From: an uncultured Pseudomonadota bacterium | Lineage (GTDB): Bacteria; Babelota; Babeliae; Babelales; JAUPTZ01 | Assembly: GCA_964429275.1 (NCBI GenBank) | Contig: CAYSBJ010000001.1 | Location: 1-64,000 of the forward strand | Direction of reading: 5' to 3' | DNA length: 64,000 bases | Part shown: positions 1-64,000 of the stretch, one piece after another | How the letters are laid out: each line of letters opens with the position of its first letter | How positions within the stretch are numbered: position 1 is the stretch's first letter | Translations under genes and position numbers: made by a program | Notes under the pieces: generated by a model | The model's input: only the letters and a program-made list of their open reading frames with translations | Told to the model about the DNA's origin: nothing | Database searches by the model: none

Positions 1-1949
1 CTAAAAACAATGGTAACCGAGGAACCATCACTCGAAACCGAGGCTGCAGCTGAAGACTCCGCTACGGGCACCGCCCGAGATGCGGGTATAGTCGAAACAT
101 TCGCAGCTGGTGCTGAGAGTAGGGCTTGAGCAGAAGAACCTCCCGCTGCTGAAAGATCCACTGGTGTCACCGAGTGCACAGGTTTCTTAAAGATATCCTT
201 TTGTTGAGGCAAATTGCCGGAAGAAGGGACTGCCATTTCTTGAGACATAAGGCTCTTCGAAGCAGACGGTGCAAGCGCTACAGGCACCACCGGAGAGACT
301 GGTCTAGTCACAACATTCGTAGTTGACGCTAAAGATGGTGCAGAAGGTAGAAGATCCTTAAACTCTTTTTCAAGGGATTCTACGAGGGGTTCAATGTGAT
401 CAGATTCATACCCAAGCTCGCGCAAACTTTGTATTTTCTCCTCACGCGTCGCCTCAACTACCGTTTTTTTCTCAGCATCATTTGCAAAAGACCTATTTTT
501 TAATTCTTCAATAGCACGAATTACTTGAAAAACAGCAGCTATGTGAGGAGTCATATCATCACCTTCCCTACGGCTAAACTGCTGACTGAGTTTCGTAGCC
601 ATTTTGTGCACCTGCTGATTACGAGCGGGCTGGCCTTCTGCGCTCGCTGCCATGGCATTTTCCAAGGCAACACGCAACTCCCCCCCCCCTCCTTCTTTAA
701 TTTCAAGCGGCAGTATGCCGTACGTTTCCCCGTAGAGATTATTCCAACGTTTGGATACTTCTTGATAATATTTAAACACCTGAAAGAGGTCTGCACTCAG
801 AGAAATGAATCCGCCTTCGCCGCCCATCTCATGAGCCTTATCAATCAGTCTAGCGAGGGCCTTTTCAGGTGAATCTTCGCGATTCTCTTGAGCAGCAGAA
901 CCTCCTTCTCCTTCCACTCGCTCATCTTTTCTCAACTCTTCTCCTGAAGCAACGCCTGACTCGGAACGGGCTGCCACTTCTTGAGGCGAAGAAACAACCA
1001 CTCCCGCAGCTGCAACTGAAGGCTGCTCTACGGACACCACCGGAGATTCTAATCTAGTCGCAACAACATTCGCAGCTAGTGGTGAGAGCGGGGTTGCTTC
1101 ACCCAAATTTTCATCACTCGTTTGAGAAGTAGAACTTACCACTACTGGACGAACAGCTGGTATCTCAGAAGACACAGGTTTTAATGGCACGAATGAAGGT
1201 GCGCGTCTCTCCACAGTTAGTTCCGAAATTCGGGCTTGAGAAGTAGAACCTCCCGCTGCTGAAGGAACAGCTAATGTCGCAGCGAGCGAAGGTTTTGATG
1301 GCATTTTTGGTTCACTCGCAACGCGCTCTTCTCGAGAAGAGCGGCCATGAGAGGGATCAACCACTTTCGTAGACGCTGCAAGCACGACTGGTGCAGGTTC
1401 CTCTTGCGCTTCTACCACCGGAGATTCAACTTTTTCGCTTTGCGATTCAAACCCTTGGGAATTGTTAACTGGACTATTTATCCGACTACTGAAGTCTGGT
1501 TCTGTCACAGTGCTTAATGCATCACTGTCGCTGTCAGCATCATCGTCTTCGGCGTCAACACTGGGTGGAACTACAAGAGCACCCTGAGGCTTTTCCTCTT
1601 CCTCTGAGTATCCGCGACCGTTTAGCTCCACCACACCAGCAGCAAGAAATGGTAGCAAGCTTGCCCACAGCAAACGCATCGTTGTCCCACGGTTTTCTCG
1701 AGCTAACATCTTCTTAAAATAAGACTTTTTCAACTTACCCTTTGCAAATAAGTCGACCAGATTTAAGGCGCCGATAAGGCCAAGACCGGCAGCGTACCCG
1801 TGGCGATTTTTTTTGAGATGGGTGCTAACTTTGGCAAATGTCGAAGGCTCTGCTGACGTACCAGTGGTATCCGGAATAGATTGAACAATGCCTGTAATAA
1901 GTGATGCCGCTACTACCAGAAAAAGTAAGCGCTGATGCTTGATGTTCAT
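1..1949 (-). CDS. Exported/membrane protein with Ser/Ala/Pro-rich low-complexity repeats and a charged coiled-coil segment; runs off the left edge (partial, >=649 aa)
   Basis: ATG at 1949 with GGGAG upstream. Translates MNIKHQRLLFLVVAASLITGIVQS (signal-like), then two hydrophobic segments. The same frame is open at the window start. It is absent from the ORF track, consistent with no stop inside the window. Confidence 0.8.
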   Translation of the reverse strand, partial: MNIKHQRLLFLVVAASLITGIVQSIPDTTGTSAEPSTFAKVSTHLKKNRHGYAAGLGLIGALNLVDLFAKGKLKKSYFKKMLARENRGTTMRLLWASLLPFLAAGVVELNGRGYSEEEEKPQGALVVPPSVDAEDDDADSDSDALSTVTEPDFSSRINSPVNNSQGFESQSEKVESPVVEAQEEPAPVVLAASTKVVDPSHGRSSREERVASEPKMPSKPSLAATLAVPSAAGGSTSQARISELTVERRAPSFVPLKPVSSEIPAVRPVVVSSTSQTSDENLGEATPLSPLAANVVATRLESPVVSVEQPSVAAAGVVVSSPQEVAARSESGVASGEELRKDERVEGEGGSAAQENREDSPEKALARLIDKAHEMGGEGGFISLSADLFQVFKYYQEVSKRWNNLYGETYGILPLEIKEGGGGELRVALENAMAASAEGQPARNQQVHKMATKLSQQFSRREGDDMTPHIAAVFQVIRAIEELKNRSFANDAEKKTVVEATREEKIQSLRELGYESDHIEPLVESLEKEFKDLLPSAPSLASTTNVVTRPVSPVVPVALAPSASKSLMSQEMAVPSSGNLPQQKDIFKKPVHSVTPVDLSAAGGSSAQALLSAPAANVSTIPASRAVPVAESSAAASVSSDGSSVTIVF

Positions 1950-2099
1950 AAAAGCTCCCATAAAAATTACTGCATAGGCTTTATTCTATACTATTTGGGC
2001 CAAAAAGAACAAGGGATTGGGCAGCACTGGCCTTACCAACGTGATAGTGTCACAACTCTACCAAAATAAAACAACAGGGAGGCCTAGCCCAGGCTCAAC

Positions 2100-3872
2100 T
2101 TAAAACGTAACCCGACAACCGGCGTATACATCGGCTTCTTTTGGCATATTTTGACCAGCAAACGTAAGAGCCGCTCCGGTTCGGATGCTAAGCCAGTCAG
2201 AAAGATGGTACACAACCCCGGCTTTGACCCGGTTGGCAAATTGCTCTGTATTAGCCGCCGCGAGATTGTTATCAAGCGCTATGCTATTATCCACCGTATA
2301 ATCCTGTGTCGTAGAGCTGTACTTCGCGCCAAGCCATGAATCAACGGTGCTTGAGGTAAAACGAACGGTATCTTTCCTCTTCCAATAAAATTGGTAGCCA
2401 ATATAGCCGGTAATGTCAGTTGTTTGTGGATGGCAGAAATGAAGCTCGCCATTTGCTACAACCGAATGCCAACTCACATCAGCCAGCTGAACCGAACCGA
2501 TATTTTTAATCATCGATTCCACTGGCGTCCCACACGTTTTTTCTGTGCGGGCAAGTGCAAAACGATACTCCGCATCAACATGTATCATTAGCCACGAGCG
2601 AGTCTCGGCATTCAAATGAATGCCCGTTCCTATTTCAAAATGGCGTCCATTTCCGGTATGAGACCGGTACGGGTTGCCTGTGTAATTCCCTTCATCCGAG
2701 CCACTACCACATGCGGTTGGCAATCGCAATAAGGCGCTCACGCCCCCCACAATGCGATCACCAAACGAGTGGTCGTAGTAAGCCTCAAGATCAATATCGC
2801 CTAACCCAACTTGGCGTGTCGTTTGAAATATATATCCACGCTCATACAACCACTGATGAGTATTTGCATTGAAACTTGAAATGTAATCTTTAATACCACT
2901 ACTAATACTGCCGGTAGCCGTACCAGATCCATGATAGGCACCGCCGACTTCATGAGTCGAAGTAACCCATACCGTCGCTTTTTTATCCTGATTTGCTACC
3001 CGCGTTGGTGTATTTATCGCAGCAGAATCGGCAAGCCCAGAAAAGCTCCCATTTCCAAAAGCATAAGTAGTTTTTTCATCAAGCCCAGTAAGCGACGCCG
3101 GCAACGCAGGAGCACCAAACGTTGAGGTATACAAAATACCAACTTTCGTCGGGCGTGGAACCATTCCTTCTGGCACATACACTGCTCCGGCGCCGCCATT
3201 ACGTGGATCTTCAGCAAATATATCGATGTATGTATTAGAACCATCAACCGCGGCATAATTTACTCGTGAAGTGGAAAAATCAGTTGTCGGAATTGCTTCA
3301 AGAAAGTCGAGCCGATAGGCAAACCCAACTTGGGTACTTGCCACCTGATTAATTTGAAAGCGAGCAACTTCTTCCGTTTGTGAATCACGACGAGATTCAG
3401 TATCTTTTCGCACCGTATCAATGGCACGTATTGGCGCCTTCACACGAATTCCCCAAGACCCCTTGCCATCAAACACAGTCCGCGAAAGATTCATAGAAAG
3501 ATTCATACCATTTTCATAATACTCAACGCGCGGCTGCATGAGCATAATACGCATAAAGGGATTATAAAATTCGGTGTTGTGCGCAACTAAACAATGCTCA
3601 AATATTTGGCTCATACGAAACGTATCGGCGTTGAAAAAGAGCGTAGACAACTCCCCCGCCTTCAGCCCAAACGAACCAAAAGCGCGATGCGCAGTGCGAC
3701 TATACCAGTCAACATCGCTTGTAATATGCCACTGAGATTTTTCTCTCGGGTCAAAATCCCACCCGCCTTGGCCCACAACAAGCGGTGCACGAAACTCTCT
3801 CGCCAATACACCAAGCGACATACACACCACCAACACACCTGGCATCAGAATGCGTTTTATTTTTCCAATCAC
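2100..3872 (-). CDS. Putative outer-membrane beta-barrel protein (590 aa), last gene of the giant-protein operon
   Basis: GTG start with AAGGAG RBS. Signal peptide, many amphipathic beta-strand-like segments, and C-terminus YAGCRVTF with terminal Phe (BamA beta-signal-like). Paralogous to 49880..51334. Confidence 0.75.
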   Translation of the reverse strand: MIGKIKRILMPGVLVVCMSLGVLAREFRAPLVVGQGGWDFDPREKSQWHITSDVDWYSRTAHRAFGSFGLKAGELSTLFFNADTFRMSQIFEHCLVAHNTEFYNPFMRIMLMQPRVEYYENGMNLSMNLSRTVFDGKGSWGIRVKAPIRAIDTVRKDTESRRDSQTEEVARFQINQVASTQVGFAYRLDFLEAIPTTDFSTSRVNYAAVDGSNTYIDIFAEDPRNGGAGAVYVPEGMVPRPTKVGILYTSTFGAPALPASLTGLDEKTTYAFGNGSFSGLADSAAINTPTRVANQDKKATVWVTSTHEVGGAYHGSGTATGSISSGIKDYISSFNANTHQWLYERGYIFQTTRQVGLGDIDLEAYYDHSFGDRIVGGVSALLRLPTACGSGSDEGNYTGNPYRSHTGNGRHFEIGTGIHLNAETRSWLMIHVDAEYRFALARTEKTCGTPVESMIKNIGSVQLADVSWHSVVANGELHFCHPQTTDITGYIGYQFYWKRKDTVRFTSSTVDSWLGAKYSSTTQDYTVDNSIALDNNLAAANTEQFANRVKAGVVYHLSDWLSIRTGAALTFAGQNMPKEADVYAGCRVTF

Positions 3873-3901
3873 TGCTCTCTCCTTTTCATAACACCAGCCT
3901 C

Positions 3902-6900
3902 TTAGTATCGATTAATGCGATATGTTTCCGGTGCGCCACTTGTCACCCCTCCAGAAGGGCTTGAACCTACAAAATACCCGCTCGCCAATGCTTGCTGAGG
4001 CGACACTACATTCCCAAAATTATCCTTTGCACTGGCAACCGTAGCCCGCACGATAGTTGCTACTGTTGCATCAGATGGATTTGGTACCAAGTAGCTTGTC
4101 AGCACACTGTTACCATTCGGTCCCGCAGGTACATATTTCGCTTTATATCCACCATAAATTGGCATACTTAAATCATTATATAACTCAACCAATGCAGCTC
4201 CTTGTGTATCGGCCGCGCCACTCACTGCCCCGGTCACTGCAGAACTTTGGAAAGTATAGGTTGTCGGCGTTGAAGGACTACTCAGCGTTGGTACCGTTAC
4301 CGTAATTACTTCTTGGCCTGTTGGATTAGTAGGAGAACCAGTTGGCGTGGTGTAGGTATAAATCATGTTGCTTGGGGCAAGGATAGTGTATTTACCACTA
4401 TCATTCGTACCGGTAAGATAGGCAGAATCACTCCAAATATTAAGCGACAATGGCGTATCTTGTGGAATACCCGCATCAACAAAAACTAAATTCCCGCCAC
4501 CGCGAATAAATGACTTTGTCGGATCGCCAAGGACAATAGTGTACTTGCCACCATTCATCGGATCGGTGACATCGGTGGTATTGTAATCAATTGGTCCAAT
4601 AGCAAAGACTGAGCCATATTTAGAAGTGGCCGATCCATCAAAGATTTGATTATGATCGAAGTAACCACTCAACACACGCAACGAAATATTTTTCACGTTC
4701 CACAACGACTGTACTTGCCATGGGTTAAAGGGCCCACTATCAGGATCGGTTGTTGGGTTTGGCGTTGTACCGTTAGGATTTGCAACCTTATTTACAATAC
4801 CAGCACCCAAGCCAAAGAACCCGTTGCGTCCAATACGACACAGTGCATTATCGCCATTCACAATGAGGGAGAAGTTTATATGCGTTTCCTGGGCACCAAC
4901 AACAGTGCGCGCATTTGTACCGTCAAGACCCCCATCAAGGATATTACCAACCTGGAATGAACCACCATTTTTCGACGTATCTCCAATCAGCATCTGGGCA
5001 TCTTGCACAATATTTATTGTTATATCAGTCGTATACGTTTGCGCATCTGACTCTACCCCTACAAGGGCATTGTCGTAAACAGTCATTTTTGACTTGCCAT
5101 CGAGAATAATATGTCCTATCCCCAAGAACTTCACGCGCAAATTATCAAATGACTGAATTGGATTACCAGTAGCCCAGACCCAACGCTCTGCGTCGGTTTG
5201 CAAGTTACTCATAATCACCAACTGGCTGTTATCGATAAACCGTAACGCTGGACCAACATGCGTCACCGCATTCGGAAAACGAATTTTTGCTCCCGGTTCA
5301 AGCACCAATCGCGTTTCGCCACTGAAAACAATTTGCTGGAACGGGGTACCATCAGTCCCAACAGCGCCACGACAAAATGAGCTCAGATCGATTTCACCAT
5401 TGGCAGGAACCCGTATTTCACGGGGAACATCAGAATAAAACACCAATTGATGCGGAGTTGCACCGTTACCAAAATTTTCTGTCGCAATAAGGGGTAATTT
5501 ATCAGTAATCAAAATATCAGAGTTCAAATCAACGACACCATTCCCGTTCGGATAAATTGTCACTTTATCAAGCCCTAGCTGATTCCATGCATTCACCGAA
5601 TTTGCATTCCACGATCTGCTACCAAGCCCAATGCGCGCACCATTATCAAGGAATAACGCACCAAACATTCCTTCACCCAACACTACCGGATCAGAAGTCA
5701 TAGTGACAAATTCTCGTACCCGAGAAAAACCGGTACCATCACCGCTCATGTACAAATGAAATGGTTTAGCACGAGTAGAGCCAAACACCTGTGCCTGATC
5801 AACAGTATCACCACTAGCCATAACCATCATGCCAGAACTTGGCATAGTTACCGGCACCGTCACCGAGTCCGTCGATCGTGTAATAGCGCGACCACTATAC
5901 GGCCAATGACGAGCAGGAGCACGTCGCTCAATTCCTTTAACTGGCTCAAAAGTACTTGGCGTTTCCAGTAAGTTAACATTAACAGCAACAATTGGATTTT
6001 TTCCATATTGATTTACCAAACGAGGGCTCGCATTTGCGATAGGATCAAAACCGCAGGTCTCCACCCGACCATGCGACTGGAATATAAATTGGTCCTCCGG
6101 GATGCTTACAATACCTGCGCCTTCAGGAATTGCACAGGTACGGCGTCCAATAACGGTATCAAGTATCATATCGTGCCCACCACTTGCTGTTATGGTACCG
6201 CCAAAATTAGCATACAAAATGCCGCCAACGTCACGTGCATTACGCGGAATAAGTTCGTTGCCTGCTGGCGAAATAATGCCACTACTATCATAGCGACCTG
6301 CCCCGCTCACATATACATTATCTCCCGCAAACTCAAGAACACCTCCACCATTTGCGTAGGGTAAAAAAGCACTCGAATTCGTAAATGAAGCATCTATAAT
6401 TACTTGCTGCAGGACATCAGACGAAAACTCCCACGGCGCAAAGTTGCTATCAACCTGAACAAACGTATCGCGCTGCGGCGTTTGATACTGCCCTGCAGCC
6501 CATCCAACATTTACCGTCGAGCGATCAGCAATATGTATGGCCTGAATCGCTCGCTCTTCAGCCGGCACGCCGGTCTCAGCAGCAGTCGTAATCGAAAGCT
6601 TTATCACACCCTCAGGATCCGTTTGAGAATTCACCAGCGCTGCTGGCAGTGGATTTTGACGAAACACATCAATAAATGCATCGCGTAACGAACTTTGCGG
6701 GTATATACCATTTTTGGTTACCAGCGGATCAAGCGTAACACCATCTGCCATGGTATTAAGTCGCGACCCAAGTTGAAAATAGCGTCCTAAACCACTTAAC
6801 TCAAGATCATATGCATGACCACGGTTGTACAACGTAATAGAAGAAATGTTATCGCCACTCGCTATCATCTCCTCATCAGACAAGCCTTGTGCTACACCAT

Positions 6901-9094
6901 GATCATAATCAATCAAATTATCTCGCACAACCCAGCGAACACCGGCACTCACAAAACTTTCGTGACACTCTATAGTGCTGTTAATAAGGTAAATAGGTGA
7001 TCCGGTATAATCAAGCACCCAATACGCAGGATCAAAAAACAGCTTGGTTGCAATTATAAGTGACGGTAATTCACCACCAACAACCGCAGGTACTGCATTA
7101 CCTGTACCAATAAAAGAAACATCGCGACCGACATCATTATGAATTAACCTTACGGTATCAAGAGTTACAATATCGTTAACGAGGATTTGACTGTTGTTGT
7201 AACGCGGATAAAGATACCCGTTCAACGGCAACGGCCGAGAAAAATCATTTGCAAGAAGCGTAGAACTTACCTTATACGCAAGCTCGCGACCATCATGTCC
7301 AAGCAGCAATGTTGGTACATTAATATATCCTCCTGCAGCAACTGTTTGATCAAATGTCGCGGTAGATGTAACGGTCACTTGGCCTTCAATATCAATAGCA
7401 ACTTCACCATTGTATGAAATTTCTGGAGCAATAGCCCCATCATCATCAAGCATCAAAACACTAAAGCCATCATACGATGCTTGACCAATGGTGCCGCCAA
7501 GATACTTTCCCGAAAATCCAGCAGAATGCATTCCGTGCGTATCCAGGGTGAGGCCAAGCGCGTGATCGCCTGTAGAACCAGTCAGCAAAGCACCAGAAAC
7601 ATTGTCCGCGGCAACACGCGCTACAATCCCAGCATTGCCGCGCAAAATAATCTGCGCCGTATCAGTTGCATCGTACTCGAAGAAAGGATCTTGTGCCGCG
7701 GTGGTACCTGTTTTACGAAACGCATTGCCATCGATAATGAATGCTGATGGGTTATGCAGTTTTACCTTATCGGGGGCATGCGTACTACCACTTTCAGTGG
7801 CTCCCGTTGGTACATGAACACCATCTTTAGGAAAGTTAGCAGAAGAGGCGTTAGTACGGCATGCAAAATAATCAAGAAATCTATTGTTCTCTATTTCCAG
7901 AGTACCGTTGTTACCAAGTACAAAACCATTTTGTACCGTGTTAGCAACAAACCACTGTGAGCTTATAAGCCCACCAACCAACGTGCTCAAATCCCCTGCA
8001 TACGAAGCTCTTGTTTGATCATAGTTATTTGCAAGGAGTGGATAAGAATTATTGTAGTTTAATACAACCAACCCCCGATTATTAAGCGGGTCATTCAGAT
8101 ACGTATGCAGTGTTGGTATTGTCGTATCTGAATATGCAGCACGCACCAACGCATCACCGATACGCATAGCGGCATTAATACCGGCACGATATTTATAGGT
8201 AACATTGTTACGCATATCGCTCGTCTGTACATCGGTAACACTTACTCCACTTCCCAGCACATAGCTACCGTAGATCATAAAGGCACCATCAGTAAAATCA
8301 ACCGGAGCACTGCCACTGTCAATCTGCAAAATCATACGACCGGTGCCACTATTGGATGGATCAAAAGATACTGACCCATATCCATAGTTAAGAGCATCGG
8401 AAACAAGTCCTGACTTGACCTGAGAAATAAAGGAAAAAGAGCTGTTTTGACCTATTCTAATAATTGAATGAAGAGAAGTATCAAGATTAACACCGTTATC
8501 AACATCAGGATCAAGCGACCAACGGTCAAACGAAAGCTGAGAATCAGCTCTTTGTTCTGTTAAATTTTGCTCCATCAATACGCGCCAGTTAGCACCAGTC
8601 AGTGTAATGTTTTTACCGCACGGTAGGCGAAATTGCACTTTCCCCTTGCCACGAACACCAATATGCATGGGCACTAAGCCATTTGACTGAAAGATAAGAT
8701 CATTCAGCACCTGCACCTCAAGAATCGACCCCTGCTCTATTACATCAAAAACAAGTATCGCTGGAGCCACTTCGGTCGATGTTGGATTAACCCCAGGGCT
8801 AATAGTAACTGAGCCAGAGCCAGTAGTCGCTCCAATCTTTATATAAGCGTGCGCATTAGCCCCCGTAAGCACAATAACGCGATCTCCCGGCGCATCAGAA
8901 GCGCAACCAGTCGGCGGCGCTAGGTGAACAGTTCCGCTCGAAAAAACAAGCGTGTTTCCATTAACCAAATCATAATCAGCAGTAGGATCAAATGTCGCAG
9001 TTCCCGAAAAAGTTAATGGCTCTGCAAAAAGAGATACTCCACACACTATTCCAATACCCACCATCCAAAGACAGTTGCGTAACATTTCCTTCAT
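3902..9094 (-). CDS. Large exported beta-rich protein (~1730 aa): shared module A+B plus a unique ~650-aa C-terminal region
   Basis: The ORF track starts it at GTG 9103, but ATG 9094 has AAGGTGG upstream. Signal peptide ends ...VSLFA-EP. Shares GYGSVSFDPSNSGTGRMIL, GFVLGNNG, VKLHNPSAF, VVGGEL, FQLGS and LRDAFIDV motifs with its neighbours. Confidence 0.85.
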   Translation of the reverse strand: MKEMLRNCLWMVGIGIVCGVSLFAEPLTFSGTATFDPTADYDLVNGNTLVFSSGTVHLAPPTGCASDAPGDRVIVLTGANAHAYIKIGATTGSGSVTISPGVNPTSTEVAPAILVFDVIEQGSILEVQVLNDLIFQSNGLVPMHIGVRGKGKVQFRLPCGKNITLTGANWRVLMEQNLTEQRADSQLSFDRWSLDPDVDNGVNLDTSLHSIIRIGQNSSFSFISQVKSGLVSDALNYGYGSVSFDPSNSGTGRMILQIDSGSAPVDFTDGAFMIYGSYVLGSGVSVTDVQTSDMRNNVTYKYRAGINAAMRIGDALVRAAYSDTTIPTLHTYLNDPLNNRGLVVLNYNNSYPLLANNYDQTRASYAGDLSTLVGGLISSQWFVANTVQNGFVLGNNGTLEIENNRFLDYFACRTNASSANFPKDGVHVPTGATESGSTHAPDKVKLHNPSAFIIDGNAFRKTGTTAAQDPFFEYDATDTAQIILRGNAGIVARVAADNVSGALLTGSTGDHALGLTLDTHGMHSAGFSGKYLGGTIGQASYDGFSVLMLDDDGAIAPEISYNGEVAIDIEGQVTVTSTATFDQTVAAGGYINVPTLLLGHDGRELAYKVSSTLLANDFSRPLPLNGYLYPRYNNSQILVNDIVTLDTVRLIHNDVGRDVSFIGTGNAVPAVVGGELPSLIIATKLFFDPAYWVLDYTGSPIYLINSTIECHESFVSAGVRWVVRDNLIDYDHGVAQGLSDEEMIASGDNISSITLYNRGHAYDLELSGLGRYFQLGSRLNTMADGVTLDPLVTKNGIYPQSSLRDAFIDVFRQNPLPAALVNSQTDPEGVIKLSITTAAETGVPAEERAIQAIHIADRSTVNVGWAAGQYQTPQRDTFVQVDSNFAPWEFSSDVLQQVIIDASFTNSSAFLPYANGGGVLEFAGDNVYVSGAGRYDSSGIISPAGNELIPRNARDVGGILYANFGGTITASGGHDMILDTVIGRRTCAIPEGAGIVSIPEDQFIFQSHGRVETCGFDPIANASPRLVNQYGKNPIVAVNVNLLETPSTFEPVKGIERRAPARHWPYSGRAITRSTDSVTVPVTMPSSGMMVMASGDTVDQAQVFGSTRAKPFHLYMSGDGTGFSRVREFVTMTSDPVVLGEGMFGALFLDNGARIGLGSRSWNANSVNAWNQLGLDKVTIYPNGNGVVDLNSDILITDKLPLIATENFGNGATPHQLVFYSDVPREIRVPANGEIDLSSFCRGAVGTDGTPFQQIVFSGETRLVLEPGAKIRFPNAVTHVGPALRFIDNSQLVIMSNLQTDAERWVWATGNPIQSFDNLRVKFLGIGHIILDGKSKMTVYDNALVGVESDAQTYTTDITINIVQDAQMLIGDTSKNGGSFQVGNILDGGLDGTNARTVVGAQETHINFSLIVNGDNALCRIGRNGFFGLGAGIVNKVANPNGTTPNPTTDPDSGPFNPWQVQSLWNVKNISLRVLSGYFDHNQIFDGSATSKYGSVFAIGPIDYNTTDVTDPMNGGKYTIVLGDPTKSFIRGGGNLVFVDAGIPQDTPLSLNIWSDSAYLTGTNDSGKYTILAPSNMIYTYTTPTGSPTNPTGQEVITVTVPTLSSPSTPTTYTFQSSAVTGAVSGAADTQGAALVELYNDLSMPIYGGYKAKYVPAGPNGNSVLTSYLVPNPSDATVATIVRATVASAKDNFGNVVSPQQALASGYFVGSSPSGGVTSGAPETYRINRY

Positions 9095-9174
9095 ACCGAC
9101 CACCTTTTTTAAAATAAGAAGCAGCTAGCATGATAATCGAGACAAACGCAAGGGTGTCAATGAAACCGCAATTT

Positions 9175-12100
9175 TCATCGCTTACGAGAATGACCGGTTT
9201 TTTTGCGACGCCGCGAACCCCCTTTGACCTGAATAAGAGATGGCGACTGTACCAGATTACCTGTTGCGAAGTGAGACGTATTTTTTGGTAGCACAATATT
9301 ACCGGCATACGGTCCAGTTAGTTCAGCGGCAGAAGCAAAATTTGCCCCGTACCCCTGTATGCGCGCGTTGTTTGTCAAGATCAACTGGTCCGCGGGAACA
9401 TTTATTGATCCTGCGAGCGCACCATTTCCCAGTGCAAAAGCCACCGGCGTATCAAGAATCAGCCGTCGAGACGCATCAGCCATTAAGGTACCACCGAAGT
9501 CAACATAGACAACCCCTGATTGATCGGCGCCATTAACCGGCTGTGCTGGCGGTAAACCATTCGTTCCACGAGCGCTTACACACCAACTATCAGTAGCAAC
9601 TCGCAACGTACCGCCACCCGTTACCCCAGGATTAAACTTTCTACTCTCATCAAACGTCACTCCCGTTAACGGAATATTCCATGGAGAATACCCATCAGTA
9701 GACCCAAACGGTAATGGCCAACCAATATTTATTCGCGATTTATGCGCTAAATAGAGAACATGTGTTGCCTTATCTCGCGCTGAAACATCTTGCTCACGGA
9801 AATCGCTCAGCACCAACTCAATCGTCGACGGCATTAATGCCGTTGCTCCTGGCGTCAGTGCACTACGATACACATCAATAAAGGCATCGCGAAGCAAAGC
9901 CGACTGGGTACCGTTACTCATGCGATTTGCTGAAGAACCAAGCTGGAAGACCGCTCCTCGCCTATGCAACGCATCCAACGATCGACCTCGAGAATAGGCA
10001 AGCAATGAAGAACTATTATTGCCATTCGCGCTATCATTTTCACCACTATCTCCGTTGTTTTCATGAATACTCCATCGCACACCAGCACTTATCAGCGACT
10101 CTTGGCACGCAATAGTACTGTTGCACAACGAAATACTTGGTCCATATGACTCACCAAACAAAACTGCTCGCTCGCCACCAATAATAGTCGGCAATGCCGT
10201 CATCGTTACGCTTGGCGCTTGAACCACGCCAAGATTGCGAGAAACGTCACTGTGAATGTATGTCACGCGATCAAAATGTACAGGTGCATTAACCAAAATA
10301 GAAGATGCGTTATAGCGTCTATACGAAGCGCCAACGATGAGTGGTCGATTACCATACAGTGGATGTTCATACGCAGTAGGAAGATCATTTACAGCCCTAT
10401 TTTCTGCATCAGCAAGAAAAGTCTCTATCCCCGCAGCAATGCCCTGTAAAAATACCTGCTGTACGAGGGCTAATGGAGGGAAATTATGAGGCAAGATTCC
10501 ACGGTCTGTCACTTCGTACCACGCACCACTGGCAAAATCGTACCCCCAATCTTGGATACCGGTAGTCCACAATCCAGTTGCTGTATTATAAGACCAAGCA
10601 GTAGTTGTTGGGTTATATACCCAGGTATGGCCAGAACCGTGCTTATACCACTTGTTCGCACTATTCGCGGCACTGATCCAATAAGGCTCACTGCCATCGA
10701 AATAGTACCAACCATCAGCAAAGGTTCCCCCATCAGGCATCCAACGATTATGAGCAGAAGTATACTGCCAACGAGTATCACTAAAAGACCACGCCCATGC
10801 ACCAGTTGTGTTATTGTACGTTACTTGGTTCTTGCCAGAACTATCGTTCCAGTAATACGGCCAAGGATCCAATGGACTATAAGAAGCCGTCCCATTACCA
10901 AAAGTATCGACACCCTTCAGCACTTGTGTTGACGATGACCATGTTAAACTCGGCGAAGAAGAAAGCGCATGTGACACAATTAAAGCACGTCGTATTTGGT
11001 GAGCAATCATAAACTGTGGCACAAATCGTGGCGGTAAAACACCTTCTGGCAAACTCGACCACGAGTCACTTATAAGATCATATGACTCGCCTGAATAGGT
11101 ATCATTACTCGGATCATACGTAATAGTTACATCACCATTAGTCCACTGACGCATGCTATAAGAATACGTCCAGCTTTCTGTCTCATCCGCGTTGGTCCAG
11201 GTGATAGTTGCCGGATCGTACGTCCATTTTTCTGATTCATTCAGCAGGTTTTGCCAGATCTTAGTACTACTGTTGTAACTGTACGATATCGGATTAAATG
11301 GATTAAGTGAATGAGCCCAACTCCATGAACCATCTACTGCCGCAGTAAATGCAATTTTACCGTCAACCCATGATGGTTCAGCTGGTGGAACTAATGTTGC
11401 AATAGCAAGCCTATCGCCCAACGTATTATCATACACAATACGCATGCCTTCGCTCGTATTCGAGGCAAGCCACGTGCCATCATCTTGCCGCGCAAAGGTT
11501 AAGCCTGCAATAGACCCAAATGAAAGAAATCCTGACGCCAAAGCAGAATCAAAGCTTGTGCGAATTTTTGCTACCTGCCGAGCTACAGATGGTGGTTGGT
11601 AGCCAGAAAGCGCCGGTGGCGTACCCGCTACTAACACCCATGTTTGTGCATACTCATCAAAGCGCCAGACTGTTTTATAAGCATTACTTACCGCAACACT
11701 TCCCCATGTCAGCGTTAGCGGATCATACCGCCAACGAATTGCATTGGCAGGATCATACCAAACATTAATCGCTGGGTAATAAATCCAATGCGCACCGAGT
11801 ACTGCTGGGGTTGCAGGATTATATTTATACCAATTTTGCGTTGCAGTTCCGCCGTTGAGCAACTTCCATGAATCATACACCCCACTAACCATTGGGCCAG
11901 TTACTATGGAAGTACTTGGATTATAGGTCCACGTACGTGACGGTGAGCCCAGTGTGTGCGTCCATGTCCACGCGTTGGTGCTTGGTGTATACACCAAAGA
12001 AGCAGAAGAATCCCCGGCCACATAGGTCAACGTTGGTGTGCCTGCACTTGCAAAATTTGCCGTCACAGTACCGTCAGGTCCCGTTATGCCAAATAAATCG

Positions 12101-15100
12101 CCAGAAACAACCTCAAAGTCACGTTTTAATGCAATCGACGGAAGGAACGCAAAATTACTTGCTGTCACCCCAAGCGCATCCACCTGATTCATTACCAACC
12201 GGAGATACATTTGATGCACCAGTGCAACTGGTGGCCGCCCAGCATCACTAATACTACCTGTACCCGAAATTAACTTCCAAAACCTGCCCGCTACACAATA
12301 GCGCCACACGGTACCAGAATTAAATTCCTCCCATGTATCAGCAGTTGTACTATAATGCCATATATTTCCACTCGGACCATGCATCCACGTATCATCACTT
12401 GAATCATAGGTAAAAATTTGCGAATCATCTCCAACAAAGGTCCAGGTAGCCGCTACTGAATCGTATACCCAATCGGTATCGCTATCGCTCTTTTCTTCCC
12501 AAACTCCAGTGCCAAAATTATAGACTGCAGTATATGCGTTGTCAGTATCAACAAGATTTAGCCACTCCATTAAACCTGAATTTAGGTCAACCGTAAAGGC
12601 AACCTTGTTTTCTTCGCCAGTCCATTGAATCGTATTGGTTCTTGGTGCATACACAATCGACTGTATTGATGAGCCATTTGCGACTCTCCAAGAGCCATCG
12701 TCCTGTTGCGTAAACGGAGTAATCCACCCGTACGGCCCACTCGATTTCTCAAAGGCACCTGCTAACCGGAATGCATCAAACAATGTTCGTACAATCGCCT
12801 TTTGTATCACTACAAGCGGCGGAAATCCATCTGCTGGTGCGCCAGCGTAAGAAGTAATCTGTACCCAACCATCACCAAGTTGATAGTAATTATACTGCCA
12901 AACATTCGTACCATCATTATATGACCAGCGCCCGGTTGACGGACTATACGTCCACACATGTGAACTGGAGTTCTTTGTCCAACTTAAGGAATCACCTGCG
13001 CTATTATGCCAGGTCGAGCTGCCATCAGTCCAGCTACTCGTGGATGGGCTAAATGACCACGTAATACCTTTTTGACCATCAACCCACACAGAAGAATCTC
13101 CGTCATACGACCAGGTCTCTGGCCACAGTGGATCAACAGATCGCTGCCACGTAAAATTACCCGAAGCAACATCTACGGTGACCAGAATAGCACCTTCATT
13201 AAACGACCGTGGACCAACAAGACGGCCACTTATTTCTTGCGAACTCACCGTATACGTTGCTGTAAAATCAGCGGCTGTATTAGCAGCATGATAAACACCA
13301 GAAACTGGTTGGGTAACAACCCAGTTAGCAGTACCTGCTGATGCAAAAGCCCCATAGCCTAAGAATTTTTTGAGAATATAACGCGTATAGAGCTGCTGCA
13401 AAAGCGGCAATGGCGGCCTTGTTGACGGCAATATCGCGCCAAACGTAATTGGTTGCCATTGGTTATCAGTTGCCGCAAAATCATAAAACCAGTCAGCATT
13501 TCCTGTCTCGTCACGCCACAAACCGGTTTGCATATTCCAAGACCAGTGACCTGAACCACTTGACCAGACACCATTTGTTGAGTCATAACTCCACAATGCA
13601 CTACCACCTGTTATTTGCTGCCACGTTTGAGCATCAAGATTATACTCCCATAGCGTTCCATGAATTACATCAGTCCATCGACTCGTATCATTATTAAAAG
13701 TGTACGCATTTCCGTCACCCATAAAGCTATCCCACTCACAATGCCCCGTCGTCAGTTCGTAAGAAAATATTATGTCAGGAGAAGAGCCTATATGTGCAGC
13801 ATTATTTCGCCACTCAATAGTCGGTGCAGAAGAAGACGTTGATACAATAGCATAATCATTAAAGCGTCCGCCCCTCAATGTCCATGTGGAACCAGATACT
13901 GTTTTTGTACAAAGCGAACCTACCGCATTCCATATCGTATCCACTAACGCCTGTTGCACTACAACAAGTGGTGGCAAGCCACCAGCAGGAAGCCCATTGT
14001 AAGAAGTAATCTGCATCCAACCATCAGCAAGCATCTTATAAACCCAACGCCACGTAACTTCACCGTCATTATACGACCAATAGCCTGTTGTTGGGTCATA
14101 CGTCCACAGTGTACTGCTCCCATTATGAGACCACTGCAAGCCAGCAAGACTTGATTTCCATGAATCAGAATCACATGAGAAAGTTCCTGTAACTGGGTTA
14201 TAATCCCACTCTTCGCCTGTTTGATTATTGGTCCACACACGATCTACACCGTCATATTCCCACGTCTTCGTCCAGCGCGGATCAATCGAAGATTGCCAGC
14301 TAAAACTACCCGTATATGTATCATACGAGAGATCGATTGCACCGTTAGCAAGTGAGCTGTCTGAACGAGTACCTGTAACCACACCAGTCTGAGTATCATA
14401 CGTAGCAGTAAAATCACCTGCACCATTTGTTAGAGCATACGTAAGCGAAGATGGACCACTTACAATCCAATCACCACGACCACTTTCACCAAGTACTCCA
14501 TCCGCCCAGAACGCATTAAGCACTCGTGCCATATACACTTGCTGTATCAACGGTAACGGCGGCGTAAGTGATGGCAGAACAGCGCCATTGGTAAACGACT
14601 CCCAACCAGACCCTGCCGGAGAAAGATCGTAAATCCATCGCGCACTGTCAGCCACATTCATCCAAAGACCAGACGTTGCATTCCAAGCCCAATGAACGGT
14701 AGTCCCACCATTCACTCCGGTCCAATGATCGGCTGTCGAATCATACGTCCATACTTGCGAACCACCGGCAGTTTGCGTCCATCGCTTGAGCGCCACATCA
14801 TATGCCCATACATTACTTCCACCATCCGTCCATGTGCTACCACTAAATGTGTACGCAGGCGAACCACTACCGCTCAAATACCAGGAATTGCTCGCTGTCG
14901 TAAGGTTATAGGTAAATCTAACATCAGATGTGAGACCAGAGAAATTTTTGTTATTGTACCAGGCCAAACTGCCAGACGAATGGCCGCTCGCCAAAGTCAA
15001 TACAGCATAATCATTAAGATATCCTCCGTATGACCGCCATTCACTAGGGCCTGTCTGAACAACCGAAGGCAAAGCGCTTGCGGCACTAAAAAGTGTATCG

Positions 15101-18100
15101 GCCATCGTTTTGTGCACCACCGCGAGCGGCGGTAACCCTGTTGATGGAGATGGGTAGGAAGAAATCTGGTTCCACGCATTATTAATCATGGAGTACTGCC
15201 ATACTGATTCATGATCACTTCCGTAGTACGTCCAGTGGCCGCTAGATGCATCGTACAACCATGGATTGACATCTGCTCCCTTATACCAATCACCCGTATT
15301 TGCATCATATGACCAGTACACCGAACTGTCGCTGCCAGATGTCCAAATGTTTCTTTCGACATCATAAAGCCAGGTCTCTTGCGTCTGACTGTCTGTCCAC
15401 GTGGTAGTTGAATTATCATAACTCCAGCTTAACGGCCACCGAGAATCAACAGCAGATCGCCATGTAAAGTTGCGTGTGTTGGTATTTGCAGTAAGTGTCA
15501 CCGTATTATTTATAAAAGCATCAGGATGTACATTCCTACCAACAATATCCCCAGTACTTATATCATACGTAACAGTAAAATCCCCTTCTTTATTTCCTGC
15601 CTGCGCCAAGCCTGAAGATGCAATTGGTGCCTGGAACACCCAATCTGCCGTAGACTCTTCACGGAACATACCAAAAGCCAGCATTTTGCTAAGAATTTGC
15701 GCGGTAAACATCTGTTGTATCAACGGCAATGGTGGTGTTGGCGAAACTGGCGCTGTAGCCGATTCCCATCCTTGCCATGGAGAGCTTGCATTAAAGTTAT
15801 ACAGTCGCTGCACGCCATCGGCCAATGAAAGCCACAAACCACTTGCAGGCTGCCATACCCAGCCCGAACCACTTGTTGGCATCCAGGCACCGGTGCTACC
15901 ATTAAACGTCCACACCTGACTGCCACCAACCGTTTGCGTCCATTTCCTCAATGCTACATCGTAAACCCACGTTTGCGTATTATCAGCATTAGTCCAAGTA
16001 TGAGTATTTCCCGTATAGGTATACGCTGGTGTACCACTTCCCGCCAAATACCATGAGTTATTACCAGTTCCAATTGTATGAGAATAATTTATGGCTGGAG
16101 AACTCCCAAGACTGCCTCCATTGTCACGCCAGGCTACGGTACCAACAGACCCACCACCGCTCACGGTCAGCGTTGCATTATCATTGAAATACCCACCAGT
16201 AAGAGTCCATACCGTACCACTTGTTGCACTAACGTCAGACAAATTACCTATAACGTTCAGGAGTGATTTTAAAAGAGCTTGCTGTACTGCTACAAGTGGC
16301 GGCAACCCGGCCGCAGGTGTACCAGCAAACGTAGTTATTTGCTTCCATGCACCAGCAAACCAGAGATACTCCCATTCCCAAGTATGCGTACCATCATTAT
16401 GCGTCCAATGCCCAGTATCAGGGTGATAAATCCATATCACTGTACCACCATTTTTCAACCACTGTACACCGCCAACTCCCACCGTCCAGGTAGTACTATC
16501 AGGGGCTGTCCACCGCTGTGTCGTAGCATTGTAGGTCCACACAGCACCGGTCTGAAGGTCGGTCCACGCACCAGCGCTATACTGCCATTCCTCTGGAAAG
16601 CGAGTATCAACCGATCGCTGGAAAGTAAATTCTCCTGTTTCTATATTATATGCAGTAAAGCCATATTTTCCTGATAAGAACCCATACGAGCTCACTGAGG
16701 CACCACTAACCATTCCTGCAATAGTCAGCATCGTCGTATCGTAATGAGCCTGAAAATCTCCTGCCCCATTCGTAATCGTATATATCCCGTCTACAGGCCC
16801 GGTCACAGTCCAATTCGCAAGCTCACTCTGAGCAAAAACGCCAGCCGTCAAAAATTCATTTAAAATGCGCGCGGAGTATAATTGCTGGACCAATGGCAAT
16901 GGCGGTGCGTGTGATGGAATCGAAGCTCCATTAGTCAATGGTTCCCACGCGCCGCCGGAAGACGCAAAATCATATATCCATTGGCCGCCGGAAGCGATGT
17001 GCTTCCATATACCCGTAGATGCATTCCATTGCCATTGCACTGGGCTGCCGCCAAGGTCATACGTCCAATAACCGGTTGCTGTATCAAAAGTCCATACAGA
17101 GCCTGTTGTTGGTGTCCATGTGCGAGCACTAGAGTCATACGTCCACGTAACACTATGAGGCACATCAGTCCAAAGGCCCGAGCTACCTACATACGTATAC
17201 GCTGCCGAGCCACTACCACCCAAGTACCAAGAGCTATTGCCACTTGCTAAGGTATAGGTAAAGCTCACATCAGGAGTTAATGCTAAATTATACCCTTTAT
17301 TACGCCATGCAATTGCCGTATTTGATGAAGGTGAAGCTACTGCCAAGGTAGCATAATCGTTAAAGTAGCCGCCTCTCAGTACCCAATGAGTTGAGTCAGT
17401 TTCCGTTACAGCCACCGAATCACCTGTAAACGCATTATACAAAGAGTTTAAAATAACCTTGTGCAGCACAACCCTTGGCGGAAATCCCGTCAGAAAATCG
17501 GCTATAGAGTATGCACTTATCTGGTTCCATGTATTAGATACCGGCCCGTACTGCCACACCCATGAGCGAGTTCCATCGTTATATGACCAAGAACTTGCTG
17601 TCGGATCATATATCCAAACTTCCTCTCCACCATTTTTCACCCATCTATATCCAAGAAGGTCTGACTGCCACGTCTCAGAACCACCAACTACTGTCCAAAC
17701 CATCGTCGTCGGGTTATATGACCATTCATTCCCAAGAAGTCCATCAGTATAAATATGAGAAGTCGCATCATATGACGACTGAATTGGCCACTCTGGGTAA
17801 CCGGCAAAGTTCCACGTAAAAGCACCGTTACTTGTGTTATATATAATATGTGTTGAAAACAGCAACTCTGCCTGAATCACACCTGTTGTTGGGTTATACG
17901 TAGCAGTAAAATCATTAGCACTATTGTGCGCAGAGATCACACCAGAAGATAACACTGGTGCATTAAGTATCCAATCAGTTTTGCCCAAGGAATCAAATGC
18001 TCCCCAACGCAGAAATGCATTATAAACCCCAGCAGCATACAATTGTTGCGTTAACGGCAATGGGGGAGCAATAGCAGGCGTAGTGCCACCACTGAACAAT

Positions 18101-21100
18101 GCTCTCCATGGAGTTATCGGATTAGTGAAGTCGTACAGCCATTCTTGATGTAGCTCTACGTGTTGCCATAGGTTTCTCGTTGGCTGCCATTCCCAATCAA
18201 CTACACCATTAATCCCATCATCAAAGGTCCAATAGCCGGTAACAGGATTAAAAATCCAAACCTGGCTACCGCCACTCGTTTGAGTCCATGTCTGCGCAGT
18301 TGCATCATAAGCCCAGGTGGTACCCCCAGCAACATCAACCCATTCTCCTGTCGAATTATCAAAGGTATATACTGGTGACCCGCTCGAAGAATCATACCAA
18401 GATGCATTACCAGTATTCAGAGCATACGTAAAATTAACATCCGGATCAGCAACAAGATTATTTCCTTTATTGCGCCATGCAATTGTTGCAGTGGAAAGAT
18501 CTGTTGGCATCGTCAGCAAAGCGTAATCATTAAAGTATCCGCCACGAATCACAAATTCGTCGTCAGCATCACCAGGGACTATTCTGTTTTCTTTTTTTAT
18601 GGCCGTATTCTGAAGAATATCAATCATTGTTTTTTGCACCAATGCAAGCGGCGGAAAGCCGCCCACAGGTATGGCATCTGCCGTTGTAACAGGAAACCAT
18701 GTGCCAGCAAAGAAATGGTAGTGCCACAGCCAAGCACTATCCGCATCTTGATATGCCCAATAACCAGTCGCCGGATCGTAAGTCCAACTCACATCACCAG
18801 AACTCCTGCTCCACACCAGGCCTGCAGTGTCACCGCTCCATGTGACAGAATCATAGAAGTTACTCCATACGCGCGTATTTGAATCGTAGGCCCACTGATC
18901 TCCGTTCTGCTCATCAGTCCACACCCCATCATAGGACCATTGCGCCACGGTTTCACCATCAATAGACCGCTGCCATACAAAGTCATTGGTCGTGCTGCTG
19001 CTTCCAACAGTAACAGACCCATTTACAAACGAATAAGGGCTTTGGAATGCACCACTTACCAAACCAGTTTGCATATTATACGTAGCAGTAAAGTCACGCA
19101 CACTATTACGTAACGAGAACACATGATCTGTCACTGGGGGCTCACCAAGAATCCAATCAGACTTCCCGGTACAATCAAAGGCCCCGGCAACCAAAAATTG
19201 GCGAACAATATGCTTACTATACAACTGCTGGACCAACGGTAATGCAGGCACTATCGTAGGTACATCTTCACCAGAAGTTAGTGACTCCCACGGGGAAAGA
19301 AGGTTGCCAAAATCATACAGCCACTGATTTCCTGTAGCAACTTCGACCCAGAGCGATCTATCTTTCTGCCACTGCCACTGAACTTGATCGCCCCCGCCGC
19401 TTTCATACGTCCAGTAATCATTTGTAGCATCGTATGTCCATGTCTTACTATCTGCGGAATGCGTCCAACTTTGCGCAGTAGGGTTATAGACCCACGTATC
19501 ACTGGTAATCTCATCTAGCCATACGCCGCTACTTTCGGTAAAACTATACGATGAAGATGCACTAGCACCAAGCGTCCAAGCCATGTTGCCCGTACCCATA
19601 TGATACGTAAATGCAATATCAGGATCTACATCAAGATCGTCGCCACGATTACGCCATTCTATAGTTGATAAGGCTTTATTATCTGGAATAGTTAATGTTG
19701 CGTAATTATTATAATAACCGCCAGATCCTATACATTCAGTGCTACTTACTGACGAAACAGAAAGAACGTTATTAAATGCATCGCACAAAGAATCCAGGAA
19801 TGCTTTTTGTACTACAACTAATGGTGGACGAACTTGAGAGAAGCCTCCTTCAAAAGAGGTTATTTGCGTCCAAGTGCCAGACAAGAATGAATACTGCCAT
19901 TGCCATACATTAACACCATCATCATACAACCAATAGCCAGTATCTGGTGCGTAATACCAAGATGAGGAGCCATTCGACCATTGTCGAATCACTGGGTTAG
20001 AAGTCCACACTACATCACTAGCACTCGTCCATGAATTTGTGACTGCGTCAAAAATCCAATATTCACCCGTTTGACCGTTAGTCCATCTCCTTGTTGCACT
20101 ATTATAGACCCACGTTTCTGGCCACCGAGCATCGACCGTTTGCCGCCACGTAAAGACACCAGACGATCGGTGGTAAGTAATAGTAAGAGCGTTATTAACA
20201 AATGGATAAGGGCTCACTGAATGCGCTGTAATAACATCTGTCTCATTCGTATAAGAGGCAGTGAAGTCGCCAGCGCTATTGGTAACGGTTAACACTCCAT
20301 CGTCAAGCATTGGCGAAGTAAATGCCCAGTCGGCAAGCCCACTCGAGGGAAAAGCACCCGCCGATAAGAATTCATTCACCACACTCATCATGAACATCTG
20401 TTGCACTAATGGTAATGGCGGAGTCAGGACTGGCAAAACTGCAGAATCAGTAAGTGCTTCCCACGAATTGGTAGCTGCAGAAAAGTCATAAAGCCACTGG
20501 TTACCACTCGCCACATCTTGCCACAGAGAAACATCAGAGATCCATAGCCAGCGCTGAGACCCGCTCACCCAATGACCTGTCGTACTATTAAATGTCCAGA
20601 CGGTTGTTCCGCCAACGGTCTGCGTCCACGTTTTTGCAGTCGGACTATACACCCATACATTCGTTCCAGCGGCATTTGACCATACATTAGAACTTCCAGT
20701 AAATGTGTATGCCGAAGACCCACTACCTGCTAAATACCAGGCACTATTACCTGTGTTAAGCGTATAATTAAAGTTAATATTCGGCGCCACACTTAAGTTA
20801 TATCCTTTATCTCGCCACGCAATAGAGGGAGAAGTAGGGCCGCTCGGAACAGTCAGTACTGCTCGGTCGTTAAAGTATCCACCCTTTGCAACCCACTCTG
20901 TCGGGCTGCTCTGCGTAACGATACACCGATCATTTACACAACTCCATAAGGAGTTCAAGAGAGCTCTCTGCACAACCATCAGAGGGGGCAAGCCGCCAGC
21001 GGGTGTTCCCGTGTATGTAGTAATTTGCGTCCATGCATTACGCATATGCTCATAAAGCCACTGCCATGTATTTGTACCATCATCGTGCGACCAGTAACCA

Positions 21101-24100
21101 GTCAATGGATCATATGTCCAAATATAAGCACCAGCATTCTTTGACCATGCAAATCCATCAACATCTGATTGCCACGTGGTAGATCCGCCACTCAAGGTCC
21201 ACACATTAGTCACCGGTGAATACACCCATGCTTCAGCCGTTTGTGCATTTGTCCATGTATGCGTGCTACTATCGTAGGCCCAACTTAAATATGCTTGTGG
21301 ATTAACGGTATTTTTCCACGTAAATGCCCCCGTTTCCGTATTGTTAGAAATCGAAATAAAGGAAAGCAAATTTCCTGTAATCAAATTGTCATCTGGTGTA
21401 TACGTGGCAGTAAAATCACCCAGGCTATTTGCTACAGTCAATGAAGTGGCCGCGACAACGGGTACATTGAAAATCCAATCCGATACTGCACAATCATCAA
21501 AAAGATTAAGCGCCATAAATTGATTCAGTATTCGGGTACGATACAACTGCTGAGTCAAGGCAAGCGGAGGCCTTCTTGCCGGTAGTGAAGCACCAACAGT
21601 CAACGACTCCCAAGGACTACTAAGGCGAGTAAAGTCATACAACCAATCCGCCACTCGCGCAACATCATGCCATGTACCTTTAGCTGGATCCCACAACCAC
21701 TGATCATCCTCAGAAGAGGTCCAGTAACCCGTAACGGTGTCAAAGTGCCATGCTTCTGATCCGCCGCTATTCTGAGTCCATGTTTGCATCGCTGCATTAT
21801 ACGTCCATGTTGCATTTCCTACATAATCAGTCCACAACCCGGTGGCTCCATTAAAGGTTTGAGCTGGTAATCCACTGGTCGCCGTATACCAAGCAGTATC
21901 ACCGCTTCTCAATGTATAGCTAAAAGAAGAAGATGCTATGCTACTTAAGTCATTCCCATTACTACGCCAAGTCAAACTCGCATTACGTCTGTCCACTGGC
22001 AAGGTCAGCGCAGCATAATCGTTAAAGTACCCACCGTGTGCGACCCAGCCGTGTGCTGTCGGGTTTGTAATGTACGAGGTATTACTAAAGACATTTAGCA
22101 ATGAGTCAAAGAATGCTTTTTGTACCGCAACTAACGGTGGCAGCCCTTGTGTTGGGGTGCCAGTATAATTTGATATTTGCCGCCATGTGCCAGTCAAAAA
22201 AGAGTAGACCCATACCCATGCACGGGTGCCATCATTATATGACCATTGTCCTGTTGATGGATCAAAAGTCCACACGGCAGCGTCAGTATTTTTCGTCCAA
22301 TTCATGGTTATTGGGTTCGATGTCCACGTCGTCGCACTATCGGAACTTGTCCACGTAAGCGTTGATGCGGAATACGTCCAATACTCTGAAGTCTGTGTAT
22401 TCGTCCATCGATGAGTAGAAATGTCATAAATCCAGGTCGAAATCGGTTGAGAATCAAAGGCCAACTTCATAGTAAAAGCACCAGTTGAAGCATTACCAGT
22501 CAATGACAACACAGAGAATACTTGTGCCGTAATATTTCCAGTCGCAGGGTTGTAAGTTGCAGTAGAATCATTGTTGCCATTATTGACCACAAATGTCTCT
22601 GTTGAAACTACTGGAGAATTAAAAATCCAGTCAGCTGCACCAACGGCGTTCAGCATTCCATTATTTAGAAATTCATTAAAAACTTTTTTCGCATATAATT
22701 GCTGCACCAAAGGCAATGGCGGGGTGGTTCCCGGCAAAATGGCGCTCGAAGATAGGGCTTTCCACTGACTACTTGTTACCGTAAAGTCATACAACCATAC
22801 CTTTGCATCAGCAACATTAAGCCATGTTCCTGTTGTCGGTTGCCATCTCCAATGTACTCCTGCCGCTGAAGTCCAATAATCATCTTCACTATTATAGCTC
22901 CATGTAGCGCTACCACCAGATGTCTGAGTCCATGTATGCGCAGTAGCATTATACGTCCACGCAGCACTACCAACCACATCAGTCCACGCTCCGGAAGACC
23001 GCACAAAAGTATATGCAGGAGTTAAATTCTGCGCTGCAGTATACCAATCAATATCTCCTGAACTTAATCCTTGAGAGTAGCGCTGCGCTGGCGTACTAAC
23101 GAAATTGTCCCCGTCAGTTTGCCATGTAATGGTAGATAAAGATCCATCACTAGGTAGTGTAAGCAATGCATAGTTGTTGAAATAACCACCCTGTGCAAGC
23201 CAAGAAGAAGAAGTTAACTGCTTCATTACCGGCGCATCAGTAAAAATGTTTACAAGTGAATCAACTACTGCTTTTTGAACTACTACTAATGGCGGAAGCC
23301 CATGAGTCGGGGTTCCTGTATTACTAGAGACTTGCGTCCACTGGTCACTAACAAAAGAATAGCTCCAAACCCAGGCATGCGTACCATCATGATAAGACCA
23401 CTGCCCAGCCCATGGGTTATAGGTCCATATGGCGACGCCAGCATTCTGCGACCAGGCCATTGTAGCTGGAATCGAAGTCCACGTATCCTCGTTCGTCCAC
23501 GTCAATGTGGACGGAGCATATGTCCATTGTTCATTCGTCTGACGATCAGTCCAAACATGAGAAGTCGAATTGTATGACCACATTTCTGGCAATAATGGAT
23601 TTACCGAACGAGTCCAAGAAAAAGAACCGCTTAAGGTATTTGCAGTCATGGAAACCGCCTGATCCAAGAACAAATCGCTGCTGGATAACGAACCAACAAT
23701 ATTTCCGTTCGTAGTGTTACAAGACGCAACAAAGTCATTCACACTATTTTCTACCGCAATTGTCGTTGCCGCAACGACCGGCGAAGGTGTTATCCAATCT
23801 GCTTTACCACTTTCTGCAAACATACCATAAGAATAAAATTTCGAGAGAACACGTTGTTCATACAACTGCTGAATCAGCGGCAGTGGAGGTGTTACTAAGG
23901 GTAACGTAGCGCCATACGAAACAGCACGCCATGGGTCAGTGGAAGCAGTAAGATTATAAAACCATTGTTTGCCACTTGCGACATCAGTCCACATCCCTGT
24001 TGCCGCATTCCAAAGCCACTCTTTACCCGCAGCCTCTTCCCAATAACCTGTTACATAGTTATAACTCCATTCCTGCGATCCGCCCGCAGTCTGAGTCCAC

Positions 24101-27100
24101 GTAAGAGAAGGAATATCATACGTCCAAACGTCCGTATCATCATCATTTGCCCAGCTGTGAGTACTTGCAGTGTACGTATATGCTGGGCTGCTATCGCCAT
24201 CAATATACCAGCTAGAATCAGCAGTTTTTACTTTGTACGAAAAACTAACTGCCGGTGTGTCAGATAACGTTGCACCATTATTCCGCCATGCAATTGTTGT
24301 CAATATTGTATCGCTAGGAATAGTAAAAGTTGCATGATCATTAAACGCTCCACCTGCCAGCGTCCATACACTTGAGCTGTTCTGCGTTACTATATTTTTA
24401 GCCTGCAACGCATTCCACAACGTATCAACAAAAGCCTTTTGCACGACTACGAGCGGCGGGAGTCCATGAGCAGGCGCCCCTGAGAAAGCCGTTATCTGTT
24501 GCCACGCGTTAGCAAGCAACAAGTAACGATATACCCACGAATGAACCCCATCATTACATGACCAGCGACCTGTGGTTGGATCATAGGTCCATACTGCATC
24601 CCCATTATTCTGAGACCACTGCAAGCCTTGTAAGCTTGATTGCCATGTCACAGACTCTCCTTCGTCAGTCCATGTTGCAGTCGCCGGGTCATATGACCAC
24701 GCCTCAGTCGTTTGAAGATCAGCCCACATGGCGGGTCCTGAGTTATACTGCCACACTTGAGGGAACCGGGGATCAACCATACATGTAAAAGTAAAATCGC
24801 CCGTTTCAACCGAATAAGAAGTCAATGAGTACGCACCGTTAAGAAATGACGAACCGCTTACTCGATTACCAGTAACATCACCAGTCGATGGTGTATACGC
24901 AGCAATAAAATCATTTGTACTATTCGCAACAGGATACGCCCCACTATGCACAGCACCCACAGTCCAGTTGGTTTTTCCTGATTCAGCAAAAACACCAATC
25001 TTCAGAAACGCATTTAAAATGAAACTACTATACATTTGCTGCACTAAAGGCAACGGTGGTGTAATAGAAGGCAGCGTCGCACCTGAGGATAAAGCCTGCC
25101 ACGGATTTGAAGACGCCGTCAAATCATACGTCCATCGCTTAGAATCGGCTATGTGCACCCAGCACACATGCGCTGCGTCCCACAACCACTGCACTTCATC
25201 CATACCGCCAAGATCATAAATCCAGTATCCGGTTGTGGCATCAAAGGTCCAAACTTCACCCGCCGTTGGTGTCCAAGTAAGCCCTAGCGAATCATACTCC
25301 CACAACGTACTATGCGCTACGTCAGTCCATAAGCCAGACTCAGCATCATACGTATACGCAGCAGTAGAACTGCCATTGCGATACCACGTGTTATCACCTG
25401 TTGCTACGTCATAGGTATAATTCAATGCTGGCACTAGCGCTGCATCGTTGCCATCAGTACGCCACTCAATAGTTGCCAAAGACGGATCATCCATTGCTAC
25501 TGTTAATGTAGCGGAATCATTGAAATAACCACCGCGCAATGACCATTCATAATCACTTACTTGTTCAACCATTGCTTCATGAGCAAAAACATTTAAAAGA
25601 GAATTCAAATACGCCTTCTGTATAACGACATACGGCGGCATGCCTGAAGCTGGCGCTCCAGCGAAAGAAGTAACCTGCTCCCACGTATTAGTAAGCAGAT
25701 TAAAAGACCACACCCACGCATGGGTACCATCATTGTGCGACCACTGACTGGAACTTGGAGTGTATGTCCAGACAGCTGCACCGCTATTTTTTGACCATAT
25801 CAAGCCCGTCACATCAGACACCCATGTCGTTGAGCCACCAACAAGCGTCCACGCTTTTGTGCTTGGCGCATACGACCATTGCTGATTTGTTTGCGCATCC
25901 GTCCAACGTTCCGTATTACTATCAAAGCTATATTGCTTTGTCGCTTGTGGGTCCAAGGTAAGCTGCCACGTAAAATCACCCGTACCGGTATCATTCGTTA
26001 TTGTTAATGCAGACCACAATTGCCCATTAATTATGCCAGTGCCGCTATTATACGTAGCAGTAAAATCATCAGAGCCGTTATGTAAAGCAAATGTAGTACC
26101 TGATGTTACAGAAGAACTAAGAGCCCAATCAGAGGAACCTCGACCATCAAGAACATTGGCCGCAATAAAAGAATTAATGAGCCGCAGACGATACATCTGT
26201 TGCAACAATGGAAGTGGTGGCGTCATCGCTGGTAATTCCGCACCAAAAGTCACTGCATGCCAAGGGCTTGAAGTTGCAGTAAAATCATAAACCCACAGAG
26301 CGCCACTGGCACTATGTTCCCAAACTGCAGTCGTCGGATGCCACAACCAATGAACACTCGTATCAGAAATCCAATGCCCTGAAGCAGCATCATATCTCCA
26401 CGTATGGCTATCGGTATGAGTATGCGTCCATTGCTGCGTTAATGGCGCATACGTCCATGTATCACCGCCAACCACGTCAGTCCAATTCCCGGTAGAATTC
26501 ACATACGTATATGCAGGAGTTGAGTTATGCGCCGCCGTATACCAGTTATCATTACCATTCAAGAAAGTATAAACGAACCGTACCGCTGGCGTTGTTGACA
26601 GATGGCTACCGTTATCACGCCAAGTCAATGAAGCAGTAGACGCATCAACAGGCACGGTTAACGTGGCTAAGTCATTATAGTAACCACCAGTTAATTTCCA
26701 CACTGTATCACTCGTTTGAGCCACTACAAAAGTCTCATCAAGTGCTGCCCACAAAGAATCAAGAAAAGCCTTTTGCACGACAACTAATGGGGGAAAGCCA
26801 TTCGCTGGCTGACCAGCAAAAGCTGAGATTTGTTTCCAAGTATCAGCAAAAGCTAAGTATTGCCACTGCCAGATACCATGACCACTATCATAGGACCAAT
26901 ACCCGGTTGAAGGGGCATATGTCCATAATGCATCACCGTCGTTCTGCGACCACTGCAATCCTTGCAAACTCGATTGCCATGTTGTTGAACCACCCACACG
27001 CGTCCACGTTCTTGTCGACTTACTATACGACCATGATTCATTGCTTTGGCTACTCGTCCAAAGGCCAGTTGTTGAACTGTACTGCCATGATTCGGTCCAT

Positions 27101-30100
27101 CGCAAATCTATCGAGCGACGGAAAACAAAGTCACCATGCTCAATATCATACAACGGCAAGAAATACGCTCCATTTATAAAGCTATAGCTACTGACACGCT
27201 GCCCCGCTATGTTACCACTTGTTAGTGCATAGGTAGCCGAAAAATCATTCGTACTATTGGCCAATGGATACGCTCCACCGCTAACCGTCCCAAGAACCCA
27301 ATCTGCTTTCCCGCTCTCAGCAAAAACACCGCCGGACAAGAAGGCATGAAGCACTCGCGCACTGTACATCTGCTGAATCAGCGGCAATGGTGGTGTCACC
27401 GCCGGCACTGTCACACCTGCTGTAAGCGAAACCCACGGGTTTGACGCAGCAGTTAGATCATATATCCACTGATGATTACCGGTGATATCTTGCCATAAGC
27501 CAGTATCTTGATTCCATAACCATCGAACGCCATCATTAGAAGTCCAATATCCGGTTGACGGAGTATAGGTCCACGTTTGTGTAGAACCAGCAAGAGACCA
27601 GCGCTTTAGTGACGGATTATATGTCCAAACACTTGTCCCAGCAGCATTTTTCCAGGTGCCAGTGTTTGCAGTATACGTATATGCTGGATTCCGACTTGCC
27701 AAGGTATACCATATAGAGTCACCGGTATTTATTACATAAGAAAAGTTTATATCCGGCGTCTTTGTTAGATCATTTCCTTTGTTACGCCACGCAATAGACG
27801 CGGTGCCACCAACAGCAGGCATTGTAAATGTAGCGTAGTCATTAAAGTATCCACCAGTCATCGTCCACTTAGTAGCAGAAGTTTTAGATGTAGTACAAAG
27901 ACCACCAACGGTATTCCATAGTGAATCTAAATAAGCTCGTTGAACAACCATTAATGGAGGAACACCGCCTGCTGGACTTCCGCTGTTAGTAGATATTTGT
28001 CGCCACGACTCTGCCAAGAAATCATACTGCCATACCCATAAACGAGTGCCATCATTATACGACCATTCATTTGTCGTCGGTGCGTACATCCAGACTTGAG
28101 CACTACCATTACGAGACCATCGATTTGTCGTCGGATTTTGTTGCCAAGTTGTAGAACCGCCAGACAACGTCCACATCTTCGTGCTTGGGGTATATACCCA
28201 CGCTTCAGATGTTTGTGCGTCGGTCCAGGTATGCGTACTATTACTATACGACCAACTTTTTGGTGTTTCGGGATCAACAGCAAGGGTCCACGTAAAACTA
28301 CCGGTTTGTGTCGTACTTGTAACATTCATAAACGATAGCAGTTGCGCCGTTAAAATAGTAGTAGTTGGGGTATACGTAACAACCGTATCATTAGCTCTAT
28401 TTTGCAAAGAAAAGACCCCACTTGCAGGTGATGGCGAGCGGAATACCCAATTCGAAACTCCAATCGTATTGAATGCACCCGCCGTCACAAATGACTTCAG
28501 TACACGCGTATAATAACACTGTTGTACTAACGGTAATGGCGGTGTAATCACAGGCAACGACGCACCAGCTTCCACGGCAGTCCAAGAGTCTGCGTAGCGC
28601 GTGAGATCGTACAACCAATGCTTGCCAGTTTCTACCTCTTCCCATAACCCAGTTGCCGTATCCCACGACCAAGAAACAGCATTGTCACCCTCAAAATCAT
28701 ACACCCAGTGGCCAGTAGCAGTATCAAAAGTCCATGCAACGCCAATTGCTGGTGTCCAGGTTTGAGCTGAGTCATCATATGTCCAGGAAACCCCGCTAAA
28801 AACATCAGTCCACAGGCCAGTTGAAGCAACGTATCTATAACTTGGATCGGAACTAAGAACGGTATACCAGGAAATATCTCCCGTTCTTAGAGTACCCGAA
28901 AAACTAATTGCCGGTGTCGAAGTCAAATCATTTCCTCGATCACGCCAAGTTAATGTAGCCAGCTGGCTATCGCTTGGCACTATTAAAGAAGCATAATCAT
29001 TAAAATACCCGCCAGTAACCGTCCAATTACCGGAGCTCAGCTGCTGTGCCGTAGTAGTCGTGGCAAGCTGGCACCACAACGAATCAACCAAAGCCTTATG
29101 CACCACCATTAACGGCGGCAGGCCATGAGCAGGCAAACCAGCATGCGAGCTTATTTGTTCCCACGAACTAGAAAGAGCCAAAAAGCGCCACACCCAAGAG
29201 CGAGACCCATCGTTGTAAGACCAATGCCCATTAGATGGTGTGTACGTCCATACTGCTGCACCAGCATTCTGTGACCACTGCAACCCTTGTAGGCTTGATT
29301 GCCACGTAGTAACACCATCAGGACCAACCCAAATATTAAGATCAGCATCGTACGTCCATTGTTCGCCGGTCTGCAAATCACTCCATGTTGCCGGCCCCGA
29401 GGCAAATTGCCATGTCCGCGGAAGACGAGGATCTATCGAAAGCACAAAAGTAAAATCGCCGTGCTCTATGTCGTATTCCACCAGGGAGAACGCCCCATCT
29501 ACAAAAGGATATGTCGTACTTACCAGTCCTCCTGTTACTACCCCATCAAGAGTAGTATATGAAAGATTGAAGTCTGCCGTTCCATTGGTAACCGGATAAA
29601 CACCCGCGACTGGTGCCCCCACGCTCCAGTCTGCATGCTCACTTTCTGCAAAAACCCCTGCCGCCAAGAATTTGTTAAGGACCCGACTGCTATACATAAG
29701 CTGCGTAAGTGGCAATGGTGGTGTTACCGCGGGTAACGTTGCACTAGCGGAAAGACAAACCCATGGGCTTGAAGGATTAGTAAAATCATAAACCCACTCA
29801 CTACCATCGCTCACGACTGTCCACGTAGCCGCCTCAGCATCCCACAACCACTGAATAGGACTCGTCCCATCAAAATCATAGACCCAATAACCAGTTGTAT
29901 CATCAAAAGACCATACCTGACTGCCGCCCGAAGTCTGGGTCCAAACCCGTTCTAAGTCATTATATGTCCAGGTATTTGCACCAGCAGCATCACTCCACTG
30001 ACCAAATGATTGGCTATCTACTGCTCCATTATACGTTGCCGATGGGCTCGCGTTTCCATTGCTGTACCAATTAATATCGGTCGTATTCAGAAGATAATTG

Positions 30101-33100
30101 AAAGAAACAGCAGGGATTGAGCTCAAAATTCTACCATTACTACGCCACGAAATAGCCGTCCGTGTTACATCGGTTGGAACAGTTAAGGTAGCGTGGTCGC
30201 TAAAATAACCCCCGTCCAGTGTCCATGTAGAACCACTTGTCGCCGTTACCAACGCAAGACCATTCAGCACTGTCCACAGGGAACTAGCAAAAGCATGCTG
30301 AACAACAACCAATGGCGGAAAGCCATGTGCTGGTTGCCCCGCAAAGGTTGAGGTCGCTTGCCACGTATCAGACAAAGCACAGTAACGCCACGTCCAAATA
30401 CCATGACCGCTATCGTATGACCAGCGACCAGTAGCAGGGTTGTATACCCACACAGCCGCATCGTTATTTTGAGACCAATGCAACCCTTCTGCAGTTGACT
30501 GCCACGTAGTCAGACCATCAGAGCTTGTCCACGTGTGACTATTTGCTGCGTAAAGCCATTGTTCACTCGTTTGACTGTTGGTCCACCTCGAAGAATTAGG
30601 GCTATATTGCCATAATTCTGACCAGCGAGGGTCGATTGTTCTTCTAAAGGCAAAAGCCCCTGTTTCAATATCATATGAGCTAAAAGAAACGGTGCCATTC
30701 ACATAACTGTAAGCACTCACCAAAGCACCAGTTGTCACCCCTGTACCAGCATTACATGAACCGGTAAAATCGCCGGTACTATTGCTTACCGGATACAGGC
30801 CGCTAGCAAGAGTCCCCACAATCCAATCTGTCTTGCCGCTCTCAACATACGCACCGCCAGACAAAATACCTTTCAATATGCGAGCACTATACATTTGCTG
30901 TATCAATGGCAATGGCGGTTTAACCGATGGTACTGCCGCACCAGCCAGGAGTGGTTGCCAAGCTCCTGAGGTTACCGTCAGATCATAAAGCCATTGCACA
31001 CCAGTAGATATATCAGTCCACAAGCCCTTTCTTGGGTCCCATAACCATCGATTACCACCATTTGAAACCCAATAACCGGTCGTAGTATTAAATGTCCATG
31101 TCGCAGTTGTACCAGTCTGCGCCCATTTTTTTTGCGTTGGGGTATAAGTCCAAGTACTGCTTGCACCAATATCAGTCCATAAACCAGTACTTTGTACATA
31201 GGTATACGCCAATGCCCCCGCGCTATACCAACTTGAATTGCCAGTGTTTACGATATACGTAAAATTAACTTCTGGCGTTACGCCTAAGTTATAGCCGTGG
31301 CTTCGCCACGCAATAGTACCAGTAGCACTCCCTGATGGCTGAGAAAAAGTGGCGTAATCATTGAAGTAACCACCAGCCAACCTCCACGCCGTAGGACCAG
31401 TTGATGTAACAACAAAAGCATTATCGATCGCACTCCACAATGAATCCAAGAACGCTCGTTGCACCACCATTAACGGCGGCAATCCTGTAGCCGGCATACC
31501 AGAATAAGAAGAAATTTGCTGCCAAGAATCAGCTAAAAAGCTGTACTGCCATACCCATGAGGAAGTTCCATCATTATACGCCCAATAACCCGTGCTTGGA
31601 TCATAACTCCAGGGCGTAGTACTCCCATTCTTTGACCACTGAAATGTCGTCGCGCTGCCCTGCCAAACCGTTGTTCCACCAACTAAAGCCCAGGCGCTCA
31701 TCGCTGGCTCATACTGCCATTGTTCATTCGTCTGCACATCAGTCCACAAGTGCGTACTACTATTGTATGACCAGCTGTTTGGCACTTGAGGATCGGTCGT
31801 ATTCATCCACGTATAGTTGCCCATCTGGCCAGTACTCGTAATTGCCATAAGCGAGAGAAGTTGAGCTTGCACCGTGCCGCTTTGCGGATTATACGTTGCC
31901 GTAATATCGTCAGCCGTATTCTTAAATGAAAGAAGACCGTTAGCAAAAACGGGGGAACTAAAAATCCAATTCGGTATCGCATTCGTATCAAAAGCGCCAC
32001 CAGCGACAAAGGCATTCAGAACTCGTGCTGCAAACTGTTGGTGCACCAACGGCAATGGCGGCACTACTGACGGCAATGTAGCGCCAAAAGTAACGGCCTT
32101 CCAAGGATTTGTGGTAGCGGTTAAGTCATACAACCATTCATTACCCGTTGAGACTTCTTTCCAAAGCGCTGTAGCTGGTTGCCACAACCAATCAGCAGAA
32201 CCAGAACCACCACTGTTATATACCCAATAACCGCTTGTTTTATTAAAACTCCATACCTGGCTCCCGCCACTCGTCTGTGTCCATACGTGTGTCGTCCTAT
32301 TATAAGTCCAGGTAGTTCCACGTACAATATCGGCCCAAACACCGTTGCTTGCTACGTATGTATACGCAACCGAGCCAGCAGTAGACCACGAAACGTTACC
32401 ACTAAGAAGCGGCGCAGAAAAACTAACTGCTGGTGTTGAACCCAAACTGCCACCATTATCTCGCCACGTTAAGGTAGTCGAGGCATTGTCAGAAGGAATG
32501 CTAAGACTTGCATAATCATTAAAGTAGCCACCAGTCACTTTCCAAGAAGTACCACTCACTTGCGTTACAACCGCCAACTCTCCTACCGCATTTTTAAGAG
32601 TATCAATCAATGCTTTTTGTATCACAACTAACGGCGGGAGACCACCAGAAGGCAAGCCAGGATGGCTACTTATCTGCGTCCAAGTGCCGGCTAATTCAAG
32701 GTATTGCCATACCCAGGCATGCACGCCGTCATCGTATGACCAACGACCAGTCGTCGGATCATAGGACCATACCGCGGCACCAGCATTTTGGGACCACCGC
32801 AGGCCCTGTAAACTTGACTGCCACGTCGTTAACCCGTCTGATGAGGTCCAGACACCAGACGCGGGAGTGTATCCCCACGTTGCACCTGTCTGCAAATCTG
32901 TCCAAGTACGAGTGCTAGAACTATATTGCCATCCCTTGGTAATTCGCGGATCAACAGTACAATTAAATACAAAATCGCCCTGCTCTATTTTGTATGAAAC
33001 AAGGGAGTAATCACCATGTATGAACGGATATGTACTTACCCTCGAACCAGAAATAACACCAGTTTCCGTATTATAAGTACCGGTGAAATCACCAGTGCTA

Positions 33101-35001
33101 TTGGTAATCGGATAACTACTTCCAGACGCAGACCCTACTGTCCAATCAGCCTTACCACTTCCCGCAAAAACACCTCCTGCGAGGAAAGCATTTAGAATGC
33201 GAGCACTATACATTTGTTGTACCAGTGGGAGCGGCGGCGTAGTAGCAGGAAGCGACGCTCCTGCTGAAAACGGAATCCACGGGCTACTTGTTAACGGTAG
33301 GTCGTACAACCATTGTGTCCCACTTGCCACATGTTTCCATAAACCAGTCTCTGCTTGCCATAACCATTTTACTTGGTCACTTGCACCAATATGAAAAACC
33401 CAGTACCCGGTCGCCGGATCAAATGTCCAGACCTGACTCCCCCCTGCCGTTTGTGTCCACACTTGCGTTGACGCATTGTACGTCCACGTATTTGTTCCAC
33501 CAACGTTAGTCCATGTACCGGAAGTAAAAGTATACGCCGGTGATCCACTACCAGATGCATACCAAGAGTTGTTACCGCTATTGAGAAGATAAGAAAAATG
33601 TACTGCCGGTGCCGCAGGAGCACTGCTACCATCACTGCGCCATGCAATAACAGTTGTCGTCGTATCCGTTGGAATAGTAAGCGTTGCGCTATCGTTAAAA
33701 AGCCCACCAGACAACGTCCACTGAGCAGCACCAGTTTTTTCTACCACACTTACTGAAGAAAGCTTATTCCACAAAGAATCAAGTATCGCTTTCTGAACTA
33801 CAAACAGAGGCGGCAAGCCAGCAGATGGCTGCCCACTATAGTTGGATATTTGCTGCCAGGATCCCGCAAACATAAGATAGCGCCACACCCAGGCACGATG
33901 CCCGTCATTACAAGACCAGTACCCAGTAGACGGTGTATAAGTCCAAACTGCAGCACCAGAATTTTGAGACCACGTAAGCGCAGTTACATTCGACTGCCAT
34001 GTCGTAAGCGTATCGCTACTCGTCCAGGTGTTTGCATGAAGATCGTACGACCACTGCTCACCAGTTTGCGCATCAATCCAAAAGCCAGTAGTACTGTCAT
34101 ATGCCCAGCTCTCTGACCACTGTGGATTAATCGAACGTGTCCAACTAAAATCACCGGATTGGATGTTATATGAGGCAAGATCTGCAGCACTGTTTGCCAC
34201 CGAATAGTAACTGTTAATAGTCCCCTGGACCACACCAGATACCGTGCTGTACGTTACCGCAAAATCATTAGTACTATTAAGTAGGCTATACAGACCTGCA
34301 GTCTGAGACTGAATTATCCAATCAGTTTTGCCACTTTCAACCAGAGCACCAAGCCCCAGCACAGCATTTAACGTTGACTGCGCATACATTTGCTGCAGAA
34401 TAGGCACTGCTGGTTTAACTGCAATGGTAACAGAACTTGGGTTATAAATAGCCGTCCACGTTTCAGTCGTAAAGTCATATGACCAAGTCGTCGACGATGG
34501 GATGTGCGTCCATTGAAAAGTAACTGGATTCCACTGCCACGCAGGATTACCAGTAATTCCTAGCGTACATACCCAGCAGCCAGTGCTACCGTTATATACC
34601 CATTTTTCTGGAGCTCCTACAGTCACCTGCCAAGTCTTGGTGCTCGGTGTATATACCCACGTACGACCACTCGTCTGATTCCACGTTTGTGTGCTGCCAG
34701 TAAACGAATACGTTCTACCAGTAGTAGTATTTCGCCATGCAATATCACCCGTTATAAGATTCCAGTTCGCGACAAAGATAGAGCTGGCTTGCGGCACCGT
34801 CGAATTGTCTCGCCATGACAAGGAAGCCGATGAACTGGTTGCGCTCAAAATAACCGAATCATTATACGGCCCACCAATAGCGCCCCACTCTACTATTTGC
34901 GAACCATTTGCGACTGTCCGTGATAATGTGTAAGGGGCAGCACTACACCCAACACTTACAAAGACGAGAACTAAACCTACCAGGCACTGCCGTATATTCA
35001 T
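9175..35001 (-). CDS. Giant exported Trp-rich tandem-repeat protein (8608 aa), putative surface filament/adhesin
   Basis: Uninterrupted 25.8-kb ORF with GGAG 7 nt before the ATG and an ATGA overlap with the upstream gene. N-terminal signal (possible lipobox VSVG-C19), 19 ~390-aa repeats, and a C-terminal B module shared with the 1171- and 1730-aa proteins. Confidence 0.9.
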   Translation of the reverse strand: MNIRQCLVGLVLVFVSVGCSAAPYTLSRTVANGSQIVEWGAIGGPYNDSVILSATSSSASLSWRDNSTVPQASSIFVANWNLITGDIAWRNTTTGRTYSFTGSTQTWNQTSGRTWVYTPSTKTWQVTVGAPEKWVYNGSTGCWVCTLGITGNPAWQWNPVTFQWTHIPSSTTWSYDFTTETWTAIYNPSSVTIAVKPAVPILQQMYAQSTLNAVLGLGALVESGKTDWIIQSQTAGLYSLLNSTNDFAVTYSTVSGVVQGTINSYYSVANSAADLASYNIQSGDFSWTRSINPQWSESWAYDSTTGFWIDAQTGEQWSYDLHANTWTSSDTLTTWQSNVTALTWSQNSGAAVWTYTPSTGYWSCNDGHRAWVWRYLMFAGSWQQISNYSGQPSAGLPPLFVVQKAILDSLWNKLSSVSVVEKTGAAQWTLSGGLFNDSATLTIPTDTTTTVIAWRSDGSSAPAAPAVHFSYLLNSGNNSWYASGSGSPAYTFTSGTWTNVGGTNTWTYNASTQVWTQTAGGSQVWTFDPATGYWVFHIGASDQVKWLWQAETGLWKHVASGTQWLYDLPLTSSPWIPFSAGASLPATTPPLPLVQQMYSARILNAFLAGGVFAGSGKADWTVGSASGSSYPITNSTGDFTGTYNTETGVISGSRVSTYPFIHGDYSLVSYKIEQGDFVFNCTVDPRITKGWQYSSSTRTWTDLQTGATWGYTPASGVWTSSDGLTTWQSSLQGLRWSQNAGAAVWSYDPTTGRWSYDDGVHAWVWQYLELAGTWTQISSHPGLPSGGLPPLVVIQKALIDTLKNAVGELAVVTQVSGTSWKVTGGYFNDYASLSIPSDNASTTLTWRDNGGSLGSTPAVSFSAPLLSGNVSWSTAGSVAYTYVASNGVWADIVRGTTWTYNRTTHVWTQTSGGSQVWSFNKTSGYWVYNSGGSGSADWLWQPATALWKEVSTGNEWLYDLTATTNPWKAVTFGATLPSVVPPLPLVHQQFAARVLNAFVAGGAFDTNAIPNWIFSSPVFANGLLSFKNTADDITATYNPQSGTVQAQLLSLMAITSTGQMGNYTWMNTTDPQVPNSWSYNSSTHLWTDVQTNEQWQYEPAMSAWALVGGTTVWQGSATTFQWSKNGSTTPWSYDPSTGYWAYNDGTSSWVWQYSFLADSWQQISSYSGMPATGLPPLMVVQRAFLDSLWSAIDNAFVVTSTGPTAWRLAGGYFNDYATFSQPSGSATGTIAWRSHGYNLGVTPEVNFTYIVNTGNSSWYSAGALAYTYVQSTGLWTDIGASSTWTYTPTQKKWAQTGTTATWTFNTTTGYWVSNGGNRWLWDPRKGLWTDISTGVQWLYDLTVTSGAWQPLLAGAAVPSVKPPLPLIQQMYSARILKGILSGGAYVESGKTDWIVGTLASGLYPVSNSTGDFTGSCNAGTGVTTGALVSAYSYVNGTVSFSSYDIETGAFAFRRTIDPRWSELWQYSPNSSRWTNSQTSEQWLYAANSHTWTSSDGLTTWQSTAEGLHWSQNNDAAVWVYNPATGRWSYDSGHGIWTWRYCALSDTWQATSTFAGQPAHGFPPLVVVQHAFASSLWTVLNGLALVTATSGSTWTLDGGYFSDHATLTVPTDVTRTAISWRSNGRILSSIPAVSFNYLLNTTDINWYSNGNASPSATYNGAVDSQSFGQWSDAAGANTWTYNDLERVWTQTSGGSQVWSFDDTTGYWVYDFDGTSPIQWLWDAEAATWTVVSDGSEWVYDFTNPSSPWVCLSASATLPAVTPPLPLTQLMYSSRVLNKFLAAGVFAESEHADWSVGAPVAGVYPVTNGTADFNLSYTTLDGVVTGGLVSTTYPFVDGAFSLVEYDIEHGDFTFVLSIDPRLPRTWQFASGPATWSDLQTGEQWTYDADLNIWVGPDGVTTWQSSLQGLQWSQNAGAAVWTYTPSNGHWSYNDGSRSWVWRFLALSSSWEQISSHAGLPAHGLPPLMVVHKALVDSLWCQLATTTTAQQLSSGNWTVTGGYFNDYASLIVPSDSQLATLTWRDRGNDLTSTPAISFSGTLRTGDISWYTVLSSDPSYRYVASTGLWTDVFSGVSWTYDDSAQTWTPAIGVAWTFDTATGHWVYDFEGDNAVSWSWDTATGLWEEVETGKHWLYDLTRYADSWTAVEAGASLPVITPPLPLVQQCYYTRVLKSFVTAGAFNTIGVSNWVFRSPSPASGVFSLQNRANDTVVTYTPTTTILTAQLLSFMNVTSTTQTGSFTWTLAVDPETPKSWSYSNSTHTWTDAQTSEAWVYTPSTKMWTLSGGSTTWQQNPTTNRWSRNGSAQVWMYAPTTNEWSYNDGTRLWVWQYDFLAESWRQISTNSGSPAGGVPPLMVVQRAYLDSLWNTVGGLCTTSKTSATKWTMTGGYFNDYATFTMPAVGGTASIAWRNKGNDLTKTPDINFSYVINTGDSIWYTLASRNPAYTYTANTGTWKNAAGTSVWTYNPSLKRWSLAGSTQTWTYTPSTGYWTSNDGVRWLWNQDTGLWQDITGNHQWIYDLTAASNPWVSLTAGVTVPAVTPPLPLIQQMYSARVLHAFLSGGVFAESGKADWVLGTVSGGAYPLANSTNDFSATYALTSGNIAGQRVSSYSFINGAYFLPLYDIEHGDFVFRRSIDLRWTESWQYSSTTGLWTSSQSNESWSYSKSTRTWTRVGGSTTWQSSLQGLQWSQNDGDALWTYAPSTGYWSYDSGHGIWQWQYLAFADTWKQISAFAGQPANGFPPLVVVQKAFLDSLWAALDETFVVAQTSDTVWKLTGGYYNDLATLTVPVDASTASLTWRDNGSHLSTTPAVRFVYTFLNGNDNWYTAAHNSTPAYTYVNSTGNWTDVVGGDTWTYAPLTQQWTHTHTDSHTWRYDAASGHWISDTSVHWLWHPTTAVWEHSASGALWVYDFTATSSPWHAVTFGAELPAMTPPLPLLQQMYRLRLINSFIAANVLDGRGSSDWALSSSVTSGTTFALHNGSDDFTATYNSGTGIINGQLWSALTITNDTGTGDFTWQLTLDPQATKQYSFDSNTERWTDAQTNQQWSYAPSTKAWTLVGGSTTWVSDVTGLIWSKNSGAAVWTYTPSSSQWSHNDGTHAWVWSFNLLTNTWEQVTSFAGAPASGMPPYVVIQKAYLNSLLNVFAHEAMVEQVSDYEWSLRGGYFNDSATLTVAMDDPSLATIEWRTDGNDAALVPALNYTYDVATGDNTWYRNGSSTAAYTYDAESGLWTDVAHSTLWEYDSLGLTWTPTAGEVWTFDATTGYWIYDLGGMDEVQWLWDAAHVCWVHIADSKRWTYDLTASSNPWQALSSGATLPSITPPLPLVQQMYSSFILNAFLKIGVFAESGKTNWTVGAVHSGAYPVANSTNDFIAAYTPSTGDVTGNRVSGSSFLNGAYSLTSYSVETGDFTFTCMVDPRFPQVWQYNSGPAMWADLQTTEAWSYDPATATWTDEGESVTWQSSLQGLQWSQNNGDAVWTYDPTTGRWSCNDGVHSWVYRYLLLANAWQQITAFSGAPAHGLPPLVVVQKAFVDTLWNALQAKNIVTQNSSSVWTLAGGAFNDHATFTIPSDTILTTIAWRNNGATLSDTPAVSFSYKVKTADSSWYIDGDSSPAYTYTASTHSWANDDDTDVWTYDIPSLTWTQTAGGSQEWSYNYVTGYWEEAAGKEWLWNAATGMWTDVASGKQWFYNLTASTDPWRAVSYGATLPLVTPPLPLIQQLYEQRVLSKFYSYGMFAESGKADWITPSPVVAATTIAVENSVNDFVASCNTTNGNIVGSLSSSDLFLDQAVSMTANTLSGSFSWTRSVNPLLPEMWSYNSTSHVWTDRQTNEQWTYAPSTLTWTNEDTWTSIPATMAWSQNAGVAIWTYNPWAGQWSYHDGTHAWVWSYSFVSDQWTQVSSNTGTPTHGLPPLVVVQKAVVDSLVNIFTDAPVMKQLTSSSWLAQGGYFNNYALLTLPSDGSLSTITWQTDGDNFVSTPAQRYSQGLSSGDIDWYTAAQNLTPAYTFVRSSGAWTDVVGSAAWTYNATAHTWTQTSGGSATWSYNSEDDYWTSAAGVHWRWQPTTGTWLNVADAKVWLYDFTVTSSQWKALSSSAILPGTTPPLPLVQQLYAKKVFNEFLNNGMLNAVGAADWIFNSPVVSTETFVVNNGNNDSTATYNPATGNITAQVFSVLSLTGNASTGAFTMKLAFDSQPISTWIYDISTHRWTNTQTSEYWTYSASTLTWTSSDSATTWTSNPITMNWTKNTDAAVWTFDPSTGQWSYNDGTRAWVWVYSFLTGTWRQISNYTGTPTQGLPPLVAVQKAFFDSLLNVFSNTSYITNPTAHGWVAHGGYFNDYAALTLPVDRRNASLTWRSNGNDLSSIASSSFSYTLRSGDTAWYTATSGLPAQTFNGATGLWTDYVGNATWTYNAAMQTWTQNSGGSEAWHFDTVTGYWTSSEDDQWLWDPAKGTWHDVARVADWLYDFTRLSSPWESLTVGASLPARRPPLALTQQLYRTRILNQFMALNLFDDCAVSDWIFNVPVVAATSLTVANSLGDFTATYTPDDNLITGNLLSFISISNNTETGAFTWKNTVNPQAYLSWAYDSSTHTWTNAQTAEAWVYSPVTNVWTLSGGSTTWQSDVDGFAWSKNAGAYIWTYDPLTGYWSHDDGTNTWQWLYEHMRNAWTQITTYTGTPAGGLPPLMVVQRALLNSLWSCVNDRCIVTQSSPTEWVAKGGYFNDRAVLTVPSGPTSPSIAWRDKGYNLSVAPNINFNYTLNTGNSAWYLAGSGSSAYTFTGSSNVWSNAAGTNVWVYSPTAKTWTQTVGGTTVWTFNSTTGHWVSGSQRWLWISDVSLWQDVASGNQWLYDFSAATNSWEALTDSAVLPVLTPPLPLVQQMFMMSVVNEFLSAGAFPSSGLADWAFTSPMLDDGVLTVTNSAGDFTASYTNETDVITAHSVSPYPFVNNALTITYHRSSGVFTWRQTVDARWPETWVYNSATRRWTNGQTGEYWIFDAVTNSWTSASDVVWTSNPVIRQWSNGSSSWYYAPDTGYWLYDDGVNVWQWQYSFLSGTWTQITSFEGGFSQVRPPLVVVQKAFLDSLCDAFNNVLSVSSVSSTECIGSGGYYNNYATLTIPDNKALSTIEWRNRGDDLDVDPDIAFTYHMGTGNMAWTLGASASSSYSFTESSGVWLDEITSDTWVYNPTAQSWTHSADSKTWTYDATNDYWTYESGGGDQVQWQWQKDRSLWVEVATGNQWLYDFGNLLSPWESLTSGEDVPTIVPALPLVQQLYSKHIVRQFLVAGAFDCTGKSDWILGEPPVTDHVFSLRNSVRDFTATYNMQTGLVSGAFQSPYSFVNGSVTVGSSSTTNDFVWQRSIDGETVAQWSYDGVWTDEQNGDQWAYDSNTRVWSNFYDSVTWSGDTAGLVWSRSSGDVSWTYDPATGYWAYQDADSAWLWHYHFFAGTWFPVTTADAIPVGGFPPLALVQKTMIDILQNTAIKKENRIVPGDADDEFVIRGGYFNDYALLTMPTDLSTATIAWRNKGNNLVADPDVNFTYALNTGNASWYDSSSGSPVYTFDNSTGEWVDVAGGTTWAYDATAQTWTQTSGGSQVWIFNPVTGYWTFDDGINGVVDWEWQPTRNLWQHVELHQEWLYDFTNPITPWRALFSGGTTPAIAPPLPLTQQLYAAGVYNAFLRWGAFDSLGKTDWILNAPVLSSGVISAHNSANDFTATYNPTTGVIQAELLFSTHIIYNTSNGAFTWNFAGYPEWPIQSSYDATSHIYTDGLLGNEWSYNPTTMVWTVVGGSETWQSDLLGYRWVKNGGEEVWIYDPTASSWSYNDGTRSWVWQYGPVSNTWNQISAYSIADFLTGFPPRVVLHKVILNSLYNAFTGDSVAVTETDSTHWVLRGGYFNDYATLAVASPSSNTAIAWRNKGYNLALTPDVSFTYTLASGNSSWYLGGSGSAAYTYVGSSGLWTDVPHSVTWTYDSSARTWTPTTGSVWTFDTATGYWTYDLGGSPVQWQWNASTGIWKHIASGGQWIYDFASSGGAWEPLTNGASIPSHAPPLPLVQQLYSARILNEFLTAGVFAQSELANWTVTGPVDGIYTITNGAGDFQAHYDTTMLTIAGMVSGASVSSYGFLSGKYGFTAYNIETGEFTFQRSVDTRFPEEWQYSAGAWTDLQTGAVWTYNATTQRWTAPDSTTWTVGVGGVQWLKNGGTVIWIYHPDTGHWTHNDGTHTWEWEYLWFAGAWKQITTFAGTPAAGLPPLVAVQQALLKSLLNVIGNLSDVSATSGTVWTLTGGYFNDNATLTVSGGGSVGTVAWRDNGGSLGSSPAINYSHTIGTGNNSWYLAGSGTPAYTYTGNTHTWTNADNTQTWVYDVALRKWTQTVGGSQVWTFNGSTGAWMPTSGSGWVWQPASGLWLSLADGVQRLYNFNASSPWQGWESATAPVSPTPPLPLIQQMFTAQILSKMLAFGMFREESTADWVFQAPIASSGLAQAGNKEGDFTVTYDISTGDIVGRNVHPDAFINNTVTLTANTNTRNFTWRSAVDSRWPLSWSYDNSTTTWTDSQTQETWLYDVERNIWTSGSDSSVYWSYDANTGDWYKGADVNPWLYDASSGHWTYYGSDHESVWQYSMINNAWNQISSYPSPSTGLPPLAVVHKTMADTLFSAASALPSVVQTGPSEWRSYGGYLNDYAVLTLASGHSSGSLAWYNNKNFSGLTSDVRFTYNLTTASNSWYLSGSGSPAYTFSGSTWTDGGSNVWAYDVALKRWTQTAGGSQVWTYDSTADHWTGVNGGTTVHWAWNATSGLWMNVADSARWIYDLSPAGSGWESFTNGAVLPSLTPPLPLIQQVYMARVLNAFWADGVLGESGRGDWIVSGPSSLTYALTNGAGDFTATYDTQTGVVTGTRSDSSLANGAIDLSYDTYTGSFSWQSSIDPRWTKTWEYDGVDRVWTNNQTGEEWDYNPVTGTFSCDSDSWKSSLAGLQWSHNGSSTLWTYDPTTGYWSYNDGEVTWRWVYKMLADGWMQITSYNGLPAGGLPPLVVVQQALVDTIWNAVGSLCTKTVSGSTWTLRGGRFNDYAIVSTSSSAPTIEWRNNAAHIGSSPDIIFSYELTTGHCEWDSFMGDGNAYTFNNDTSRWTDVIHGTLWEYNLDAQTWQQITGGSALWSYDSTNGVWSSGSGHWSWNMQTGLWRDETGNADWFYDFAATDNQWQPITFGAILPSTRPPLPLLQQLYTRYILKKFLGYGAFASAGTANWVVTQPVSGVYHAANTAADFTATYTVSSQEISGRLVGPRSFNEGAILVTVDVASGNFTWQRSVDPLWPETWSYDGDSSVWVDGQKGITWSFSPSTSSWTDGSSTWHNSAGDSLSWTKNSSSHVWTYSPSTGRWSYNDGTNVWQYNYYQLGDGWVQITSYAGAPADGFPPLVVIQKAIVRTLFDAFRLAGAFEKSSGPYGWITPFTQQDDGSWRVANGSSIQSIVYAPRTNTIQWTGEENKVAFTVDLNSGLMEWLNLVDTDNAYTAVYNFGTGVWEEKSDSDTDWVYDSVAATWTFVGDDSQIFTYDSSDDTWMHGPSGNIWHYSTTADTWEEFNSGTVWRYCVAGRFWKLISGTGSISDAGRPPVALVHQMYLRLVMNQVDALGVTASNFAFLPSIALKRDFEVVSGDLFGITGPDGTVTANFASAGTPTLTYVAGDSSASLVYTPSTNAWTWTHTLGSPSRTWTYNPSTSIVTGPMVSGVYDSWKLLNGGTATQNWYKYNPATPAVLGAHWIYYPAINVWYDPANAIRWRYDPLTLTWGSVAVSNAYKTVWRFDEYAQTWVLVAGTPPALSGYQPPSVARQVAKIRTSFDSALASGFLSFGSIAGLTFARQDDGTWLASNTSEGMRIVYDNTLGDRLAIATLVPPAEPSWVDGKIAFTAAVDGSWSWAHSLNPFNPISYSYNSSTKIWQNLLNESEKWTYDPATITWTNADETESWTYSYSMRQWTNGDVTITYDPSNDTYSGESYDLISDSWSSLPEGVLPPRFVPQFMIAHQIRRALIVSHALSSSPSLTWSSSTQVLKGVDTFGNGTASYSPLDPWPYYWNDSSGKNQVTYNNTTGAWAWSFSDTRWQYTSAHNRWMPDGGTFADGWYYFDGSEPYWISAANSANKWYKHGSGHTWVYNPTTTAWSYNTATGLWTTGIQDWGYDFASGAWYEVTDRGILPHNFPPLALVQQVFLQGIAAGIETFLADAENRAVNDLPTAYEHPLYGNRPLIVGASYRRYNASSILVNAPVHFDRVTYIHSDVSRNLGVVQAPSVTMTALPTIIGGERAVLFGESYGPSISLCNSTIACQESLISAGVRWSIHENNGDSGENDSANGNNSSSLLAYSRGRSLDALHRRGAVFQLGSSANRMSNGTQSALLRDAFIDVYRSALTPGATALMPSTIELVLSDFREQDVSARDKATHVLYLAHKSRINIGWPLPFGSTDGYSPWNIPLTGVTFDESRKFNPGVTGGGTLRVATDSWCVSARGTNGLPPAQPVNGADQSGVVYVDFGGTLMADASRRLILDTPVAFALGNGALAGSINVPADQLILTNNARIQGYGANFASAAELTGPYAGNIVLPKNTSHFATGNLVQSPSLIQVKGGSRRRKKTGHSRKR
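10430..34880 (-). repeat. Protein-level tandem repeat array: 19 units of ~384-400 aa plus 4 degenerate half-units
   Basis: A GG(Y)FND-type marker recurs near 34875, 33708, 32532, 31374, 30213, 29013, 27855, 26688, 25533, 24354, 23190, 22035, 20883, 19722, 18543, 17373, 16197, 15027 and 13872 (spacing 1152-1200 nt). Each unit also has one PPLPL(I/V)QQ-type and one PPL(V)VVQ(K/R)A-type motif. Confidence 0.9.
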
Positions 35002-37658
35002 GAGAGGACTCCATCAATTTCACGTCCCGTGTGGTCAATTTGAATAGAAGGAATGGTTACGTAGCCATTCGGAGGAAAACCAAACTGACTCAACACTGAA
35101 ACAAAACTCAGCTCACCTTCAATATCCAGTGCATGCTCACCATCTAAACAGCGTGCATCAGATCCTTCATTTAAAATCGGATTTCCATACCGATCAATTA
35201 CAATTGATTCTGTCGCTGAGAGCACTCCATTGCTATCAAGCACTGGACAAAAAGTACCATCGTATACTCCAACACCAATCGTAACATCAAGCGTTTCTGC
35301 ACCAGTGTCAGAATCGGTAGCAACTTCATTTACTATAGTTCCAGAATCAGAGGCAGCGCCACAGCGGAAAAAACAGCCTGCAGTACCTTCTAATACTATT
35401 GTGGCAAAACTCGTACCGGCATAAGACATGTCATATGATACGTTAGCTGAAGCACCATATGTGCCCAGTTCATCAATAATGAACGCCGAAGGATTGTGCA
35501 ATTTTACCGTAGAAGTAGTCCCCGCGCTTCCACCAAGCTGCAAAGGATCCACCGCCTGATTGGTTGTACCAGCAACGTAATCCAAAAAAAGATTATGCCG
35601 TATACGCAACTGCCCATTATCACCCAAAATAAAACCTGGTTGATACCCTTTAATTTTTTGTGAAGCCGCCCAATCGCTTGTTTCAAGAGAAGGTGCATGC
35701 GATAAATTTGAAGCTAAATATGGATACGTAGTATTGTTGTTAACAACTACAAGCCCACGCCGCATACTTGCATCACGATCAAGCCACGCGGGCAGATCTG
35801 CTTCTACATCCTCAACTAAAGTGCTATAGGCAAGATCATCGACGATACTAACTAGTGCAAGCATACCTGCTCGCTTATTAGGGAAGACATTTTCACGCAA
35901 GTCAGTTGCAATTACTGCACCACTTTCGCCAGTGCCAACTACCAACGATCCCCAAATATTAATTCCTGCATCAGAGCCAAGGCCAGAAATAATCCCTGGT
36001 GCAAGGTCAAGAATAGTTCGACCGGTTCCTTCATGGCACACATCGAATGCTAGAGAGCCATACCCAGGCGTATCAGCATCAGTCCCCGTTTCATTGTAAG
36101 AAACAAAACGCAGACATGACGATGGGCCAAAGAGTATCCAGGTAGTTTTGTTCGTCTCCGTGTTTACCGAAGAGGAATCGTCTGAAGCTTCTTGAGCGTA
36201 ACTCCATGGTTCAAAAACTACTTGCTGGACTCCAGAAGCAATATCATCCGCGGTTAAGTCCATTAATACTTGCACTGTAACACCAATAGATGCAGAATCT
36301 GGAGCAGCTGGCCCAAATGAAAGCGTCTTTCCTGACGGCAACCGAAAAACAGTAGAACCCTTCCCCCGGAAAGTCACGACAAGCGGTATCGTCGCGTTTG
36401 CTTGAAAGTAAACATTGTTCAAAACCCTTATCTCAAGCGTATTCCCCTCCGCCACATTAAAAATCAACTGCGCACATGTTGCCGAATCGGCTGGCTGAAT
36501 AACAACATCAGCATCGGGCAGACCGGTACCAAGAGTCAATACCGCATCGTTTGTTACTGACAATTCAATATCACCACTCAGCGCTACGGTATCCACAAAG
36601 GTCATAGTAGTAACTAAATCAAACGTAAAAGTGCCACCGCGGAAAAGACTGCTCGTTGTTGGGTCAATCAAGCCAACGTCGGAACCATCGCTACTACCAA
36701 ATTGAACACCACTTGCAAGTAATGTTGCATAAGCATCTTCAATGACTGCCTTATAATGAGCAAATGGTGTTGGCGGCAATAATGGCATTGCCTCCACAGG
36801 AGAAACCGTACCATCAGTTGTATCATGCCATAAAAAGTCATTAGTATGGTAACTCCACGTATGCAATGCACCAGTACCCGGTGGCGAAATTTTTACTGCT
36901 TGCGATGTCAGACCACCAGTAGCCAATGCAAGCTTCCACACAACATAATCCCATCCATCCGGAGGCGTGCTTCCAACAATATCCCACTGGATCTCAGTAT
37001 TTGTCATTGCTTTGAATCGCCACCACTTACTCGTCTCCTGCAAGAGCCACTGCCCATGCGTAAGATCAGAGCGGTACGTCAACGAAGAGCCAGAATCAGG
37101 GCTGATTTGAGACCATGTTTGCGCCGCTGAATCAAAGGCCCATTCACCACTTACGGGAACTGTTGGCGTGCCCGAAACAGTACGCACATAATTCCAAACC
37201 CGATCCTCCGGGACATACTGCCAATAGACTGAACTCACCGCTAAAAAGCTGTACAAGGACCCACTCAAAGAAGTACGCGTTACAGGAGACCATTTTTTAG
37301 TCGTTGCATTGTAATGCCATACTTGATGTGCATACGTAGTTGACGTTGTAAGATCATAGATTCCATCCGCAGTATTAACCCAGACACCATGACTATTGTC
37401 ATAACGCCACTGTTCTCCCGTTTGCATATTCTGAAAAACACTGCTCGCAGCCTGAAAAGTCCATTGGTTTGATGTGGCTATGTCGGTCCAAATCCAATCC
37501 CCAGTAAGTACTGCATACTCCCAATGGCTTGTCGCATCAGACCAAGAAATAACATTACCCCCTGGCTCTACCACCAGACCAGTGGCCACGCTGTATGCAA
37601 GCGAAGTTACACACAAAAAAATCATTAATAAAGAACGTATCTTCATGTTGAACCTCAT
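34998..37658 (-). CDS. Exported protein (886 aa): one Trp-rich repeat followed by module A only
   Basis: ATGA overlaps with both neighbours; an alternative start is ATG 37646. Signal peptide, then a W-x-(Y/F) ladder ending in LPPTPFAHYKA, then module A (FRGKGSTVFRLPSG, PGYGSLAFD, GTGRTIL, PGFILGDNG, VKLHNPSAF), ending at DHTGREIDG. Confidence 0.85.
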   Translation of the reverse strand: MRFNMKIRSLLMIFLCVTSLAYSVATGLVVEPGGNVISWSDATSHWEYAVLTGDWIWTDIATSNQWTFQAASSVFQNMQTGEQWRYDNSHGVWVNTADGIYDLTTSTTYAHQVWHYNATTKKWSPVTRTSLSGSLYSFLAVSSVYWQYVPEDRVWNYVRTVSGTPTVPVSGEWAFDSAAQTWSQISPDSGSSLTYRSDLTHGQWLLQETSKWWRFKAMTNTEIQWDIVGSTPPDGWDYVVWKLALATGGLTSQAVKISPPGTGALHTWSYHTNDFLWHDTTDGTVSPVEAMPLLPPTPFAHYKAVIEDAYATLLASGVQFGSSDGSDVGLIDPTTSSLFRGGTFTFDLVTTMTFVDTVALSGDIELSVTNDAVLTLGTGLPDADVVIQPADSATCAQLIFNVAEGNTLEIRVLNNVYFQANATIPLVVTFRGKGSTVFRLPSGKTLSFGPAAPDSASIGVTVQVLMDLTADDIASGVQQVVFEPWSYAQEASDDSSSVNTETNKTTWILFGPSSCLRFVSYNETGTDADTPGYGSLAFDVCHEGTGRTILDLAPGIISGLGSDAGINIWGSLVVGTGESGAVIATDLRENVFPNKRAGMLALVSIVDDLAYSTLVEDVEADLPAWLDRDASMRRGLVVVNNNTTYPYLASNLSHAPSLETSDWAASQKIKGYQPGFILGDNGQLRIRHNLFLDYVAGTTNQAVDPLQLGGSAGTTSTVKLHNPSAFIIDELGTYGASANVSYDMSYAGTSFATIVLEGTAGCFFRCGAASDSGTIVNEVATDSDTGAETLDVTIGVGVYDGTFCPVLDSNGVLSATESIVIDRYGNPILNEGSDARCLDGEHALDIEGELSFVSVLSQFGFPPNGYVTIPSIQIDHTGREIDGVLS

Positions 37659-40600
37659 TTTACTGACTCGATATCAGTAGTCTCATACAACTCTGGCACA
37701 TTAAATACATGTGACGAATCAACCTCACCAACGACAATGTAGTTTGGATACAGAGGCCGCTTAGAACCACTTGGCTCTGTACTTGGGTCTTCATCAGAAG
37801 TAAAGTCAACGTCATAATCTTGCACCGTACCATTTGGTAAGAAGTAAAGCTGATCACTTGGCGCTACAATCATGCCAGTAGCTGCTGGTAGCTGTGCTTT
37901 ACGACGACCAACAACCGTATCAATAAACAGCCGTGTTTTTGGTGTCAGCGATAACATACCACCACAATCTGCGTATACCACACCATCAACATCAGCTCCT
38001 GAGATTGGACGCTCTGGCGGCAATGCGTCAATATCATCACCAGCAGCGATACAGAATGAAGAGCCATTAAATTGTAAATTCCCTACACCAGTATCATATG
38101 GATTAAAGCGGAACCCTTTACTGTTTGCAGGATCAAGCGCCTGCAATTGTGAAAGAACGACATTATCCATAGCAGATGGGAGATAACCACTATCTCCTTC
38201 TAGCGTTGGCCATCCTAAATGCACTTGAGAACCATTAGCCAAATAAAGGAGATGGAGGCCATGCTCTGTATCATCTGCAACACCAAAGTCAGAAGCCGAA
38301 TCTATAGAAAGACGAATCGTTGTCGGACTGGCCGGCGGGATATTTCCTGCAACCAAGCTTGCAGTTGGCGCCGAGCGATAAACATCAAGGTACCCAGAGG
38401 TATACATAAGGCTGGTAGTCACCTCATCCGCAGCAACGTTTGCCTGGCTTCCAAGCTGTATAACACGACCGTATCCATTTTTATCATAATCACGTCCGCG
38501 GTCATAGCACACAATGTGCGAGGTATTATTAGCAAGAGTAGGATCAGTAACTGAAGATCCTAGTGCGTATTCTTGGACCGTAATAGCGGCCCCAGTCACT
38601 ACCAACGATTCATGACAATTAACCGTCGTACTATATAATTTCAGCAGGGGTGGATAAAGAGCATCTTGCAAGCTTGCAAGTTCACCGCCAACGACATGCG
38701 GTAATGCTTTAATAAATGGTTGCGGCAACACAGCCGGGGTATCAAGTTTTCGTGTTACATCACTGTGAATCCAATTAATAGAATCAAATATCAAGTTAGC
38801 GTTCAAAAAAATAGTTGAGCGATCGTAGATAGCATAATACGCTGCCGTTGAAGAAGAACCACTCTGTACCGGTAATGGACGAGTAAGGGCGCTGGCAGCA
38901 TTAACCGGCGCTTGCGTTAACGTAATATTTGTTGTTGAGTCAAAGGTCACTGCGCGGCCACTAATTGGCAAGAATACTGTTTGCGTCTGACCACCAGCAT
39001 TTGCAAGCCAAGAAGCCCAGGCCGCCCACTCTTCAAAATTGGTATACCCAAGCTCACGACCAGCATAATCAATTTCAACAGGTGGTACCGTGAAGAATCC
39101 AGCAACCGGCTCCCCTCGCTGGCCAACGTGTGAAACTATCGAAAGAGTGCCTTCAACATCAAGAGCGTGCGAGCCATCAAGTTCGGCAGTTTGCATAATA
39201 TTTTCGCCATACGTGTCAGTAATTGGAATATAAGTGCCATCATAATTACCAATGCCAAGGGCTACCGTAATCGCCTGCACAGTATCATTTACCACTGCTT
39301 GATCAAGATAGTACAATTCGTTCGTAAACGGTTGTAAAAAGAGCTTCTTTACAAAAGCATCAGTATCATTTGCCGCAGTCGCTCGCACAAAAAAACCAGC
39401 ATCGCCTTGCAAAATCACCGTTGGATGTGAATTGGCTATATATTGCAAGTCACTAATCGGAATCCCCCATTGATCGGTCTGGCGTGTCGATCGGCGCGGA
39501 AAACTTGGTATAGCTTGTGCATAAAAAGCAGCCGGATTATGCTTTTTTACTAAATTAGAAGTATATACAGAAAGATTTGCATGCGCCGTTGAAATAGATT
39601 GGTTAAAATTGTTCGCAATATAATCGATAAAATTGTGCGAATAGACCTCAATCTGTCCATTTACTCCAAGAACAAATCCCGGCTCATAATCATTCCACTG
39701 CGCCCACAATGAATCATCTATACGCAACGCACCTTCATAGTTATTAGTAAAATGTGGAATGCTATTATTATGATTGATAATAACAAGGCCACGACGATCG
39801 CTCACTGGTCGCGTAAGCCAACCTGCAGGATTAGAACTCAAATCACCAGTTGAAAATTCAACACGCTCTGCAAACGAAACATTATCAACAATGCGCATCA
39901 GCGCCTTAACACCAGCACGTTGGTTAAAATAAACGCCGGTGCGAAAATTAGAATTCAATACAATTGCTGGTGCGCGCGTCGTACTGGCAACCGTCGGAAC
40001 AAGCAACGCTCCATAAATATTAAATCCAGCATCGGTAAAGTCATTACCATTTGGATCCTGACCAGCACATAACTGCAAAATCATGCGGCCAGTTCCTCGA
40101 TTAGATGGATCAAATGAAATTGAACCGTACCCGGGCTGCAGTAACTGTTCAGCGACATCCTCCTTGCCATTAACCACAATGTTATCATTCCATGTTTCAC
40201 CAACACCGGCGTAATTATCCGAAATAAAAGCAAATGAAGATAATTGCCCCCACGTAATCCAAGTATCAAGAGAAAGGTTTGTATTCATAGCAGGTGTCAC
40301 AGTAGTATCAACATCATAGCTCCACTTCTCAAAGCAAAGTTGTTGTTGTGGTGCCACAGAAGAGTTGCCGTACACATCAATATAGCCCTGCTCCATATAG
40401 ACTTGCACATGCACACCTTGCGTACTAAGCGGCGCATCAGCTGGAATAACAATCGGGCTTCCATTCTCATCAGTAGTGCTAAACGCAGTATGCCCCGGGC
40501 TTGGTGGCCCAAATCGTAATCGGCGACCTGAAGGCAAGCGAAATACGGTACTCCCGCGACCACGAAAAGTTACATATAACGGTATTGACGCACCACCCGA

Positions 40601-41170
40601 AGAAGAGTTTGTTGGATCATGCGAAGAAAGAGCATCAGCACTTTCAAAATTAAGATCAGCGTACAAATTGACGACAATTACTTTACCTTCAGCAGGATTA
40701 AAAATTAACTGGGATGCACCGCTGCTCATAGTTGTTGTAGAATCAGTGTATGCAGAAATAGTAACCGGCAAGTTAGAGGCTGGTGTTGCAGGCGAGCCGA
40801 TGTTAATCGTAAAAACTTCCGGTTCAATTTGCGGATTACCGTTTGAATCTAACGTCGGATCAGAGCCGATAAAGCGAATTTCTACATCACCTTGGATGGA
40901 AACGTTATCGACAATCGTTAATACATCACTGCCAGTAACTTCAAAAATTCCCGCTTGCGTAATTGGCGAAACTGGCGTGCCATCAGGCAGATTCGGCATA
41001 GCAATGCTCTCTTCTACGAACTCAGTATTAAGGTCTGAGATAAAGCCGCCGCCAACGCCGCCAGTCCACGCACCACTACCATCAATGCTTCCCCATTGAT
41101 AATTCGTTGCGTGCACAATGACGCTGCTACAAATAAAAAGAGATAGTATATAAATAGAATGTTTGCGCAT
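37655..41170 (-). CDS. Exported beta-rich protein (1171 aa), intact module A+B; first gene of the operon
   Basis: ATG with GGAG 7 nt upstream. Signal peptide ...VIVHA-T. Motifs FRGRGSTVFRLPSG, PGYGSISFDPSNRGTGRMIL, PGFVLGVNG, VKKHNPAAF, IHSDVTR, VVGGEL, IQLGS, LGWP. Confidence 0.85.
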   Translation of the reverse strand: MRKHSIYILSLFICSSVIVHATNYQWGSIDGSGAWTGGVGGGFISDLNTEFVEESIAMPNLPDGTPVSPITQAGIFEVTGSDVLTIVDNVSIQGDVEIRFIGSDPTLDSNGNPQIEPEVFTINIGSPATPASNLPVTISAYTDSTTTMSSGASQLIFNPAEGKVIVVNLYADLNFESADALSSHDPTNSSSGGASIPLYVTFRGRGSTVFRLPSGRRLRFGPPSPGHTAFSTTDENGSPIVIPADAPLSTQGVHVQVYMEQGYIDVYGNSSVAPQQQLCFEKWSYDVDTTVTPAMNTNLSLDTWITWGQLSSFAFISDNYAGVGETWNDNIVVNGKEDVAEQLLQPGYGSISFDPSNRGTGRMILQLCAGQDPNGNDFTDAGFNIYGALLVPTVASTTRAPAIVLNSNFRTGVYFNQRAGVKALMRIVDNVSFAERVEFSTGDLSSNPAGWLTRPVSDRRGLVIINHNNSIPHFTNNYEGALRIDDSLWAQWNDYEPGFVLGVNGQIEVYSHNFIDYIANNFNQSISTAHANLSVYTSNLVKKHNPAAFYAQAIPSFPRRSTRQTDQWGIPISDLQYIANSHPTVILQGDAGFFVRATAANDTDAFVKKLFLQPFTNELYYLDQAVVNDTVQAITVALGIGNYDGTYIPITDTYGENIMQTAELDGSHALDVEGTLSIVSHVGQRGEPVAGFFTVPPVEIDYAGRELGYTNFEEWAAWASWLANAGGQTQTVFLPISGRAVTFDSTTNITLTQAPVNAASALTRPLPVQSGSSSTAAYYAIYDRSTIFLNANLIFDSINWIHSDVTRKLDTPAVLPQPFIKALPHVVGGELASLQDALYPPLLKLYSTTVNCHESLVVTGAAITVQEYALGSSVTDPTLANNTSHIVCYDRGRDYDKNGYGRVIQLGSQANVAADEVTTSLMYTSGYLDVYRSAPTASLVAGNIPPASPTTIRLSIDSASDFGVADDTEHGLHLLYLANGSQVHLGWPTLEGDSGYLPSAMDNVVLSQLQALDPANSKGFRFNPYDTGVGNLQFNGSSFCIAAGDDIDALPPERPISGADVDGVVYADCGGMLSLTPKTRLFIDTVVGRRKAQLPAATGMIVAPSDQLYFLPNGTVQDYDVDFTSDEDPSTEPSGSKRPLYPNYIVVGEVDSSHVFNVPELYETTDIESVK

Positions 41171-41175
41171 TAGAG

Positions 41176-41206
41176 CACTCCGGCGTAAAATTTTTACGCC
41201 GGAGTG
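41176..41206. promoter_or_regulatory. Perfect 15-bp inverted repeat (CACTCCGGCGTAAAA-T-TTTTACGCCGGAGTG) overlapping the operon's first RBS
   Basis: Arms 41176-41190 and 41192-41206 are exact reverse complements. The minus-strand GGAG (41181-41178) lies in the 3' arm. A regulatory role is inferred. Confidence 0.6.
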
Positions 41207-41273
41207 TGTACCAGATCAGGCAAAAGAAGCAATAGTTAAGGCGAAAGCAACACTCCGCCGGAACGATGCATAA

Positions 41274-42998
41274 TTAATCAATAGATAGAAAGAGTGCTTT
41301 CGCTTCACAGCTGCTCTTCAATTGATTAAACTGATCACAGTTCTGCAGTTGCTCATCTATTTCCTTCAAATGCTCAAAAAAATCGACAACATCGCGCGCC
41401 CTCTCTAAATCGCGGCGTCTGCGTGCCTCGATAAAGTATGCCGTCAGCATAGCTGCATCTTGCGCCTGTTTATTCCCAAACCCTGCAAAGCCCTGATGAC
41501 CCCGAATTACATCAAAGAGCTTAGCATCACCCATCGAAAGGTCCCTCGAAAACCGCAAATTCACGGCTTCTTGATTTTCACGAATAAGATACTGAATATA
41601 TTCCTTAGTCAATGTACCATCCGCCGGTCGCGTTGCAAAAAAATCTTTTTTTACATTCTCTAAAGCTTCCGTCAACTCTTCCAAGCTTGCACCCTGGCCC
41701 CATGGGCGTTTAGCCACAGATTTACTAACACGAACTGGAGCTGGTGTCGCATCGGAAAGCACGTTAGGAGCAACGGGTTTGGGTTCTTCTTGATCAGGCA
41801 ACACATCGCTCGGAAGATCTTTCTTTAGTCTATGACACAATTCTCTTATTACGATCTCGACGTTAGAGATGCATTTATCAATTTGTAGATCATCTAGAAG
41901 AAGTAAGCCTCTCTTCGTGTTCATCTTAGCTTTACCAGAACCTTTCAATTGGCGGAGAGTTTGAAGCCTAGAATGCTCAAGACTAAGGAGTGACTCGGCC
42001 ATTGCTTTCTTAATACTGACTACATTCCCATACCGACTAGATCCAGCTACAACCGCAAACGCAGACGCATTATTATGATCTGTGACAGAAAAATTCGGGT
42101 CAAAAGCCAAATCATGAATGCTCATGTGATCCAAAATCCTACTCACATACTCCGCGTCATCAAGCGGGTTTTGAGTTGTAGGCTTATACGACGCTTCAAA
42201 CGCTTTCAATTTTTCTTGAAAATCTTCGAAAGTCCATTGAGTATGCGTCGTTTTTTCAGTCGGTGTTACATCACTGTCACTCGAAACCGCTTCAACTTGC
42301 GCAGACAACAACGCTTGATGAGACTGCACTTGGCGTTGAAGCGCATCACACATCTTCTTCTTTTTATCGAGCTCGGCGACATGTGCTTCTTGCATTTTGC
42401 GTTCTTGCATTTTGCGTTCTTGCGCTTGAAGAATTTGCGCCTCTTGCTCAAGCCGCTCATAAACAGCCTCTTCCGCCTTAAGAATATCAGCACGCGCATC
42501 AAGCGCTTTCCGCAGATTTTCCTGCATTTGTTCTCTTTCGACGATAGCCAGCCTCATTTTGTCATTTAAGGCAGCAATCTCCTGAACGATTTTATCCTGT
42601 TGAGCCGCTACAGCAACATGCGATGCTGCATCGGGCAGGGAAGAAGCTTTTAGGGAAGAACCCTTTATTGCTAATCTTGCAGAAACATATGCCATAAGTA
42701 GCGTGCCGATAAGCCACCGAGTTGACGCCTTGACCATTGGATCTTGCATGCGAGTCATTAAGCCTCGAAAGGCCCCCCCTCCTTCCCTTGAGAAAAGCTT
42801 TCCAAGCGCAGCAGATCTTTTTTTATTAAATAAAAGTTTATAGGCCCCATAGGCAGCCCCCACCCCAAAGAGGCCAGCGCCCCCATAGTAAGTTTTCTTT
42901 CTTTCCCAAAATGGCTTTTCCACCGGAGTCGCCATAGACCGCGTCGTATTGAGACCAAAAGAAAGAGCTATTATCAAAAATATCATGCTTCTTTTCAT
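41274..42998 (-). CDS. Hypothetical exported/membrane protein with coiled coil (574 aa)
   Basis: Signal-like N-terminus, two hydrophobic segments and a long E/Q/K-rich helical region. AAGGA RBS. Confidence 0.75.
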   Translation of the reverse strand: MKRSMIFLIIALSFGLNTTRSMATPVEKPFWERKKTYYGGAGLFGVGAAYGAYKLLFNKKRSAALGKLFSREGGGAFRGLMTRMQDPMVKASTRWLIGTLLMAYVSARLAIKGSSLKASSLPDAASHVAVAAQQDKIVQEIAALNDKMRLAIVEREQMQENLRKALDARADILKAEEAVYERLEQEAQILQAQERKMQERKMQEAHVAELDKKKKMCDALQRQVQSHQALLSAQVEAVSSDSDVTPTEKTTHTQWTFEDFQEKLKAFEASYKPTTQNPLDDAEYVSRILDHMSIHDLAFDPNFSVTDHNNASAFAVVAGSSRYGNVVSIKKAMAESLLSLEHSRLQTLRQLKGSGKAKMNTKRGLLLLDDLQIDKCISNVEIVIRELCHRLKKDLPSDVLPDQEEPKPVAPNVLSDATPAPVRVSKSVAKRPWGQGASLEELTEALENVKKDFFATRPADGTLTKEYIQYLIRENQEAVNLRFSRDLSMGDAKLFDVIRGHQGFAGFGNKQAQDAAMLTAYFIEARRRRDLERARDVVDFFEHLKEIDEQLQNCDQFNQLKSSCEAKALFLSID

Positions 42999-43065
42999 TA
43001 TAAATCCTTCACACTAATAAGGTACTTTCTTGCCACTCTATAAAATTTCACACTCTCGCTCAAAG

Positions 43066-43098
43066 TTATAGGGCGTTTTGTTTAAAAACACCCTATAA
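43066..43098 (-). terminator. Stem-loop downstream of 43110..44111, probable intrinsic terminator
   Basis: TTATAGGGTGTTTT-TAAAC-AAAACGCCCTATAA on the minus strand: 14-bp stem with one G-U pair, 11 nt after the stop codon; the U-tail is short. Confidence 0.5.
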
Positions 43099-43109
43099 AA
43101 CCTATTCTA

Positions 43110-44111
43110 TTATACCGATGGCGACGACCCGTCTTGCGTGCCCTGTATCCCGGAAGAAGTAGTTGCTCCGCCATACCAGACCGCGTCTAAAGAAATGCGC
43201 TTCTCTGTACATTGCGTATGAAATGCATTTCGTGCTTCTTGCGCCTCGTTACGCGCCATCTCAAGATTATTCAGCTTTTGACCATTCGGCGTCGCAAGAA
43301 GTTTTGTTTCTGCAACGGTAATTTCTTCCTCTTTTTTTGCAATGCGTGTCGCTAATTCAGGCGAGATATTTTGCTTTCCTTTTTCATCTTTTCGAATATC
43401 ACGCACCAGTTCCTTCAATGCACAACGCTCTTCTGCAAGAGCTTTCAGCGCTCGTGCCTCATCAGTAGCCTGTAGCTTTGCTCGCTCCTCATAATATGCT
43501 TTGTCGGCAGCCTGATACTCTTTTTCTTTGGCCAGCGTTTCCTTTTCAAGATCGACATACTGCTGCTGCAGTAAAAGTTTAGCCTCACTTGCACCAGCTT
43601 TTTCCAACGACGCCTTCTGCGCTGTCATCTGTGCAACAGAATAGTCTATTGCTGCGACAGCCCGATCATGAGCCTGATCACTCGCCAATCCCGCAGGAAT
43701 ACCCCACGCTATAAGCGTTCGAGGATCGGTTGGTGTCGCTGGAATATCTTTTGCCGTAATACTTTGCCATCGATATAAACTTAACCCCATACTGATCATG
43801 GAGGCGGCACATCCAGCCGAAAGGAGAGAAAGAACTATGCATCCAATGCGATATTGACGTTGCAAAGCCACATTGTTTGGATCTGCCTTCAAGCGAACGC
43901 ATACATTTTTAAACTTTTTCGCAAAACGATAAGTGCCGTACCCAAAACCAACAGCACCAACAGTACTCACTCCACACGCAACTTTTGATAAAAATGCTGC
44001 AGCACTCTTACAGGCGCGGCGATCTTCCTCCGGCGATACTGCCGCAAGAGGAGCACCACTCAGCATAAGTGCGGGTAAAAGCAATAACAGCCTTGGAGTA
44101 ATAGATTTCAT
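43110..44111 (-). CDS. Hypothetical membrane protein: signal, two TM segments, coiled coil (333 aa)
   Basis: ORF track; GAAGGA RBS. The loop between TM segments contains DPNNVALQ, shared with two neighbouring genes. Confidence 0.75.
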   Translation of the reverse strand: MKSITPRLLLLLPALMLSGAPLAAVSPEEDRRACKSAAAFLSKVACGVSTVGAVGFGYGTYRFAKKFKNVCVRLKADPNNVALQRQYRIGCIVLSLLSAGCAASMISMGLSLYRWQSITAKDIPATPTDPRTLIAWGIPAGLASDQAHDRAVAAIDYSVAQMTAQKASLEKAGASEAKLLLQQQYVDLEKETLAKEKEYQAADKAYYEERAKLQATDEARALKALAEERCALKELVRDIRKDEKGKQNISPELATRIAKKEEEITVAETKLLATPNGQKLNNLEMARNEAQEARNAFHTQCTEKRISLDAVWYGGATTSSGIQGTQDGSSPSV

Positions 44112-44313
44112 AATAGTTCCTTCGTATTAACACTGCACAGAGCCGGTAAAAAGACGGTACAGTCTAGCACTTTTAGAGAAAAAGGTGCCTCCGGGTATAC
44201 ACTAGATTAGTAGTTACTCAGTTTTTGCAAAAGCATCTTGAGGCACTTGCGTATTTTTATTTTCAAAAGCTATCAACATTGATCACATCGATGTGACACC
44301 AGCGTGCTCCACA

Positions 44314-44895
44314 TTATACTTTTTCTAAAAACTCCTCCGCCCTACGCATTTCTTCTTCCTGTTGGCGCATCTCTCTGGCAAGCGCATCGTCTGCCTCTTC
44401 GTTCGCATGTTCTTGATCAATAATTGGAAACTCCTGACCGTCTTCAGGCTGACCTGACGGAGTTTCGGCGTCGCTGCCAAGATTCAACTGTAAATCTGGC
44501 ACCAAAACTACAGTATTTTGATCTGGCGTCGCCTGCTTTGGCGCACGTTTATATGAAAGACCGCCAAAAGCAGCCAGACCTAGCGATGCGCCAACAAAGA
44601 TCAACCTGCTATTGTATAACTTGCTTACACGTTCAAGTTTTTCCTGTAATTCAACATTTTTTGGATGCTTCGCTGCTCTTTCGCGGAGCTTAACAACTCG
44701 GCGAGACAGTCGGTAGGCTTTGTACCCAAAAACGCCGGCAGCGGCAAGCCCGCTAAGAATAGCAATTGTAGGCATTGTATTGTTAATTTCTGGGCTCATG
44801 TTATTAGGTCGAGCAATAACACAGATATTGCCAAGTATGCAGACAGAGGCCGTAAGTAAAATTTTATAAAGAGATTTCATCACTACACCCTTCAT
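44314..44895 (-). CDS. Hypothetical membrane protein: signal, two TM segments, acidic tail (~190 aa; start may be a few codons downstream)
   Basis: ORF track; the loop between TM segments contains HPKNVELQ. Confidence 0.7.
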   Translation of the reverse strand: MKGVVMKSLYKILLTASVCILGNICVIARPNNMSPEINNTMPTIAILSGLAAAGVFGYKAYRLSRRVVKLRERAAKHPKNVELQEKLERVSKLYNSRLIFVGASLGLAAFGGLSYKRAPKQATPDQNTVVLVPDLQLNLGSDAETPSGQPEDGQEFPIIDQEHANEEADDALAREMRQQEEEMRRAEEFLEKV

Positions 44896-44913
44896 TCGTA
44901 CCTTTTTACGGTA

Positions 44914-45828
44914 TTACTCAGCCAATAACTGCTCAGCGTCACGCGGCAAAGTATATTCTTGGCCATCAACAATAATTTCTTTTTCTGGAAGTTCACCGCT
45001 CCACAAACTCTTTTTCATCCATTCCCAAAATGAATAATGCTTTTTATACACCTGGTCATAGAGTTTTTGTTCTCTCTCCACTGTCGCAAGTCTTTGTGCT
45101 TGAAGCGATCCTTTCACTTGAGGATGACCTTGAGCAATCAAATGTTGAATAATCTTTTGGTTGTATTCCTCTTTCAACTGCCGCTCGATATGAGGAGCCA
45201 CCGTGGCCACTGCCTCGGCAGGCTTTGCTGGCGCCTTTGCTCCAACGCGAGGGTTAGCACGCTTATCGGCGGCCGCAGCTGCTTTTGCTCGTTTTTCAGC
45301 TTCGGAATTGGTTTTTTCACCTAGTTTTTGGCGGTATTCAGCAAGAATATCACGCAATACCACATCGTTCCCCGCAGCACCAGTAGCCCATGCTGCCGTC
45401 AAAGCGGCATCCCCATTAACTGCCTCACGAGAAATACTCTCTTTATTACGCAAAAGTTCGTTTTTCGGGATGTTCATACGAAGACCCTTTACGCCAAGGT
45501 AGGTAAGCCCAAGAGCTCCGGCCAACTTTATACCACATATAACGAGGCGGCGAACTGCCCGGTTATAGGTAGCCTGAAGTTCAAGATTATTTTTGTCTTC
45601 AACCAATCTTTTACGTAACTCTTTTACCTCCTGACGAAGGCCCCCAAAATTTTTTTTAATACATATGCCGCTGACTACAGCACCCACCGAAGCCGAAAGA
45701 GCTGATGCAGCAAATGGAACAAAGTTTTCTCGGGATGGGCCGTAAGCCTCTTTCCATCCAGCCTGTACCGGCGAAAAGCACCCGACAAATGAGATGGCTA
45801 AAAATGAATTTTTTAGCATTTTAAGCAT
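44914..45828 (-). CDS. Hypothetical membrane protein: signal, two TM segments, helical C-terminus (304 aa)
   Basis: ORF track; AAGGGG RBS. Signal ends PVQA. The loop between TM segments contains DKNNLELQ. Confidence 0.75.
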   Translation of the reverse strand: MLKMLKNSFLAISFVGCFSPVQAGWKEAYGPSRENFVPFAASALSASVGAVVSGICIKKNFGGLRQEVKELRKRLVEDKNNLELQATYNRAVRRLVICGIKLAGALGLTYLGVKGLRMNIPKNELLRNKESISREAVNGDAALTAAWATGAAGNDVVLRDILAEYRQKLGEKTNSEAEKRAKAAAAADKRANPRVGAKAPAKPAEAVATVAPHIERQLKEEYNQKIIQHLIAQGHPQVKGSLQAQRLATVEREQKLYDQVYKKHYSFWEWMKKSLWSGELPEKEIIVDGQEYTLPRDAEQLLAE

Positions 45829-45850
45829 AGATTTTCCCCTTTAATAAGGC

Positions 45851-45859
45851 ATTATAGCA
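45851..45859 (-). promoter_or_regulatory. Possible extended -10 promoter (TGcTATAAT) for 45828 and downstream genes
   Basis: Consensus TGnTATAAT about 22 nt upstream of the ATG, in the divergent intergenic region. Confidence 0.4.
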
Positions 45860-45995
45860 ATCCATACTACACCAAAATCAATACAGATTGCAATGCGACC
45901 ACAAGCCTGCCCCGGTAATTTACTAGGCAGATCCACTGAAAACCAGTAGAATCGATTGCAGTAAACTCCTCAGTATTTCAGCGGAAGAAAGGCGT

Positions 45996-46634
45996 ATGTT
46001 CAAAGGAACTCTTATCACTATTGAAGGCATCGACGGCGCCGGCAAATCGGTACTCCTTAACGCCCTGGCCAAAGCTCTCATCAAAGAACACCATCCCGTT
46101 CTTGTTACCAAGGAGCCAGGGGGAACTCATTTGGGCAAAATGCTCAAAAAAGTTTTGCTGGAAGAGGAAAAAGCATGTGACCCGCGGGTCGAGTACCTTC
46201 TGTTTGCCGCTGACCGAGCCGAACATTTCCAAAAACTAGTCATCCCAGCCCTTATGCGAGGCGACATCGTCATTTCTGACCGCATGGCAGATTCGGCAGT
46301 CGCCTATCAAGGATATGGACAAGGAATCGATCCACACCTTATTCAAACCGTCAACCGCTTTGCTATGCACGGCATTGAACCAGACATCACCCTATACCTA
46401 CGCATCTCTCCCCATGAGGCCCGCAAGCGCTTTACGCAACGGCAAGAGGCTCATGCTCACAGCACCATGGAACGCAAGGGAGAAGAGTTCTGGGAGCGAG
46501 TGGTGTATGGTTATGAACAGCTTTCAAGCGGTTCTGACCGCATCCACGCTATCAATGCAACTACATCACCAGAGGCCGTCTTTGCCGCTGCGTATAACAT
46601 TGTCACCACATTTCTGCGAACGAAAAGGCTATGA
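45996..46634 (+). CDS. tmk: Thymidylate kinase
   Basis: P-loop EGIDGAGKS, TKEPGG, LLFAADRAEH, VISDR..DS..AYQG, PDITLYL. Confidence 0.95.
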   Translation: MFKGTLITIEGIDGAGKSVLLNALAKALIKEHHPVLVTKEPGGTHLGKMLKKVLLEEEKACDPRVEYLLFAADRAEHFQKLVIPALMRGDIVISDRMADSAVAYQGYGQGIDPHLIQTVNRFAMHGIEPDITLYLRISPHEARKRFTQRQEAHAHSTMERKGEEFWERVVYGYEQLSSGSDRIHAINATTSPEAVFAAAYNIVTTFLRTKRL

Positions 46635-47365
46635 ACAACTTGATTAATACTGCGGCCACCGCCTTAATTTGCATTGGACCACGCGATGAAGTAACCGAAT
46701 TTGCAATCGGGCACCTCCAAGACACCATGTGTCCACACCGAAAGGCACAGCCGGGCTCTGCATGCCGCTGCGCAGTTTGTCACGCGATTACACACCATCA
46801 ATCAAGCGCTGTTACCTGGATTGAACCGACCAATGACTACCTTTTGGAAGATATCGAACCGATATTTAATGTCATTCGCTACCAACTCGATGAAGGGTCT
46901 CGGCACGCATTTGTATTGGTAAACGCTCACTTATTATCTGTTGCCTGTGCCAACCGACTCCTTAAAGTAGTGGAAGAACCACCTCAAGGGTACTTCTTCA
47001 TGTTCTTGACCAATGATTATGCCGCCCTCCTGCCGACTATCCAGTCCCGCGGCACCGTCACATATCAATCTGTACACCAAGCCCCAGCCCTTGGCGGCCT
47101 TCTTACTTATTTCACCGATCCAGAAAAACAACAAGATCCTGTCGGCTTTGACACTTTCTTACGAAATGAAACAATTAGTGTTGCCGAAACACGTCTTTTA
47201 GTACACCAACTCGCCACCGTCATCGATTATACTCAGTACCGCGAACCAGCGCTGGCTCGCCAAACACTTGATACTGCTCAGCGCAATTTTCCCCAGGCTG
47301 GTGGCGCCCAGCACTTCCTGCGCTGGTTATTTATGGCGCTCCATGCCGCCCGGTTTATAGAGTAG
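46631..47365 (+). CDS. holB: DNA polymerase III delta' subunit (short, divergent)
   Basis: Cys cluster C..ACRCAVC, ANRLLKVVEEPP and LLPTIQSR. Canonical position after tmk, with an ATGA overlap. Confidence 0.8.
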   Translation: MNNLINTAATALICIGPRDEVTEFAIGHLQDTMCPHRKAQPGSACRCAVCHAITHHQSSAVTWIEPTNDYLLEDIEPIFNVIRYQLDEGSRHAFVLVNAHLLSVACANRLLKVVEEPPQGYFFMFLTNDYAALLPTIQSRGTVTYQSVHQAPALGGLLTYFTDPEKQQDPVGFDTFLRNETISVAETRLLVHQLATVIDYTQYREPALARQTLDTAQRNFPQAGGAQHFLRWLFMALHAARFIE

Positions 47366-47371
47366 TCCTTT

Positions 47372-48061
47372 ATGATGAATTTGCGCACCGTATTCTTAAA
47401 CGCGCTTATGCTCCAAATACTACTGAGTATCGCAGCGTTACCTTTCCTCCTTTGGTGGCATATGCCGTACCCTCTGTTGAGTATTGTTGGCAATCTCGTT
47501 CATCCTATCTTTTTGACAGCATTTCTTTTTCTAGCAAGCATCTTATTTTTTGCCGTACTTTTTGGTCTACCACACGCGACACTTGGCAGCCTCTTAGTTT
47601 CGGTTACCACTGTTTGGGACCACCTCCTCGACACCCCACTTCCTGCCGGATGGATTGCACTCCGCTGGTGGTATTTACTCCCAGCAGCCAGCGTAGCATC
47701 CATTATCATCGCTCACCTATTCCAAGAATTTCGTTGGCACCATGCTAAAAAAGCGGGAATGCTTTTATTTGTGCTTAATGCAAGCACAGGACTCTGGCAG
47801 ATTAAAGCCTCCAACAATCCTGCAGTAAGCATTCTGCGAAAGGGAGAATACACGGTACTGTTTGTACCCAACCCGGACAATTCAATAGATATAATCGATC
47901 ATGGCTATATCGGACATGCGCGAGATACAAAAGCGGTCATCCATTATGATATCCTGCCTCACCTTTTTTTCACATATGGAACTCCCAATGGGATATCCCT
48001 TCGAGGGCATGGCAAACGCGTAACGGTAGCCCAAAAGTTGCTCGCATCGGTTAGTTATTAA
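47372..48061 (+). CDS. Membrane protein resembling the C-terminal part of the ComEC/Rec2 competence domain (229 aa)
   Basis: Multiple TM segments. LQILLSIAALPFLL...LSIVGNLVHP resembles the ComEC Q...LP...NL..P pattern. Confidence 0.5.
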   Translation: MMNLRTVFLNALMLQILLSIAALPFLLWWHMPYPLLSIVGNLVHPIFLTAFLFLASILFFAVLFGLPHATLGSLLVSVTTVWDHLLDTPLPAGWIALRWWYLLPAASVASIIIAHLFQEFRWHHAKKAGMLLFVLNASTGLWQIKASNNPAVSILRKGEYTVLFVPNPDNSIDIIDHGYIGHARDTKAVIHYDILPHLFFTYGTPNGISLRGHGKRVTVAQKLLASVSY

Positions 48062-48106
48062 CAAGATAAATGCATCTAATTCATTCATAAATAGACAGTT
48101 AATTAC

Positions 48107-48228
48107 GCGTCATTGCGAGCGAAGTCCAGCTATCCAGACATTACTTATAGCTTGATTGCTCCGCCGACGCCCCTAACGGGGGCTGAGGCGTGACTCGCCG
48201 TAGTATCCAAGGCGGTTCGTCATGATGC
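48107..48228. repeat. Degenerate GTCATTGCGAG-type REP/RPE-like palindromic element between convergent genes
   Basis: The left end GCGTCATTGCGAGC matches the right end GTTCGTCATGATGC at 10/14 as an inverted repeat. Internal GCTATCC...GATTGC and GC-rich stems are present. Confidence 0.5.
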
Positions 48229-49869
48229 TGACGACGGAGCCGGTGCCGATCTACTGCGACCGCCAAACCATGCAAAGGCTTCTGGCTTAAATTTATTAAG
48301 TAACAAAGCTCCTGCCACCAATACCCCAATCGCTACGAGAATCATAACCTTCTTATTCGGACCAGTTCGTCGGTGAGCAGGAGACAAAAGAGGGTCTGCC
48401 TCTTCAGCATCTTCATCTCTCATCATTTGGCGAGCAGAGTGAGATACTACAGGCTGGTGTTGCTGACCCATGCCAGGAACAATTTGAGCAAGGGCCGCCT
48501 TATCAATTGCAGACGACTGTTGAATCATCTGCTGATCCTCAACAGGCAGACCAGCTATCTCGTTGCGAATACGCGATACCGACTCAATATCAGCCATTTC
48601 ACGAGCTACCAGGTCGCAGTCATTAGAAAGATAGCTGATTTGGTCCGCAACACTGAAATACTCTTGAAGTTGCTTATGTATTTCGGGAGTTATTTGACCG
48701 GCAGCATCATCGATTTTTTTCTTGACTATTTCAGCACACTTCATTGCCACAACGGTCGGCTGTGCGGCTTGGGCTTCTTCAAGAGGAACTCCTTCTTGTG
48801 CAAGAAGATCCACTCCCTTTTTAACCTGGACTGCAATAGCATCGTTAAGTTTCTTGATTAGAGGTTCCCGTTTCAAATCTTGCCGGATTTCTTCCATTGA
48901 AAAGCTCACCAGCAAGAGCTTGAGCCTGCCAGCAAAATTTTTGTCTTTATCAAGGATTTTACGGCCCCAGTCCCCGGTAGAAAATACTAATTCATCTGGT
49001 GAAAAGCGGAATTTCTCCTGGACATACTCATTGTACTTTTTTAAAAAAACACCAACCCCGGTAGCAACACTTGGATCGCCTTCACTACTGTAAGCCAAAT
49101 TTTGAAATATTTTAAAGAAAATTTCTTCTTCGACACCGTCAGTTATCGTTCCATATTTCTTCTCAAGATGGCTCTTAAAAGTTGCAATAAACTTGGCGAG
49201 TCCAGAGGTCGCGACTGCTCGTTCTTTTTCAAGCTCATTCATTACTTCTTTTGCCACAAGAGCCTGCGCTCGCAACCCGTGGTCACTCTCGGCAGCCTCA
49301 AGATATAAGCGAAATGTTAATTCACGATGATGAGATACGGTTGGCATACCTGGATGTTGTAAACGATCGCTAAATTTTGCAGCATTTTTTATAACAGTAG
49401 ACCCATATAAGTGAATATCCTCAATCGAGATATCACCCGGAATAGTTTCTTCCACTACAGCCACTTCTTTTCTAGTTAGCTCTTCTGCTTCCACTGGCGC
49501 TTTCATTTCACCTTCCAAGCTAAGCGTTTCCAACGGAAGAGCATCTACTGGGCGATCTGCTTGAGTCACATAATTTTCAACCGTCTTTACCTGCTCTTGT
49601 GCAAGCCCCAAATGAGCCTTAATTTGTCGCGCTTCAGTGGAGTTTGTCATACTCAACTTTTCATAATCAGCAAAGACACTGCTCAATAATTTTTCTTTTT
49701 GCTGCGCTGATAACCGAACATCACGTATGATGCCATCAGCACGACCTGCAAGCCGCCCTTGATTGTAAAGACGTGTATTTTGCTGCATTGGGACACGTGC
49801 AAACACCACGCTGGAGATAGCGCATAAGCTGGCTACCAGTGCCACAGAATTCATTTTTTGCCATTTCAT
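48220..49869 (-). CDS. Hypothetical exported alpha-helical protein with C-terminal TM anchor (549 aa)
   Basis: AGAGGTG RBS, signal ...SVVFA-R, C-terminal VMILVAIGVLVAGALLL. Confidence 0.8.
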   Translation of the reverse strand: MKWQKMNSVALVASLCAISSVVFARVPMQQNTRLYNQGRLAGRADGIIRDVRLSAQQKEKLLSSVFADYEKLSMTNSTEARQIKAHLGLAQEQVKTVENYVTQADRPVDALPLETLSLEGEMKAPVEAEELTRKEVAVVEETIPGDISIEDIHLYGSTVIKNAAKFSDRLQHPGMPTVSHHRELTFRLYLEAAESDHGLRAQALVAKEVMNELEKERAVATSGLAKFIATFKSHLEKKYGTITDGVEEEIFFKIFQNLAYSSEGDPSVATGVGVFLKKYNEYVQEKFRFSPDELVFSTGDWGRKILDKDKNFAGRLKLLLVSFSMEEIRQDLKREPLIKKLNDAIAVQVKKGVDLLAQEGVPLEEAQAAQPTVVAMKCAEIVKKKIDDAAGQITPEIHKQLQEYFSVADQISYLSNDCDLVAREMADIESVSRIRNEIAGLPVEDQQMIQQSSAIDKAALAQIVPGMGQQHQPVVSHSARQMMRDEDAEEADPLLSPAHRRTGPNKKVMILVAIGVLVAGALLLNKFKPEAFAWFGGRSRSAPAPSSAS

Positions 49870-49879
49870 ACATCACCTC

Positions 49880-51334
49880 TTACAACGTTATTCCTATACC
49901 ACACCACAGATGCAGCGAATCAAGCACTGTCGGGTTGCTCGCAAACTCATAAGCAGCTCCCAAACGTATGGTCATCGTTGCAACATCATGGATAAATGTG
50001 CTGTTATAATCAACAAACAAGGTATTTGATGCCACTTGCGGCATCGCACCACTATCAATATTAAACTCAATATCCTGGACTACTGCAGGGCTCGTAGACA
50101 CAGCCAGATCATCTATGCTAAACCGGTCGCTGATATGCGCTGCAGAAAGCCACAAGGGATCTGAGGTATGAGAAAGCCCTTGTGGCGATGGCACAGCAAA
50201 TGTCCGCGAAATTGGAGAAGAAAACGTCACTTGCTCAGCAACTCGCCACCAGTATAAATACCCAACGTTAACACGGTGCTGTCCAAAAATTAACTCGAGA
50301 CCGCTAATGCTCTGGCCAGTTGGCCCAGGCGTTACGAGTGTATCTCGTATAAAGAAATTCCCACCATTTGATGCTTTAAGCGTTACGTTTGCAATATCAG
50401 GAATCAGGCTCGTATCCATATAGACCAAGAAGCGCGAAAATGGCTGGCCTTTCAAGTCAAACAACCGCAGCTGATGTGACTGGAAATGGTAACGATACCC
50501 TAAGTAACCCACGTATGAAAGTAAGCAATTTTTACTAAGATTAAACAGCGGCACTACCGTTTTAATACTCGCACCAAGACCGAACGATCCCTGTGAACCA
50601 ATAAGTGGTTCAAAAAGATATTGTCCCGTTGGCCGTCCACCAATCGGCACCACTGCCTCCAAAGCAATTTGCTGTAAGCTTTCCATGGGCCCATCAATAT
50701 CAAGTCCCAACTGACACACCATATCGTCAAATCCAGTTAACGTCTGCGCAGCGTTTGACCATTTACCAGAACGCCAGTTATCCCAATTAAGCACCGACAA
50801 CACGGAGCCAAACGGCGAAAGAGGATCGACTTGGTTTACAGAGGTTTGCCGCTCAGAAACACGCAAGTTATGCGTCACTTGCATCAGCGGCAATGCAACC
50901 GCAGCCCACAATCCTTGCAATAATTCATCAAGCAAATACTGCGCTCGGAGACACAAACCAATTGCTGAACGATGCGGATCCACTGCTAGCGCTGACTGGT
51001 AATTCGTGTCAGTAACCGTCTGAATGTGAAACCAGTCAGAATTAATATCACCATCTTCTGCCTGGTCAATCATTACGCTACGCTTGTCATCTCCCAGGAA
51101 AAAAGGAGCACTCTTGGTACCATTCAATGATTCTTGAAAAATAAGACTGTGCCCCAAAAGCACTACCCGCTTGTGCTGTTTATCGTGCGTAGCCAGCAAA
51201 GAAAAACCATCGGTATACAAAACAGAAGAGCTAATCGAACGAGGAATAAATACCGTGCGCGGCGGTTCAACACGCGCGATACAGGTATTGATTAAGCCTA
51301 CTGCTGTGACAACCCAAAAAACAACGTGCTTCAT
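49880..51334 (-). CDS. Putative outer-membrane beta-barrel protein (~484 aa), paralog of 2100..3872
   Basis: Start moved from 51382 to ATG 51334, which gives an ATGA overlap with the upstream stop and the signal MKHVVFWVVTAVGLINTCIA. Shares motifs with the 590-aa protein; C-terminal strand LWCGIGITL. Confidence 0.7.
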   Translation of the reverse strand: MKHVVFWVVTAVGLINTCIARVEPPRTVFIPRSISSSVLYTDGFSLLATHDKQHKRVVLLGHSLIFQESLNGTKSAPFFLGDDKRSVMIDQAEDGDINSDWFHIQTVTDTNYQSALAVDPHRSAIGLCLRAQYLLDELLQGLWAAVALPLMQVTHNLRVSERQTSVNQVDPLSPFGSVLSVLNWDNWRSGKWSNAAQTLTGFDDMVCQLGLDIDGPMESLQQIALEAVVPIGGRPTGQYLFEPLIGSQGSFGLGASIKTVVPLFNLSKNCLLSYVGYLGYRYHFQSHQLRLFDLKGQPFSRFLVYMDTSLIPDIANVTLKASNGGNFFIRDTLVTPGPTGQSISGLELIFGQHRVNVGYLYWWRVAEQVTFSSPISRTFAVPSPQGLSHTSDPLWLSAAHISDRFSIDDLAVSTSPAVVQDIEFNIDSGAMPQVASNTLFVDYNSTFIHDVATMTIRLGAAYEFASNPTVLDSLHLWCGIGITL

Positions 51335-54036
51335 CCAGCCACTCTTGCTGATGCAGGCGCTTTTTCGCCAATACCATACCATTGTCCCACTGCCTTGTCG
51401 CGTCCCTCAAGAGTCATCGAAGCACGCTCATTGATATCTTGCAGCGTCTTACTCGATTGCATTGGAAGCACAATTTTGCTTGCGTCCAGCTCACCACTCA
51501 TAGCGCGTTGTACGTCGATGAGAGACTCTTTCATATAACGCTCTTCCTGAGCATCATCTCCCTCTTTGACCGTAGAAAGAAAGTCATTCATCAGCTTACG
51601 AAAGGCAGTTTTAAGCCCAGGAATTTTCGTAAGAAAAACTGCAAGCTTTACTTTTGCAGAGCCAGCAAAATCTCGTATCCCTTTTTGAATTTTACCAATT
51701 TTTTTTATTGCGAAGTCGCTCAAACGATGTGCATATACCACCAGTGCTTTTGTAGTTGCTGAAAATCGGTTAGCGACCTTATCACTCTGCTTAAACAAGT
51801 CAACAGAAGCTGGCTTGAGATCCTCAATAAGGTTTGCCATATCGCTCAGCCCATTAAGAGCCTCATCGAATCCTCCGTCAATATCTCCTTTTGTTTTAAG
51901 CTTGTTTGCCCCTTGCTGCGCACGATAAGACAAGGTTGCAACGCTATCACGAATCTTTTGTAATGCACCTGGCTCGCGCGTCTGCTTCTCTTGCGCAGGA
52001 CCAATGTCAGTACGAAGCATGCCTTTTTCATCAAAAACAATATCTGACTCTCTCAATGAAACTTCACCTACTGTTTTTTTAACCAGTCGCTCTTGATTCT
52101 GCAGAGATACTACTACCTGCAATCGAGACCATATATACAGCCACAATAACATATAAAGCGCCTGATAAATCTGAGGACTACACTTCACCTGTGTAATCTT
52201 AGGCCCTCCTGTATTTGTCAGGCCGAAAACAGATTTATACGTAAAAGCTGTATGCGGAGACCAGGTATTAATCACATTAAGAAGCTGCCGATAACTTTTT
52301 GCAACGGCTTCCTGATTTTCAACGGACAAGCCAAACTTCTCGAGATTTCCACGTACGACCGCAACCCCTTCTTGCAACTTTCCAAGGACTTTTTCTTTAT
52401 TTCGTGGAGGGATAATGCCCCATGCAAGACCATTGATATAACAATTCTGAAACATTATCGTCTTATACAGTTTTGATGCAGCCATAACACCGCTGAGCTT
52501 ACTAAGAGCCCCTTTCACCTCGAGAGCCAAAGACTTAGACTCAAAAAAATCTATATCACCAAGCAAAAGCGCAAGCCGAGCTTCAAAAGAACGCCGCTGA
52601 TCGACTTCAAACGGCTTTGAAGATGGCCCCGGCATAGAGCCCCGACTATCTTTTTCTCCAACAGGGACATCAAGCATAATATGACGCAAGAGTCGCTGCC
52701 CTTTATACTCCTGTGCGATAACTGTTTGCATGTCAGCATAGTTCATGAATAAGGACTTCTTGCCTCGACACATGCGCTCACCAAGGCGGTAGAGAACACC
52801 AACTAAAATACTGAGAATATGCGTGTCATACAACGCCGCTGAAGAGGCTTGCATTGCATCTGGATATTGGAAAAAATTATCTGGAACGCGCACTGCTTCT
52901 AAACGGGCTTGGAATAAAAAGAGTGCGTTGCCTATATTGTCCAACTTTTTTTGCACCACACTATACGTTTCTTCATGTGCACGAACACGAGATGCCTTTG
53001 CAACTTCTCGCCACTCAGCGGGATTAAACCCAGCATTCAGTTTAACAACCTCCGGCACCTCAGCACCAAGATACTCAGCTTCTTCGAGTAACATAAGATC
53101 TGTGTGACCAATCGTAAAACGCTTTCCATAAACCAGTGCTTGATAATCGCGCGCTGCTTGAAAGCGCTCATCATACTCTTGCCGATAAAAAGCAGCTAGA
53201 AGAGCAAAAAATCGATTCCGGCACTGCAAGTCTGACAAGGAAGCACCGTTAATAACACGGGCCTCTTTTGTATCAAAAGAAGGAGCTCCTAAAACACTCA
53301 TCAGTAAATAGTTATACGAAACGTGCTTAGTCAGCTTCAACAGCGCCTGCAAATATTCAGCGCCATCAGCTCCAATATCTGCACGAACTATCCATTCCGC
53401 AAGCTCCTCGTTTGCTCCAGGGAACATATCGGGTTTGTCGGCAAGCTTTTGTATTTGCTTAGTAAGATTAGTAAACGGAGCACTCTTCGCATCTGCCTTT
53501 TTCCATTCCAACCACAGTGTGCGCGTTTCCTTTCGGAGTTGTTGTATTTTTTTTACCACTGATTCAGTCATAAGAGCAAAAGAAGTCTCAAGGGCAAGCA
53601 ATGAGTCCTTAAGATCCCATTTATCGACCGGCAACGCCGCCAACACTTCAAGTGGATTTTTCCATTCAGTGTCCACCGCAATTGATACATGAGAAGGCTC
53701 AGTTGATGTCTCTTCGGCCGAACTAACTGCCAGCGATTCAGATGCAACAGGCTCAGCCACTTTGTCACTGAGCAATTCTGGCACCGCCGGTTTTGCTATT
53801 ATCGCCTCACTCGATGCAGGTTGAGTAGTTGTTAATTGCTCCGCAGCCGCTTTTGGGTCCGGCGCTGTGAGTAATGCATTTCCTATCGCCGAGCCACCAA
53901 GATCATCAAGATCATACTGAGCGAGAACGTCTGACTCTCTGAGCGAATCAGCCATAAGAAATGGTTGTCCACCTACAAAAACAAAGAGCAACATAAAAAC
54001 AGGTGTATATCTCAAGGCGGTACTCCTTTGCATCAT
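51331..54036 (-). CDS. Hypothetical exported alpha-helical protein (~901 aa)
   Basis: ORF track starts at 54042; ATG 54036 gives an ATGA overlap. Signal peptide, acidic N-terminal linker, helical body. Confidence 0.8.
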   Translation of the reverse strand: MMQRSTALRYTPVFMLLFVFVGGQPFLMADSLRESDVLAQYDLDDLGGSAIGNALLTAPDPKAAAEQLTTTQPASSEAIIAKPAVPELLSDKVAEPVASESLAVSSAEETSTEPSHVSIAVDTEWKNPLEVLAALPVDKWDLKDSLLALETSFALMTESVVKKIQQLRKETRTLWLEWKKADAKSAPFTNLTKQIQKLADKPDMFPGANEELAEWIVRADIGADGAEYLQALLKLTKHVSYNYLLMSVLGAPSFDTKEARVINGASLSDLQCRNRFFALLAAFYRQEYDERFQAARDYQALVYGKRFTIGHTDLMLLEEAEYLGAEVPEVVKLNAGFNPAEWREVAKASRVRAHEETYSVVQKKLDNIGNALFLFQARLEAVRVPDNFFQYPDAMQASSAALYDTHILSILVGVLYRLGERMCRGKKSLFMNYADMQTVIAQEYKGQRLLRHIMLDVPVGEKDSRGSMPGPSSKPFEVDQRRSFEARLALLLGDIDFFESKSLALEVKGALSKLSGVMAASKLYKTIMFQNCYINGLAWGIIPPRNKEKVLGKLQEGVAVVRGNLEKFGLSVENQEAVAKSYRQLLNVINTWSPHTAFTYKSVFGLTNTGGPKITQVKCSPQIYQALYMLLWLYIWSRLQVVVSLQNQERLVKKTVGEVSLRESDIVFDEKGMLRTDIGPAQEKQTREPGALQKIRDSVATLSYRAQQGANKLKTKGDIDGGFDEALNGLSDMANLIEDLKPASVDLFKQSDKVANRFSATTKALVVYAHRLSDFAIKKIGKIQKGIRDFAGSAKVKLAVFLTKIPGLKTAFRKLMNDFLSTVKEGDDAQEERYMKESLIDVQRAMSGELDASKIVLPMQSSKTLQDINERASMTLEGRDKAVGQWYGIGEKAPASARVAG

Positions 54037-55625
54037 GCCCACGATTCAATCATACCTGGGGCAAATTTATTCACAAGCGTACGTATCACCGGCAAAATCG
54101 TACCAACACCTGGATAAATACGACTAACGGCACGCATACGCATTTCAAATTCAGCACGCACTGGCACCATTTCTTTGAAGCGAGAGAGATGCTTACTAAT
54201 GCCCACAGCCATAGAACCGAAGAGAGAACTCGTTTTGACATACTCTTGCGTACGAAGCAATGTCGATTCACGAAGTAAGGCAGTAATACCAATTCGTGAT
54301 GACTCAGTTTCTGTCGGTTTCTTTGGATCAATGGAATTTATACGAGAAACAGCTTCTTCAAGCGCAGCGCGCGCCTCATGCAAAGAAAATTCTAAATCCA
54401 AACGTCCCTGATCTTTGCGGTATGACTCATGCCGTTGATTGGAAACCTTTACAAAAGCCTGGATCAATTCGTCAGTCTTTCCTTTTACCTTCCGTGATTG
54501 TTCTTCATCTGCCAATGCCTCTTCATAGTCAATTTTACGTTGCGCAATAAGTTCGGTCTTATCAACCTCTTTGCCATCTTCTTTCCAGACGATTTTCATC
54601 TGACGACGACATTTCTCAATCTGCCGTTGATACTTATCGATAGCAACCAAAGACTTTGCGGCAGCGTCTTGTTCTTTTTCTTGAATTGCCTTACAACGGT
54701 CTTCAAAATCTTTTCTGTCACTGAGGCTGTCATTAGCTCCTCCAGAAACAGCTAAATCAACAACTGGGCCCGCCTTTTCGGCGGCCTCTTGCGACGCATG
54801 CACATAGCCTTGAAGGACAAACATTTCTTCTTCTTTTTGGTTCACAAAGCTTTTGGCTGACATAACCCACAAGCCATCCAACATTCGCTCAAAATCTTTA
54901 TGCAAATCGATCATAACATCGTAGTACGCCAAAATTTTGGTGCGCGCATCGGTCAAAAGAGCTTCCAATTTTTCCGGCGTAGCGCCATTACGTTGCGCAA
55001 CAAAAGCATCAAGCGAACTACGCATGGTATCCCTGCCTTTATCGCCAGCAGCCATATCATTCAAAATTTTGATCGTTTTCGTCGCTTCTTCATACCCATA
55101 TTTTAGCTCTTCTATCGGGTACCGCATACGCTCTGGCATACCACGAACGGCAATTAAAAGCTGCTTCTCGCCATCAATTGCTGCTTTCACTTTGGCCCAA
55201 TATGCCAATTTCTTCAGCGCATCGCTGTCATTCTTTTTTAACTTCCCAAGATCATCTTCAGCGATATCAAGACGGGCCTGCAAAGCAAGGATGTTCTTGC
55301 TGTACTCTTCTACTTTTTTTGCCTTAAAAGCCTGCATTACCCTGGCCAACTGCTCAACATCTTGGATGTCAGTTGGCTCAGCTTCACCCTTTGGCAACTC
55401 TGCTTTTAAATCGAGAGCGCCTACTTCTTTACCTGCGGTCACCAACGCCTCTCCCGCAGTCTTCACTGCCACTTCTGGCACGACTGAAGGAGCAATCTCA
55501 ACACCAAAAGCTACCGGCTTTGCGGGCAACTTCAAAGAACCTGCCGCAGCAACAGAAGTACTTCCCACCGCGAAGCTATTCATCAAACAAGACCCTACAC
55601 ACAGGGCTACTACTTTTATTTTCAT
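54033..55625 (-). CDS. Hypothetical exported coiled-coil protein (530 aa)
   Basis: AAGGAAG RBS, signal ...MNSFA, extensive E/K/A heptad-like regions. Confidence 0.8.
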   Translation of the reverse strand: MKIKVVALCVGSCLMNSFAVGSTSVAAAGSLKLPAKPVAFGVEIAPSVVPEVAVKTAGEALVTAGKEVGALDLKAELPKGEAEPTDIQDVEQLARVMQAFKAKKVEEYSKNILALQARLDIAEDDLGKLKKNDSDALKKLAYWAKVKAAIDGEKQLLIAVRGMPERMRYPIEELKYGYEEATKTIKILNDMAAGDKGRDTMRSSLDAFVAQRNGATPEKLEALLTDARTKILAYYDVMIDLHKDFERMLDGLWVMSAKSFVNQKEEEMFVLQGYVHASQEAAEKAGPVVDLAVSGGANDSLSDRKDFEDRCKAIQEKEQDAAAKSLVAIDKYQRQIEKCRRQMKIVWKEDGKEVDKTELIAQRKIDYEEALADEEQSRKVKGKTDELIQAFVKVSNQRHESYRKDQGRLDLEFSLHEARAALEEAVSRINSIDPKKPTETESSRIGITALLRESTLLRTQEYVKTSSLFGSMAVGISKHLSRFKEMVPVRAEFEMRMRAVSRIYPGVGTILPVIRTLVNKFAPGMIESWA

Positions 55626-55637
55626 GGGTACACTTCC

Positions 55638-57431
55638 TTATTTTGCTTTTACCGGTGGCACTACACCTAACAGAGGACAATCGGCACCTATTTTTTCTTT
55701 GTGTGATGCAAATTTAGGCTTATTTGCTAAGTTTAACAGTGCCTCTCGATATAAATTCCCTACTCGTTGAGCCGCTTTGACATGAATAGTTACGGTATCG
55801 CTAATCAACGATTTAATAACTTTTGAACACTCGGCACTATCTTTAAAGTATTGGCCGGCAATAGCGTAGAAATCAGTTGTTGGACGTTCCATCAATAAAC
55901 CGAGTGGTAATTTCAAGAAACTTGCCTCTGGACTATCCAGATAGGCCTGCGCAAATTTTTGCCGGCGCTCTTTTTCCATAATTTTTGCGGTAAGCTCCGC
56001 ATTCATTTCATTATTGCCACGGACAACTTCGATGTAGCGCCACAGCGCTTGGAAGAAGATTACCGCCACAATTTTTGCAGCATCCGTTGCCCCAGTTTCA
56101 TTCGTGCAGTAGTACACATAATTACCAGCATACACGACCTTTGGTAATGCATTATATTCACCAAGCGGGCGATCGGGGCCGATTAATTCTCTAAATTCTT
56201 TTGTCTTCAATTGCGCATGTATACCAACCGCATCCTGCGCTTCAAAATCAAAACGACCAAAATCATGGAGCCCCTGACGCATCACAATGTCTTCGATGGC
56301 ATCACGTACTGGCTCAAACTTAGCAAGACGTTCATCGCGTGCTTTCTCTGGTAACCGCCCAAGCTGCATGGCATACATCTGCGCAAGCATTGCTGCCCGT
56401 ACAATAAATGGCTTGTTTGGCATGTCTTGCGTCTCAAGCTTATCCCAATTGATTTGCTTTTGGCTCAAGAATTCGCCTAAAAGAGCAGCTTCTTCCGCAG
56501 AACGACATTCCAAGCCAGTCACTGAACAACCAAGACCCCGCTGCACACTGCCGTCTGGGCCAAAAACAATCCCATCTCCTTGCACGATTAGCTTCCACAT
56601 ACTATCGAGCTTACGATGGAGATATAATTCGTCACGTGATGGATTCATGCTTTGAGGAATGCATTTACGAGAAACGTTACGAAGCAGTTCCCCCAAAGAT
56701 GGCATATTTTCTTCGATAGCCGCTGATATACCACCAATAGCTCGACTATCCCGGCGCCAAGCTGCAAATAAACGCAGCGTTAAAATACCAACGTCAGCAA
56801 CATAAGAAAACCCTTGTATAAAGCGATTACTGCTGTTTTTGCCATCGCGCCAGCTTTTACGATAATGCTCACCCGCATGCTTAAGAAGCAAAAATAACTT
56901 TAATGCATACACAAGACCTGGTGTCATTCTAAAACTAAACAAGCGCTCCAAAAGATGTTTTTTGCGGTCAGCACTTGGCGATTCATTAAAAAAATCAATT
57001 GATTTTTCGCCGTCCTCTACGTCAAAGTCATCACTACTAAAAAGCTCAGCAAACCTGTCTTGAATCATTTTTAAAAACATGGTTTTTGCTTGTGCGGCAG
57101 CGGGTGAAAGCGAGCCAGTATCCGTCCAGTCGAAATAGATACGCTGCGGCGAAGGAAGGGGCAAGAACGGCGATCCAGCACCGGCACCACCGAGGTCAAG
57201 AACTACGCTAACTGACAATGGTAACGGCAATGCGATGCGTCCAGTCGAATAAAAATCAAGCTCTTTTAAACTATCAAGAAGACCGCTCCCCACTTTTAGA
57301 GGGGAAGACTTTCCACCGGAATTAAGAAATGCTTCTAGTAACTGAGCAACCGGCTCAGTAGTGGGCAATGCCGATGAGGCAACAAAAAAAAGGGCAACGT
57401 ACAAAGGCAGACGTAGGTGTTTCATAAGCAA
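55638..57431 (-). CDS. Hypothetical exported protein (597 aa)
   Basis: Signal ...VASSA-L and a helical body; 12 nt from the next gene. Confidence 0.8.
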   Translation of the reverse strand: MLMKHLRLPLYVALFFVASSALPTTEPVAQLLEAFLNSGGKSSPLKVGSGLLDSLKELDFYSTGRIALPLPLSVSVVLDLGGAGAGSPFLPLPSPQRIYFDWTDTGSLSPAAAQAKTMFLKMIQDRFAELFSSDDFDVEDGEKSIDFFNESPSADRKKHLLERLFSFRMTPGLVYALKLFLLLKHAGEHYRKSWRDGKNSSNRFIQGFSYVADVGILTLRLFAAWRRDSRAIGGISAAIEENMPSLGELLRNVSRKCIPQSMNPSRDELYLHRKLDSMWKLIVQGDGIVFGPDGSVQRGLGCSVTGLECRSAEEAALLGEFLSQKQINWDKLETQDMPNKPFIVRAAMLAQMYAMQLGRLPEKARDERLAKFEPVRDAIEDIVMRQGLHDFGRFDFEAQDAVGIHAQLKTKEFRELIGPDRPLGEYNALPKVVYAGNYVYYCTNETGATDAAKIVAVIFFQALWRYIEVVRGNNEMNAELTAKIMEKERRQKFAQAYLDSPEASFLKLPLGLLMERPTTDFYAIAGQYFKDSAECSKVIKSLISDTVTIHVKAAQRVGNLYREALLNLANKPKFASHKEKIGADCPLLGVVPPVKAK

Positions 57432-57644
57432 TTCCCGTGTTAATGCGATCGAACCGATCTTCTAAACGGGGTCATGCTAGCAACAGCAAAAAAGTTGTTG
57501 CAATAGTTCTGCAATACCGGCTTTTTATGCCCACAGCCCTTGCAAGCTGTCATTGCAAGGCACCAAAGCCACCAGAGCGGCTCATTTGATGCATAATTAG
57601 GCCCTATTATAGATATAAGAAAGCTATCTCTGTCAGACCTTAAA

Positions 57645-60056
57645 TTACGCAGCTTGCTCTTGAGTGACGACTGGCAGTAAAACACCATTTGATTGATGAA
57701 TCTCAAACAAATCAGCACCAAAAGGGGAACCATTTTGCTGTGTTACCACTTCTATAGAAATCATATGAGGCTCAGGAGAAACTATCGGAGGCTCGATCGT
57801 TGCTGTTGCTTCTCGCAATTCATCAACAGTTTGAGCAACCTCTTGCGCTGTTGGAATTGGCGCCTGCTCAAATTCGATTGATCTTCTCTGCGAGATCGTA
57901 ATGTCGGCTGAGGTCTCCTTTAAAAGATCAAGCGCCATTTCAAGTGAACGTACCACTTCGACGTGGTCTGGCTCTTGCTGACAATCGCGAAGCGTACTTA
58001 ACAGGTCAGCAAGCTGCTGATGAACGTGGCGAACATTATGCGCTGCACCATGCAGTCTATTGTAATCACTCAGCAATTTATCCCCAAATGCTGCCATTTG
58101 TGTCAAAAGATGAGCGTGCGCAGCAGAACGACGACTATCTTCAGCCCGCTCTCTGCGGATTTTTTCGAGTGTTTCTTGCAACCGCGTCATTTCTGCATAC
58201 GCCGCCTGTCGTTCATTTAATTCTTTTTGCTGCAACTGCAGCAGTTCCAGCAAAATCCCACTCTCTTTTTGAGATTTTTCAGCCAGGTCAATCGCCTTCT
58301 GCTGGAACGTCTCCGCGGAAAGTGCTATTGCCTTGTTTTTATCACCCAACTCAACAACTGATTCGTGGAGGGCGGCTATTTGCTCTTGATATTCAACTTG
58401 CTTTTCTTTAAGCCCGCTCAGCTGTTCCCGATACTCATCACGCTCCTGCTTCACTTGTGCTAAAGTATCTACAACAACAGATGCTTGCTCGAGTACCTTG
58501 TTATGCACTTCACTTGCGCTTCGCACTTGTAGCTCAAGCTCTACACTCTCTCTTTGCTTATCTTCAAACAACTCTCCTAGAACTTTGCAGCGATCTTGGA
58601 GGGTATTTACCTGATCGGCCAACACAGTGACGACCTCTGTGCTCGTACGGCGAAGCTGTGATATTTGCTGGTTAACCCGCGCCAAGGAAACCTCAAGCTC
58701 GGCTTGCTTGCGTGCTTTCACTTCAACTGCTTCTCGCAACTCTTTTTCAGTTACTGCCTTATCAGAAAGCTTGCTCGCCAAGCTTTGCAAACAAGACTGA
58801 GAGCGAGAGGTCAGCACTTTCATATGTTCGGCCACTTGTGCAAGTTGCACCTCAAGCTCAGCTTTTTCCTTAGCTTTGTTTTCTAGTACTTCAACCAAAG
58901 ATCCTCTTTCCTTTACATGGGCTTCTTCTTGCTCATGTATCTTACTTAAAAGACTTTCTCGTTCTTGCTTGAGTAACGCAAGTTGATCATGCGCCATCGC
59001 CATTTTTTCAGAGTTTTCTAGAGCAGCTTTGTGTACCTCATTCTCCTGCATCAGCTTATTCTCAAGCTCTGCTATGCGAGCCGTTAAGTTTTGCACTTTT
59101 TCTTTTTGACTCACAATCTTGACCTCACGCTGCCCTGGCGCAACATCAATACTAATTTTTTGGACCAAATTCTCAATTACATCTGCTGGCAAAAACACCG
59201 AGGGATCAGAAGAATTCGTAATATGCCTGTTAATAGCCTCCAATGCCATGAGCCGTAATCTTGACTGAACCTGAGCCGGAAAATAATACTCTTGCACCAA
59301 GTCCAAAATAAGATCATCAGCTTGCCGCTGCGCATCAACGACCGCTGCAATAGCATTACGCTTTTCAACGACTTTGTTATAATTTTCATCAAAGAAGAAT
59401 TCTGCTGCAGCAACTTTTTGACTGAACCATTCCTCCTGCTCCTTAAACAATACTCTAAAATTATCTCGCTCTACGCGAACAATTTCACCCTCTAGCACTA
59501 CCTGTTGCAAGAACTCTGCATCTTTGCTGTAGTCCCGTAACATCTCACGACGCCACTCTTTGGTGATAGGGGTGCGGCCAGCGACTTTATCATCTTGCAC
59601 TTCTTGCTCAAGGATAGCCTTAAGTTGGACAATCTTCTTCTCTGATTCTTTTAGTACTGCTTGCTCCTGCTCTACTCGCTTCCGGTCAACTTCTTCTTTT
59701 TCTTTGCGAGCTTTTTCCTCAAGCCGTGCTTGTTGCTCTGCGTCTTTACGAAGCAATTCCTCACGGCGCCGCTCTAGACGGGTCTGATGACGTTTAACCT
59801 TTTTATCTAAAGCTTCTTTCTCGCGCTCAGCAACTCGCCGGGCCTCTTCTGCTTTGCGTTTTCCTTCCTCAGCAAGCAAATAGATATCGCGATACTGATT
59901 AGATAATTGATCAATGTTGATGGCAGGTTGTGCCACTGTAGTAGCTTTTTCAGGAACAGAAGCCGCCTTTACTGCCGTTCGTCGCGGGGCACGGCGAGCA
60001 TGAAGCTCCCCGGAAGGGACACACAGCGCAACAACCACAAGAAACAAAAGAATCAT
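57645..60056 (-). CDS. Exported long coiled-coil protein (803 aa)
   Basis: GAAGGA RBS, signal ...ELHA-R, very long E/Q/K/L heptad region; no ATPase motifs. Confidence 0.8.
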   Translation of the reverse strand: MILLFLVVVALCVPSGELHARRAPRRTAVKAASVPEKATTVAQPAINIDQLSNQYRDIYLLAEEGKRKAEEARRVAEREKEALDKKVKRHQTRLERRREELLRKDAEQQARLEEKARKEKEEVDRKRVEQEQAVLKESEKKIVQLKAILEQEVQDDKVAGRTPITKEWRREMLRDYSKDAEFLQQVVLEGEIVRVERDNFRVLFKEQEEWFSQKVAAAEFFFDENYNKVVEKRNAIAAVVDAQRQADDLILDLVQEYYFPAQVQSRLRLMALEAINRHITNSSDPSVFLPADVIENLVQKISIDVAPGQREVKIVSQKEKVQNLTARIAELENKLMQENEVHKAALENSEKMAMAHDQLALLKQERESLLSKIHEQEEAHVKERGSLVEVLENKAKEKAELEVQLAQVAEHMKVLTSRSQSCLQSLASKLSDKAVTEKELREAVEVKARKQAELEVSLARVNQQISQLRRTSTEVVTVLADQVNTLQDRCKVLGELFEDKQRESVELELQVRSASEVHNKVLEQASVVVDTLAQVKQERDEYREQLSGLKEKQVEYQEQIAALHESVVELGDKNKAIALSAETFQQKAIDLAEKSQKESGILLELLQLQQKELNERQAAYAEMTRLQETLEKIRRERAEDSRRSAAHAHLLTQMAAFGDKLLSDYNRLHGAAHNVRHVHQQLADLLSTLRDCQQEPDHVEVVRSLEMALDLLKETSADITISQRRSIEFEQAPIPTAQEVAQTVDELREATATIEPPIVSPEPHMISIEVVTQQNGSPFGADLFEIHQSNGVLLPVVTQEQAA

Positions 60057-60192
60057 GGACTATCCTTCTTAAGATAATTTATCGAAAAGAGTCACTCTAA
60101 TGGTTTTTAGGGTAGCCTGAGGGCATGCCAAATTGCAATCGTACAGCTTTTCTGCTTACACAATCGCATTAATCAAGCTAAAATGCTGTTCT

Positions 60193-61953
60193 ATGAACAC
60201 AAAAAAATTAAAGACCGTCGTCCTCGTCGGCAACCCAAACGTCGGCAAAAGCTCCTTGTTTTACCGCCTTACCGGAACCCATGTGGTCACGGGGAATTTC
60301 CCTGGAACCACTCTGTCTGTTACCCGCGGCACCCTCAGCACACACCAGAAAAATGCCGAGTATTCTTATGAAATTATTGATTTACCTGGCATGTATTCAT
60401 TAACCGAGCATACCGGTACGATAACCAAAGGCGCTCTGTTTGTTTTGTCCCAAGCTGACATCATTCTAAATGTTATCGACAGCACCCAACTCAAGCGAAA
60501 TTTGTATCTTCATCTACAACTAAAAAAGCTCGGTAAACCAATGATTATTGGGCTTAATCTCTATGATGAAGCTGGTTATCACGGCATTCACATTAACACA
60601 GACCTTTTAAGCACTCGCCTCAGCTGCCCGGTCATCCCTACCGTAAGCATTTCTGGGAATGGTATTCCAGCTCTTGTAAAAGCAATTTCAAGCCTCCCTA
60701 GTACGACCAACTCGACTGCTCAGTCTTCTGACCGACCAAATTGGCAAGAAATTACCGAGCATGTTACCGCAGTTCAAAGATGCACTCAGCGAAAAAAAAC
60801 CTTTCTGGAACACCTTACTACCCTCAGCGTTCACCCTGTATGGGGAGCGGTACTCGCGCTTATTGTTTTTGGCAGCACATTAGCAGCCCTTTTTGCACTG
60901 AGTTCCTCACTTGAGTCCACCGTCCTATCACTCTTTAATTTTGTACTAGAGCAGCCGCTGCGATTACTGCATACACTCTGCGAAAAGTATGCATTCTTAC
61001 AAACATTTTTGATCGGTGACATAAGCCAATCACCAATCGATTTTGAAAATGCGATGGGTATTCTTACTACCGGTCTCTATATCCCACTTGGCCAAGTTGC
61101 CCCTCCGGTCATTGCTTTTTATGCCACCATGGGCCTCTTGGAAGATAGCGGCTATTTACCACGCATTGCATACGTTGCTGACACACTTATGCACCGTTAC
61201 GCACTTCATGGGGCAGCCATCATTCCTATGCTCATGGGAGCCGGCTGCAATGTTACGGGAATTATTGGCACTCGAATTTTAGAAAATCGGCAACAGCGAA
61301 TTATTGCCGCTACCCTTATTGCTATCGCAGTTCCCTGCGCCTCACAAACTGGTTTTATTGTTGCTATGGCCGGAAGAATGGGACCTATACTTCTAACCTG
61401 CTTAATCATTTCACTCATCGTGTTATGGCATTTAATTGGACTTATTCTGGGCGTTCAACGAAGAAATAATTATCCAGAACTCATCATGGAAATGCCCCCA
61501 CTCAGATTACCTCGCTGGCGACCATCGCTGCACAAGTTAGCCCATCGCGTTAAGAATTTTTTATCCGATGCCATACCTATAACAATTATAGGCATAGGGA
61601 TCGTGTTGCTATTGACTCACACCGGCATATTAACCTCTATTGCACAAACACTTTTCGGGTGGACGCGCACTCTTTGGGGATTGCCGCAAGAAATAGTACC
61701 CGCACTGTGTATGGGGCTTTTTCGCAAAGAAATAGCCCTCACCTTCCTGCGCGCCATACCATCACTTACACAAACACAAGCATTTACTGCCACGCTCATT
61801 TTAACACTCTGGTTTCCCTGTGTATCAGTATACGCCATTTTGTACAAAGAATTTGGATTTAGAACCGTATGCCTCATGACGCTGTTTATGGCATTGGTAT
61901 CAAGTGTTGCTGGAATTATTGCACATATGGTGCTGACTACTTTTTGGCTCTGA
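60193..61953 (+). CDS. feoB: Ferrous iron transporter FeoB
   Basis: G1 GNPNVGKS, G2 GNFPGTT, G3 DLPG, G4 NLYD. Membrane motifs LEDSGYLPR, GAGCNV, VPC, LIMEMP.LR.P, FPC. The likely ATG is 60193 rather than the track's TTG at 60133. Confidence 0.93.
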   Translation: MNTKKLKTVVLVGNPNVGKSSLFYRLTGTHVVTGNFPGTTLSVTRGTLSTHQKNAEYSYEIIDLPGMYSLTEHTGTITKGALFVLSQADIILNVIDSTQLKRNLYLHLQLKKLGKPMIIGLNLYDEAGYHGIHINTDLLSTRLSCPVIPTVSISGNGIPALVKAISSLPSTTNSTAQSSDRPNWQEITEHVTAVQRCTQRKKTFLEHLTTLSVHPVWGAVLALIVFGSTLAALFALSSSLESTVLSLFNFVLEQPLRLLHTLCEKYAFLQTFLIGDISQSPIDFENAMGILTTGLYIPLGQVAPPVIAFYATMGLLEDSGYLPRIAYVADTLMHRYALHGAAIIPMLMGAGCNVTGIIGTRILENRQQRIIAATLIAIAVPCASQTGFIVAMAGRMGPILLTCLIISLIVLWHLIGLILGVQRRNNYPELIMEMPPLRLPRWRPSLHKLAHRVKNFLSDAIPITIIGIGIVLLLTHTGILTSIAQTLFGWTRTLWGLPQEIVPALCMGLFRKEIALTFLRAIPSLTQTQAFTATLILTLWFPCVSVYAILYKEFGFRTVCLMTLFMALVSSVAGIIAHMVLTTFWL

Positions 61954-62012
61954 AGAAATTATTGCAAGGAGTCTACGACGAGACAATGACAACCTTGCAG
62001 TTGTATTAACAC

Positions 62013-62441
62013 ATGAAAGAAAACCACATGACATACACTGGTGTCGACATTGTACACATCCCTCGTTTTAAGGCATGGCTCAATTATAAAGAGGCTCAGC
62101 TACTCACCATTTTCACATCACGGGAAATAGAAGAGCTCGCTAAACGTGCACCAAAGCAGACACAATTCCTTGCTTCACGCTTTGCTGTAAAAGAAGCATT
62201 TTATAAAGCAGTAAGCGCTGCCTGTAGTGTCCACCCGGCTATACAACCATTTGGTTTTCGCGCTATTGCACACTTTATAGAAATAGCACCAGAAGCACGA
62301 TGGGGCTGCCCCACGATTCTTTTTGATGCCGAACGTTTTCATGCGGCTACCGGCATTGCACTCCCAAAACTTCAGGCAAGCATTTCTCTTGCACACGACC
62401 ACGAATATGCTATTGCACAAGTTCTTGTTACGCTTCTATGA
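62013..62441 (+). CDS. acpS: Holo-[acyl-carrier-protein] synthase (4'-phosphopantetheinyl transferase)
   Basis: GVDIV, IFT..E, LASRFAVKEAFYKA, G.P, SISLAHD motifs. Alternative start at 62028. Confidence 0.9.
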   Translation: MKENHMTYTGVDIVHIPRFKAWLNYKEAQLLTIFTSREIEELAKRAPKQTQFLASRFAVKEAFYKAVSAACSVHPAIQPFGFRAIAHFIEIAPEARWGCPTILFDAERFHAATGIALPKLQASISLAHDHEYAIAQVLVTLL

Positions 62442-62966
62442 AACGGTAACTTTCTTATCTGCCGCTTTCTCTGTGGGCTCATCTGCCGGCTTATCCGAAG
62501 AGTCGTCTGCAAGATCAGTTATAGTTGACGCGTTGCTAGCGACATCGGTGCTATCAAGTAATGCCGCCAGCGTAGAAGCATCCTCTTGTGACGACTCTAC
62601 ATCGCTCATGAATGCCGTCGCTTTTTTCAAGGTATCTCTCTGATAGGCAACGGCAGGTTGCAAAGCAGTTTTCTCTGCCAGTTGATCTTTCAAGGAGGCA
62701 AGCGATTCTTTTTCTTGCTTTAAAATCGTCTGCATTATTGAGTACTGAGGATTTGCCTTATCAAGAGCATTCAATTGTTTTTGCGCAGCATCCACATCAA
62801 CTTGCTTATTCTTTATTTTGTCATTCAAGGCGGTAATCTGCTGACCAACAAGCGAAGCATAGTCATCAAGTGGCGTTGATTTGGCAGCCGCATCTAAAGA
62901 ATCGGCAGCAACAAGGCTCTGGCCGATCCCAACCACGCAAAAGAAAAGGGCGTACAAGAAATTCAT
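62436..62966 (-). CDS. Small exported coiled-coil protein with acidic tail (176 aa)
   Basis: AAGGA RBS, signal ...SLVA-AD, heptad region. Confidence 0.75.
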   Translation of the reverse strand: MNFLYALFFCVVGIGQSLVAADSLDAAAKSTPLDDYASLVGQQITALNDKIKNKQVDVDAAQKQLNALDKANPQYSIMQTILKQEKESLASLKDQLAEKTALQPAVAYQRDTLKKATAFMSDVESSQEDASTLAALLDSTDVASNASTITDLADDSSDKPADEPTEKAADKKVTVS

Positions 62967-63130
62967 AGGTAAAAATCCTTTAAACCATCAATGAGAATGA
63001 TGATACTTTAAAAAAAGAACCGCCATAGTTGTCAATGAATGTCTTTACCTAAGCCAAAATCCTTTGCATACTTCCTCTGTTTTGCCCCCCAGCGCGGCCA
63101 AACGATCATTTCTGTGATAAGGAGAAAACG

Positions 63131-63634
63131 GTGAAAAACTCAGAAATACAAGCAAATCTCTACGCGCTTGCAGTAGAGGCGATGAAGAGAGCATATAACC
63201 CGTACTCACACTACAGCGTGGGGGCAGCGCTCCAAACGACAGATGGCATAGTGCAAGCAGGATGCAATGTTGAAAACGTCTCTTACCGGCTCACACTCTG
63301 TGCCGAAGCAAATGCAATTGGTGCACTTGTTGGTAAGCATGGCCAGGCTACGGTACAACATATTTTAATTGTGGCCAGCGGCACCGGATTTCCTTCTCCC
63401 TGCGGCGCTTGCCGACAAATTATCGCAGAATTTTCTCAACCAGAAACCGAAGTTCATCTCGCCCGCGCTAAAGAACGGGGCGAAGGATTTGATGTGCGCA
63501 CCTATCGCATCAGCGCACTGCTGCCCCTCAGCTTTAGTCAATCGATATTGCACGAGGCGACAGTACCACATACAGAAATTGTGACGCCAAATGTGGTAGT
63601 AAAAGCAGAAAGTAGACAGAGCGCGGTAGAATAG
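63131..63634 (+). CDS. cdd: Cytidine deaminase (homotetrameric type)
   Basis: AAGGAG RBS. AYNPYSHYSVGAA, GCNVEN, CAE and PCGACRQ zinc motifs. Confidence 0.93.
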   Translation: MKNSEIQANLYALAVEAMKRAYNPYSHYSVGAALQTTDGIVQAGCNVENVSYRLTLCAEANAIGALVGKHGQATVQHILIVASGTGFPSPCGACRQIIAEFSQPETEVHLARAKERGEGFDVRTYRISALLPLSFSQSILHEATVPHTEIVTPNVVVKAESRQSAVE

Positions 63635-63636
63635 TG

Positions 63637-64000
63637 TTAGAGAGAAGGCTCTGGTGACAACGGAAACAGTTCAACTTGCGGTGGGTGTGACTCACGAAAG
63701 GTTATGTTTTTGTGCAAAATATCGTGAGCAAAATAGCAATAACTATTGTATATCATATTCCCATCGGAGTGGTTAATAGTCGACGCGCCCCCTCCCTGCA
63801 TCATAGACGCATTCCATACAGCATTACAAAGAGCCCTCTCCTGTAGTTCACGCGTCGATAAAGTCGTTATCGCTTTAAGTTGTTTTTGTGCAAACAATTG
63901 AGGATTAAATGGCACACCAGCACCAAGCACACAAGCAATAAGATCGTTCTTTGCCTCTTGAGAGATATCAGGGCCACGGCCGTCCTCAAAGGGTAACCGC
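63637..64000 (-). CDS. Hypothetical protein, 3' part only (begins beyond the right edge)
   Basis: The frame of the 97-aa track ORF stays open up to position 64000; it is convergent with cdd. Confidence 0.55.
   Translation of the reverse strand, partial: RLPFEDGRGPDISQEAKNDLIACVLGAGVPFNPQLFAQKQLKAITTLSTRELQERALCNAVWNASMMQGGGASTINHSDGNMIYNSYCYFAHDILHKNITFRESHPPQVELFPLSPEPSL

Follow-up and report, generated by a model that had tools for sequence, protein, structure and literature searches.

In type Va autotransporters, the passenger and a 12-stranded barrel form one polypeptide, and the barrel, about 280 aa long, matches the Autotransporter beta-domain (PF03797). Chaperone-usher pili have an usher barrel (PF00577) and a periplasmic chaperone gene. 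The TamA/TamB module consists of an Omp85 barrel and a DUF490 (PF04357) protein. Type I secretion substrates lack a Sec signal, carry a C-terminal secretion signal and go with ABC, MFP and TolC genes; giant RTX adhesins of the LapA/SiiE type, which have no Sec signal peptides, exit by this route. In type Vb systems, the exoprotein is described as having an N-terminal TPS domain with an NPNG turn, and the transporter as having two POTRA domains and a 16-stranded Omp85-type barrel (PMC5422565). COG4313 proteins are reported to have a mature length of 270-320 aa (PMC4493636). The conserved residues described for COG4313/FapF are Glu2 of the mature N-terminus, Asp-x-Thr in L2 and Pro-Thr-Gly in L3 (PMC4493636; PMC5557850).

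In the window (the whole 64,000-nucleotide stretch of DNA analysed here), five co-oriented minus-strand ORFs encode proteins of 1171, 886, 8608, 1733 and 590 aa and span positions 2100-41170 (Table 1). The sequence-only reading had proposed this layout, with the first three genes coupled by ATGA overlaps, the other gaps at about 80 and 30 nt, and an N-terminal signal peptide on every product. Our analysis bore this out. Both overlaps were found, at the 1171/886 and 886/8608 junctions. The giant and the 1733-aa gene are 71 nt apart, or 80 nt should ATG 9094, behind aaggtgg, be the start of the latter, and 29 nt lie between the 1733-aa gene and the barrel gene. Judged by eye, all five proteins have Sec-like N-termini, with a basic n-region, a hydrophobic core and small residues before the likely cut. 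An independent sequencing run gave 42 contigs at at least 99% identity, which together covered every one of the 30 bins of 9000-28999; being short, they leave long-range order unproven. Codon adaptation of the five genes ranked from the 83rd to the 96th percentile of 836 ORFs, with GroEL at the 79th. No Rfam match was found within the window.

Table 1. Positions of genes, protein parts and regulatory features in the window.
Feature	Position (nt)	Strand	Details
Hairpin, 14 bp	41176..41206	-	ends 8 nt before ATG of 1171-aa gene
1171-aa exported protein	37655..41170	-	signal peptide, two module halves, acidic C-terminal tail ending ESVK
1171-aa protein, module N half	39041-40990	-	aa 61-710
1171-aa protein, module C half	37781-38890	-	aa 761-1130
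886-aa exported protein	34998..37658	-	signal peptide; ATGA overlap at each end
886-aa protein, ~1.5 tryptophan-rich domains	36654-37589	-	
886-aa protein, module N half only	35016-36653	-	aa 336-881
8608-aa giant	9175..35001	-	signal peptide aa 1-21, 42 tryptophan-rich domains, module C half, polybasic tail
Giant, 42-domain array	10480..34938	-	aa 22-8174; domains of 175-206 aa
Giant, module C half	9178..10479	-	aa 8175-8608; ends in VKGGSRRRKKTGHSRKR
Sigma-70-like promoter TTGACA-16-GATTAT	9133..9160	-	giant/1733-aa gap; 10/12 consensus positions
1733-aa exported protein	3902..9103	-	1730 aa from ATG 9094
1733-aa protein, module N half	7280-8848	-	
1733-aa protein, module C half	5906-7279	-	
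1733-aa protein, 667-aa C-terminal ext domain	3905..5905	-	part co-inherited with barrel
590-aa outer-membrane-barrel-like protein	2100..3872	-	GTG start behind aaggag; signal peptide

Searches of Pfam, NCBIfam, PHROGs, PADLOC and the PDB (sequence and profile) returned no characterised system, in line with the earlier impression that no recognised layout applies. The PDB searches (single proteins and three profiles) gave chance-level matches only. PHROGs gave a single match of unknown function (E 0.0073), and PADLOC gave none. In the literature, we found no account of such a system.

The closest layouts were then compared one by one with the pair formed by the 1733-aa protein and the barrel. 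Like type Va autotransporters, including chlamydial Pmps, the pair includes a large, beta-rich and Sec-dependent protein that resembles a passenger and is tied to a barrel by its C-terminal region, and both occur in host-dependent bacteria. Unlike in type Va, the barrel and the passenger-like protein are separate genes, and the barrel protein has about 590 aa. PF03797 had no match in the genome (E <= 0.1) or in 19 barrel relatives (E <= 10), and the GGA[ILV] motif was absent from the three module proteins checked. The likeness to type Vb lies in two adjacent genes, one for a giant exoprotein and one for an outer-membrane partner of about 590 aa, both with signal peptides. The difference is that the conserved coupling domain here is C-terminal and not an N-terminal TPS domain. 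None of 38 relatives of the 1733-aa protein had NPNG or NPNL in the first 400 aa, and the window's proteins contain a single NPNG, at residue 1442. By sequence, no Omp85, ShlB or POTRA family was among the matches of 19 barrel-family members. The ShlB model matched only BamA in the genome, and weakly, and the barrel profile against the genome's own BamA gave an hhalign probability of 0.1%.

The usher family PF00577 had no match in the genome (E <= 0.1), and the cluster holds no chaperone-like gene. PF04357 (TamB) likewise had no match in the genome, and the barrel is unrelated to Omp85 by sequence. The signal-peptide-like N-termini of all five proteins set them apart from type I secretion substrates; a TolC-like gene is present elsewhere in the genome, and none is at the locus. 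The 8608-aa protein resembles giant repetitive adhesins of the RTX type (LapA/SiiE) in being one very long protein with tens of similar beta-rich domains of varying number, and differs from them in its signal peptide. As far as sequence comparison reaches, membership in the autotransporter, TpsB/Omp85 and usher classes fails.

The sequence-only reading had taken the five genes for a single dedicated operon. This did not hold, for the barrel has one conserved partner only, the 1733-aa protein, and is linked to it through the C-terminal ext domain, which is absent from the 1171-aa, 886-aa and 8608-aa proteins. The barrel family was found in 156 and the ext family in 144 of 261 Dependentiae genomes, and their tallies by family match. 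Both were missing from three families (0/16, 0/14 and 0/8), and elsewhere the two counts were, for example, 24 versus 25 of 41 and 26 versus 28 of 35. Among 41 related genomes, the barrel occurred in 28 and ext in 27, in the same genomes but one. By our own tally of two tables, an ext-bearing gene adjoins the barrel gene on the same strand at 31 of 36 barrel loci; at the other five, a contig end cuts off the partner's side. In all 15 loci examined, at most 108 nt lie between the large gene and the barrel gene. Module genes, as the earlier proposal expected, co-occur with the barrel across Dependentiae genomes. A scan of genome contigs for the barrel gave seven loci, all titled Dependentiae, Babeliales or 'bacterium', which is weak evidence of rarity as fixed patterns were used. 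The conserved core is the 1733-aa protein with the 590-aa barrel-like protein, and it is old, extending across the sampled phylum.

Two further observations contradict one operon. The pair has its own promoter footprint in the gap behind the giant (Table 1). The hexamers and their flanks, TTCATTGACAC and GATTATCATG, are invariant in four of four genomes, the gap sequence around them diverges, and the extended motif occurs once in the genome. In addition, on the contig of a close relative, the pair lies behind a different, divergently oriented gene, and the three upstream genes are absent from that locus. No convincing terminator was found 3' of the barrel gene or between the giant and the 1733-aa gene. 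The locus is a conserved two-gene core with three upstream additions, not one uniform unit. Both core genes are under purifying selection; compared with a close relative (dS about 0.3), the 1733-aa gene has a dN/dS of 0.066 and the barrel gene one of 0.079. The ext domain shows a 23-residue hydrophobic periodicity, which 4 of 300 shuffles reached. A complex prediction with barrel residues 25-590 and residues 1300-1733 of the 1733-aa protein scored 0.00, a value that speaks neither for nor against binding.

The 590-aa protein begins, after its signal peptide, with a conserved mature N-terminus, R-E-F-R-x-P. Three strand-like segments (aa 105-150) are followed by a variable insertion of about 205 aa and a strand-rich C part (aa 356-590) ending in G-C-R-V-T-F. 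On our reading, the protein parses into three N-terminal strands, this insertion (203-267 aa in relatives) and a C part of about 229 aa. The terminal Phe noted earlier is real and is shared by 21 of 25 aligned relatives; two more end in Tyr, so the last residue of the G-x-x-V-x-F terminus is aromatic in 23 of 25. No hydrophobic helix follows the signal peptide, and the strand pattern is amphipathic. These features point to an outer-membrane barrel, and BamA is encoded in the genome. The barrel fold, like the terms 'beta-helix' and 'fibre', is a prediction from sequence.

The motifs of the 25 relatives resemble those published for COG4313 and FapF. At the second position past the predicted cleavage site, 20 of the 25 have Glu or Asp; 22 contain G-x-G-D, and P-T-[G/A] was read in 18 (7 PTG and 11 PTA). 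The spacing from Asp to Pro is 26 residues in 17 of 25, compared with the 27 reported for Pput2725 (PMC4493636; PMC5557850). This comparison covers short motifs set against published descriptions. PF13557 (Phenol_MetA_deg) had no match in the genome (E <= 10) and none in 19 barrel-family members; the only link to this family is an Atlas look-alike cluster of the barrel, at rank 28, in which 21% of the members carry PF13557. A further likeness is to FapF, from the Fap amyloid system of Pseudomonas, where a separate barrel gene is described beside that of the Sec-exported protein it serves (PDB 5O65; PMC5557850). There are also differences. The mature barrel protein here has about 566 aa, about twice the COG4313 length, with the insertion and an N-terminal segment of about 80 aa, and no coiled-coil N-domain like that of FapF is evident. 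The partner is a protein of 1300-2000 aa, whereas the Fap partner is a small amyloid subunit. The COG4313/FapF channel is a 12-stranded barrel plugged by its N-terminal segment; the barrel here is a prediction from sequence patterns.

This resemblance raises the alternative that the barrel is a COG4313-type uptake channel for hydrophobic or other small nutrients, that its large neighbour is an accessory, at the surface or in the periplasm, capturing or processing the substrate, and that the three upstream genes encode unrelated surface proteins. Characterised COG4313 members are reported to be importers (PMC4493636), and Dependentiae are described as taking most nutrients from the host (PMC6561590). 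At 8 of 13 loci in other families, the pair lies 3' of four co-oriented ORFs of about 364, 290, 260 and 360 aa, which are potABCD-sized. At the one locus scanned, these were an ABC ATPase with a TOBE domain, two permeases and a solute-binding protein; the other seven were judged by ORF size. Against uptake, the pot-like genes lie about 150 nt away from the pair, and they do not occur at this locus or at 5 of the 13 loci. We also know of no COG4313 locus with a strictly adjacent partner of 1300-2000 aa, as found here across the phylum, or with a second barrel paired with an ext-type protein, as this genome has. There, a barrel paralogue (33% identity) is followed after 9 nt by a 1190-aa protein sharing the ext domain only. 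We regard an uptake channel as unlikely.

Outside the window's own GTDB family, the three upstream genes turned up only among a few unplaced metagenome proteins. They are genus- or family-level additions to the core pair. As their products lack the ext domain, they are tied to the barrel by gene order and a shared module only. The 1171-aa protein has 15 full-length orthologues at 36-80% identity. A hairpin lies upstream of its gene (dG -24.1 kcal/mol, z -6.66; 0 of 200 shuffles fold as well). Its 3' arm carries the only GGAG near the start codon, and it is kept in the relative genome G003, not in G001. No conserved promoter was found upstream of the 1171-aa gene.

The earlier proposal that four of the proteins share a conserved module held in part. 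A shared module exists; it has two parts, and BLASTP placed both parts only in the 1171-aa protein (residues 68-707 and 764-1125) and the 1733-aa protein (86-608 and 584-1066). Of the other two, the 886-aa protein is limited to the N part (residues 336-881) and the giant to the C part (8184-8604). G003 and G001 show the same arrangement, with complementary halves, an ATGA overlap and a separate signal peptide for each half. In an unsplit relative of 2240 aa, tryptophan-rich domains precede the N half, which in turn precedes the C half; in the C-half tree, this protein falls with the split giants (SH-like support 0.953). A programmed frameshift joining the 886-aa and 8608-aa frames was considered and rejected because the giant and its relatives retain their own signal peptides. 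hhalign among the N half, the C half and two ext parts gave nothing significant (best probability 16.9%). Regular solenoid periodicity was absent from both module halves, with the observed value reached by 66 and 172 of 300 shuffles.

Most of the giant is its tryptophan-rich array. A PPLPLVQQ- or LPPLVVVQK-type segment opens each domain, with W-x8-W hairpin-like units after it, and 247 of 548 W-W gaps are exactly 9. Domains 2-38 strictly alternate between two types, and domains 39-42 are degenerate. The 12 double units are 43-49% identical, with 26 invariant Trp. The repeats exist at the protein level only, no DNA tandem repeats being detected in the giant, and domain number ranges from 5 to 42 across relatives. 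The repeat domain matched no Pfam family at E <= 1, an Atlas search with a double domain gave no usable match, and a metagenome scan gave one locus, weak evidence of rarity since the pattern was fixed. The giant was also considered as a lipoprotein from its VGC; this was rejected because the Cys is not conserved among relatives.

The module proteins might instead fold in the periplasm and leave through type II secretins as enzymes or effectors, with the barrel as a porin or a surface docking site. The genome has three secretin genes, and the strongly conserved module motifs RRGL, GF-LG-NG and KxHNP could be catalytic. For TM6 genomes, components of type II secretion have been reported among the core genes (PMC4776705), and beta-helix pectate lyases are reported as type II substrates (PMC7949064). 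No enzyme family matched the module proteins, and a folded protein of 8608 aa is, in our judgement, an improbable substrate. The tight co-inheritance of barrel and ext would also need another explanation. This route seems to us quite unlikely.

The pair could also be a device of envelope structure, in which a periplasmic large protein links the barrel to peptidoglycan or the inner membrane and replaces the outer-membrane tethers or the TamB-like bridge apparently missing from Dependentiae. The second locus, with the barrel first and the 1190-aa protein after it, has sizes like those of tamA-tamB, and, as stated above, TamB had no Pfam match in the genome. Lpp, Pal, OmpA and OmpM tethers are reported as not detected in ten Dependentiae genomes (10.1101/2021.05.31.446380). 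In this genome, one OmpA-C-like domain is present, and the pair gave no DUF490 or Omp85 signal. The N-termini resemble cleavable signal peptides, not anchors, and a 42-domain giant on the same module suits the cell exterior better than the periplasm. We give such a device little credence.

We tentatively favour, at a little short of an even chance, a Sec-dependent surface system: the barrel would export or anchor the 1733-aa protein by way of the latter's C-terminal domain, and the paralogues would add a long fibre. Its first layer would be a Sec-exported protein of 1300-2000 aa encoded beside an outer-membrane barrel of about 590 aa. BamA would insert the barrel, which would pass the large protein through the membrane or hold it at the cell surface via the ext domain. 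The working likeness is a type V or Fap system with the barrel as a separate gene. In the second layer, limited to the genus and family, duplicates of the large protein may have lost the ext domain. One duplicate would have stayed whole (1171 aa), and another would have split into genes for an N half (886 aa) and a C half (8608 aa), each with its own signal peptide and N-terminal tryptophan-rich domains (about 1.5 and 42). The two halves most likely re-associate into one module, which probably attaches to the 1733-aa protein or shares its barrel. If so, a fibre of 42 domains would extend from the cell, and its probable role would be to contact the protist host. A stronger version, that the barrel/ext pair is a distinct secretion or anchoring system confined to Dependentiae and that the genus builds a fibre from a re-associating split module and a 42-domain stalk with an unseen tryptophan-zipper-like fold, is possible and rather doubtful.

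Dependentiae are widespread obligate protist parasites, and their lipopolysaccharide synthesis is reported as lost (PMC6561590, PMC4776705). The presence of the pair in more than half of the sampled genomes, strong purifying selection and codon usage of the well-expressed type make it a leading candidate for a major surface structure and for the apparatus of first host contact. The window is a natural experiment in which this pair was elaborated by gene duplication, gene fission and repeat expansion to 8608 residues, and it illustrates how giant adhesin-like proteins can evolve. If the barrel is a polypeptide pore, a split variant would be added to the type V/Fap secretion group. If the stronger version is true, Dependentiae would have a new way to mount giant proteins on an outer membrane poor in lipopolysaccharide, and the fibre itself would be of a new architecture.

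The window is the opening 64 kb of a 570-kb contig, in a genome of 1.21 Mb and 8 contigs that is 98% complete. Two window proteins had nearest relatives labelled 'Candidatus Dependentiae bacterium' in the sources. The cluster showed no compositional break (G+C 45–49%). As the sequence-only reading had proposed, five minus-strand ORFs of 1171, 886, 8608 (the giant), 1733 and 590 aa (the predicted barrel) were found in the cluster, and the 1171-, 886- and 8608-aa genes are linked by ATGA overlaps. The remaining gaps are 71 nt (giant/1733) and 29 nt (1733/barrel); the former would be 80 nt were translation of the 1733-aa protein to begin at ATG 9094, which has the better ribosome-binding site. 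Judged by eye, all five N-termini carry cleavable-looking Sec signal peptides. An assembly artefact of near-identical repeats was ruled out as the source of the giant frame; its units are only 43–49% identical at the protein level. No DNA tandem repeat was detectable in the giant gene. From an independent run, 42 contigs at at least 99% identity covered 30 of 30 bins of positions 9000–28999, being too short to establish the long-range order of the giant array.

Features of the cluster and of related loci
Feature	Position (nt, strand)	N half (residues)	C half (residues)	Other parts or remarks
1171-aa protein		68-707	764-1125	acidic tail
886-aa protein		336-881	none	~1.5 tryptophan-rich domains N-terminally
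8608-aa protein (giant)		none	8184-8604	42 tryptophan-rich domains; polybasic tail
1733-aa protein		86-608	584-1066	667-aa C-terminal ext domain
Cluster of five genes	2100-41170 (-)
Polybasic tail of giant	9178-9230 (-)
14-bp hairpin	41176-41206 (-)
Giant, stretch with the type A 8-residue segment	20422-34413 (-)
653-aa gene downstream of barrel	3-1961 (-)
Six successive ORFs	48220-60056 (-)			549, 500, 903, 530, 597, 803 aa
Divergently oriented gene, closest relative	L026:1886-2334			upstream of 1733-aa gene
Second barrel/1190-aa locus (L033)	G000:C1:98607-104060			outside window
1790-aa gene (L034)	G000:C1:116498-121870			outside window

The barrel was inherited together with the ext domain. 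Among 41 related genomes, the barrel was present in 28 and ext in 27, and the two genome sets were identical but for one. By our own tally, an ext-bearing gene adjoined the barrel on the same strand at 31 of the 36 barrel loci in these genomes; at the other five, a contig end cut the partner's side. At the phylum scale, where all 261 genomes belong to one order, the barrel profile matched 156 and the ext profile 144. Three families had neither (0/16, 0/14 and 0/8 for both). The paired barrel and ext tallies in other families were 24 vs 25 of 41, 26 vs 28 of 35 and 44 vs 50 of 80, and 0 vs 3 of 4 in one family with weak barrel matches. At 15 of 15 loci examined, a large gene lay immediately upstream of the barrel (gap ≤108 nt), encoding a protein of 1334–1998 aa with the N half, the C half and ext. 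Titled loci matched by the barrel came from Dependentiae or Babeliales genomes. Against a close relative (dS ~0.3), the 1733-aa gene had a dN/dS of 0.066 and the barrel one of 0.079.

Two further ext copies were found in the window's genome. One forms the C-terminus of a 1190-aa protein, encoded 9 nt after a second barrel paralogue (33% identity); ext is the sole part that this protein shares. The other belongs to a 1790-aa protein with no adjoining barrel and with weak tryptophan-repeat-like matches at its N-terminus. At two loci of one family (L019 and L020, in G021 and G038), one large-protein gene was followed by two tandem barrel genes, a local barrel duplication. Four co-oriented ORFs (~364, 290, 260 and 360 aa) lay ~150 nt upstream of the pair at eight of 13 other-family loci (L012–L015, L017, L023–L025). 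At L013 the set is potABCD-like, consisting of a TOBE-domain ABC ATPase, a pair of permeases and a solute-binding protein; the remaining seven loci were assigned by ORF size only.

The five genes had been read as a single operon. Two units, 1171-886-8608 and 1733-590, fit better, because the pair has its own candidate promoter and stands without the giant in the closest relative's contig. The candidate promoter, TTGACA-16-GATTAT, lies within the 71-nt gap. Both hexamers and their flanks were identical between the window and each of three relatives, while the rest of the gap diverged, reaching 350 nt in one of them. Within the genome, the extended motif is unique. From its sequence, the pair is predicted to have its own promoter. 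No terminator was found between the giant and the pair, so read-through from upstream is possible. In the closest relative's contig (L026), similarity to the window ends at 9204, 30 nt inside the giant's 3' end, and the gene upstream belongs to another family, that of the 653-aa gene. This family is small and has copies on contig C3. The L026 arrangement reflects either a genuine rearrangement or chimerism of the contig.

The perfect 14-bp hairpin ends 8 nt ahead of the ATG of the 1171-aa gene (dG −24.1 kcal/mol, z −6.7) and hides the only GGAG near it. It is present in relative G003, not in G001, and may act as a translational brake. The codon adaptation reference comprised 24 ribosomal-protein-cluster genes and GroEL, recognized by position beside L2 and by the look of the N-terminus, not individually checked. 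On this scale the five cluster genes ranked at the 83rd–96th percentile of 836 ORFs, compared with the 79th for GroEL and 99.8th for EF-Tu; the second barrel and its partner ranked at the 64th and 50th.

All-against-all BLASTP of the cluster proteins bore out only in part the claim that four of them share a module. The module is bipartite; the 1171- and 1733-aa proteins have both halves, and the 886-aa protein and the giant have one half each. The N half ends where the 886-aa protein ends, and the final domain of the giant passes directly into the C half. In an unsplit 2240-aa protein, a signal peptide, tryptophan-rich domains, N half and C half occur in a single chain. In relatives G001 and G003 the module is likewise split, the ATGA overlap is kept and the giant has a signal peptide of its own, indicating that the fission is old and maintained rather than a broken gene. 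A polybasic tail after P-[V/I]-K ends eight of the 13 giant-type proteins listed, and 1171-type proteins have an acidic C-terminal tail (ELYET..ESVK). These opposite charges may reflect a contact or a membrane-binding tail.

The 1171-, 886- and 8608-aa genes are recent additions. With the 1171-aa query, all genes of these three types that were found came from the GTDB family of the window, and other families yielded the 1733-type gene only. The entire module family comprised 82 representatives at E ≤0.001 among 1.84 billion proteins. In a midpoint-rooted FastTree of 96 C halves (SH-like supports), groups were formed by the split giants (13 tips, 0.91; 0.953 with two unsplit proteins), the 1171-type (25 tips, 0.96) and the own-family 1733-type (12 tips, 0.998). 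These three groups joined (53 tips, 0.999), and other families' 1733-type proteins were separate.

Between its signal peptide and C half, the giant carries 42 domains of 175–206 aa with 10–15 Trp apiece. Domains 2–38 alternate strictly between two types, and 39–42 are degenerate. The Trp-to-Trp gap is exactly 9 residues in 247 of 548 cases, giving a W-x8-W hairpin-like unit, and 26 Trp are invariant across 12 double units. Of the 12 double units, 7 have an 8-residue segment in the type A domain that the other 5 lack, a hint of higher-order repetition beyond the A/B pair. Array size is ~30 in G003 (6301-aa frame), 6 in G001 (1597 aa) and 5–14 in other relatives. The arrays of the window's genome and G003 are colinear at the ends and in one inner block, not elsewhere. 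The domain profile matched four of 261 phylum genomes, all of the window's genus, and one metagenomic locus.

Searches of Pfam, NCBIfam and PDB sequences gave no match for the five proteins, including the giant as two pieces. PHROGs and PADLOC, searched with the four smaller proteins and two giant stretches, gave only one PHROGs match (E 0.0073, function unknown). The large proteins appear beta-rich and are acidic, with abundant Gly, Asn, Thr and Ser. The ext domain has a 23-residue hydrophobic periodicity, attained by 4 of 300 shuffles and compatible with a putative beta-solenoid. The same analysis found no such periodicity in the module halves, so no beta-helix is proposed here for the module. 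Elsewhere in the window, six successive ORFs start with what look like signal peptides and matched nothing in Pfam; one weak stretch (E 6e-4) is common to two of them.

After its signal peptide, the barrel has no hydrophobic helix, and amphipathic strand-like segments occur at residues 105–150 and 355–590. Its C-terminus, G-C-R-V-T-F, agrees with the usual C-terminal beta-signal, and 23 of 25 relatives have an aromatic final residue. BamA is encoded in the genome. By sequence, the barrel showed no autotransporter-domain, ShlB/Omp85 or usher membership. An Atlas look-alike cluster at rank 28 has PF13557 on 21% of its members; PF13557 itself did not match the barrel. COG4313 proteins have conserved Glu2 (mature N-terminus), Asp92-x-Thr94 and Pro119-Thr120-Gly121, according to section 7 of PMC4493636, and a passage of PMC5557850 places PTG motifs at loop 5-6 of FapF. 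Among 25 barrel relatives, Glu/Asp is second after the predicted cleavage in 20, with Arg following in 21 and Pro in all 25; G-x-G-D occurs in 22, and a P-T-[G/A] was recognized in 18. Asp and Pro are 26 residues apart in 17/25, versus 27 in Pput2725. The mature protein is roughly double the length of COG4313 proteins. These motifs agree with a possible COG4313/FapF relationship, short of homology. The barrel would comprise an ~80-aa N-terminal segment, three strands, a variable insertion and the remaining strands. The insertion, ~205 aa here and 203–267 aa across relatives, would sit outside the cell. That the barrel is instead an uptake channel with the large protein as its accessory seems unlikely. 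The genome encodes three secretins, a TolC-like gene and one OmpA-C-like domain, and no TamB (PF04357) match was found in it. Exit of the large proteins by type II secretion is somewhat less probable still, and we consider it quite improbable that the pair is a periplasmic tether.

The Dependentiae genome papers PMC6561590, PMC4776705 and PMC4378268 contained no mention of the system in the passages covered, and the titles and abstracts retrieved for 'Dependentiae' and 'autotransporter' described none. New in this analysis are the two-part module and the conservation of its fission, the family of tryptophan-rich domains with arrays of 5 to 42, the footprint of the internal promoter, and the counts of barrel and ext across the phylum.

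From gene anatomy, co-inheritance and analogy, we infer the following as the best-supported mechanism. All five proteins would be exported by Sec, and the barrel would be inserted in a BamA-dependent manner. Barrel and ext would work together to export or anchor the 1733-aa protein, and the ext-less paralogues would attach through the common module. One module, bearing the 42-domain stalk, would be rebuilt from the N-half and C-half proteins. At a guessed 4–5 nm per domain, the stalk would be on the order of 200 nm long; the Chromulinavorax cell diameter is given as 350–400 nm in a passage of PMC6561590.

What the first reader, a model, noticed from the sequence alone, without database searches (positions are those of the whole stretch)
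10430..34880. Novel nested Trp-ladder repeat: ~9-aa hairpin period inside ~190-aa half-units inside ~390-aa units (19 units + 4 half-units)
Seen: three levels of periodicity. (1) Trp recurs every ~9-10 aa in a W-x-(Y/F)-(D/N)-x-x-T-x-x-W pattern. (2) Each ladder of ~10-12 Trp is capped by a PPL motif and an amphipathic helix, alternating PPLPL(I/V)QQ and PPL(V)VVQKA. (3) The pair repeats every 1152-1200 nt, marked by GGYFND. That gives about 42 half-units. Inference: an extended beta-meander/solenoid rod with aromatic surfaces that could bind glycans or membranes. It is loosely reminiscent of OCRE or choline-binding aromatic repeats but I cannot match it to a named family.
Basis: partly seen in the sequence, partly recalled or inferred. 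Interest (0 to 1): 0.85.

Follow-up and report, generated by a model that had tools for sequence, protein, structure and literature searches.

The report
Giant tryptophan-ladder repeat surface protein
A tiny parasitic bacterium spends about two percent of its genome on one 8,608-residue exported protein built from 42 copies of a previously undescribed tryptophan-studded beta-sheet domain, most likely a long surface fibre for contacting its host.

Summary
Window 9175-35001 (minus strand) is one intact 8,608-aa ORF (947 kDa). It has a signal peptide, 42 helix-capped ~190-200-aa half-units of two alternating, homologous types (19 units plus about 4 degenerate halves), and Trp exactly 9 residues apart in 247 of 552 gaps (21 expected by shuffling).

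No Pfam, NCBIfam or PDB sequence family matches. AlphaFold2 models one unit confidently (pLDDT 84, pTM 0.80) as two helices and about 31-32 short strands. Its nearest structures are single-layer beta-sheets (CPAP G-box, OspA), all at background Z.

The family is rare: 14 hits at E<=1e-10 among 1.84 billion representatives, and one Dependentiae family among 261 genomes of the phylum.

The last 423 residues are the C-terminal half of a predicted right-handed beta-helix. The N-terminal half lies in the overlapping upstream gene; fused paralogues and a likely outer-membrane barrel complete the operon. At the syntenic locus, congeners carry 1,597-, 6,297- and 8,608-aa versions.

Best reading: a Sec-exported, length-variable, fast-evolving surface fibre or adhesin. 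That function is inferred. The repeat domain is new; the kind of protein is known. The scan had not noted this family before on other DNA.

The parts
9175..35001 (-). Giant ORF, 8,608 aa, 947 kDa, pI 4.62
34936..35001 (-). N-terminal Sec-type signal peptide (about the first 22 residues: basic n-region, hydrophobic core, GCSA-AP)
   Evidence: read from the translation; relatives also start with signal-like sequences
33814..34941 (-). First unit, N-terminally truncated (residues 21-396; profile positions 27-391, 317 bits)
12823..33813 (-). 18 full ~384-400-aa units (residues 397-7393). Each is a type-1 half (PPLxVVQKA helix, GGYFND, Trp ladder) followed by a type-2 half (PPLPLxQQ helix, Trp ladder).
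10447..12822 (-). About 4 degenerate half-units (residues 7394-8185) with caps at 7590, 7803, 7990 and 8175. This part is shared with the ~1,600-aa short family members.
9178..10446 (-). C-terminal domain 'CD' (residues 8186-8608), the C-terminal half of a predicted right-handed beta-helix module. It is 36% identical to residues 764-1125 of the 1,171-aa paralogue.
9178..9225 (-). Strongly basic C-terminal tail (GGSRRRKKTGHSRKR). Similar tails are seen in most of the relatives printed.
34998..37658 (-). Upstream gene o886 (886 aa). It has a signal peptide, one Trp-ladder-like stretch (residues ~47-190) and 'ND', the N-terminal half of the beta-helix module (residues 336-881). Its stop overlaps the giant's start by 4 nt.
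37655..41170 (-). o1171, a fused ND-CD paralogue without Trp ladders, modelled as one long beta-helix. It overlaps o886 by 4 nt.
3902..9103 (-). o1733, a second fused ND-CD paralogue with an extra ~670-aa C-terminal extension.
2100..3872 (-). o590, a signal-bearing protein ending in Phe and a likely outer-membrane beta-barrel. This is a lead only.
   Evidence: sequence; Atlas 0.95 to a cluster where 21% of members carry Phenol_MetA_deg; conserved in G115 at 67% identity

Best explanation
The ORF encodes a Sec-exported, very long surface fibre (adhesin-like protein) of a small-genome Dependentiae/Babeliales bacterium, a phylum of protist parasites.

Building block. The block is a ~190-200-aa domain: a Pro-Pro-Leu motif, an ~18-residue helix, and a ~16-strand antiparallel beta-meander. 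Each 9-residue strand-plus-turn step carries one Trp (W-x-Y-D/N-x-x-T-x-x). The Trp and Tyr therefore line up as a cross-strand aromatic ladder on one face, and Thr/Ser cover the other face. Two diverged versions of the domain alternate, and the pair (~390 aa) is the unit that was amplified to 19 copies.

Anchorage. The array ends in the C-terminal half of a right-handed beta-helix and a basic tail. The other half of that helix is made by the translationally coupled upstream gene. I infer that the two halves dock and tie the fibre to a cell-envelope complex, together with the fused beta-helix paralogues and the putative outer-membrane barrel of the same operon.

Role. The array acts as a length-adjustable, fast-evolving spacer and/or binding surface towards the host.

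Shown: gene, repeat hierarchy, homology of the halves, predicted secondary structure and fold class, operon, distribution, length variation.

Inferred: surface location, docking, adhesin role.
For: Repeats and gene:
- Intact ORF and repeat hierarchy.
- A signal peptide on this and the four neighbouring proteins, read from the translations.
- The genome is diderm, with 3 secretins, TolC and BamA and no VirB4.

Structure of the unit:
- Model pLDDT 84.1, pTM 0.80, two helices plus about 31-32 strands, 24/26 Trp in strands.
- Nearest structures are single-layer sheets: CPAP G-box Z 8.2 (76 aa, 3.4 A) and OspA 2af5 Z 7.0 (100 aa, 3.0 A).

Beta-helix module:
- CD and ND are halves of one module. By blastp, o1171 residues 68-707 match o886 336-881 (E 7e-85) and o1171 764-1125 match the giant 8219-8557 (E 1e-47).
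- The o1171 model (pLDDT 74, pTM 0.82) aligns to right-handed beta-helix proteins over residues ~20-1045. 47 of 278 chains reach Z>=8, best SRRP 5ny0 at Z 11.7. All 50 rows I read are, from their titles and my recall, beta-helix adhesins, lyases or tailspikes.

Operon and variation:
- 4-nt overlaps join o1171, o886 and the giant.
- The same gene order occurs in G115 and G117, where the Trp-ladder-CD gene is 6,297 and 1,597 aa.
- Between G000 and G115 the Trp-ladder parts are 42-49% identical. The beta-helix parts are 60-72% and Tmk/HolB are 71-76%.
- Unit orthology is partly collinear, with lineage-specific expansion.
- The Trp-ladder module also appears in other architectures: P0031 fused W-ND-CD, and P0003 (7,212 aa) with the o1733-type extension.
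Against: - No experimental or expression data. No RNA run holding the sequence was listed.
The rod shape, which face is exposed, and how the two halves pack are all unknown.
- All structural matches of the unit have Z at or below about 8, the tool's stated background.
- The beta-helix assignment is at fold level only: Foldseek gave no match at E<=0.001, and the Z values lie in a range that the tool says can be a common arrangement for repeats.
- No known secretion or anchoring domain was recognised in any operon protein.
- The o590 barrel is a lead from an embedding search only.
- An aromatic face would normally be buried, which argues against the ladder itself being a binding surface.
Confidence: 0.5

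Rival explanations
1. The protein is a released (not anchored) host- or polysaccharide-binding protein. The exposed Trp/Tyr ladders would act as an extended lectin- or CBM-like aromatic platform for glycans, cell walls or membranes of the protist host.
For: The protein has a signal peptide, and the genome has three secretins that could serve type II-like export. It is very rich in aromatic residues, which are regularly arrayed. The beta-helix fold of the attached module is shared with many polysaccharide lyases and tailspikes.
Against: No carbohydrate-binding family was detected. The sheet is amphipathic (W/Y on one face, T/S on the other), so the aromatic face is more likely buried against the helix or the partner half. 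The unit's pTM of 0.80 points to a packed unit. No catalytic motif of lyases was identified.
Confidence: 0.2
2. The AlphaFold2 model is misleading and the ladders are arrays of very small (~36-aa) Kelch- or Tectonin-like propeller blades. On this reading the protein is a string of beta-propellers.
For: The 9-mer W-x-Y-D-P-x-T-x-x-W resembles the Kelch hairpin, a resemblance I recall rather than tested. 8 of 18 units give sub-threshold Kelch_1 hits, best E 0.0027. The weak tail of the database search contains 6 Tectonin-domain and 2 Kelch-only proteins. ~16 strands per half-unit would equal 4 four-stranded blades.
Against: Kelch scores are below Pfam's cut-off (12.7 against 20.1 bits for unit 1). 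Foldseek rows that I take from their titles to be propellers have TMq <=0.17 with rmsd >19 A. I saw no propeller domain as the matched part among the 50 best rows of either VIA list. The model is confident: four of five models have pLDDT 81-84.
Confidence: 0.1
3. The protein is a structural coat or envelope scaffold (S-layer-like or periplasm-spanning) with no role in host recognition.
For: The protein is acidic (pI 4.62) with a basic tail that could bind envelope polyanions. It sits in an operon with a putative outer-membrane barrel.
Against: A four- to five-fold length difference between congeners at the same locus (1,597, 6,297 and 8,608 aa) and faster divergence of the repeats than of the rest fit an interface under diversifying pressure better than a fixed lattice.
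Confidence: 0.1
4. The ORF is not a functional gene: it is an assembly artefact or a decaying repeat expansion.
For: It comes from a metagenome-derived genome. There is no expression evidence.
Against: There are 25.8 kb without a stop. Units are old (34-54% identity) yet keep 30 invariant columns, 20 of them Trp. Contigs of a second sample are identical. Intact orthologues exist in two other species.
Confidence: 0.02

Closest known systems
CPAP/SAS-4 G-box (TCP10 C-terminal domain), a single-layer beta-sheet that binds the proline-rich motif of STIL/Ana2 (PDB 4bxp, 4bxr, 4by2)
   Same: It is the best structural neighbour of the unit model: Z 8.2 (76 aa, 3.4 A) and Z 6.5 (69 aa, 2.2 A). Both are long antiparallel meanders of short strands. 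From the PDB titles, G-box structures were solved with proline-rich peptides. Here every ladder is followed by a conserved PPL/PPLPL motif.
   Different: Z is at the tool's background level and only about a quarter of the unit aligns at low rmsd. There is no sequence relation and no Pfam hit. The G-box has no Trp ladder and no capping helix. The idea that PPLPL docks on the ladder is my inference and was not tested.
Borrelia OspA and its engineered extended single-layer beta-sheets (PDB 2af5, 2fkj, 3eex)
   Same: It was the top Foldseek hit (E 3e-5, prob 0.99). By VIA, Z is 7.0 with 100 residues at 3.0 A over model residues 21-129.
   Different: Global TM-score is <=0.18. OspA is a lipoprotein of ~270 aa, not a tandem array, and sequence identity is ~9%.
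Kelch motif / Tectonin beta-propeller hairpins
   Same: A local sequence motif, Y-D-P-x-T-x-x-W, is shared. It gives sub-threshold Kelch hits in 8 of 18 units and weak profile hits to Tectonin/Kelch proteins.
   Different: Scores are below the family cut-offs. The period is 9 aa per strand with no ~45-50-aa blade, and the model is not a propeller.
Rhs/teneurin YD-repeat shells
   Same: Both use repeated beta-hairpins with a Y-D turn. Local structural matches reach Z 4.4-6.0 (teneurin, Rhs core, Tse5).
   Different: No RHS_repeat Pfam hit even at E<=10. The hairpin period is 18 aa against ~20-21 aa (the latter recalled). No sign of a closed cocoon could be checked.
Giant repeat adhesins with beta-helix modules: Fap2 and other autotransporters, TPS adhesins such as EtpA/FHA, SRRP of Lactobacillus reuteri, and RTX adhesins
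   Same: All are very long exported proteins built from tandem beta-rich repeats plus a right-handed beta-helix. The attached ND-CD module aligns to SRRP (Z 11.7), Pet and Hbp passengers, and Fap2 (Z 7.8).
   Different: No autotransporter barrel, TPS domain, POTRA, RTX or Ig-like repeat was detected by Pfam in any operon protein. The beta-helix is split between two genes. The repeat domain itself is unrelated to those of known adhesins.

Membership tests
Kelch repeat / beta-propeller (Pfam PF01344 and clan) | Score at or above Pfam's gathering cut-off | tested here: not met
   8 of 18 units hit Kelch_1 only below the cut-off (unit 1: 12.7 against 20.1 bits; best E 0.0027). The two ~4,300-aa halves of the ORF gave no family at E<=0.01.
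Kelch repeat / beta-propeller (Pfam PF01344 and clan) | Four-stranded blades closing into a propeller | tested here: inconclusive
   Rows I take to be propellers appear in Foldseek only with TMq <=0.17 and rmsd >19 A. I saw none as the matched part in the 50 best rows of either VIA list. This rests on a predicted model.
Rhs / YD repeat (PF05593) | Match to the RHS_repeat profile | tested here: not met
   No hit at E<=10 in any of 18 units or at E<=0.01 in the whole ORF.
Rhs / YD repeat (PF05593) | Hairpin strip like the YD shell | tested here: inconclusive
   Local matches to teneurin and Rhs cores at Z 4.4-6.0 over 62-119 residues.
Choline-binding / cell-wall-binding repeat (PF01473) | Match to the CW_binding_1 profile | tested here: not met
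   No hit at E<=10 in 18 units. The PF number and name are recalled.
OCRE domain (PF17780) | Match to the OCRE profile | tested here: not met
   No hit at E<=10 in 18 units. The PF number is recalled.
CPAP G-box / OspA-type single-layer beta-sheet (structural class) | Long antiparallel meander that superposes on a solved single-layer sheet | tested here: inconclusive
   Best Z 8.2 (76 aa) and 7.0 (100 aa, 3.0 A). These are the top of both lists but lie at the tool's background level.
Type V secretion (autotransporter / two-partner) | C-terminal autotransporter barrel, or a TPS domain plus a POTRA-bearing TpsB partner | tested here: not met
   Pfam and NCBIfam found no family in the giant, o886, o1171, o1733 or o590 at E<=0.01.
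Type V secretion (autotransporter / two-partner) | Right-handed beta-helix passenger | tested here: met
   The o1171 model aligns to Pet, Hbp and Fap2 passengers and many other beta-helices: 47 of 278 chains at Z>=8. This is at fold level, on a predicted model.
Type I-secreted RTX adhesins | No N-terminal signal peptide; C-terminal RTX nonapeptide repeats | tested here: not met
   An N-terminal signal-like sequence is present. No HemolysinCabind hit.
The new family itself (Trp-ladder half-unit + CD) | Profile match to the 391-position unit and presence of the C-terminal CD | tested here: met
   22 profile matches in the ORF. CD is found in 11 of 37 database representatives. Orthologues lie at syntenic loci in G115 and G117.

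The most novel reading that the evidence does not exclude
The array is a natural 'tryptophan-zipper' ribbon. It would be made of hundreds of 9-residue strand-turn steps, roughly 670 strands. If laid end to end as single-layer sheets at ~0.48 nm per strand, they would span about 0.3 micrometre. The ribbon would be stabilised by a continuous cross-strand Trp ladder and locked domain to domain by the PPL/PPLPL motifs docking on the neighbouring aromatic face, as proline-rich peptides do on the CPAP G-box. That would be a new fold class and a new way to build a length-tunable host-contact fibre, anchored by a beta-helix split across two polypeptides.
Probability: 0.2. Interest if true: 0.8.

Novelty: new variant of a known kind. 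Interest (0 to 1): 0.6.

Why it matters
Dependentiae are widespread, almost uncultured parasites of protists, and how they attach to or enter hosts is unknown. This locus takes 2.1% of a 1.21-Mb genome (25,827 of 1,207,998 bases). It is conserved in gene order but varies four- to five-fold in length between congeners, and its repeats evolve faster than the rest. These are the hallmarks of a host-interface molecule, so it gives a concrete candidate to test.

For protein science, the domain has no family or solved relative. It is nevertheless predicted confidently from only 18 paralogous copies. It offers a natural, highly regular Trp-per-strand beta-meander, of interest for understanding and designing single-layer or ladder-stabilised sheets. 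The beta-helix split between two coupled genes is also unusual.

Tried and rejected
Family and sequence searches:
- Pfam and NCBIfam on the ORF and neighbours gave nothing, apart from one 16.6-bit TIGR04076 hit below its cut-off.
- The PDB sequence search with the unit profile gave only chance hits to a terpene synthase, E 0.085. With o1171 it gave none.
- Tandem Repeats Finder found no DNA tandem repeat; the units exceed its period limit and are diverged.
- The promoter and terminator scans were not above shuffles.

Embedding and structure searches:
- The Atlas search for o1171 gave only a weak 0.77 lead to DUF1565.
- Foldseek on the o1171 model found no match at E<=0.001.

The docking claim is therefore untested.

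A single-protein scan found no relative. A 3-row alignment found 3 loci, titled Candidatus Dependentiae, Candidatus Babeliales and 'bacterium'.

Sequencing runs: no RNA holder was listed.

Literature:
- The Chromulinavorax destructans paper (PMC6561590) was read only as passages found by term search. It has 0 occurrences of 'tryptophan' and no giant repeat protein in the 12 of 13 passages shown. My recollection of a large host-interaction gene region in that paper was not borne out.
- Searches for giant genes with Dependentiae, for Trp-ladder or single-layer-sheet terms, and for Dependentiae with adhesin or beta-helix returned listings with nothing on this family. Only listings and abstract starts were seen.

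Other:
- The amphipathic-helix test was negative.
- Earlier notes of this scan hold no look-alike by sequence.
Full report
**What is there**

The window's minus strand carries one uninterrupted ORF, 9175..35001, of 8,608 aa. It is 947 kDa with pI 4.62. At 25,827 of 1,207,998 bases, it takes 2.1% of an eight-contig genome that is 98% complete.

The protein starts with a signal-peptide-like sequence, read. Thr, Ser, Ala and Gly are the most abundant residues and Trp makes up 6.4%.

**Checking the three periodicities**

- *Trp spacing.* 247 of 552 successive Trp-Trp gaps are exactly 9 residues. In 1,000 shuffles the mean was 21.0 +/- 4.6 and the maximum 36.
- *Helix caps.* There are 42 Pro-rich helix caps, 185-213 aa apart. 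40 contain PP and two are variants. Through the regular units they alternate PPLxVVQKA and PPLPLxQQ; the last few caps, from residue 7394 on, depart from these motifs.
- *Units.* 18 GGYFND-like sites lie 384-400 aa apart. A profile of 18 aligned units (A1, mean column identity 54%, 30 invariant columns of which 20 are Trp) finds one N-terminally truncated and 18 full units. Weaker matches follow over residues 7394-8199, which hold four more caps.
- *Homology of the halves.* The two half-unit types align over their whole length: hhalign 99.1%, E 1.7e-18, 188 columns, 22% identity. The basic domain is therefore the ~190-200-aa half-unit.
- *A further level.* Autocorrelation peaks at 1173 and 773 aa exceed that at 392, and units 1/4, 2/5 and 3/6 are the closest pairs at 51-54%. 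This points to a three-unit block duplication.

Units are 34-54% identical to one another. The DNA repeat copies listed are 60-79% identical to their reference copies. The array is therefore old, not a recent or assembly-made duplication. Contigs of a second sample from the same study cover all 30 bins of a 20-kb stretch at >=99% without any difference or indel.

The cap helices have no higher hydrophobic moment than shuffles, 0.217 against 0.209.

**Known families**

- Pfam and NCBIfam find nothing significant in the ORF.
- Scanned singly at E<=10, the 18 units give only sub-threshold Kelch-motif hits (8 of 18, best E 0.0027). There are no RHS_repeat, CW_binding_1 or OCRE hits.
- The unit profile finds no PDB sequence.

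**Structure of a unit**

AlphaFold2 used only the 18 paralogous units as its alignment. The model has pLDDT 84.1 and pTM 0.80, and four of five models reach pLDDT 81-84. It shows helices at residues 3-18 and 195-212. Strands number 32 as elements, or 31 as runs of three or more.

In the model, 24 of 26 Trp lie in strands and 22 of 31 strands carry one. With one Trp per 9-residue strand-turn step in an antiparallel meander, the Trp (and the Tyr two positions on) should fall in a line across the sheet on one face. Thr/Ser would cover the other face.

- Foldseek against the PDB gives no global match (TMq <=0.17). Its top rows are engineered OspA single-layer sheets, Rhs/teneurin YD shells, and entries that I take from their titles to be propellers.
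- An exhaustive VIA search has its best hit in the CPAP G-box single-layer sheet (Z 8.2, 76 aa, 3.4 A). Sheet-plus-helix folds (polo box, p32) and porins follow at Z 5-7.
- The second look gives OspA 2af5 Z 7.0 (100 aa, 3.0 A) and teneurin Z 5-6.

In both VIA lists I saw no propeller domain as the matched part among the 50 rows shown. All Z values are at the tool's stated background. I therefore claim only the class (open antiparallel meander plus helix), not homology.

**Distribution**

- The unit profile, searched against 1.84 billion representative proteins, gives 37 hits at E<=0.001, 14 at <=1e-10 and 9 at <=1e-30.
- I scanned 35 of the 37 with Pfam; the two longer than 5,000 aa were left out. 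The 12 strongest of those scanned have no Pfam family. The weak tail includes 6 Tectonin-domain proteins, 5 DUF3078 proteins, 2 proteins with Kelch hits but no Tectonin, and others. These share only the hairpin motif.
- Among 261 genomes of the phylum, 6 match including the window's own. All 6 lie in one family (5/5 besides G000) and 0 of 255 match elsewhere. Strong matches occur only in G115 and G117 of the same genus. G113, G114 and G116 match weakly and are 64-84% complete.
- In the own genome, all 21 matches lie inside this ORF.
- Record titles and one source name place relatives in Candidatus Dependentiae/Babeliales. This agrees with earlier notes of this scan on the same genome.

**Family architecture**

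Eleven of the 37 representatives end in the same ~420-aa C-terminal domain, 'CD'. Most of the members printed end in a basic tail.

The ~1,600-1,800-aa members consist of one good unit, about four degenerate half-units, and CD. The giants are therefore internal amplifications of the unit: 18 extra units here and 12 in the 6,297-aa G115 protein.

Unit-by-unit comparison of the two giants is partly collinear (A0-B0, A11-14 with B5-8, A18-B12; 41-49% identity). Units A1-A10 mostly resemble B2/B3, which indicates lineage-specific expansion.

**The C-terminal domain and the operon**

By blastp, the 1,171-aa gene two positions upstream contains both 'ND' and CD. Its residues 68-707 match o886 336-881 (E 7e-85). 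Its residues 764-1125 match the giant's 8219-8557 at 36% identity (E 1e-47). The 1,733-aa downstream gene is a second fused ND-CD copy with an extra C-terminal extension.

o886 lies directly upstream and its stop overlaps the giant's start by 4 nt. It has a signal peptide, a short Trp-ladder-like stretch (E 1.6e-5 to the giant) and ND only. The module is thus split: ND on o886 and CD on the giant.

o1171 has 19 relatives among 5.8 billion clusters, none with a Pfam domain. Its AlphaFold2 model has pLDDT 74.3 and pTM 0.82. It gets no Foldseek match at E<=0.001. On a second look, 47 of 278 chains reach Z>=8. All 50 rows I read are, from their titles and my recall, right-handed beta-helix proteins. 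The best are SRRP 5ny0 (Z 11.7, 312 aa) and an alginate lyase (Z 11.6). The list also holds tailspikes, the Pet and Hbp passengers, and Fap2. Aligned ranges run from residue ~20 to 800-1045, so ND and CD are two halves of one helix.

The last gene of the run, o590, carries a signal peptide and ends in Phe. An embedding search gives a lead to an outer-membrane barrel family (0.95; 21% of cluster members carry it).

The same order is found in G115: barrel-like gene, fused paralogue, Trp-ladder-CD gene, ND gene, fused paralogue. There the lengths are 605 aa, ~1,720 aa, 6,297 aa, 886 aa and 1,181 aa. It is also found in G117, with a partial paralogue, then 1,597 aa, 612 aa and 1,163 aa. The 4-nt overlaps recur in both.

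Four further pairs of a Trp-ladder-CD protein and an o1171 relative have identical longest-contig lengths: 270,693; 932,250; 43,687; 30,596. This suggests, but does not prove, that they lie on the same contigs.

The genome encodes three secretins, TolC and BamA, but no VirB4.

**Rates**

| Compared between G000 and G115 | Identity |
|---|---|
| Tmk | 76% |
| HolB | 71% |
| o590 | 67% |
| o1733 | 64% |
| o1171 | 63% |
| o886 ND | 72% |
| CD | 60% |
| Three Trp-ladder parts | 42-49% |

**Other architectures**

P0031 (2,240 aa) carries the o886-like part (Trp ladder plus ND) and CD in one chain. P0003 (7,212 aa; 197 of 505 Trp gaps equal 9) joins ladders to a homologue of the o1733 extension. The Trp-ladder domain is thus a shuffled module of this lineage's exported beta-helix proteins.

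**Interpretation**

I read the protein as a Sec-exported surface fibre, with confidence about 0.5. The Trp-ladder array would be a length-variable, fast-evolving spacer or contact surface. It would be tied to the envelope through its half beta-helix docking on the ND half from o886, and through its basic tail.

Rivals:
- a released glycan- or membrane-binding protein (0.2);
- a string of miniature propellers, if the model is wrong (0.1);
- a coat or scaffold (0.1);
- a non-functional ORF (0.02).

The docking test could not be run.

**Novelty**

Giant repeat adhesins with beta-helix parts are a known kind. The repeat domain, its strict one-Trp-per-9-residue meander, the A/B nested hierarchy and the two-gene split of the beta-helix are not described in the families or papers I could search. 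The searches cover open-access text only, and I saw listings and passages, not whole papers.

Noticed in passing
window 41274-45828 (-): Four ORFs (574, 333, 193 and 304 aa) have no Pfam hit. In the three whose translations I read (574, 333 and 304 aa) I saw, by eye, an N-terminal signal-like segment, a hydrophobic hairpin, and long charged coiled-coil-like regions. They resemble the orphan hairpin-anchored exported proteins noted earlier in this genome and chlamydial Inc proteins.
   Followed up: no
window 48220-60056 (-): Six consecutive large ORFs (549, 500, 903, 530, 597 and 803 aa) have no Pfam family at E<=0.001. This is another block of orphan genes next to tmk-holB.
   Followed up: no
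window 3-1961 (-): An open-ended 653-aa ORF, rich in Ser/Ala/Val/Pro, has an N-terminal hydrophobic hairpin and no Pfam hit. It directly follows the barrel-like o590.
   Followed up: no
window 9133-9160 (-): A promoter-like site (TTGACA, 16 nt, GATTAT; 10 of 12) lies in the 71-nt gap between the giant's stop and the start of o1733. Site counts in the region are not above shuffles.
   Followed up: partly
G000:C1:75375-75869, 134079-134546, 139168-139641: Three secretin genes lie within ~80 kb beyond the window's end in a 1.2-Mb genome. They are possible export routes for the many signal-bearing orphan proteins.
   Followed up: no
P0003 (7,212 aa, metagenome protein): A second giant carries Trp-ladder arrays. 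It is followed by a long Ala/Glu/Gln/Thr-rich, helix-like stretch and a homologue of the o1733 C-terminal extension instead of CD.
   Followed up: partly
L026 (G114:C123:2913-8288), L028 (G116:C1:1726-7209), L027 (G113:C5:818-4630): Open frames of 1,792, 1,828 and 1,271 aa in related genomes carry only a weak Trp-ladder stretch. The first two also carry the o1733-type extension.
   Followed up: partly
giant residue ~8300 (CD): The motif C-H-E-S, which is conserved or nearly so in the aligned relatives, reads C-Q-E-S in this giant and in the 3-row consensus with G115. If Cys-His were catalytic, this copy would lack the His.
   Followed up: no

Follow-up and report, generated by a model that had tools for sequence, protein, structure and literature searches.

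The adjacent genes for an 886-aa and an 8608-aa protein in the analysed window (the whole stretch of 64,000 nt of contig CAYSBJ010000001.1) appear, with strong support from sequence comparison, to be the two parts of a third A+B paralog, cut at the spacer between its GRE and RPL motifs. Based on our observations, we suggest that this pair probably arose by ancient fission of a secreted beta-helix gene, and that its two halves would rebuild the helix in trans as part of a surface fibre or adhesin.

Four genes bearing A and/or B halves, all on the minus strand, lie in the window and encode proteins of 1171, 886, 8608 and 1733 aa (Table 1). They are the only such genes in the whole genome and occupy 37.3 kb (3.1%) of it; the giant 8608-aa gene, by far the largest of the genome, takes up 2.1% of its 1.208 Mb. 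The signal peptides given in the table were called by eye. At the ATGA junction of the 886-aa and giant genes a GGAG sequence is located 9-12 nt upstream of the giant ATG. Promoter and terminator scans at the locus gave no excess over the shuffled expectation, and a search for RNA runs with the junction stretch listed none.

Table 1. Features of the A/B locus (positions in the window)
Feature	Position	Strand	Remarks
1171-aa intact A+B paralog	37655..41170	-	signal peptide, A 140-707, 57-aa spacer, B 764-1124
886-aa W-A protein	34998..37658	-	signal peptide, two partial W units (aa 39-240), linker, A (aa 391-881)
A half of beta-helix in 886-aa protein (aa 391-881)	35016..36488	-	domA HMM positions 8-555 of 555
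Last rung of A, codons for 886-aa residues 842-855 (HALDIEGELSFVSV)	35094..35135	-	predicted contact surface with B
ATGA overlap: TGA stop of 886-aa gene, ATG start of giant	34998..35001	-	
8608-aa giant W-B protein	9175..35001	-	own signal peptide, ~42 W half-units, B half, basic tail
W-rich repeat array, giant aa 27-8181	10459..34923	-	~24.5 kb
B half of beta-helix in giant (aa 8219-8556)	9334..10347	-	RPL at its start
First rungs of B, codons for giant residues 8232-8252 (ASSILVNAPVHFDRVTYIHSD)	10246..10308	-	predicted contact surface with A
C-terminal tail of giant	9178..9333	-	..IQVKG motif, then strongly basic end (SRRRKKTGHSRKR)
1733-aa intact A+B paralog with ~700-aa C-terminal extension	3902..9103	-	GTG start; 1730 aa if first ATG is used
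590-aa gene, candidate outer-membrane barrel	2100..3872	-	product ends ...CRVTF; directly downstream of 1733-type gene

The original prediction assigned half A to the 886-aa protein and half B to the giant, and comparison with the intact paralogs confirmed this. BLASTP of the 1171-aa protein against the 886-aa protein gave a single alignment (query 68-707 to subject 336-881, E 4e-86), which is confined to the N-terminal half of the paralog and ends at GRE(L/I); the 886-aa chain itself ends GREIDGVLS, its stop lying six residues past GRE. The same query matched the last 799 aa of the giant from RPL onwards (query 764-1125 to subject 410-748, E 6e-50), so that the last ~390 aa of the giant correspond only to the C-terminal half; RPL is residue 8219 of the giant (window ~10347). 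As the two matches do not overlap, their coverage of the 1171-aa protein is complementary, far beyond chance. The 1171- and 1733-aa proteins are collinear over both A and B (E 1e-87).

The spacer between GRE and RPL varies in the intact paralogs, as had been noted: the 1733-aa paralog has 15 aa there and the 1171-aa paralog 57 aa, and 18 family members span a range of ~13 to ~90 aa. Distant members give one uninterrupted profile match spanning the cut (e.g. profile 637-918), A-only proteins stop at profile positions 681-683, and W-B proteins start at 687-705. The A-only chains are devoid of the conserved C-terminal ..VK element of the family.

Domain trees grouped A(886) with P0039 and P0041, both fused W-A-B proteins, in a single clade (SH-aLRT 90), and B(giant) likewise (SH-aLRT 92/83). 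This clade, here named the W lineage, stands apart from the 1171 and 1733 clades and includes the two unsplit W-A-B proteins. On metagenome contig L022 the order is a fused 2240-aa W-A-B gene, then genes of the 1733 type and the 590 type, each 43% identical to its counterpart in the window (for the 1733 type, across 1666 aligned positions). This makes the fused gene a positional ortholog of the split pair. A split of a third A+B paralog in its GRE/RPL spacer is therefore well supported, and the search for orthologs found both fused and split forms.

The split pair with its 4-bp overlap is present in all three genus genomes with an assembled junction (G000, G003 and G001), the ATGA thus recurring in two congeners; G002 has only the B end, on a short contig, and neither half was found in G004 (66% complete). 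Open frames of 1597, 6301 and 8608 aa are intact in the three genomes. Between species, identity is 62-73% for split A, 47-65% for split B and 58-74% for the 1171 paralog. A set of 164 database proteins includes ten W-B, four W-A, two A-only (ending directly after A) and two fused W-A-B proteins, and in other lineages W-A and W-B proteins occur on contigs of equal size, e.g. P0050 and P0054, both on 43687 bp. A search with one query did not find the fused form among 261 genomes of the order. The tree placement of the outlying split forms P0027 and P0122 was unstable, and an AU test uniting all eight A-only rows in one clade gave p = 0.042. Complementary homology, a fused ortholog at the same position, and halves that are intact and adjacent across species, three marks of a fission pair, are all found here, and association of the two products is predicted.

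In structure prediction, A+B models as one continuous right-handed beta-helix, in which neither A nor B would be a domain by itself. For the 1171-aa protein, AF2 gave a mostly beta model (pLDDT 74.6, pTM 0.82 over the whole chain), and all 50 of the VIA matches listed for it are right-handed beta-helix proteins (Z 7.3-11.5, 248-416 residues aligned). Some of the alignments run across both halves, as in 7akv_G (model residues 21-1068), 3sze (30-1086) and 7eea (22-1082). Foldseek also matched beta-helices only, at E 1e-2 or weaker. At the level of sequence, profile searches of PDB sequences with A1 and A5 found no relative (best E 0.28 and 0.063, respectively), no Pfam family was matched at E <= 1 by any of five queries, and Pfam searches with the four A/B proteins and 12 neighbours returned nothing usable.

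The original prediction further held that the two chains may re-associate in trans. A complex prediction for A(886)+B(giant) reached an ipSAE of 0.81 (0.81, 0.80 and 0.83 in the individual runs), the best of three controls reaching 0.00, although such a predictor may re-create a single-chain fold from fused relatives, so that the halves of a split gene tend to pass. Of 157 solved complexes 116 attain this ipSAE, as do 2 of 215 mismatched pairs; these counts are only a rough guide here because our own alignments were used. The runs had at least 34% of contacts in common, with a partner pLDDT of at least 67, and since there is no solved relative by sequence, the high score does not stem from the predictor recalling a known structure. 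In the predicted seam the last A rung stacks in parallel on the first B rung (register 846:428, 848:430, 850:432, 852:434), and this interface coincides with the most conserved rungs of the family. Binding in trans is thus a prediction.

The array of the giant comprises ~42 tandem half-units of ~195 aa (residues 27-8181), with domain E-values of 1e-34 to 1e-68 except for the last four, which are degenerate. The array truly repeats every ~390 aa, as a di-unit of two half-units, each consisting of a helix and ~15 short strands (AF2 model of the di-unit: pLDDT 83.7, pTM 0.80). Between species the array varies from 7 to 42 half-units, the three species having 7, ~30 and ~42. The W unit has no Pfam match; Foldseek hits to teneurin and Rhs at E 6e-5 had a TM of only 0.12-0.18, and its structural likeness is to free-standing beta-sheets only, the best VIA match being the CPAP G-box sheet 4bxp (Z 8.4 over 76 aa), while OspA and YD repeats stay below a TM of 0.2.

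The original prediction placed the array at the junction, in a spacer taken to be tolerant of insertion. A simple insertion into the spacer, read through in one chain, is not supported as worded: A and B lie just ~25 aa apart in the fused ortholog, with no array there, the giant has a signal peptide of its own, and two partial repeat units precede A in the 886-aa protein. The short fused spacer and the signal peptide of the giant instead suggest that the second chain gained a new export signal together with the array. We also considered the 57-aa insert of the 1171-type spacer as a relic of a W unit and rejected it (hhalign probability 0.1%). Residues 30-393 of the 886-aa protein share homology with the region ahead of A in fused P0039 and P0041 and have no special likeness to the N-terminus of the giant. 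A candidate reading in which fused P0039 carries the same W array ahead of A was dropped, as this protein is W-like only at residues 18-115 and 1004-1190 and the rest of its N-terminal part is different.

An unlikely, but by no means negligible, course of events is that fission was followed by independent lives, in which each half-helix is stable alone and no stable complex is formed. The 886-aa protein would then be a free secreted or surface protein, and B the C-terminal anchor or export end of the giant. Beta-helices can tolerate truncation between rungs without unfolding, both chains have their own signal peptide and W region, and B with its ..VK/basic tail is the conserved C-terminal end in every type of the family. 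Split B also evolves faster than fused B (between G000 and G001, 47% identity versus 60% for B in the fused paralog), for which relaxed or changed constraint would also be a fitting explanation. However, the predicted interface is specific (0.81 versus 0.00 in the controls) and falls on conserved rungs, adjacency and ATGA coupling are strict in 3/3 assembled junctions, and no searched genome with the locus assembled has one half without the other.

It is very improbable that a ribosomal frameshift at the overlap joins the two frames into one A-array-B polypeptide of ~9,490 aa. The 4-bp overlap and the downstream frame, which is open from the overlap on, would allow for it, but there is no slippery heptamer, the three species do not agree in the sequence ahead of the stop, a GGAG or AAGGTG resembling a Shine-Dalgarno site lies before the ATG, and a conserved Met and signal peptide start the downstream chain in 10/10 full-length W-B proteins (P0078 and the giant of the window, both compared as fragments that lack the N-terminus, left out). 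A broken gene or an assembly error, i.e. a stop after GRE that results from recent mutation or from misassembly, is effectively refuted: giant repeat genes are prone to misassembly and the genome is a metagenome-type assembly of 8 contigs, but three species whose proteins are 47-73% identical have the same junction, contigs from two further runs cross the ATGA overlap without indels (X2 of an independent run with 0 differences, and X7 of a ~93%-identical relative with 0 gaps), both frames are open over 886 and 8608 codons, and the repeat units, at most 58% identical to one another, would not collapse in assembly.

Returning to fission followed by assembly in trans, we envisage an ancestral right-handed beta-helix, continuous over A and B, that was cut in the variable loop joining two of its rungs. 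The 886-aa and giant genes would be translationally coupled via the ATGA overlap and their products, each with a Sec-type signal peptide of its own, exported separately. Once both have left the cytoplasm, parallel stacking of the last A rung (HALDIEGELSFVSV) on the first B rungs (SILVNAPVHF...) would rebuild the complete helix. The ~8,200-residue W-repeat fibre, being the N-terminal part of the B chain, would emerge from the seam of the helix, and the short W region of the 886-aa chain would sit at the opposite helix end. Both intact paralogs and the 590-aa protein, which is conserved and barrel-like, probably work together with such an assembly. The 590-type gene is located downstream of the 1733-type gene in G003, G004, G002 and L022. 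Its product had no Pfam match at E <= 0.1 beyond a chance-level PGPGW, and the ESM Atlas gave it a weak lead to PF13557 (21% of one cluster, score 0.95); for the extension of the 1733-aa protein the ESM Atlas gave nothing (scores at most 0.83).

Dependentiae have genomes of ~1 Mb and live as obligate partners of protists, and to our knowledge essentially nothing is known of how they attach to or enter their hosts. Taking up 3.1% of the genome and lacking any annotated relative, the locus is a prime candidate for the machinery at their surface. Judging from fold and context, the most likely role of the assembly is that of a surface fibre or adhesin in a host-dependent Dependentiae bacterium, with export and surface location of the 886-aa and giant proteins inferred. 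More tentatively, it might represent a naturally split beta-solenoid with rung-on-rung assembly and a fibre branch point, forming the core of a hitherto undescribed Dependentiae surface apparatus (three paralogs and a dedicated barrel) for protist attachment. By sequence, the A/B family appears to be undescribed, having no Pfam or PDB relative, and confined to Dependentiae-like genomes. In the extracts of literature on Dependentiae with giant proteins or adhesins, beta-helices, autotransporters or surface proteins, the family is absent among the matches listed, and Dependentiae are named only in PMC10066038 (on Omnitrophota).

The A/B proteins resemble the passengers of type Va autotransporters and chlamydial Pmps (EspP 3sze, Vag8 7akv, Ag43, Fap2) in their long right-handed parallel beta-helix (VIA Z 9.1-11.3), Sec signal, organisation as multi-paralog surface-protein families of host-associated bacteria, and adjacent outer-membrane-barrel-like gene. 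Unlike in type Va systems, the chain itself has no C-terminal barrel: just ~45-50 aa follow B in the 1171-aa protein and in the giant, which leaves no room for a 12-strand barrel translocator. Chlamydial Pmps are marked by GGA(I/L/V) and FxxN motifs and a barrel, whereas the motif series here (RGxGxxxFRLP ... DQ) is different and has no Pfam match. As for type Vb two-partner secretion, the beta-helix proteins carry no Pfam TPS domain and the 590-aa neighbour has no Omp85/POTRA match. The family has no Pfam match to autotransporters, Pmps or TPS proteins, and one of its members is split into two genes.

With a single chain of >7,000 aa, dozens of tandem beta-rich units and a gene that is by far the largest in its genome, the giant is similar to the giant repeat adhesins SiiE, Embp and the 7651-aa adhesin of Mobiluncus, as far as these are described in excerpts of their literature. 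It differs from them in its unit, which is not Ig-like, but a ~195-aa helix plus W-rich hairpin meander outside any Pfam family; no T1SS or sortase signal was seen in the giant.

Another two-part beta-helix protein held together non-covalently, which for our pair is only predicted, is VacA of Helicobacter pylori. Torres et al. are said to have reported in 2004/2005 that VacA p33 and p55, when made separately, interact and that activity is restored. An excerpt of PMC2836311 describes p55 as mainly right-handed beta-helix. VacA has no sequence similarity to the 886-aa/giant pair; it is the product of one gene and is nicked by a protease, whereas in our case the cut is genetic, conserved among species, and accompanied by an export signal for each half.

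The closest parallel in origin is provided by gene fissions that yield heteromers, with which the pair shares complementary coverage, a fused ortholog at the same locus, adjacent coupled genes and the predicted reuse of an intramolecular interface. Unlike in a typical fission, the split lies within the repeat solenoid of an exported protein, so that assembly would follow export, and the downstream half has a new signal peptide and an array of up to 8,200 aa. If true, a conserved split with post-export assembly would constitute a natural trans-complementation of a solenoid fold and a natural design for fixing a very long fibre on a rigid head, and the 886-aa/giant pair offers it as a testable hypothesis with defined fragments and contact strands.

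Within the window's first 41 kb, six large genes follow one another head to tail, all read from the minus strand. The genes for the 1171-aa, 886-aa and giant 8608-aa proteins overlap by 4 bp at both boundaries (1171/886 at 37655-37658, and 886/giant), and judging from the sequence these three consecutive genes appear to be translationally coupled. Only four genes in the whole genome (an assembly of 1.208 Mb in 8 contigs, 98% complete) bear A or B, the N- and C-terminal halves of the beta-helix module; summed, they take up 3.1% of it, and the giant alone 2.1%. For the products of a nearby run of orphan genes, Pfam gave no match at E ≤ 0.1 beyond chance level.

Coordinates of the features discussed (window positions unless another locus is named)
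Feature	Position	Strand	Remarks
653-aa gene	3-1961	-	open-ended
590-aa gene	2100-3872	-	orphan; C-terminus ...CRVTF
1733-aa gene	3902-9103	-	intact A+B paralog
8608-aa gene (giant)	9175-35001	-	carries array and B
..(L/V)x(V/I)K motif with basic tail	9178-9333		also in P0007, P0070, P0071, P0078, P0079, P0082, P0083, P0092
W array of the giant	10459-34923		~42 half-units
886-aa gene	34998-37658	-	carries A
1171-aa gene	37655-41170	-	intact A+B paralog
Run of ~ten orphan genes	41274-60056		products coiled-coil-rich, signal-peptide or TM-bearing
Unsplit W-A-B ortholog	contig L022, 2711-9433
Frame of ~1790 aa	C1:116492-121867	+	outside the window; W-unit HMM E 2e-9, four domains

The 1733-aa and 1171-aa proteins are collinear across A and B (E 1e-87). 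When the 1171-aa protein was aligned by BLASTP, its only match in the 886-aa protein (query 68-707, subject 336-881, E 4e-86) ended at GRE, the last A motif, and its match in the C-terminal 799 aa of the giant (query 764-1125, subject 410-748, E 6e-50) began at RPL, the first B motif. The 886-aa protein terminates six residues past GRE. Between GRE and RPL the 1733-aa protein has a spacer of 15 aa and the 1171-aa protein one of 57 aa; over 18 aligned members the spacer length ranges from ~13 to ~90 aa. The complementary coverage, motif limits and variable spacer of the original prediction were thus borne out in every particular.

The A/B proteins matched no Pfam family at E ≤ 1, and a profile search of PDB sequences returned no relative of A+B; the 18-member profile found 266 representatives at E ≤ 1e-3 among 1.84 billion proteins. 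An AF2 model of the entire 1171-aa chain (pLDDT 74.6, pTM 0.82) drew weak Foldseek matches (best E 1e-2), right-handed beta-helices in the main, and the 50 entries listed by VIA-align (Z 7.3-11.5) were beta-helix proteins throughout, with spans covering both halves in 7akv_G (21-1068), 7eea_A (22-1082) and 3sze (30-1086). In distant family members the profile match runs unbroken over the cut (e.g. profile 637-918); A-only proteins end at 681-683 and W-B proteins, in which a W-rich region is joined to B, start at 687-705. As the whole-chain model, the alignments over both halves and the unbroken profile matches indicate, A and B are modelled as two portions of one solenoid, with the cut at a variable loop between rungs.

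Among 164 database proteins retrieved for an architecture census, A and B were fused in 71; 10 were W-B only, 4 W-A only, 2 A-only with their end right after A, 2 fused W-A-B, 73 partial or distant and 2 of other classes. Domain trees were built with IQ-TREE and also with FastTree. In the IQ-TREE versions, A of the 886-aa protein and B of the giant each fall inside one W-lineage clade (A tree: 9 rows, SH-aLRT 90; B tree: 12-13 rows, SH-aLRT 92/83), distinct from those of the 1171 and 1733 paralogs; in this W-lineage clade the fused P0039 and P0041 sit beside split forms. The N-part of the 886-aa protein (30-393) is homologous to the pre-A region of fused proteins (E 7e-29 and 2e-21). On the metagenomic contig L022 a fused 2240-aa gene stands where the window has the split pair. 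Directly downstream come orthologs of the 1733-aa gene (1624 aa; 43% identity over 1666 aligned positions) and of the 590-aa gene (609 aa; 43% identity), in that order; upstream of the fused gene there is no 1171-type gene.

The four-gene order and the ...TC ATG A... junction are the same in two congeneric genomes, G003 (886 aa and a 6301-aa frame) and G001 (612 aa and 1597 aa). A third, G002, has the B end only, on a 2.7-kb contig, and neither half of the split pair was found in G004 (66% complete); with these queries, no W-lineage genes were found in the 256 genomes of the order outside the genus. The 886/giant junction is bridged by a second-run contig with 0 differences and by a contig of a ~93%-identical relative with 107 substitutions and 0 gaps. 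P0027 and P0122 are unstable in their placement, and grouping all eight A-only rows into one clade gave p = 0.042 in an AU test; both count against a single clean event. The W-lineage clade with its fused forms, the positional ortholog and the conserved junction uphold the proposal that a third A+B paralog was split, and we conclude that the 886/giant pair stems from a genuine gene fission, kept among species, in a beta-helix family not previously described.

A one-unit HMM of the ~195-aa W-rich half-unit found 43 domains over residues 27-8181 of the giant, 39 of them full length (E 1e-34 to 1e-68). The array in fact repeats in di-units of ~390 aa: adjacent half-units share 21% identity, and those two steps apart 41%, with a maximum of 58%. 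Because of this low identity the array is judged old, and an assembly artefact is ruled out. In the AF2 model of one di-unit (18 rows; pLDDT 83.7, pTM 0.80) each half consists of a helix and then ~15 short strands; in structure searches the di-unit resembled extended antiparallel sheets only in a general way (TM below 0.2 in Foldseek against teneurin, Rhs and OspA; VIA-wide best the CPAP G-box, Z 8.4 over 76 residues). Array length varies widely among congeners (giant, L013/L014 and L015): beside the ~42 half-units of the giant there are arrays of ~30 (6301 aa) and 7 (1597 aa), and the A-only protein of the short-array species (612 aa) has no W region. Two partial W units lie N-terminal of A in the 886-aa protein (residues 39-240). 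Elsewhere in the genome the HMM matched one other frame, weakly, and this frame may be distantly related to the repeat. The insert in the 1171-type spacer, considered as a W-unit relative, is unrelated.

The claim that the 25-kb array had been inserted at the tolerant spacer did not hold. The A-to-B gap of the fused ortholog is ~25 aa (GREILAQGDVHGQQDGRHPLYG), on which ground a read-through insertion is rejected, and all 10 full-length W-B proteins have their own signal-peptide-like N-terminus. The stretch leading into B is also conserved among them (PPLPLVQQ..F...FF.QPLYAGAR...HPLYG.RPL). The long N-part of the fused protein is W array in minor part and mostly something else. In the unsplit W-A-B orthologs the W-like units are preceded by long N-terminal regions that differ from one protein to the other (~900 aa of no assigned type in P0039; ~400 aa, helical-looking by eye, in P0174). 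The downstream half could have acquired its signal peptide and array by tandem duplication with reciprocal loss, or possibly by partial 5' duplication into the loop.

The suggested re-association in trans was modelled with residues 340-886 of the 886-aa protein (8-row alignment) and 8179-8579 of the giant (11-row alignment), and an interface was predicted: three runs gave ipSAE of 0.81, 0.80 and 0.83 (best of 3 controls 0.00), a mark reached by 116/157 solved complexes and 2/215 mismatched pairs, counts that are only rough because custom alignments were used. The runs had at least 34% of contacts in common, with partner pLDDT of at least 67. Confident contacts join 886:842-855 and 863-869 with giant 8232-8252 in parallel register (846:428, 848:430, 850:432, 852:434 in input numbering), so that the last A rung is predicted to stack on the first B rungs, as in a continuous helix. 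A+B has no solved relative, so the predictor is not reproducing a complex of known structure, but it may still be recreating the one-chain fold that it infers from fused relatives. Between species, identity is 62-73% for split A and 47-65% for split B, against 58-74% in the 1171 paralog. The faster evolution of split B relative to fused B counts against re-association. The ..VK C-terminal element is missing from A-only chains and kept in every other family type. Circumstances that favour re-association are the apparent translational coupling of the genes, the conservation of both halves from species to species and the lack of ..VK in A-only chains. Trans assembly of the split halves is a well-supported prediction.

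The most likely mechanism, which we hold to be rather probable, is that the 1171, 886 and giant genes would be co-transcribed with coupled translation and each chain exported separately by Sec, after which A would stack onto B, restoring the beta-helix, and the W fibre would exit at the seam. The cluster and the conserved, barrel-like 590-aa protein would together make up a fibre or adhesin at the cell surface, whose export, location and role we infer; the models suggest an unusual giant fibre joined at the helix seam. The 1733/590 adjacency occurs at five loci (window, G003, G004, G002, L022), and a second 590-type paralog (32-35% identity) is present in every genome of the genus. The 590-aa protein is a candidate outer-membrane barrel, with a weak atlas lead to PF13557 only. 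At their C-termini W-B proteins keep a ..(L/V)x(V/I)K motif and, after it, a strongly basic tail (e.g. SRRRKKTGHSRKR); VK also occurs at the end of the 1171-aa protein (..ESVK) and before the 700-aa extension of the 1733-aa protein (FEPVKG), and might serve as a signal for anchoring or processing throughout the family.

At the fold level the A+B module is like the passengers of autotransporters and Pmp proteins, but their defining features (a barrel in the same chain, a TPS domain, Pmp motifs) were not found in it. In its working the split pair would be comparable to gene-fission heteromers in general, and the system most like it in this respect would be VacA p33/p55.
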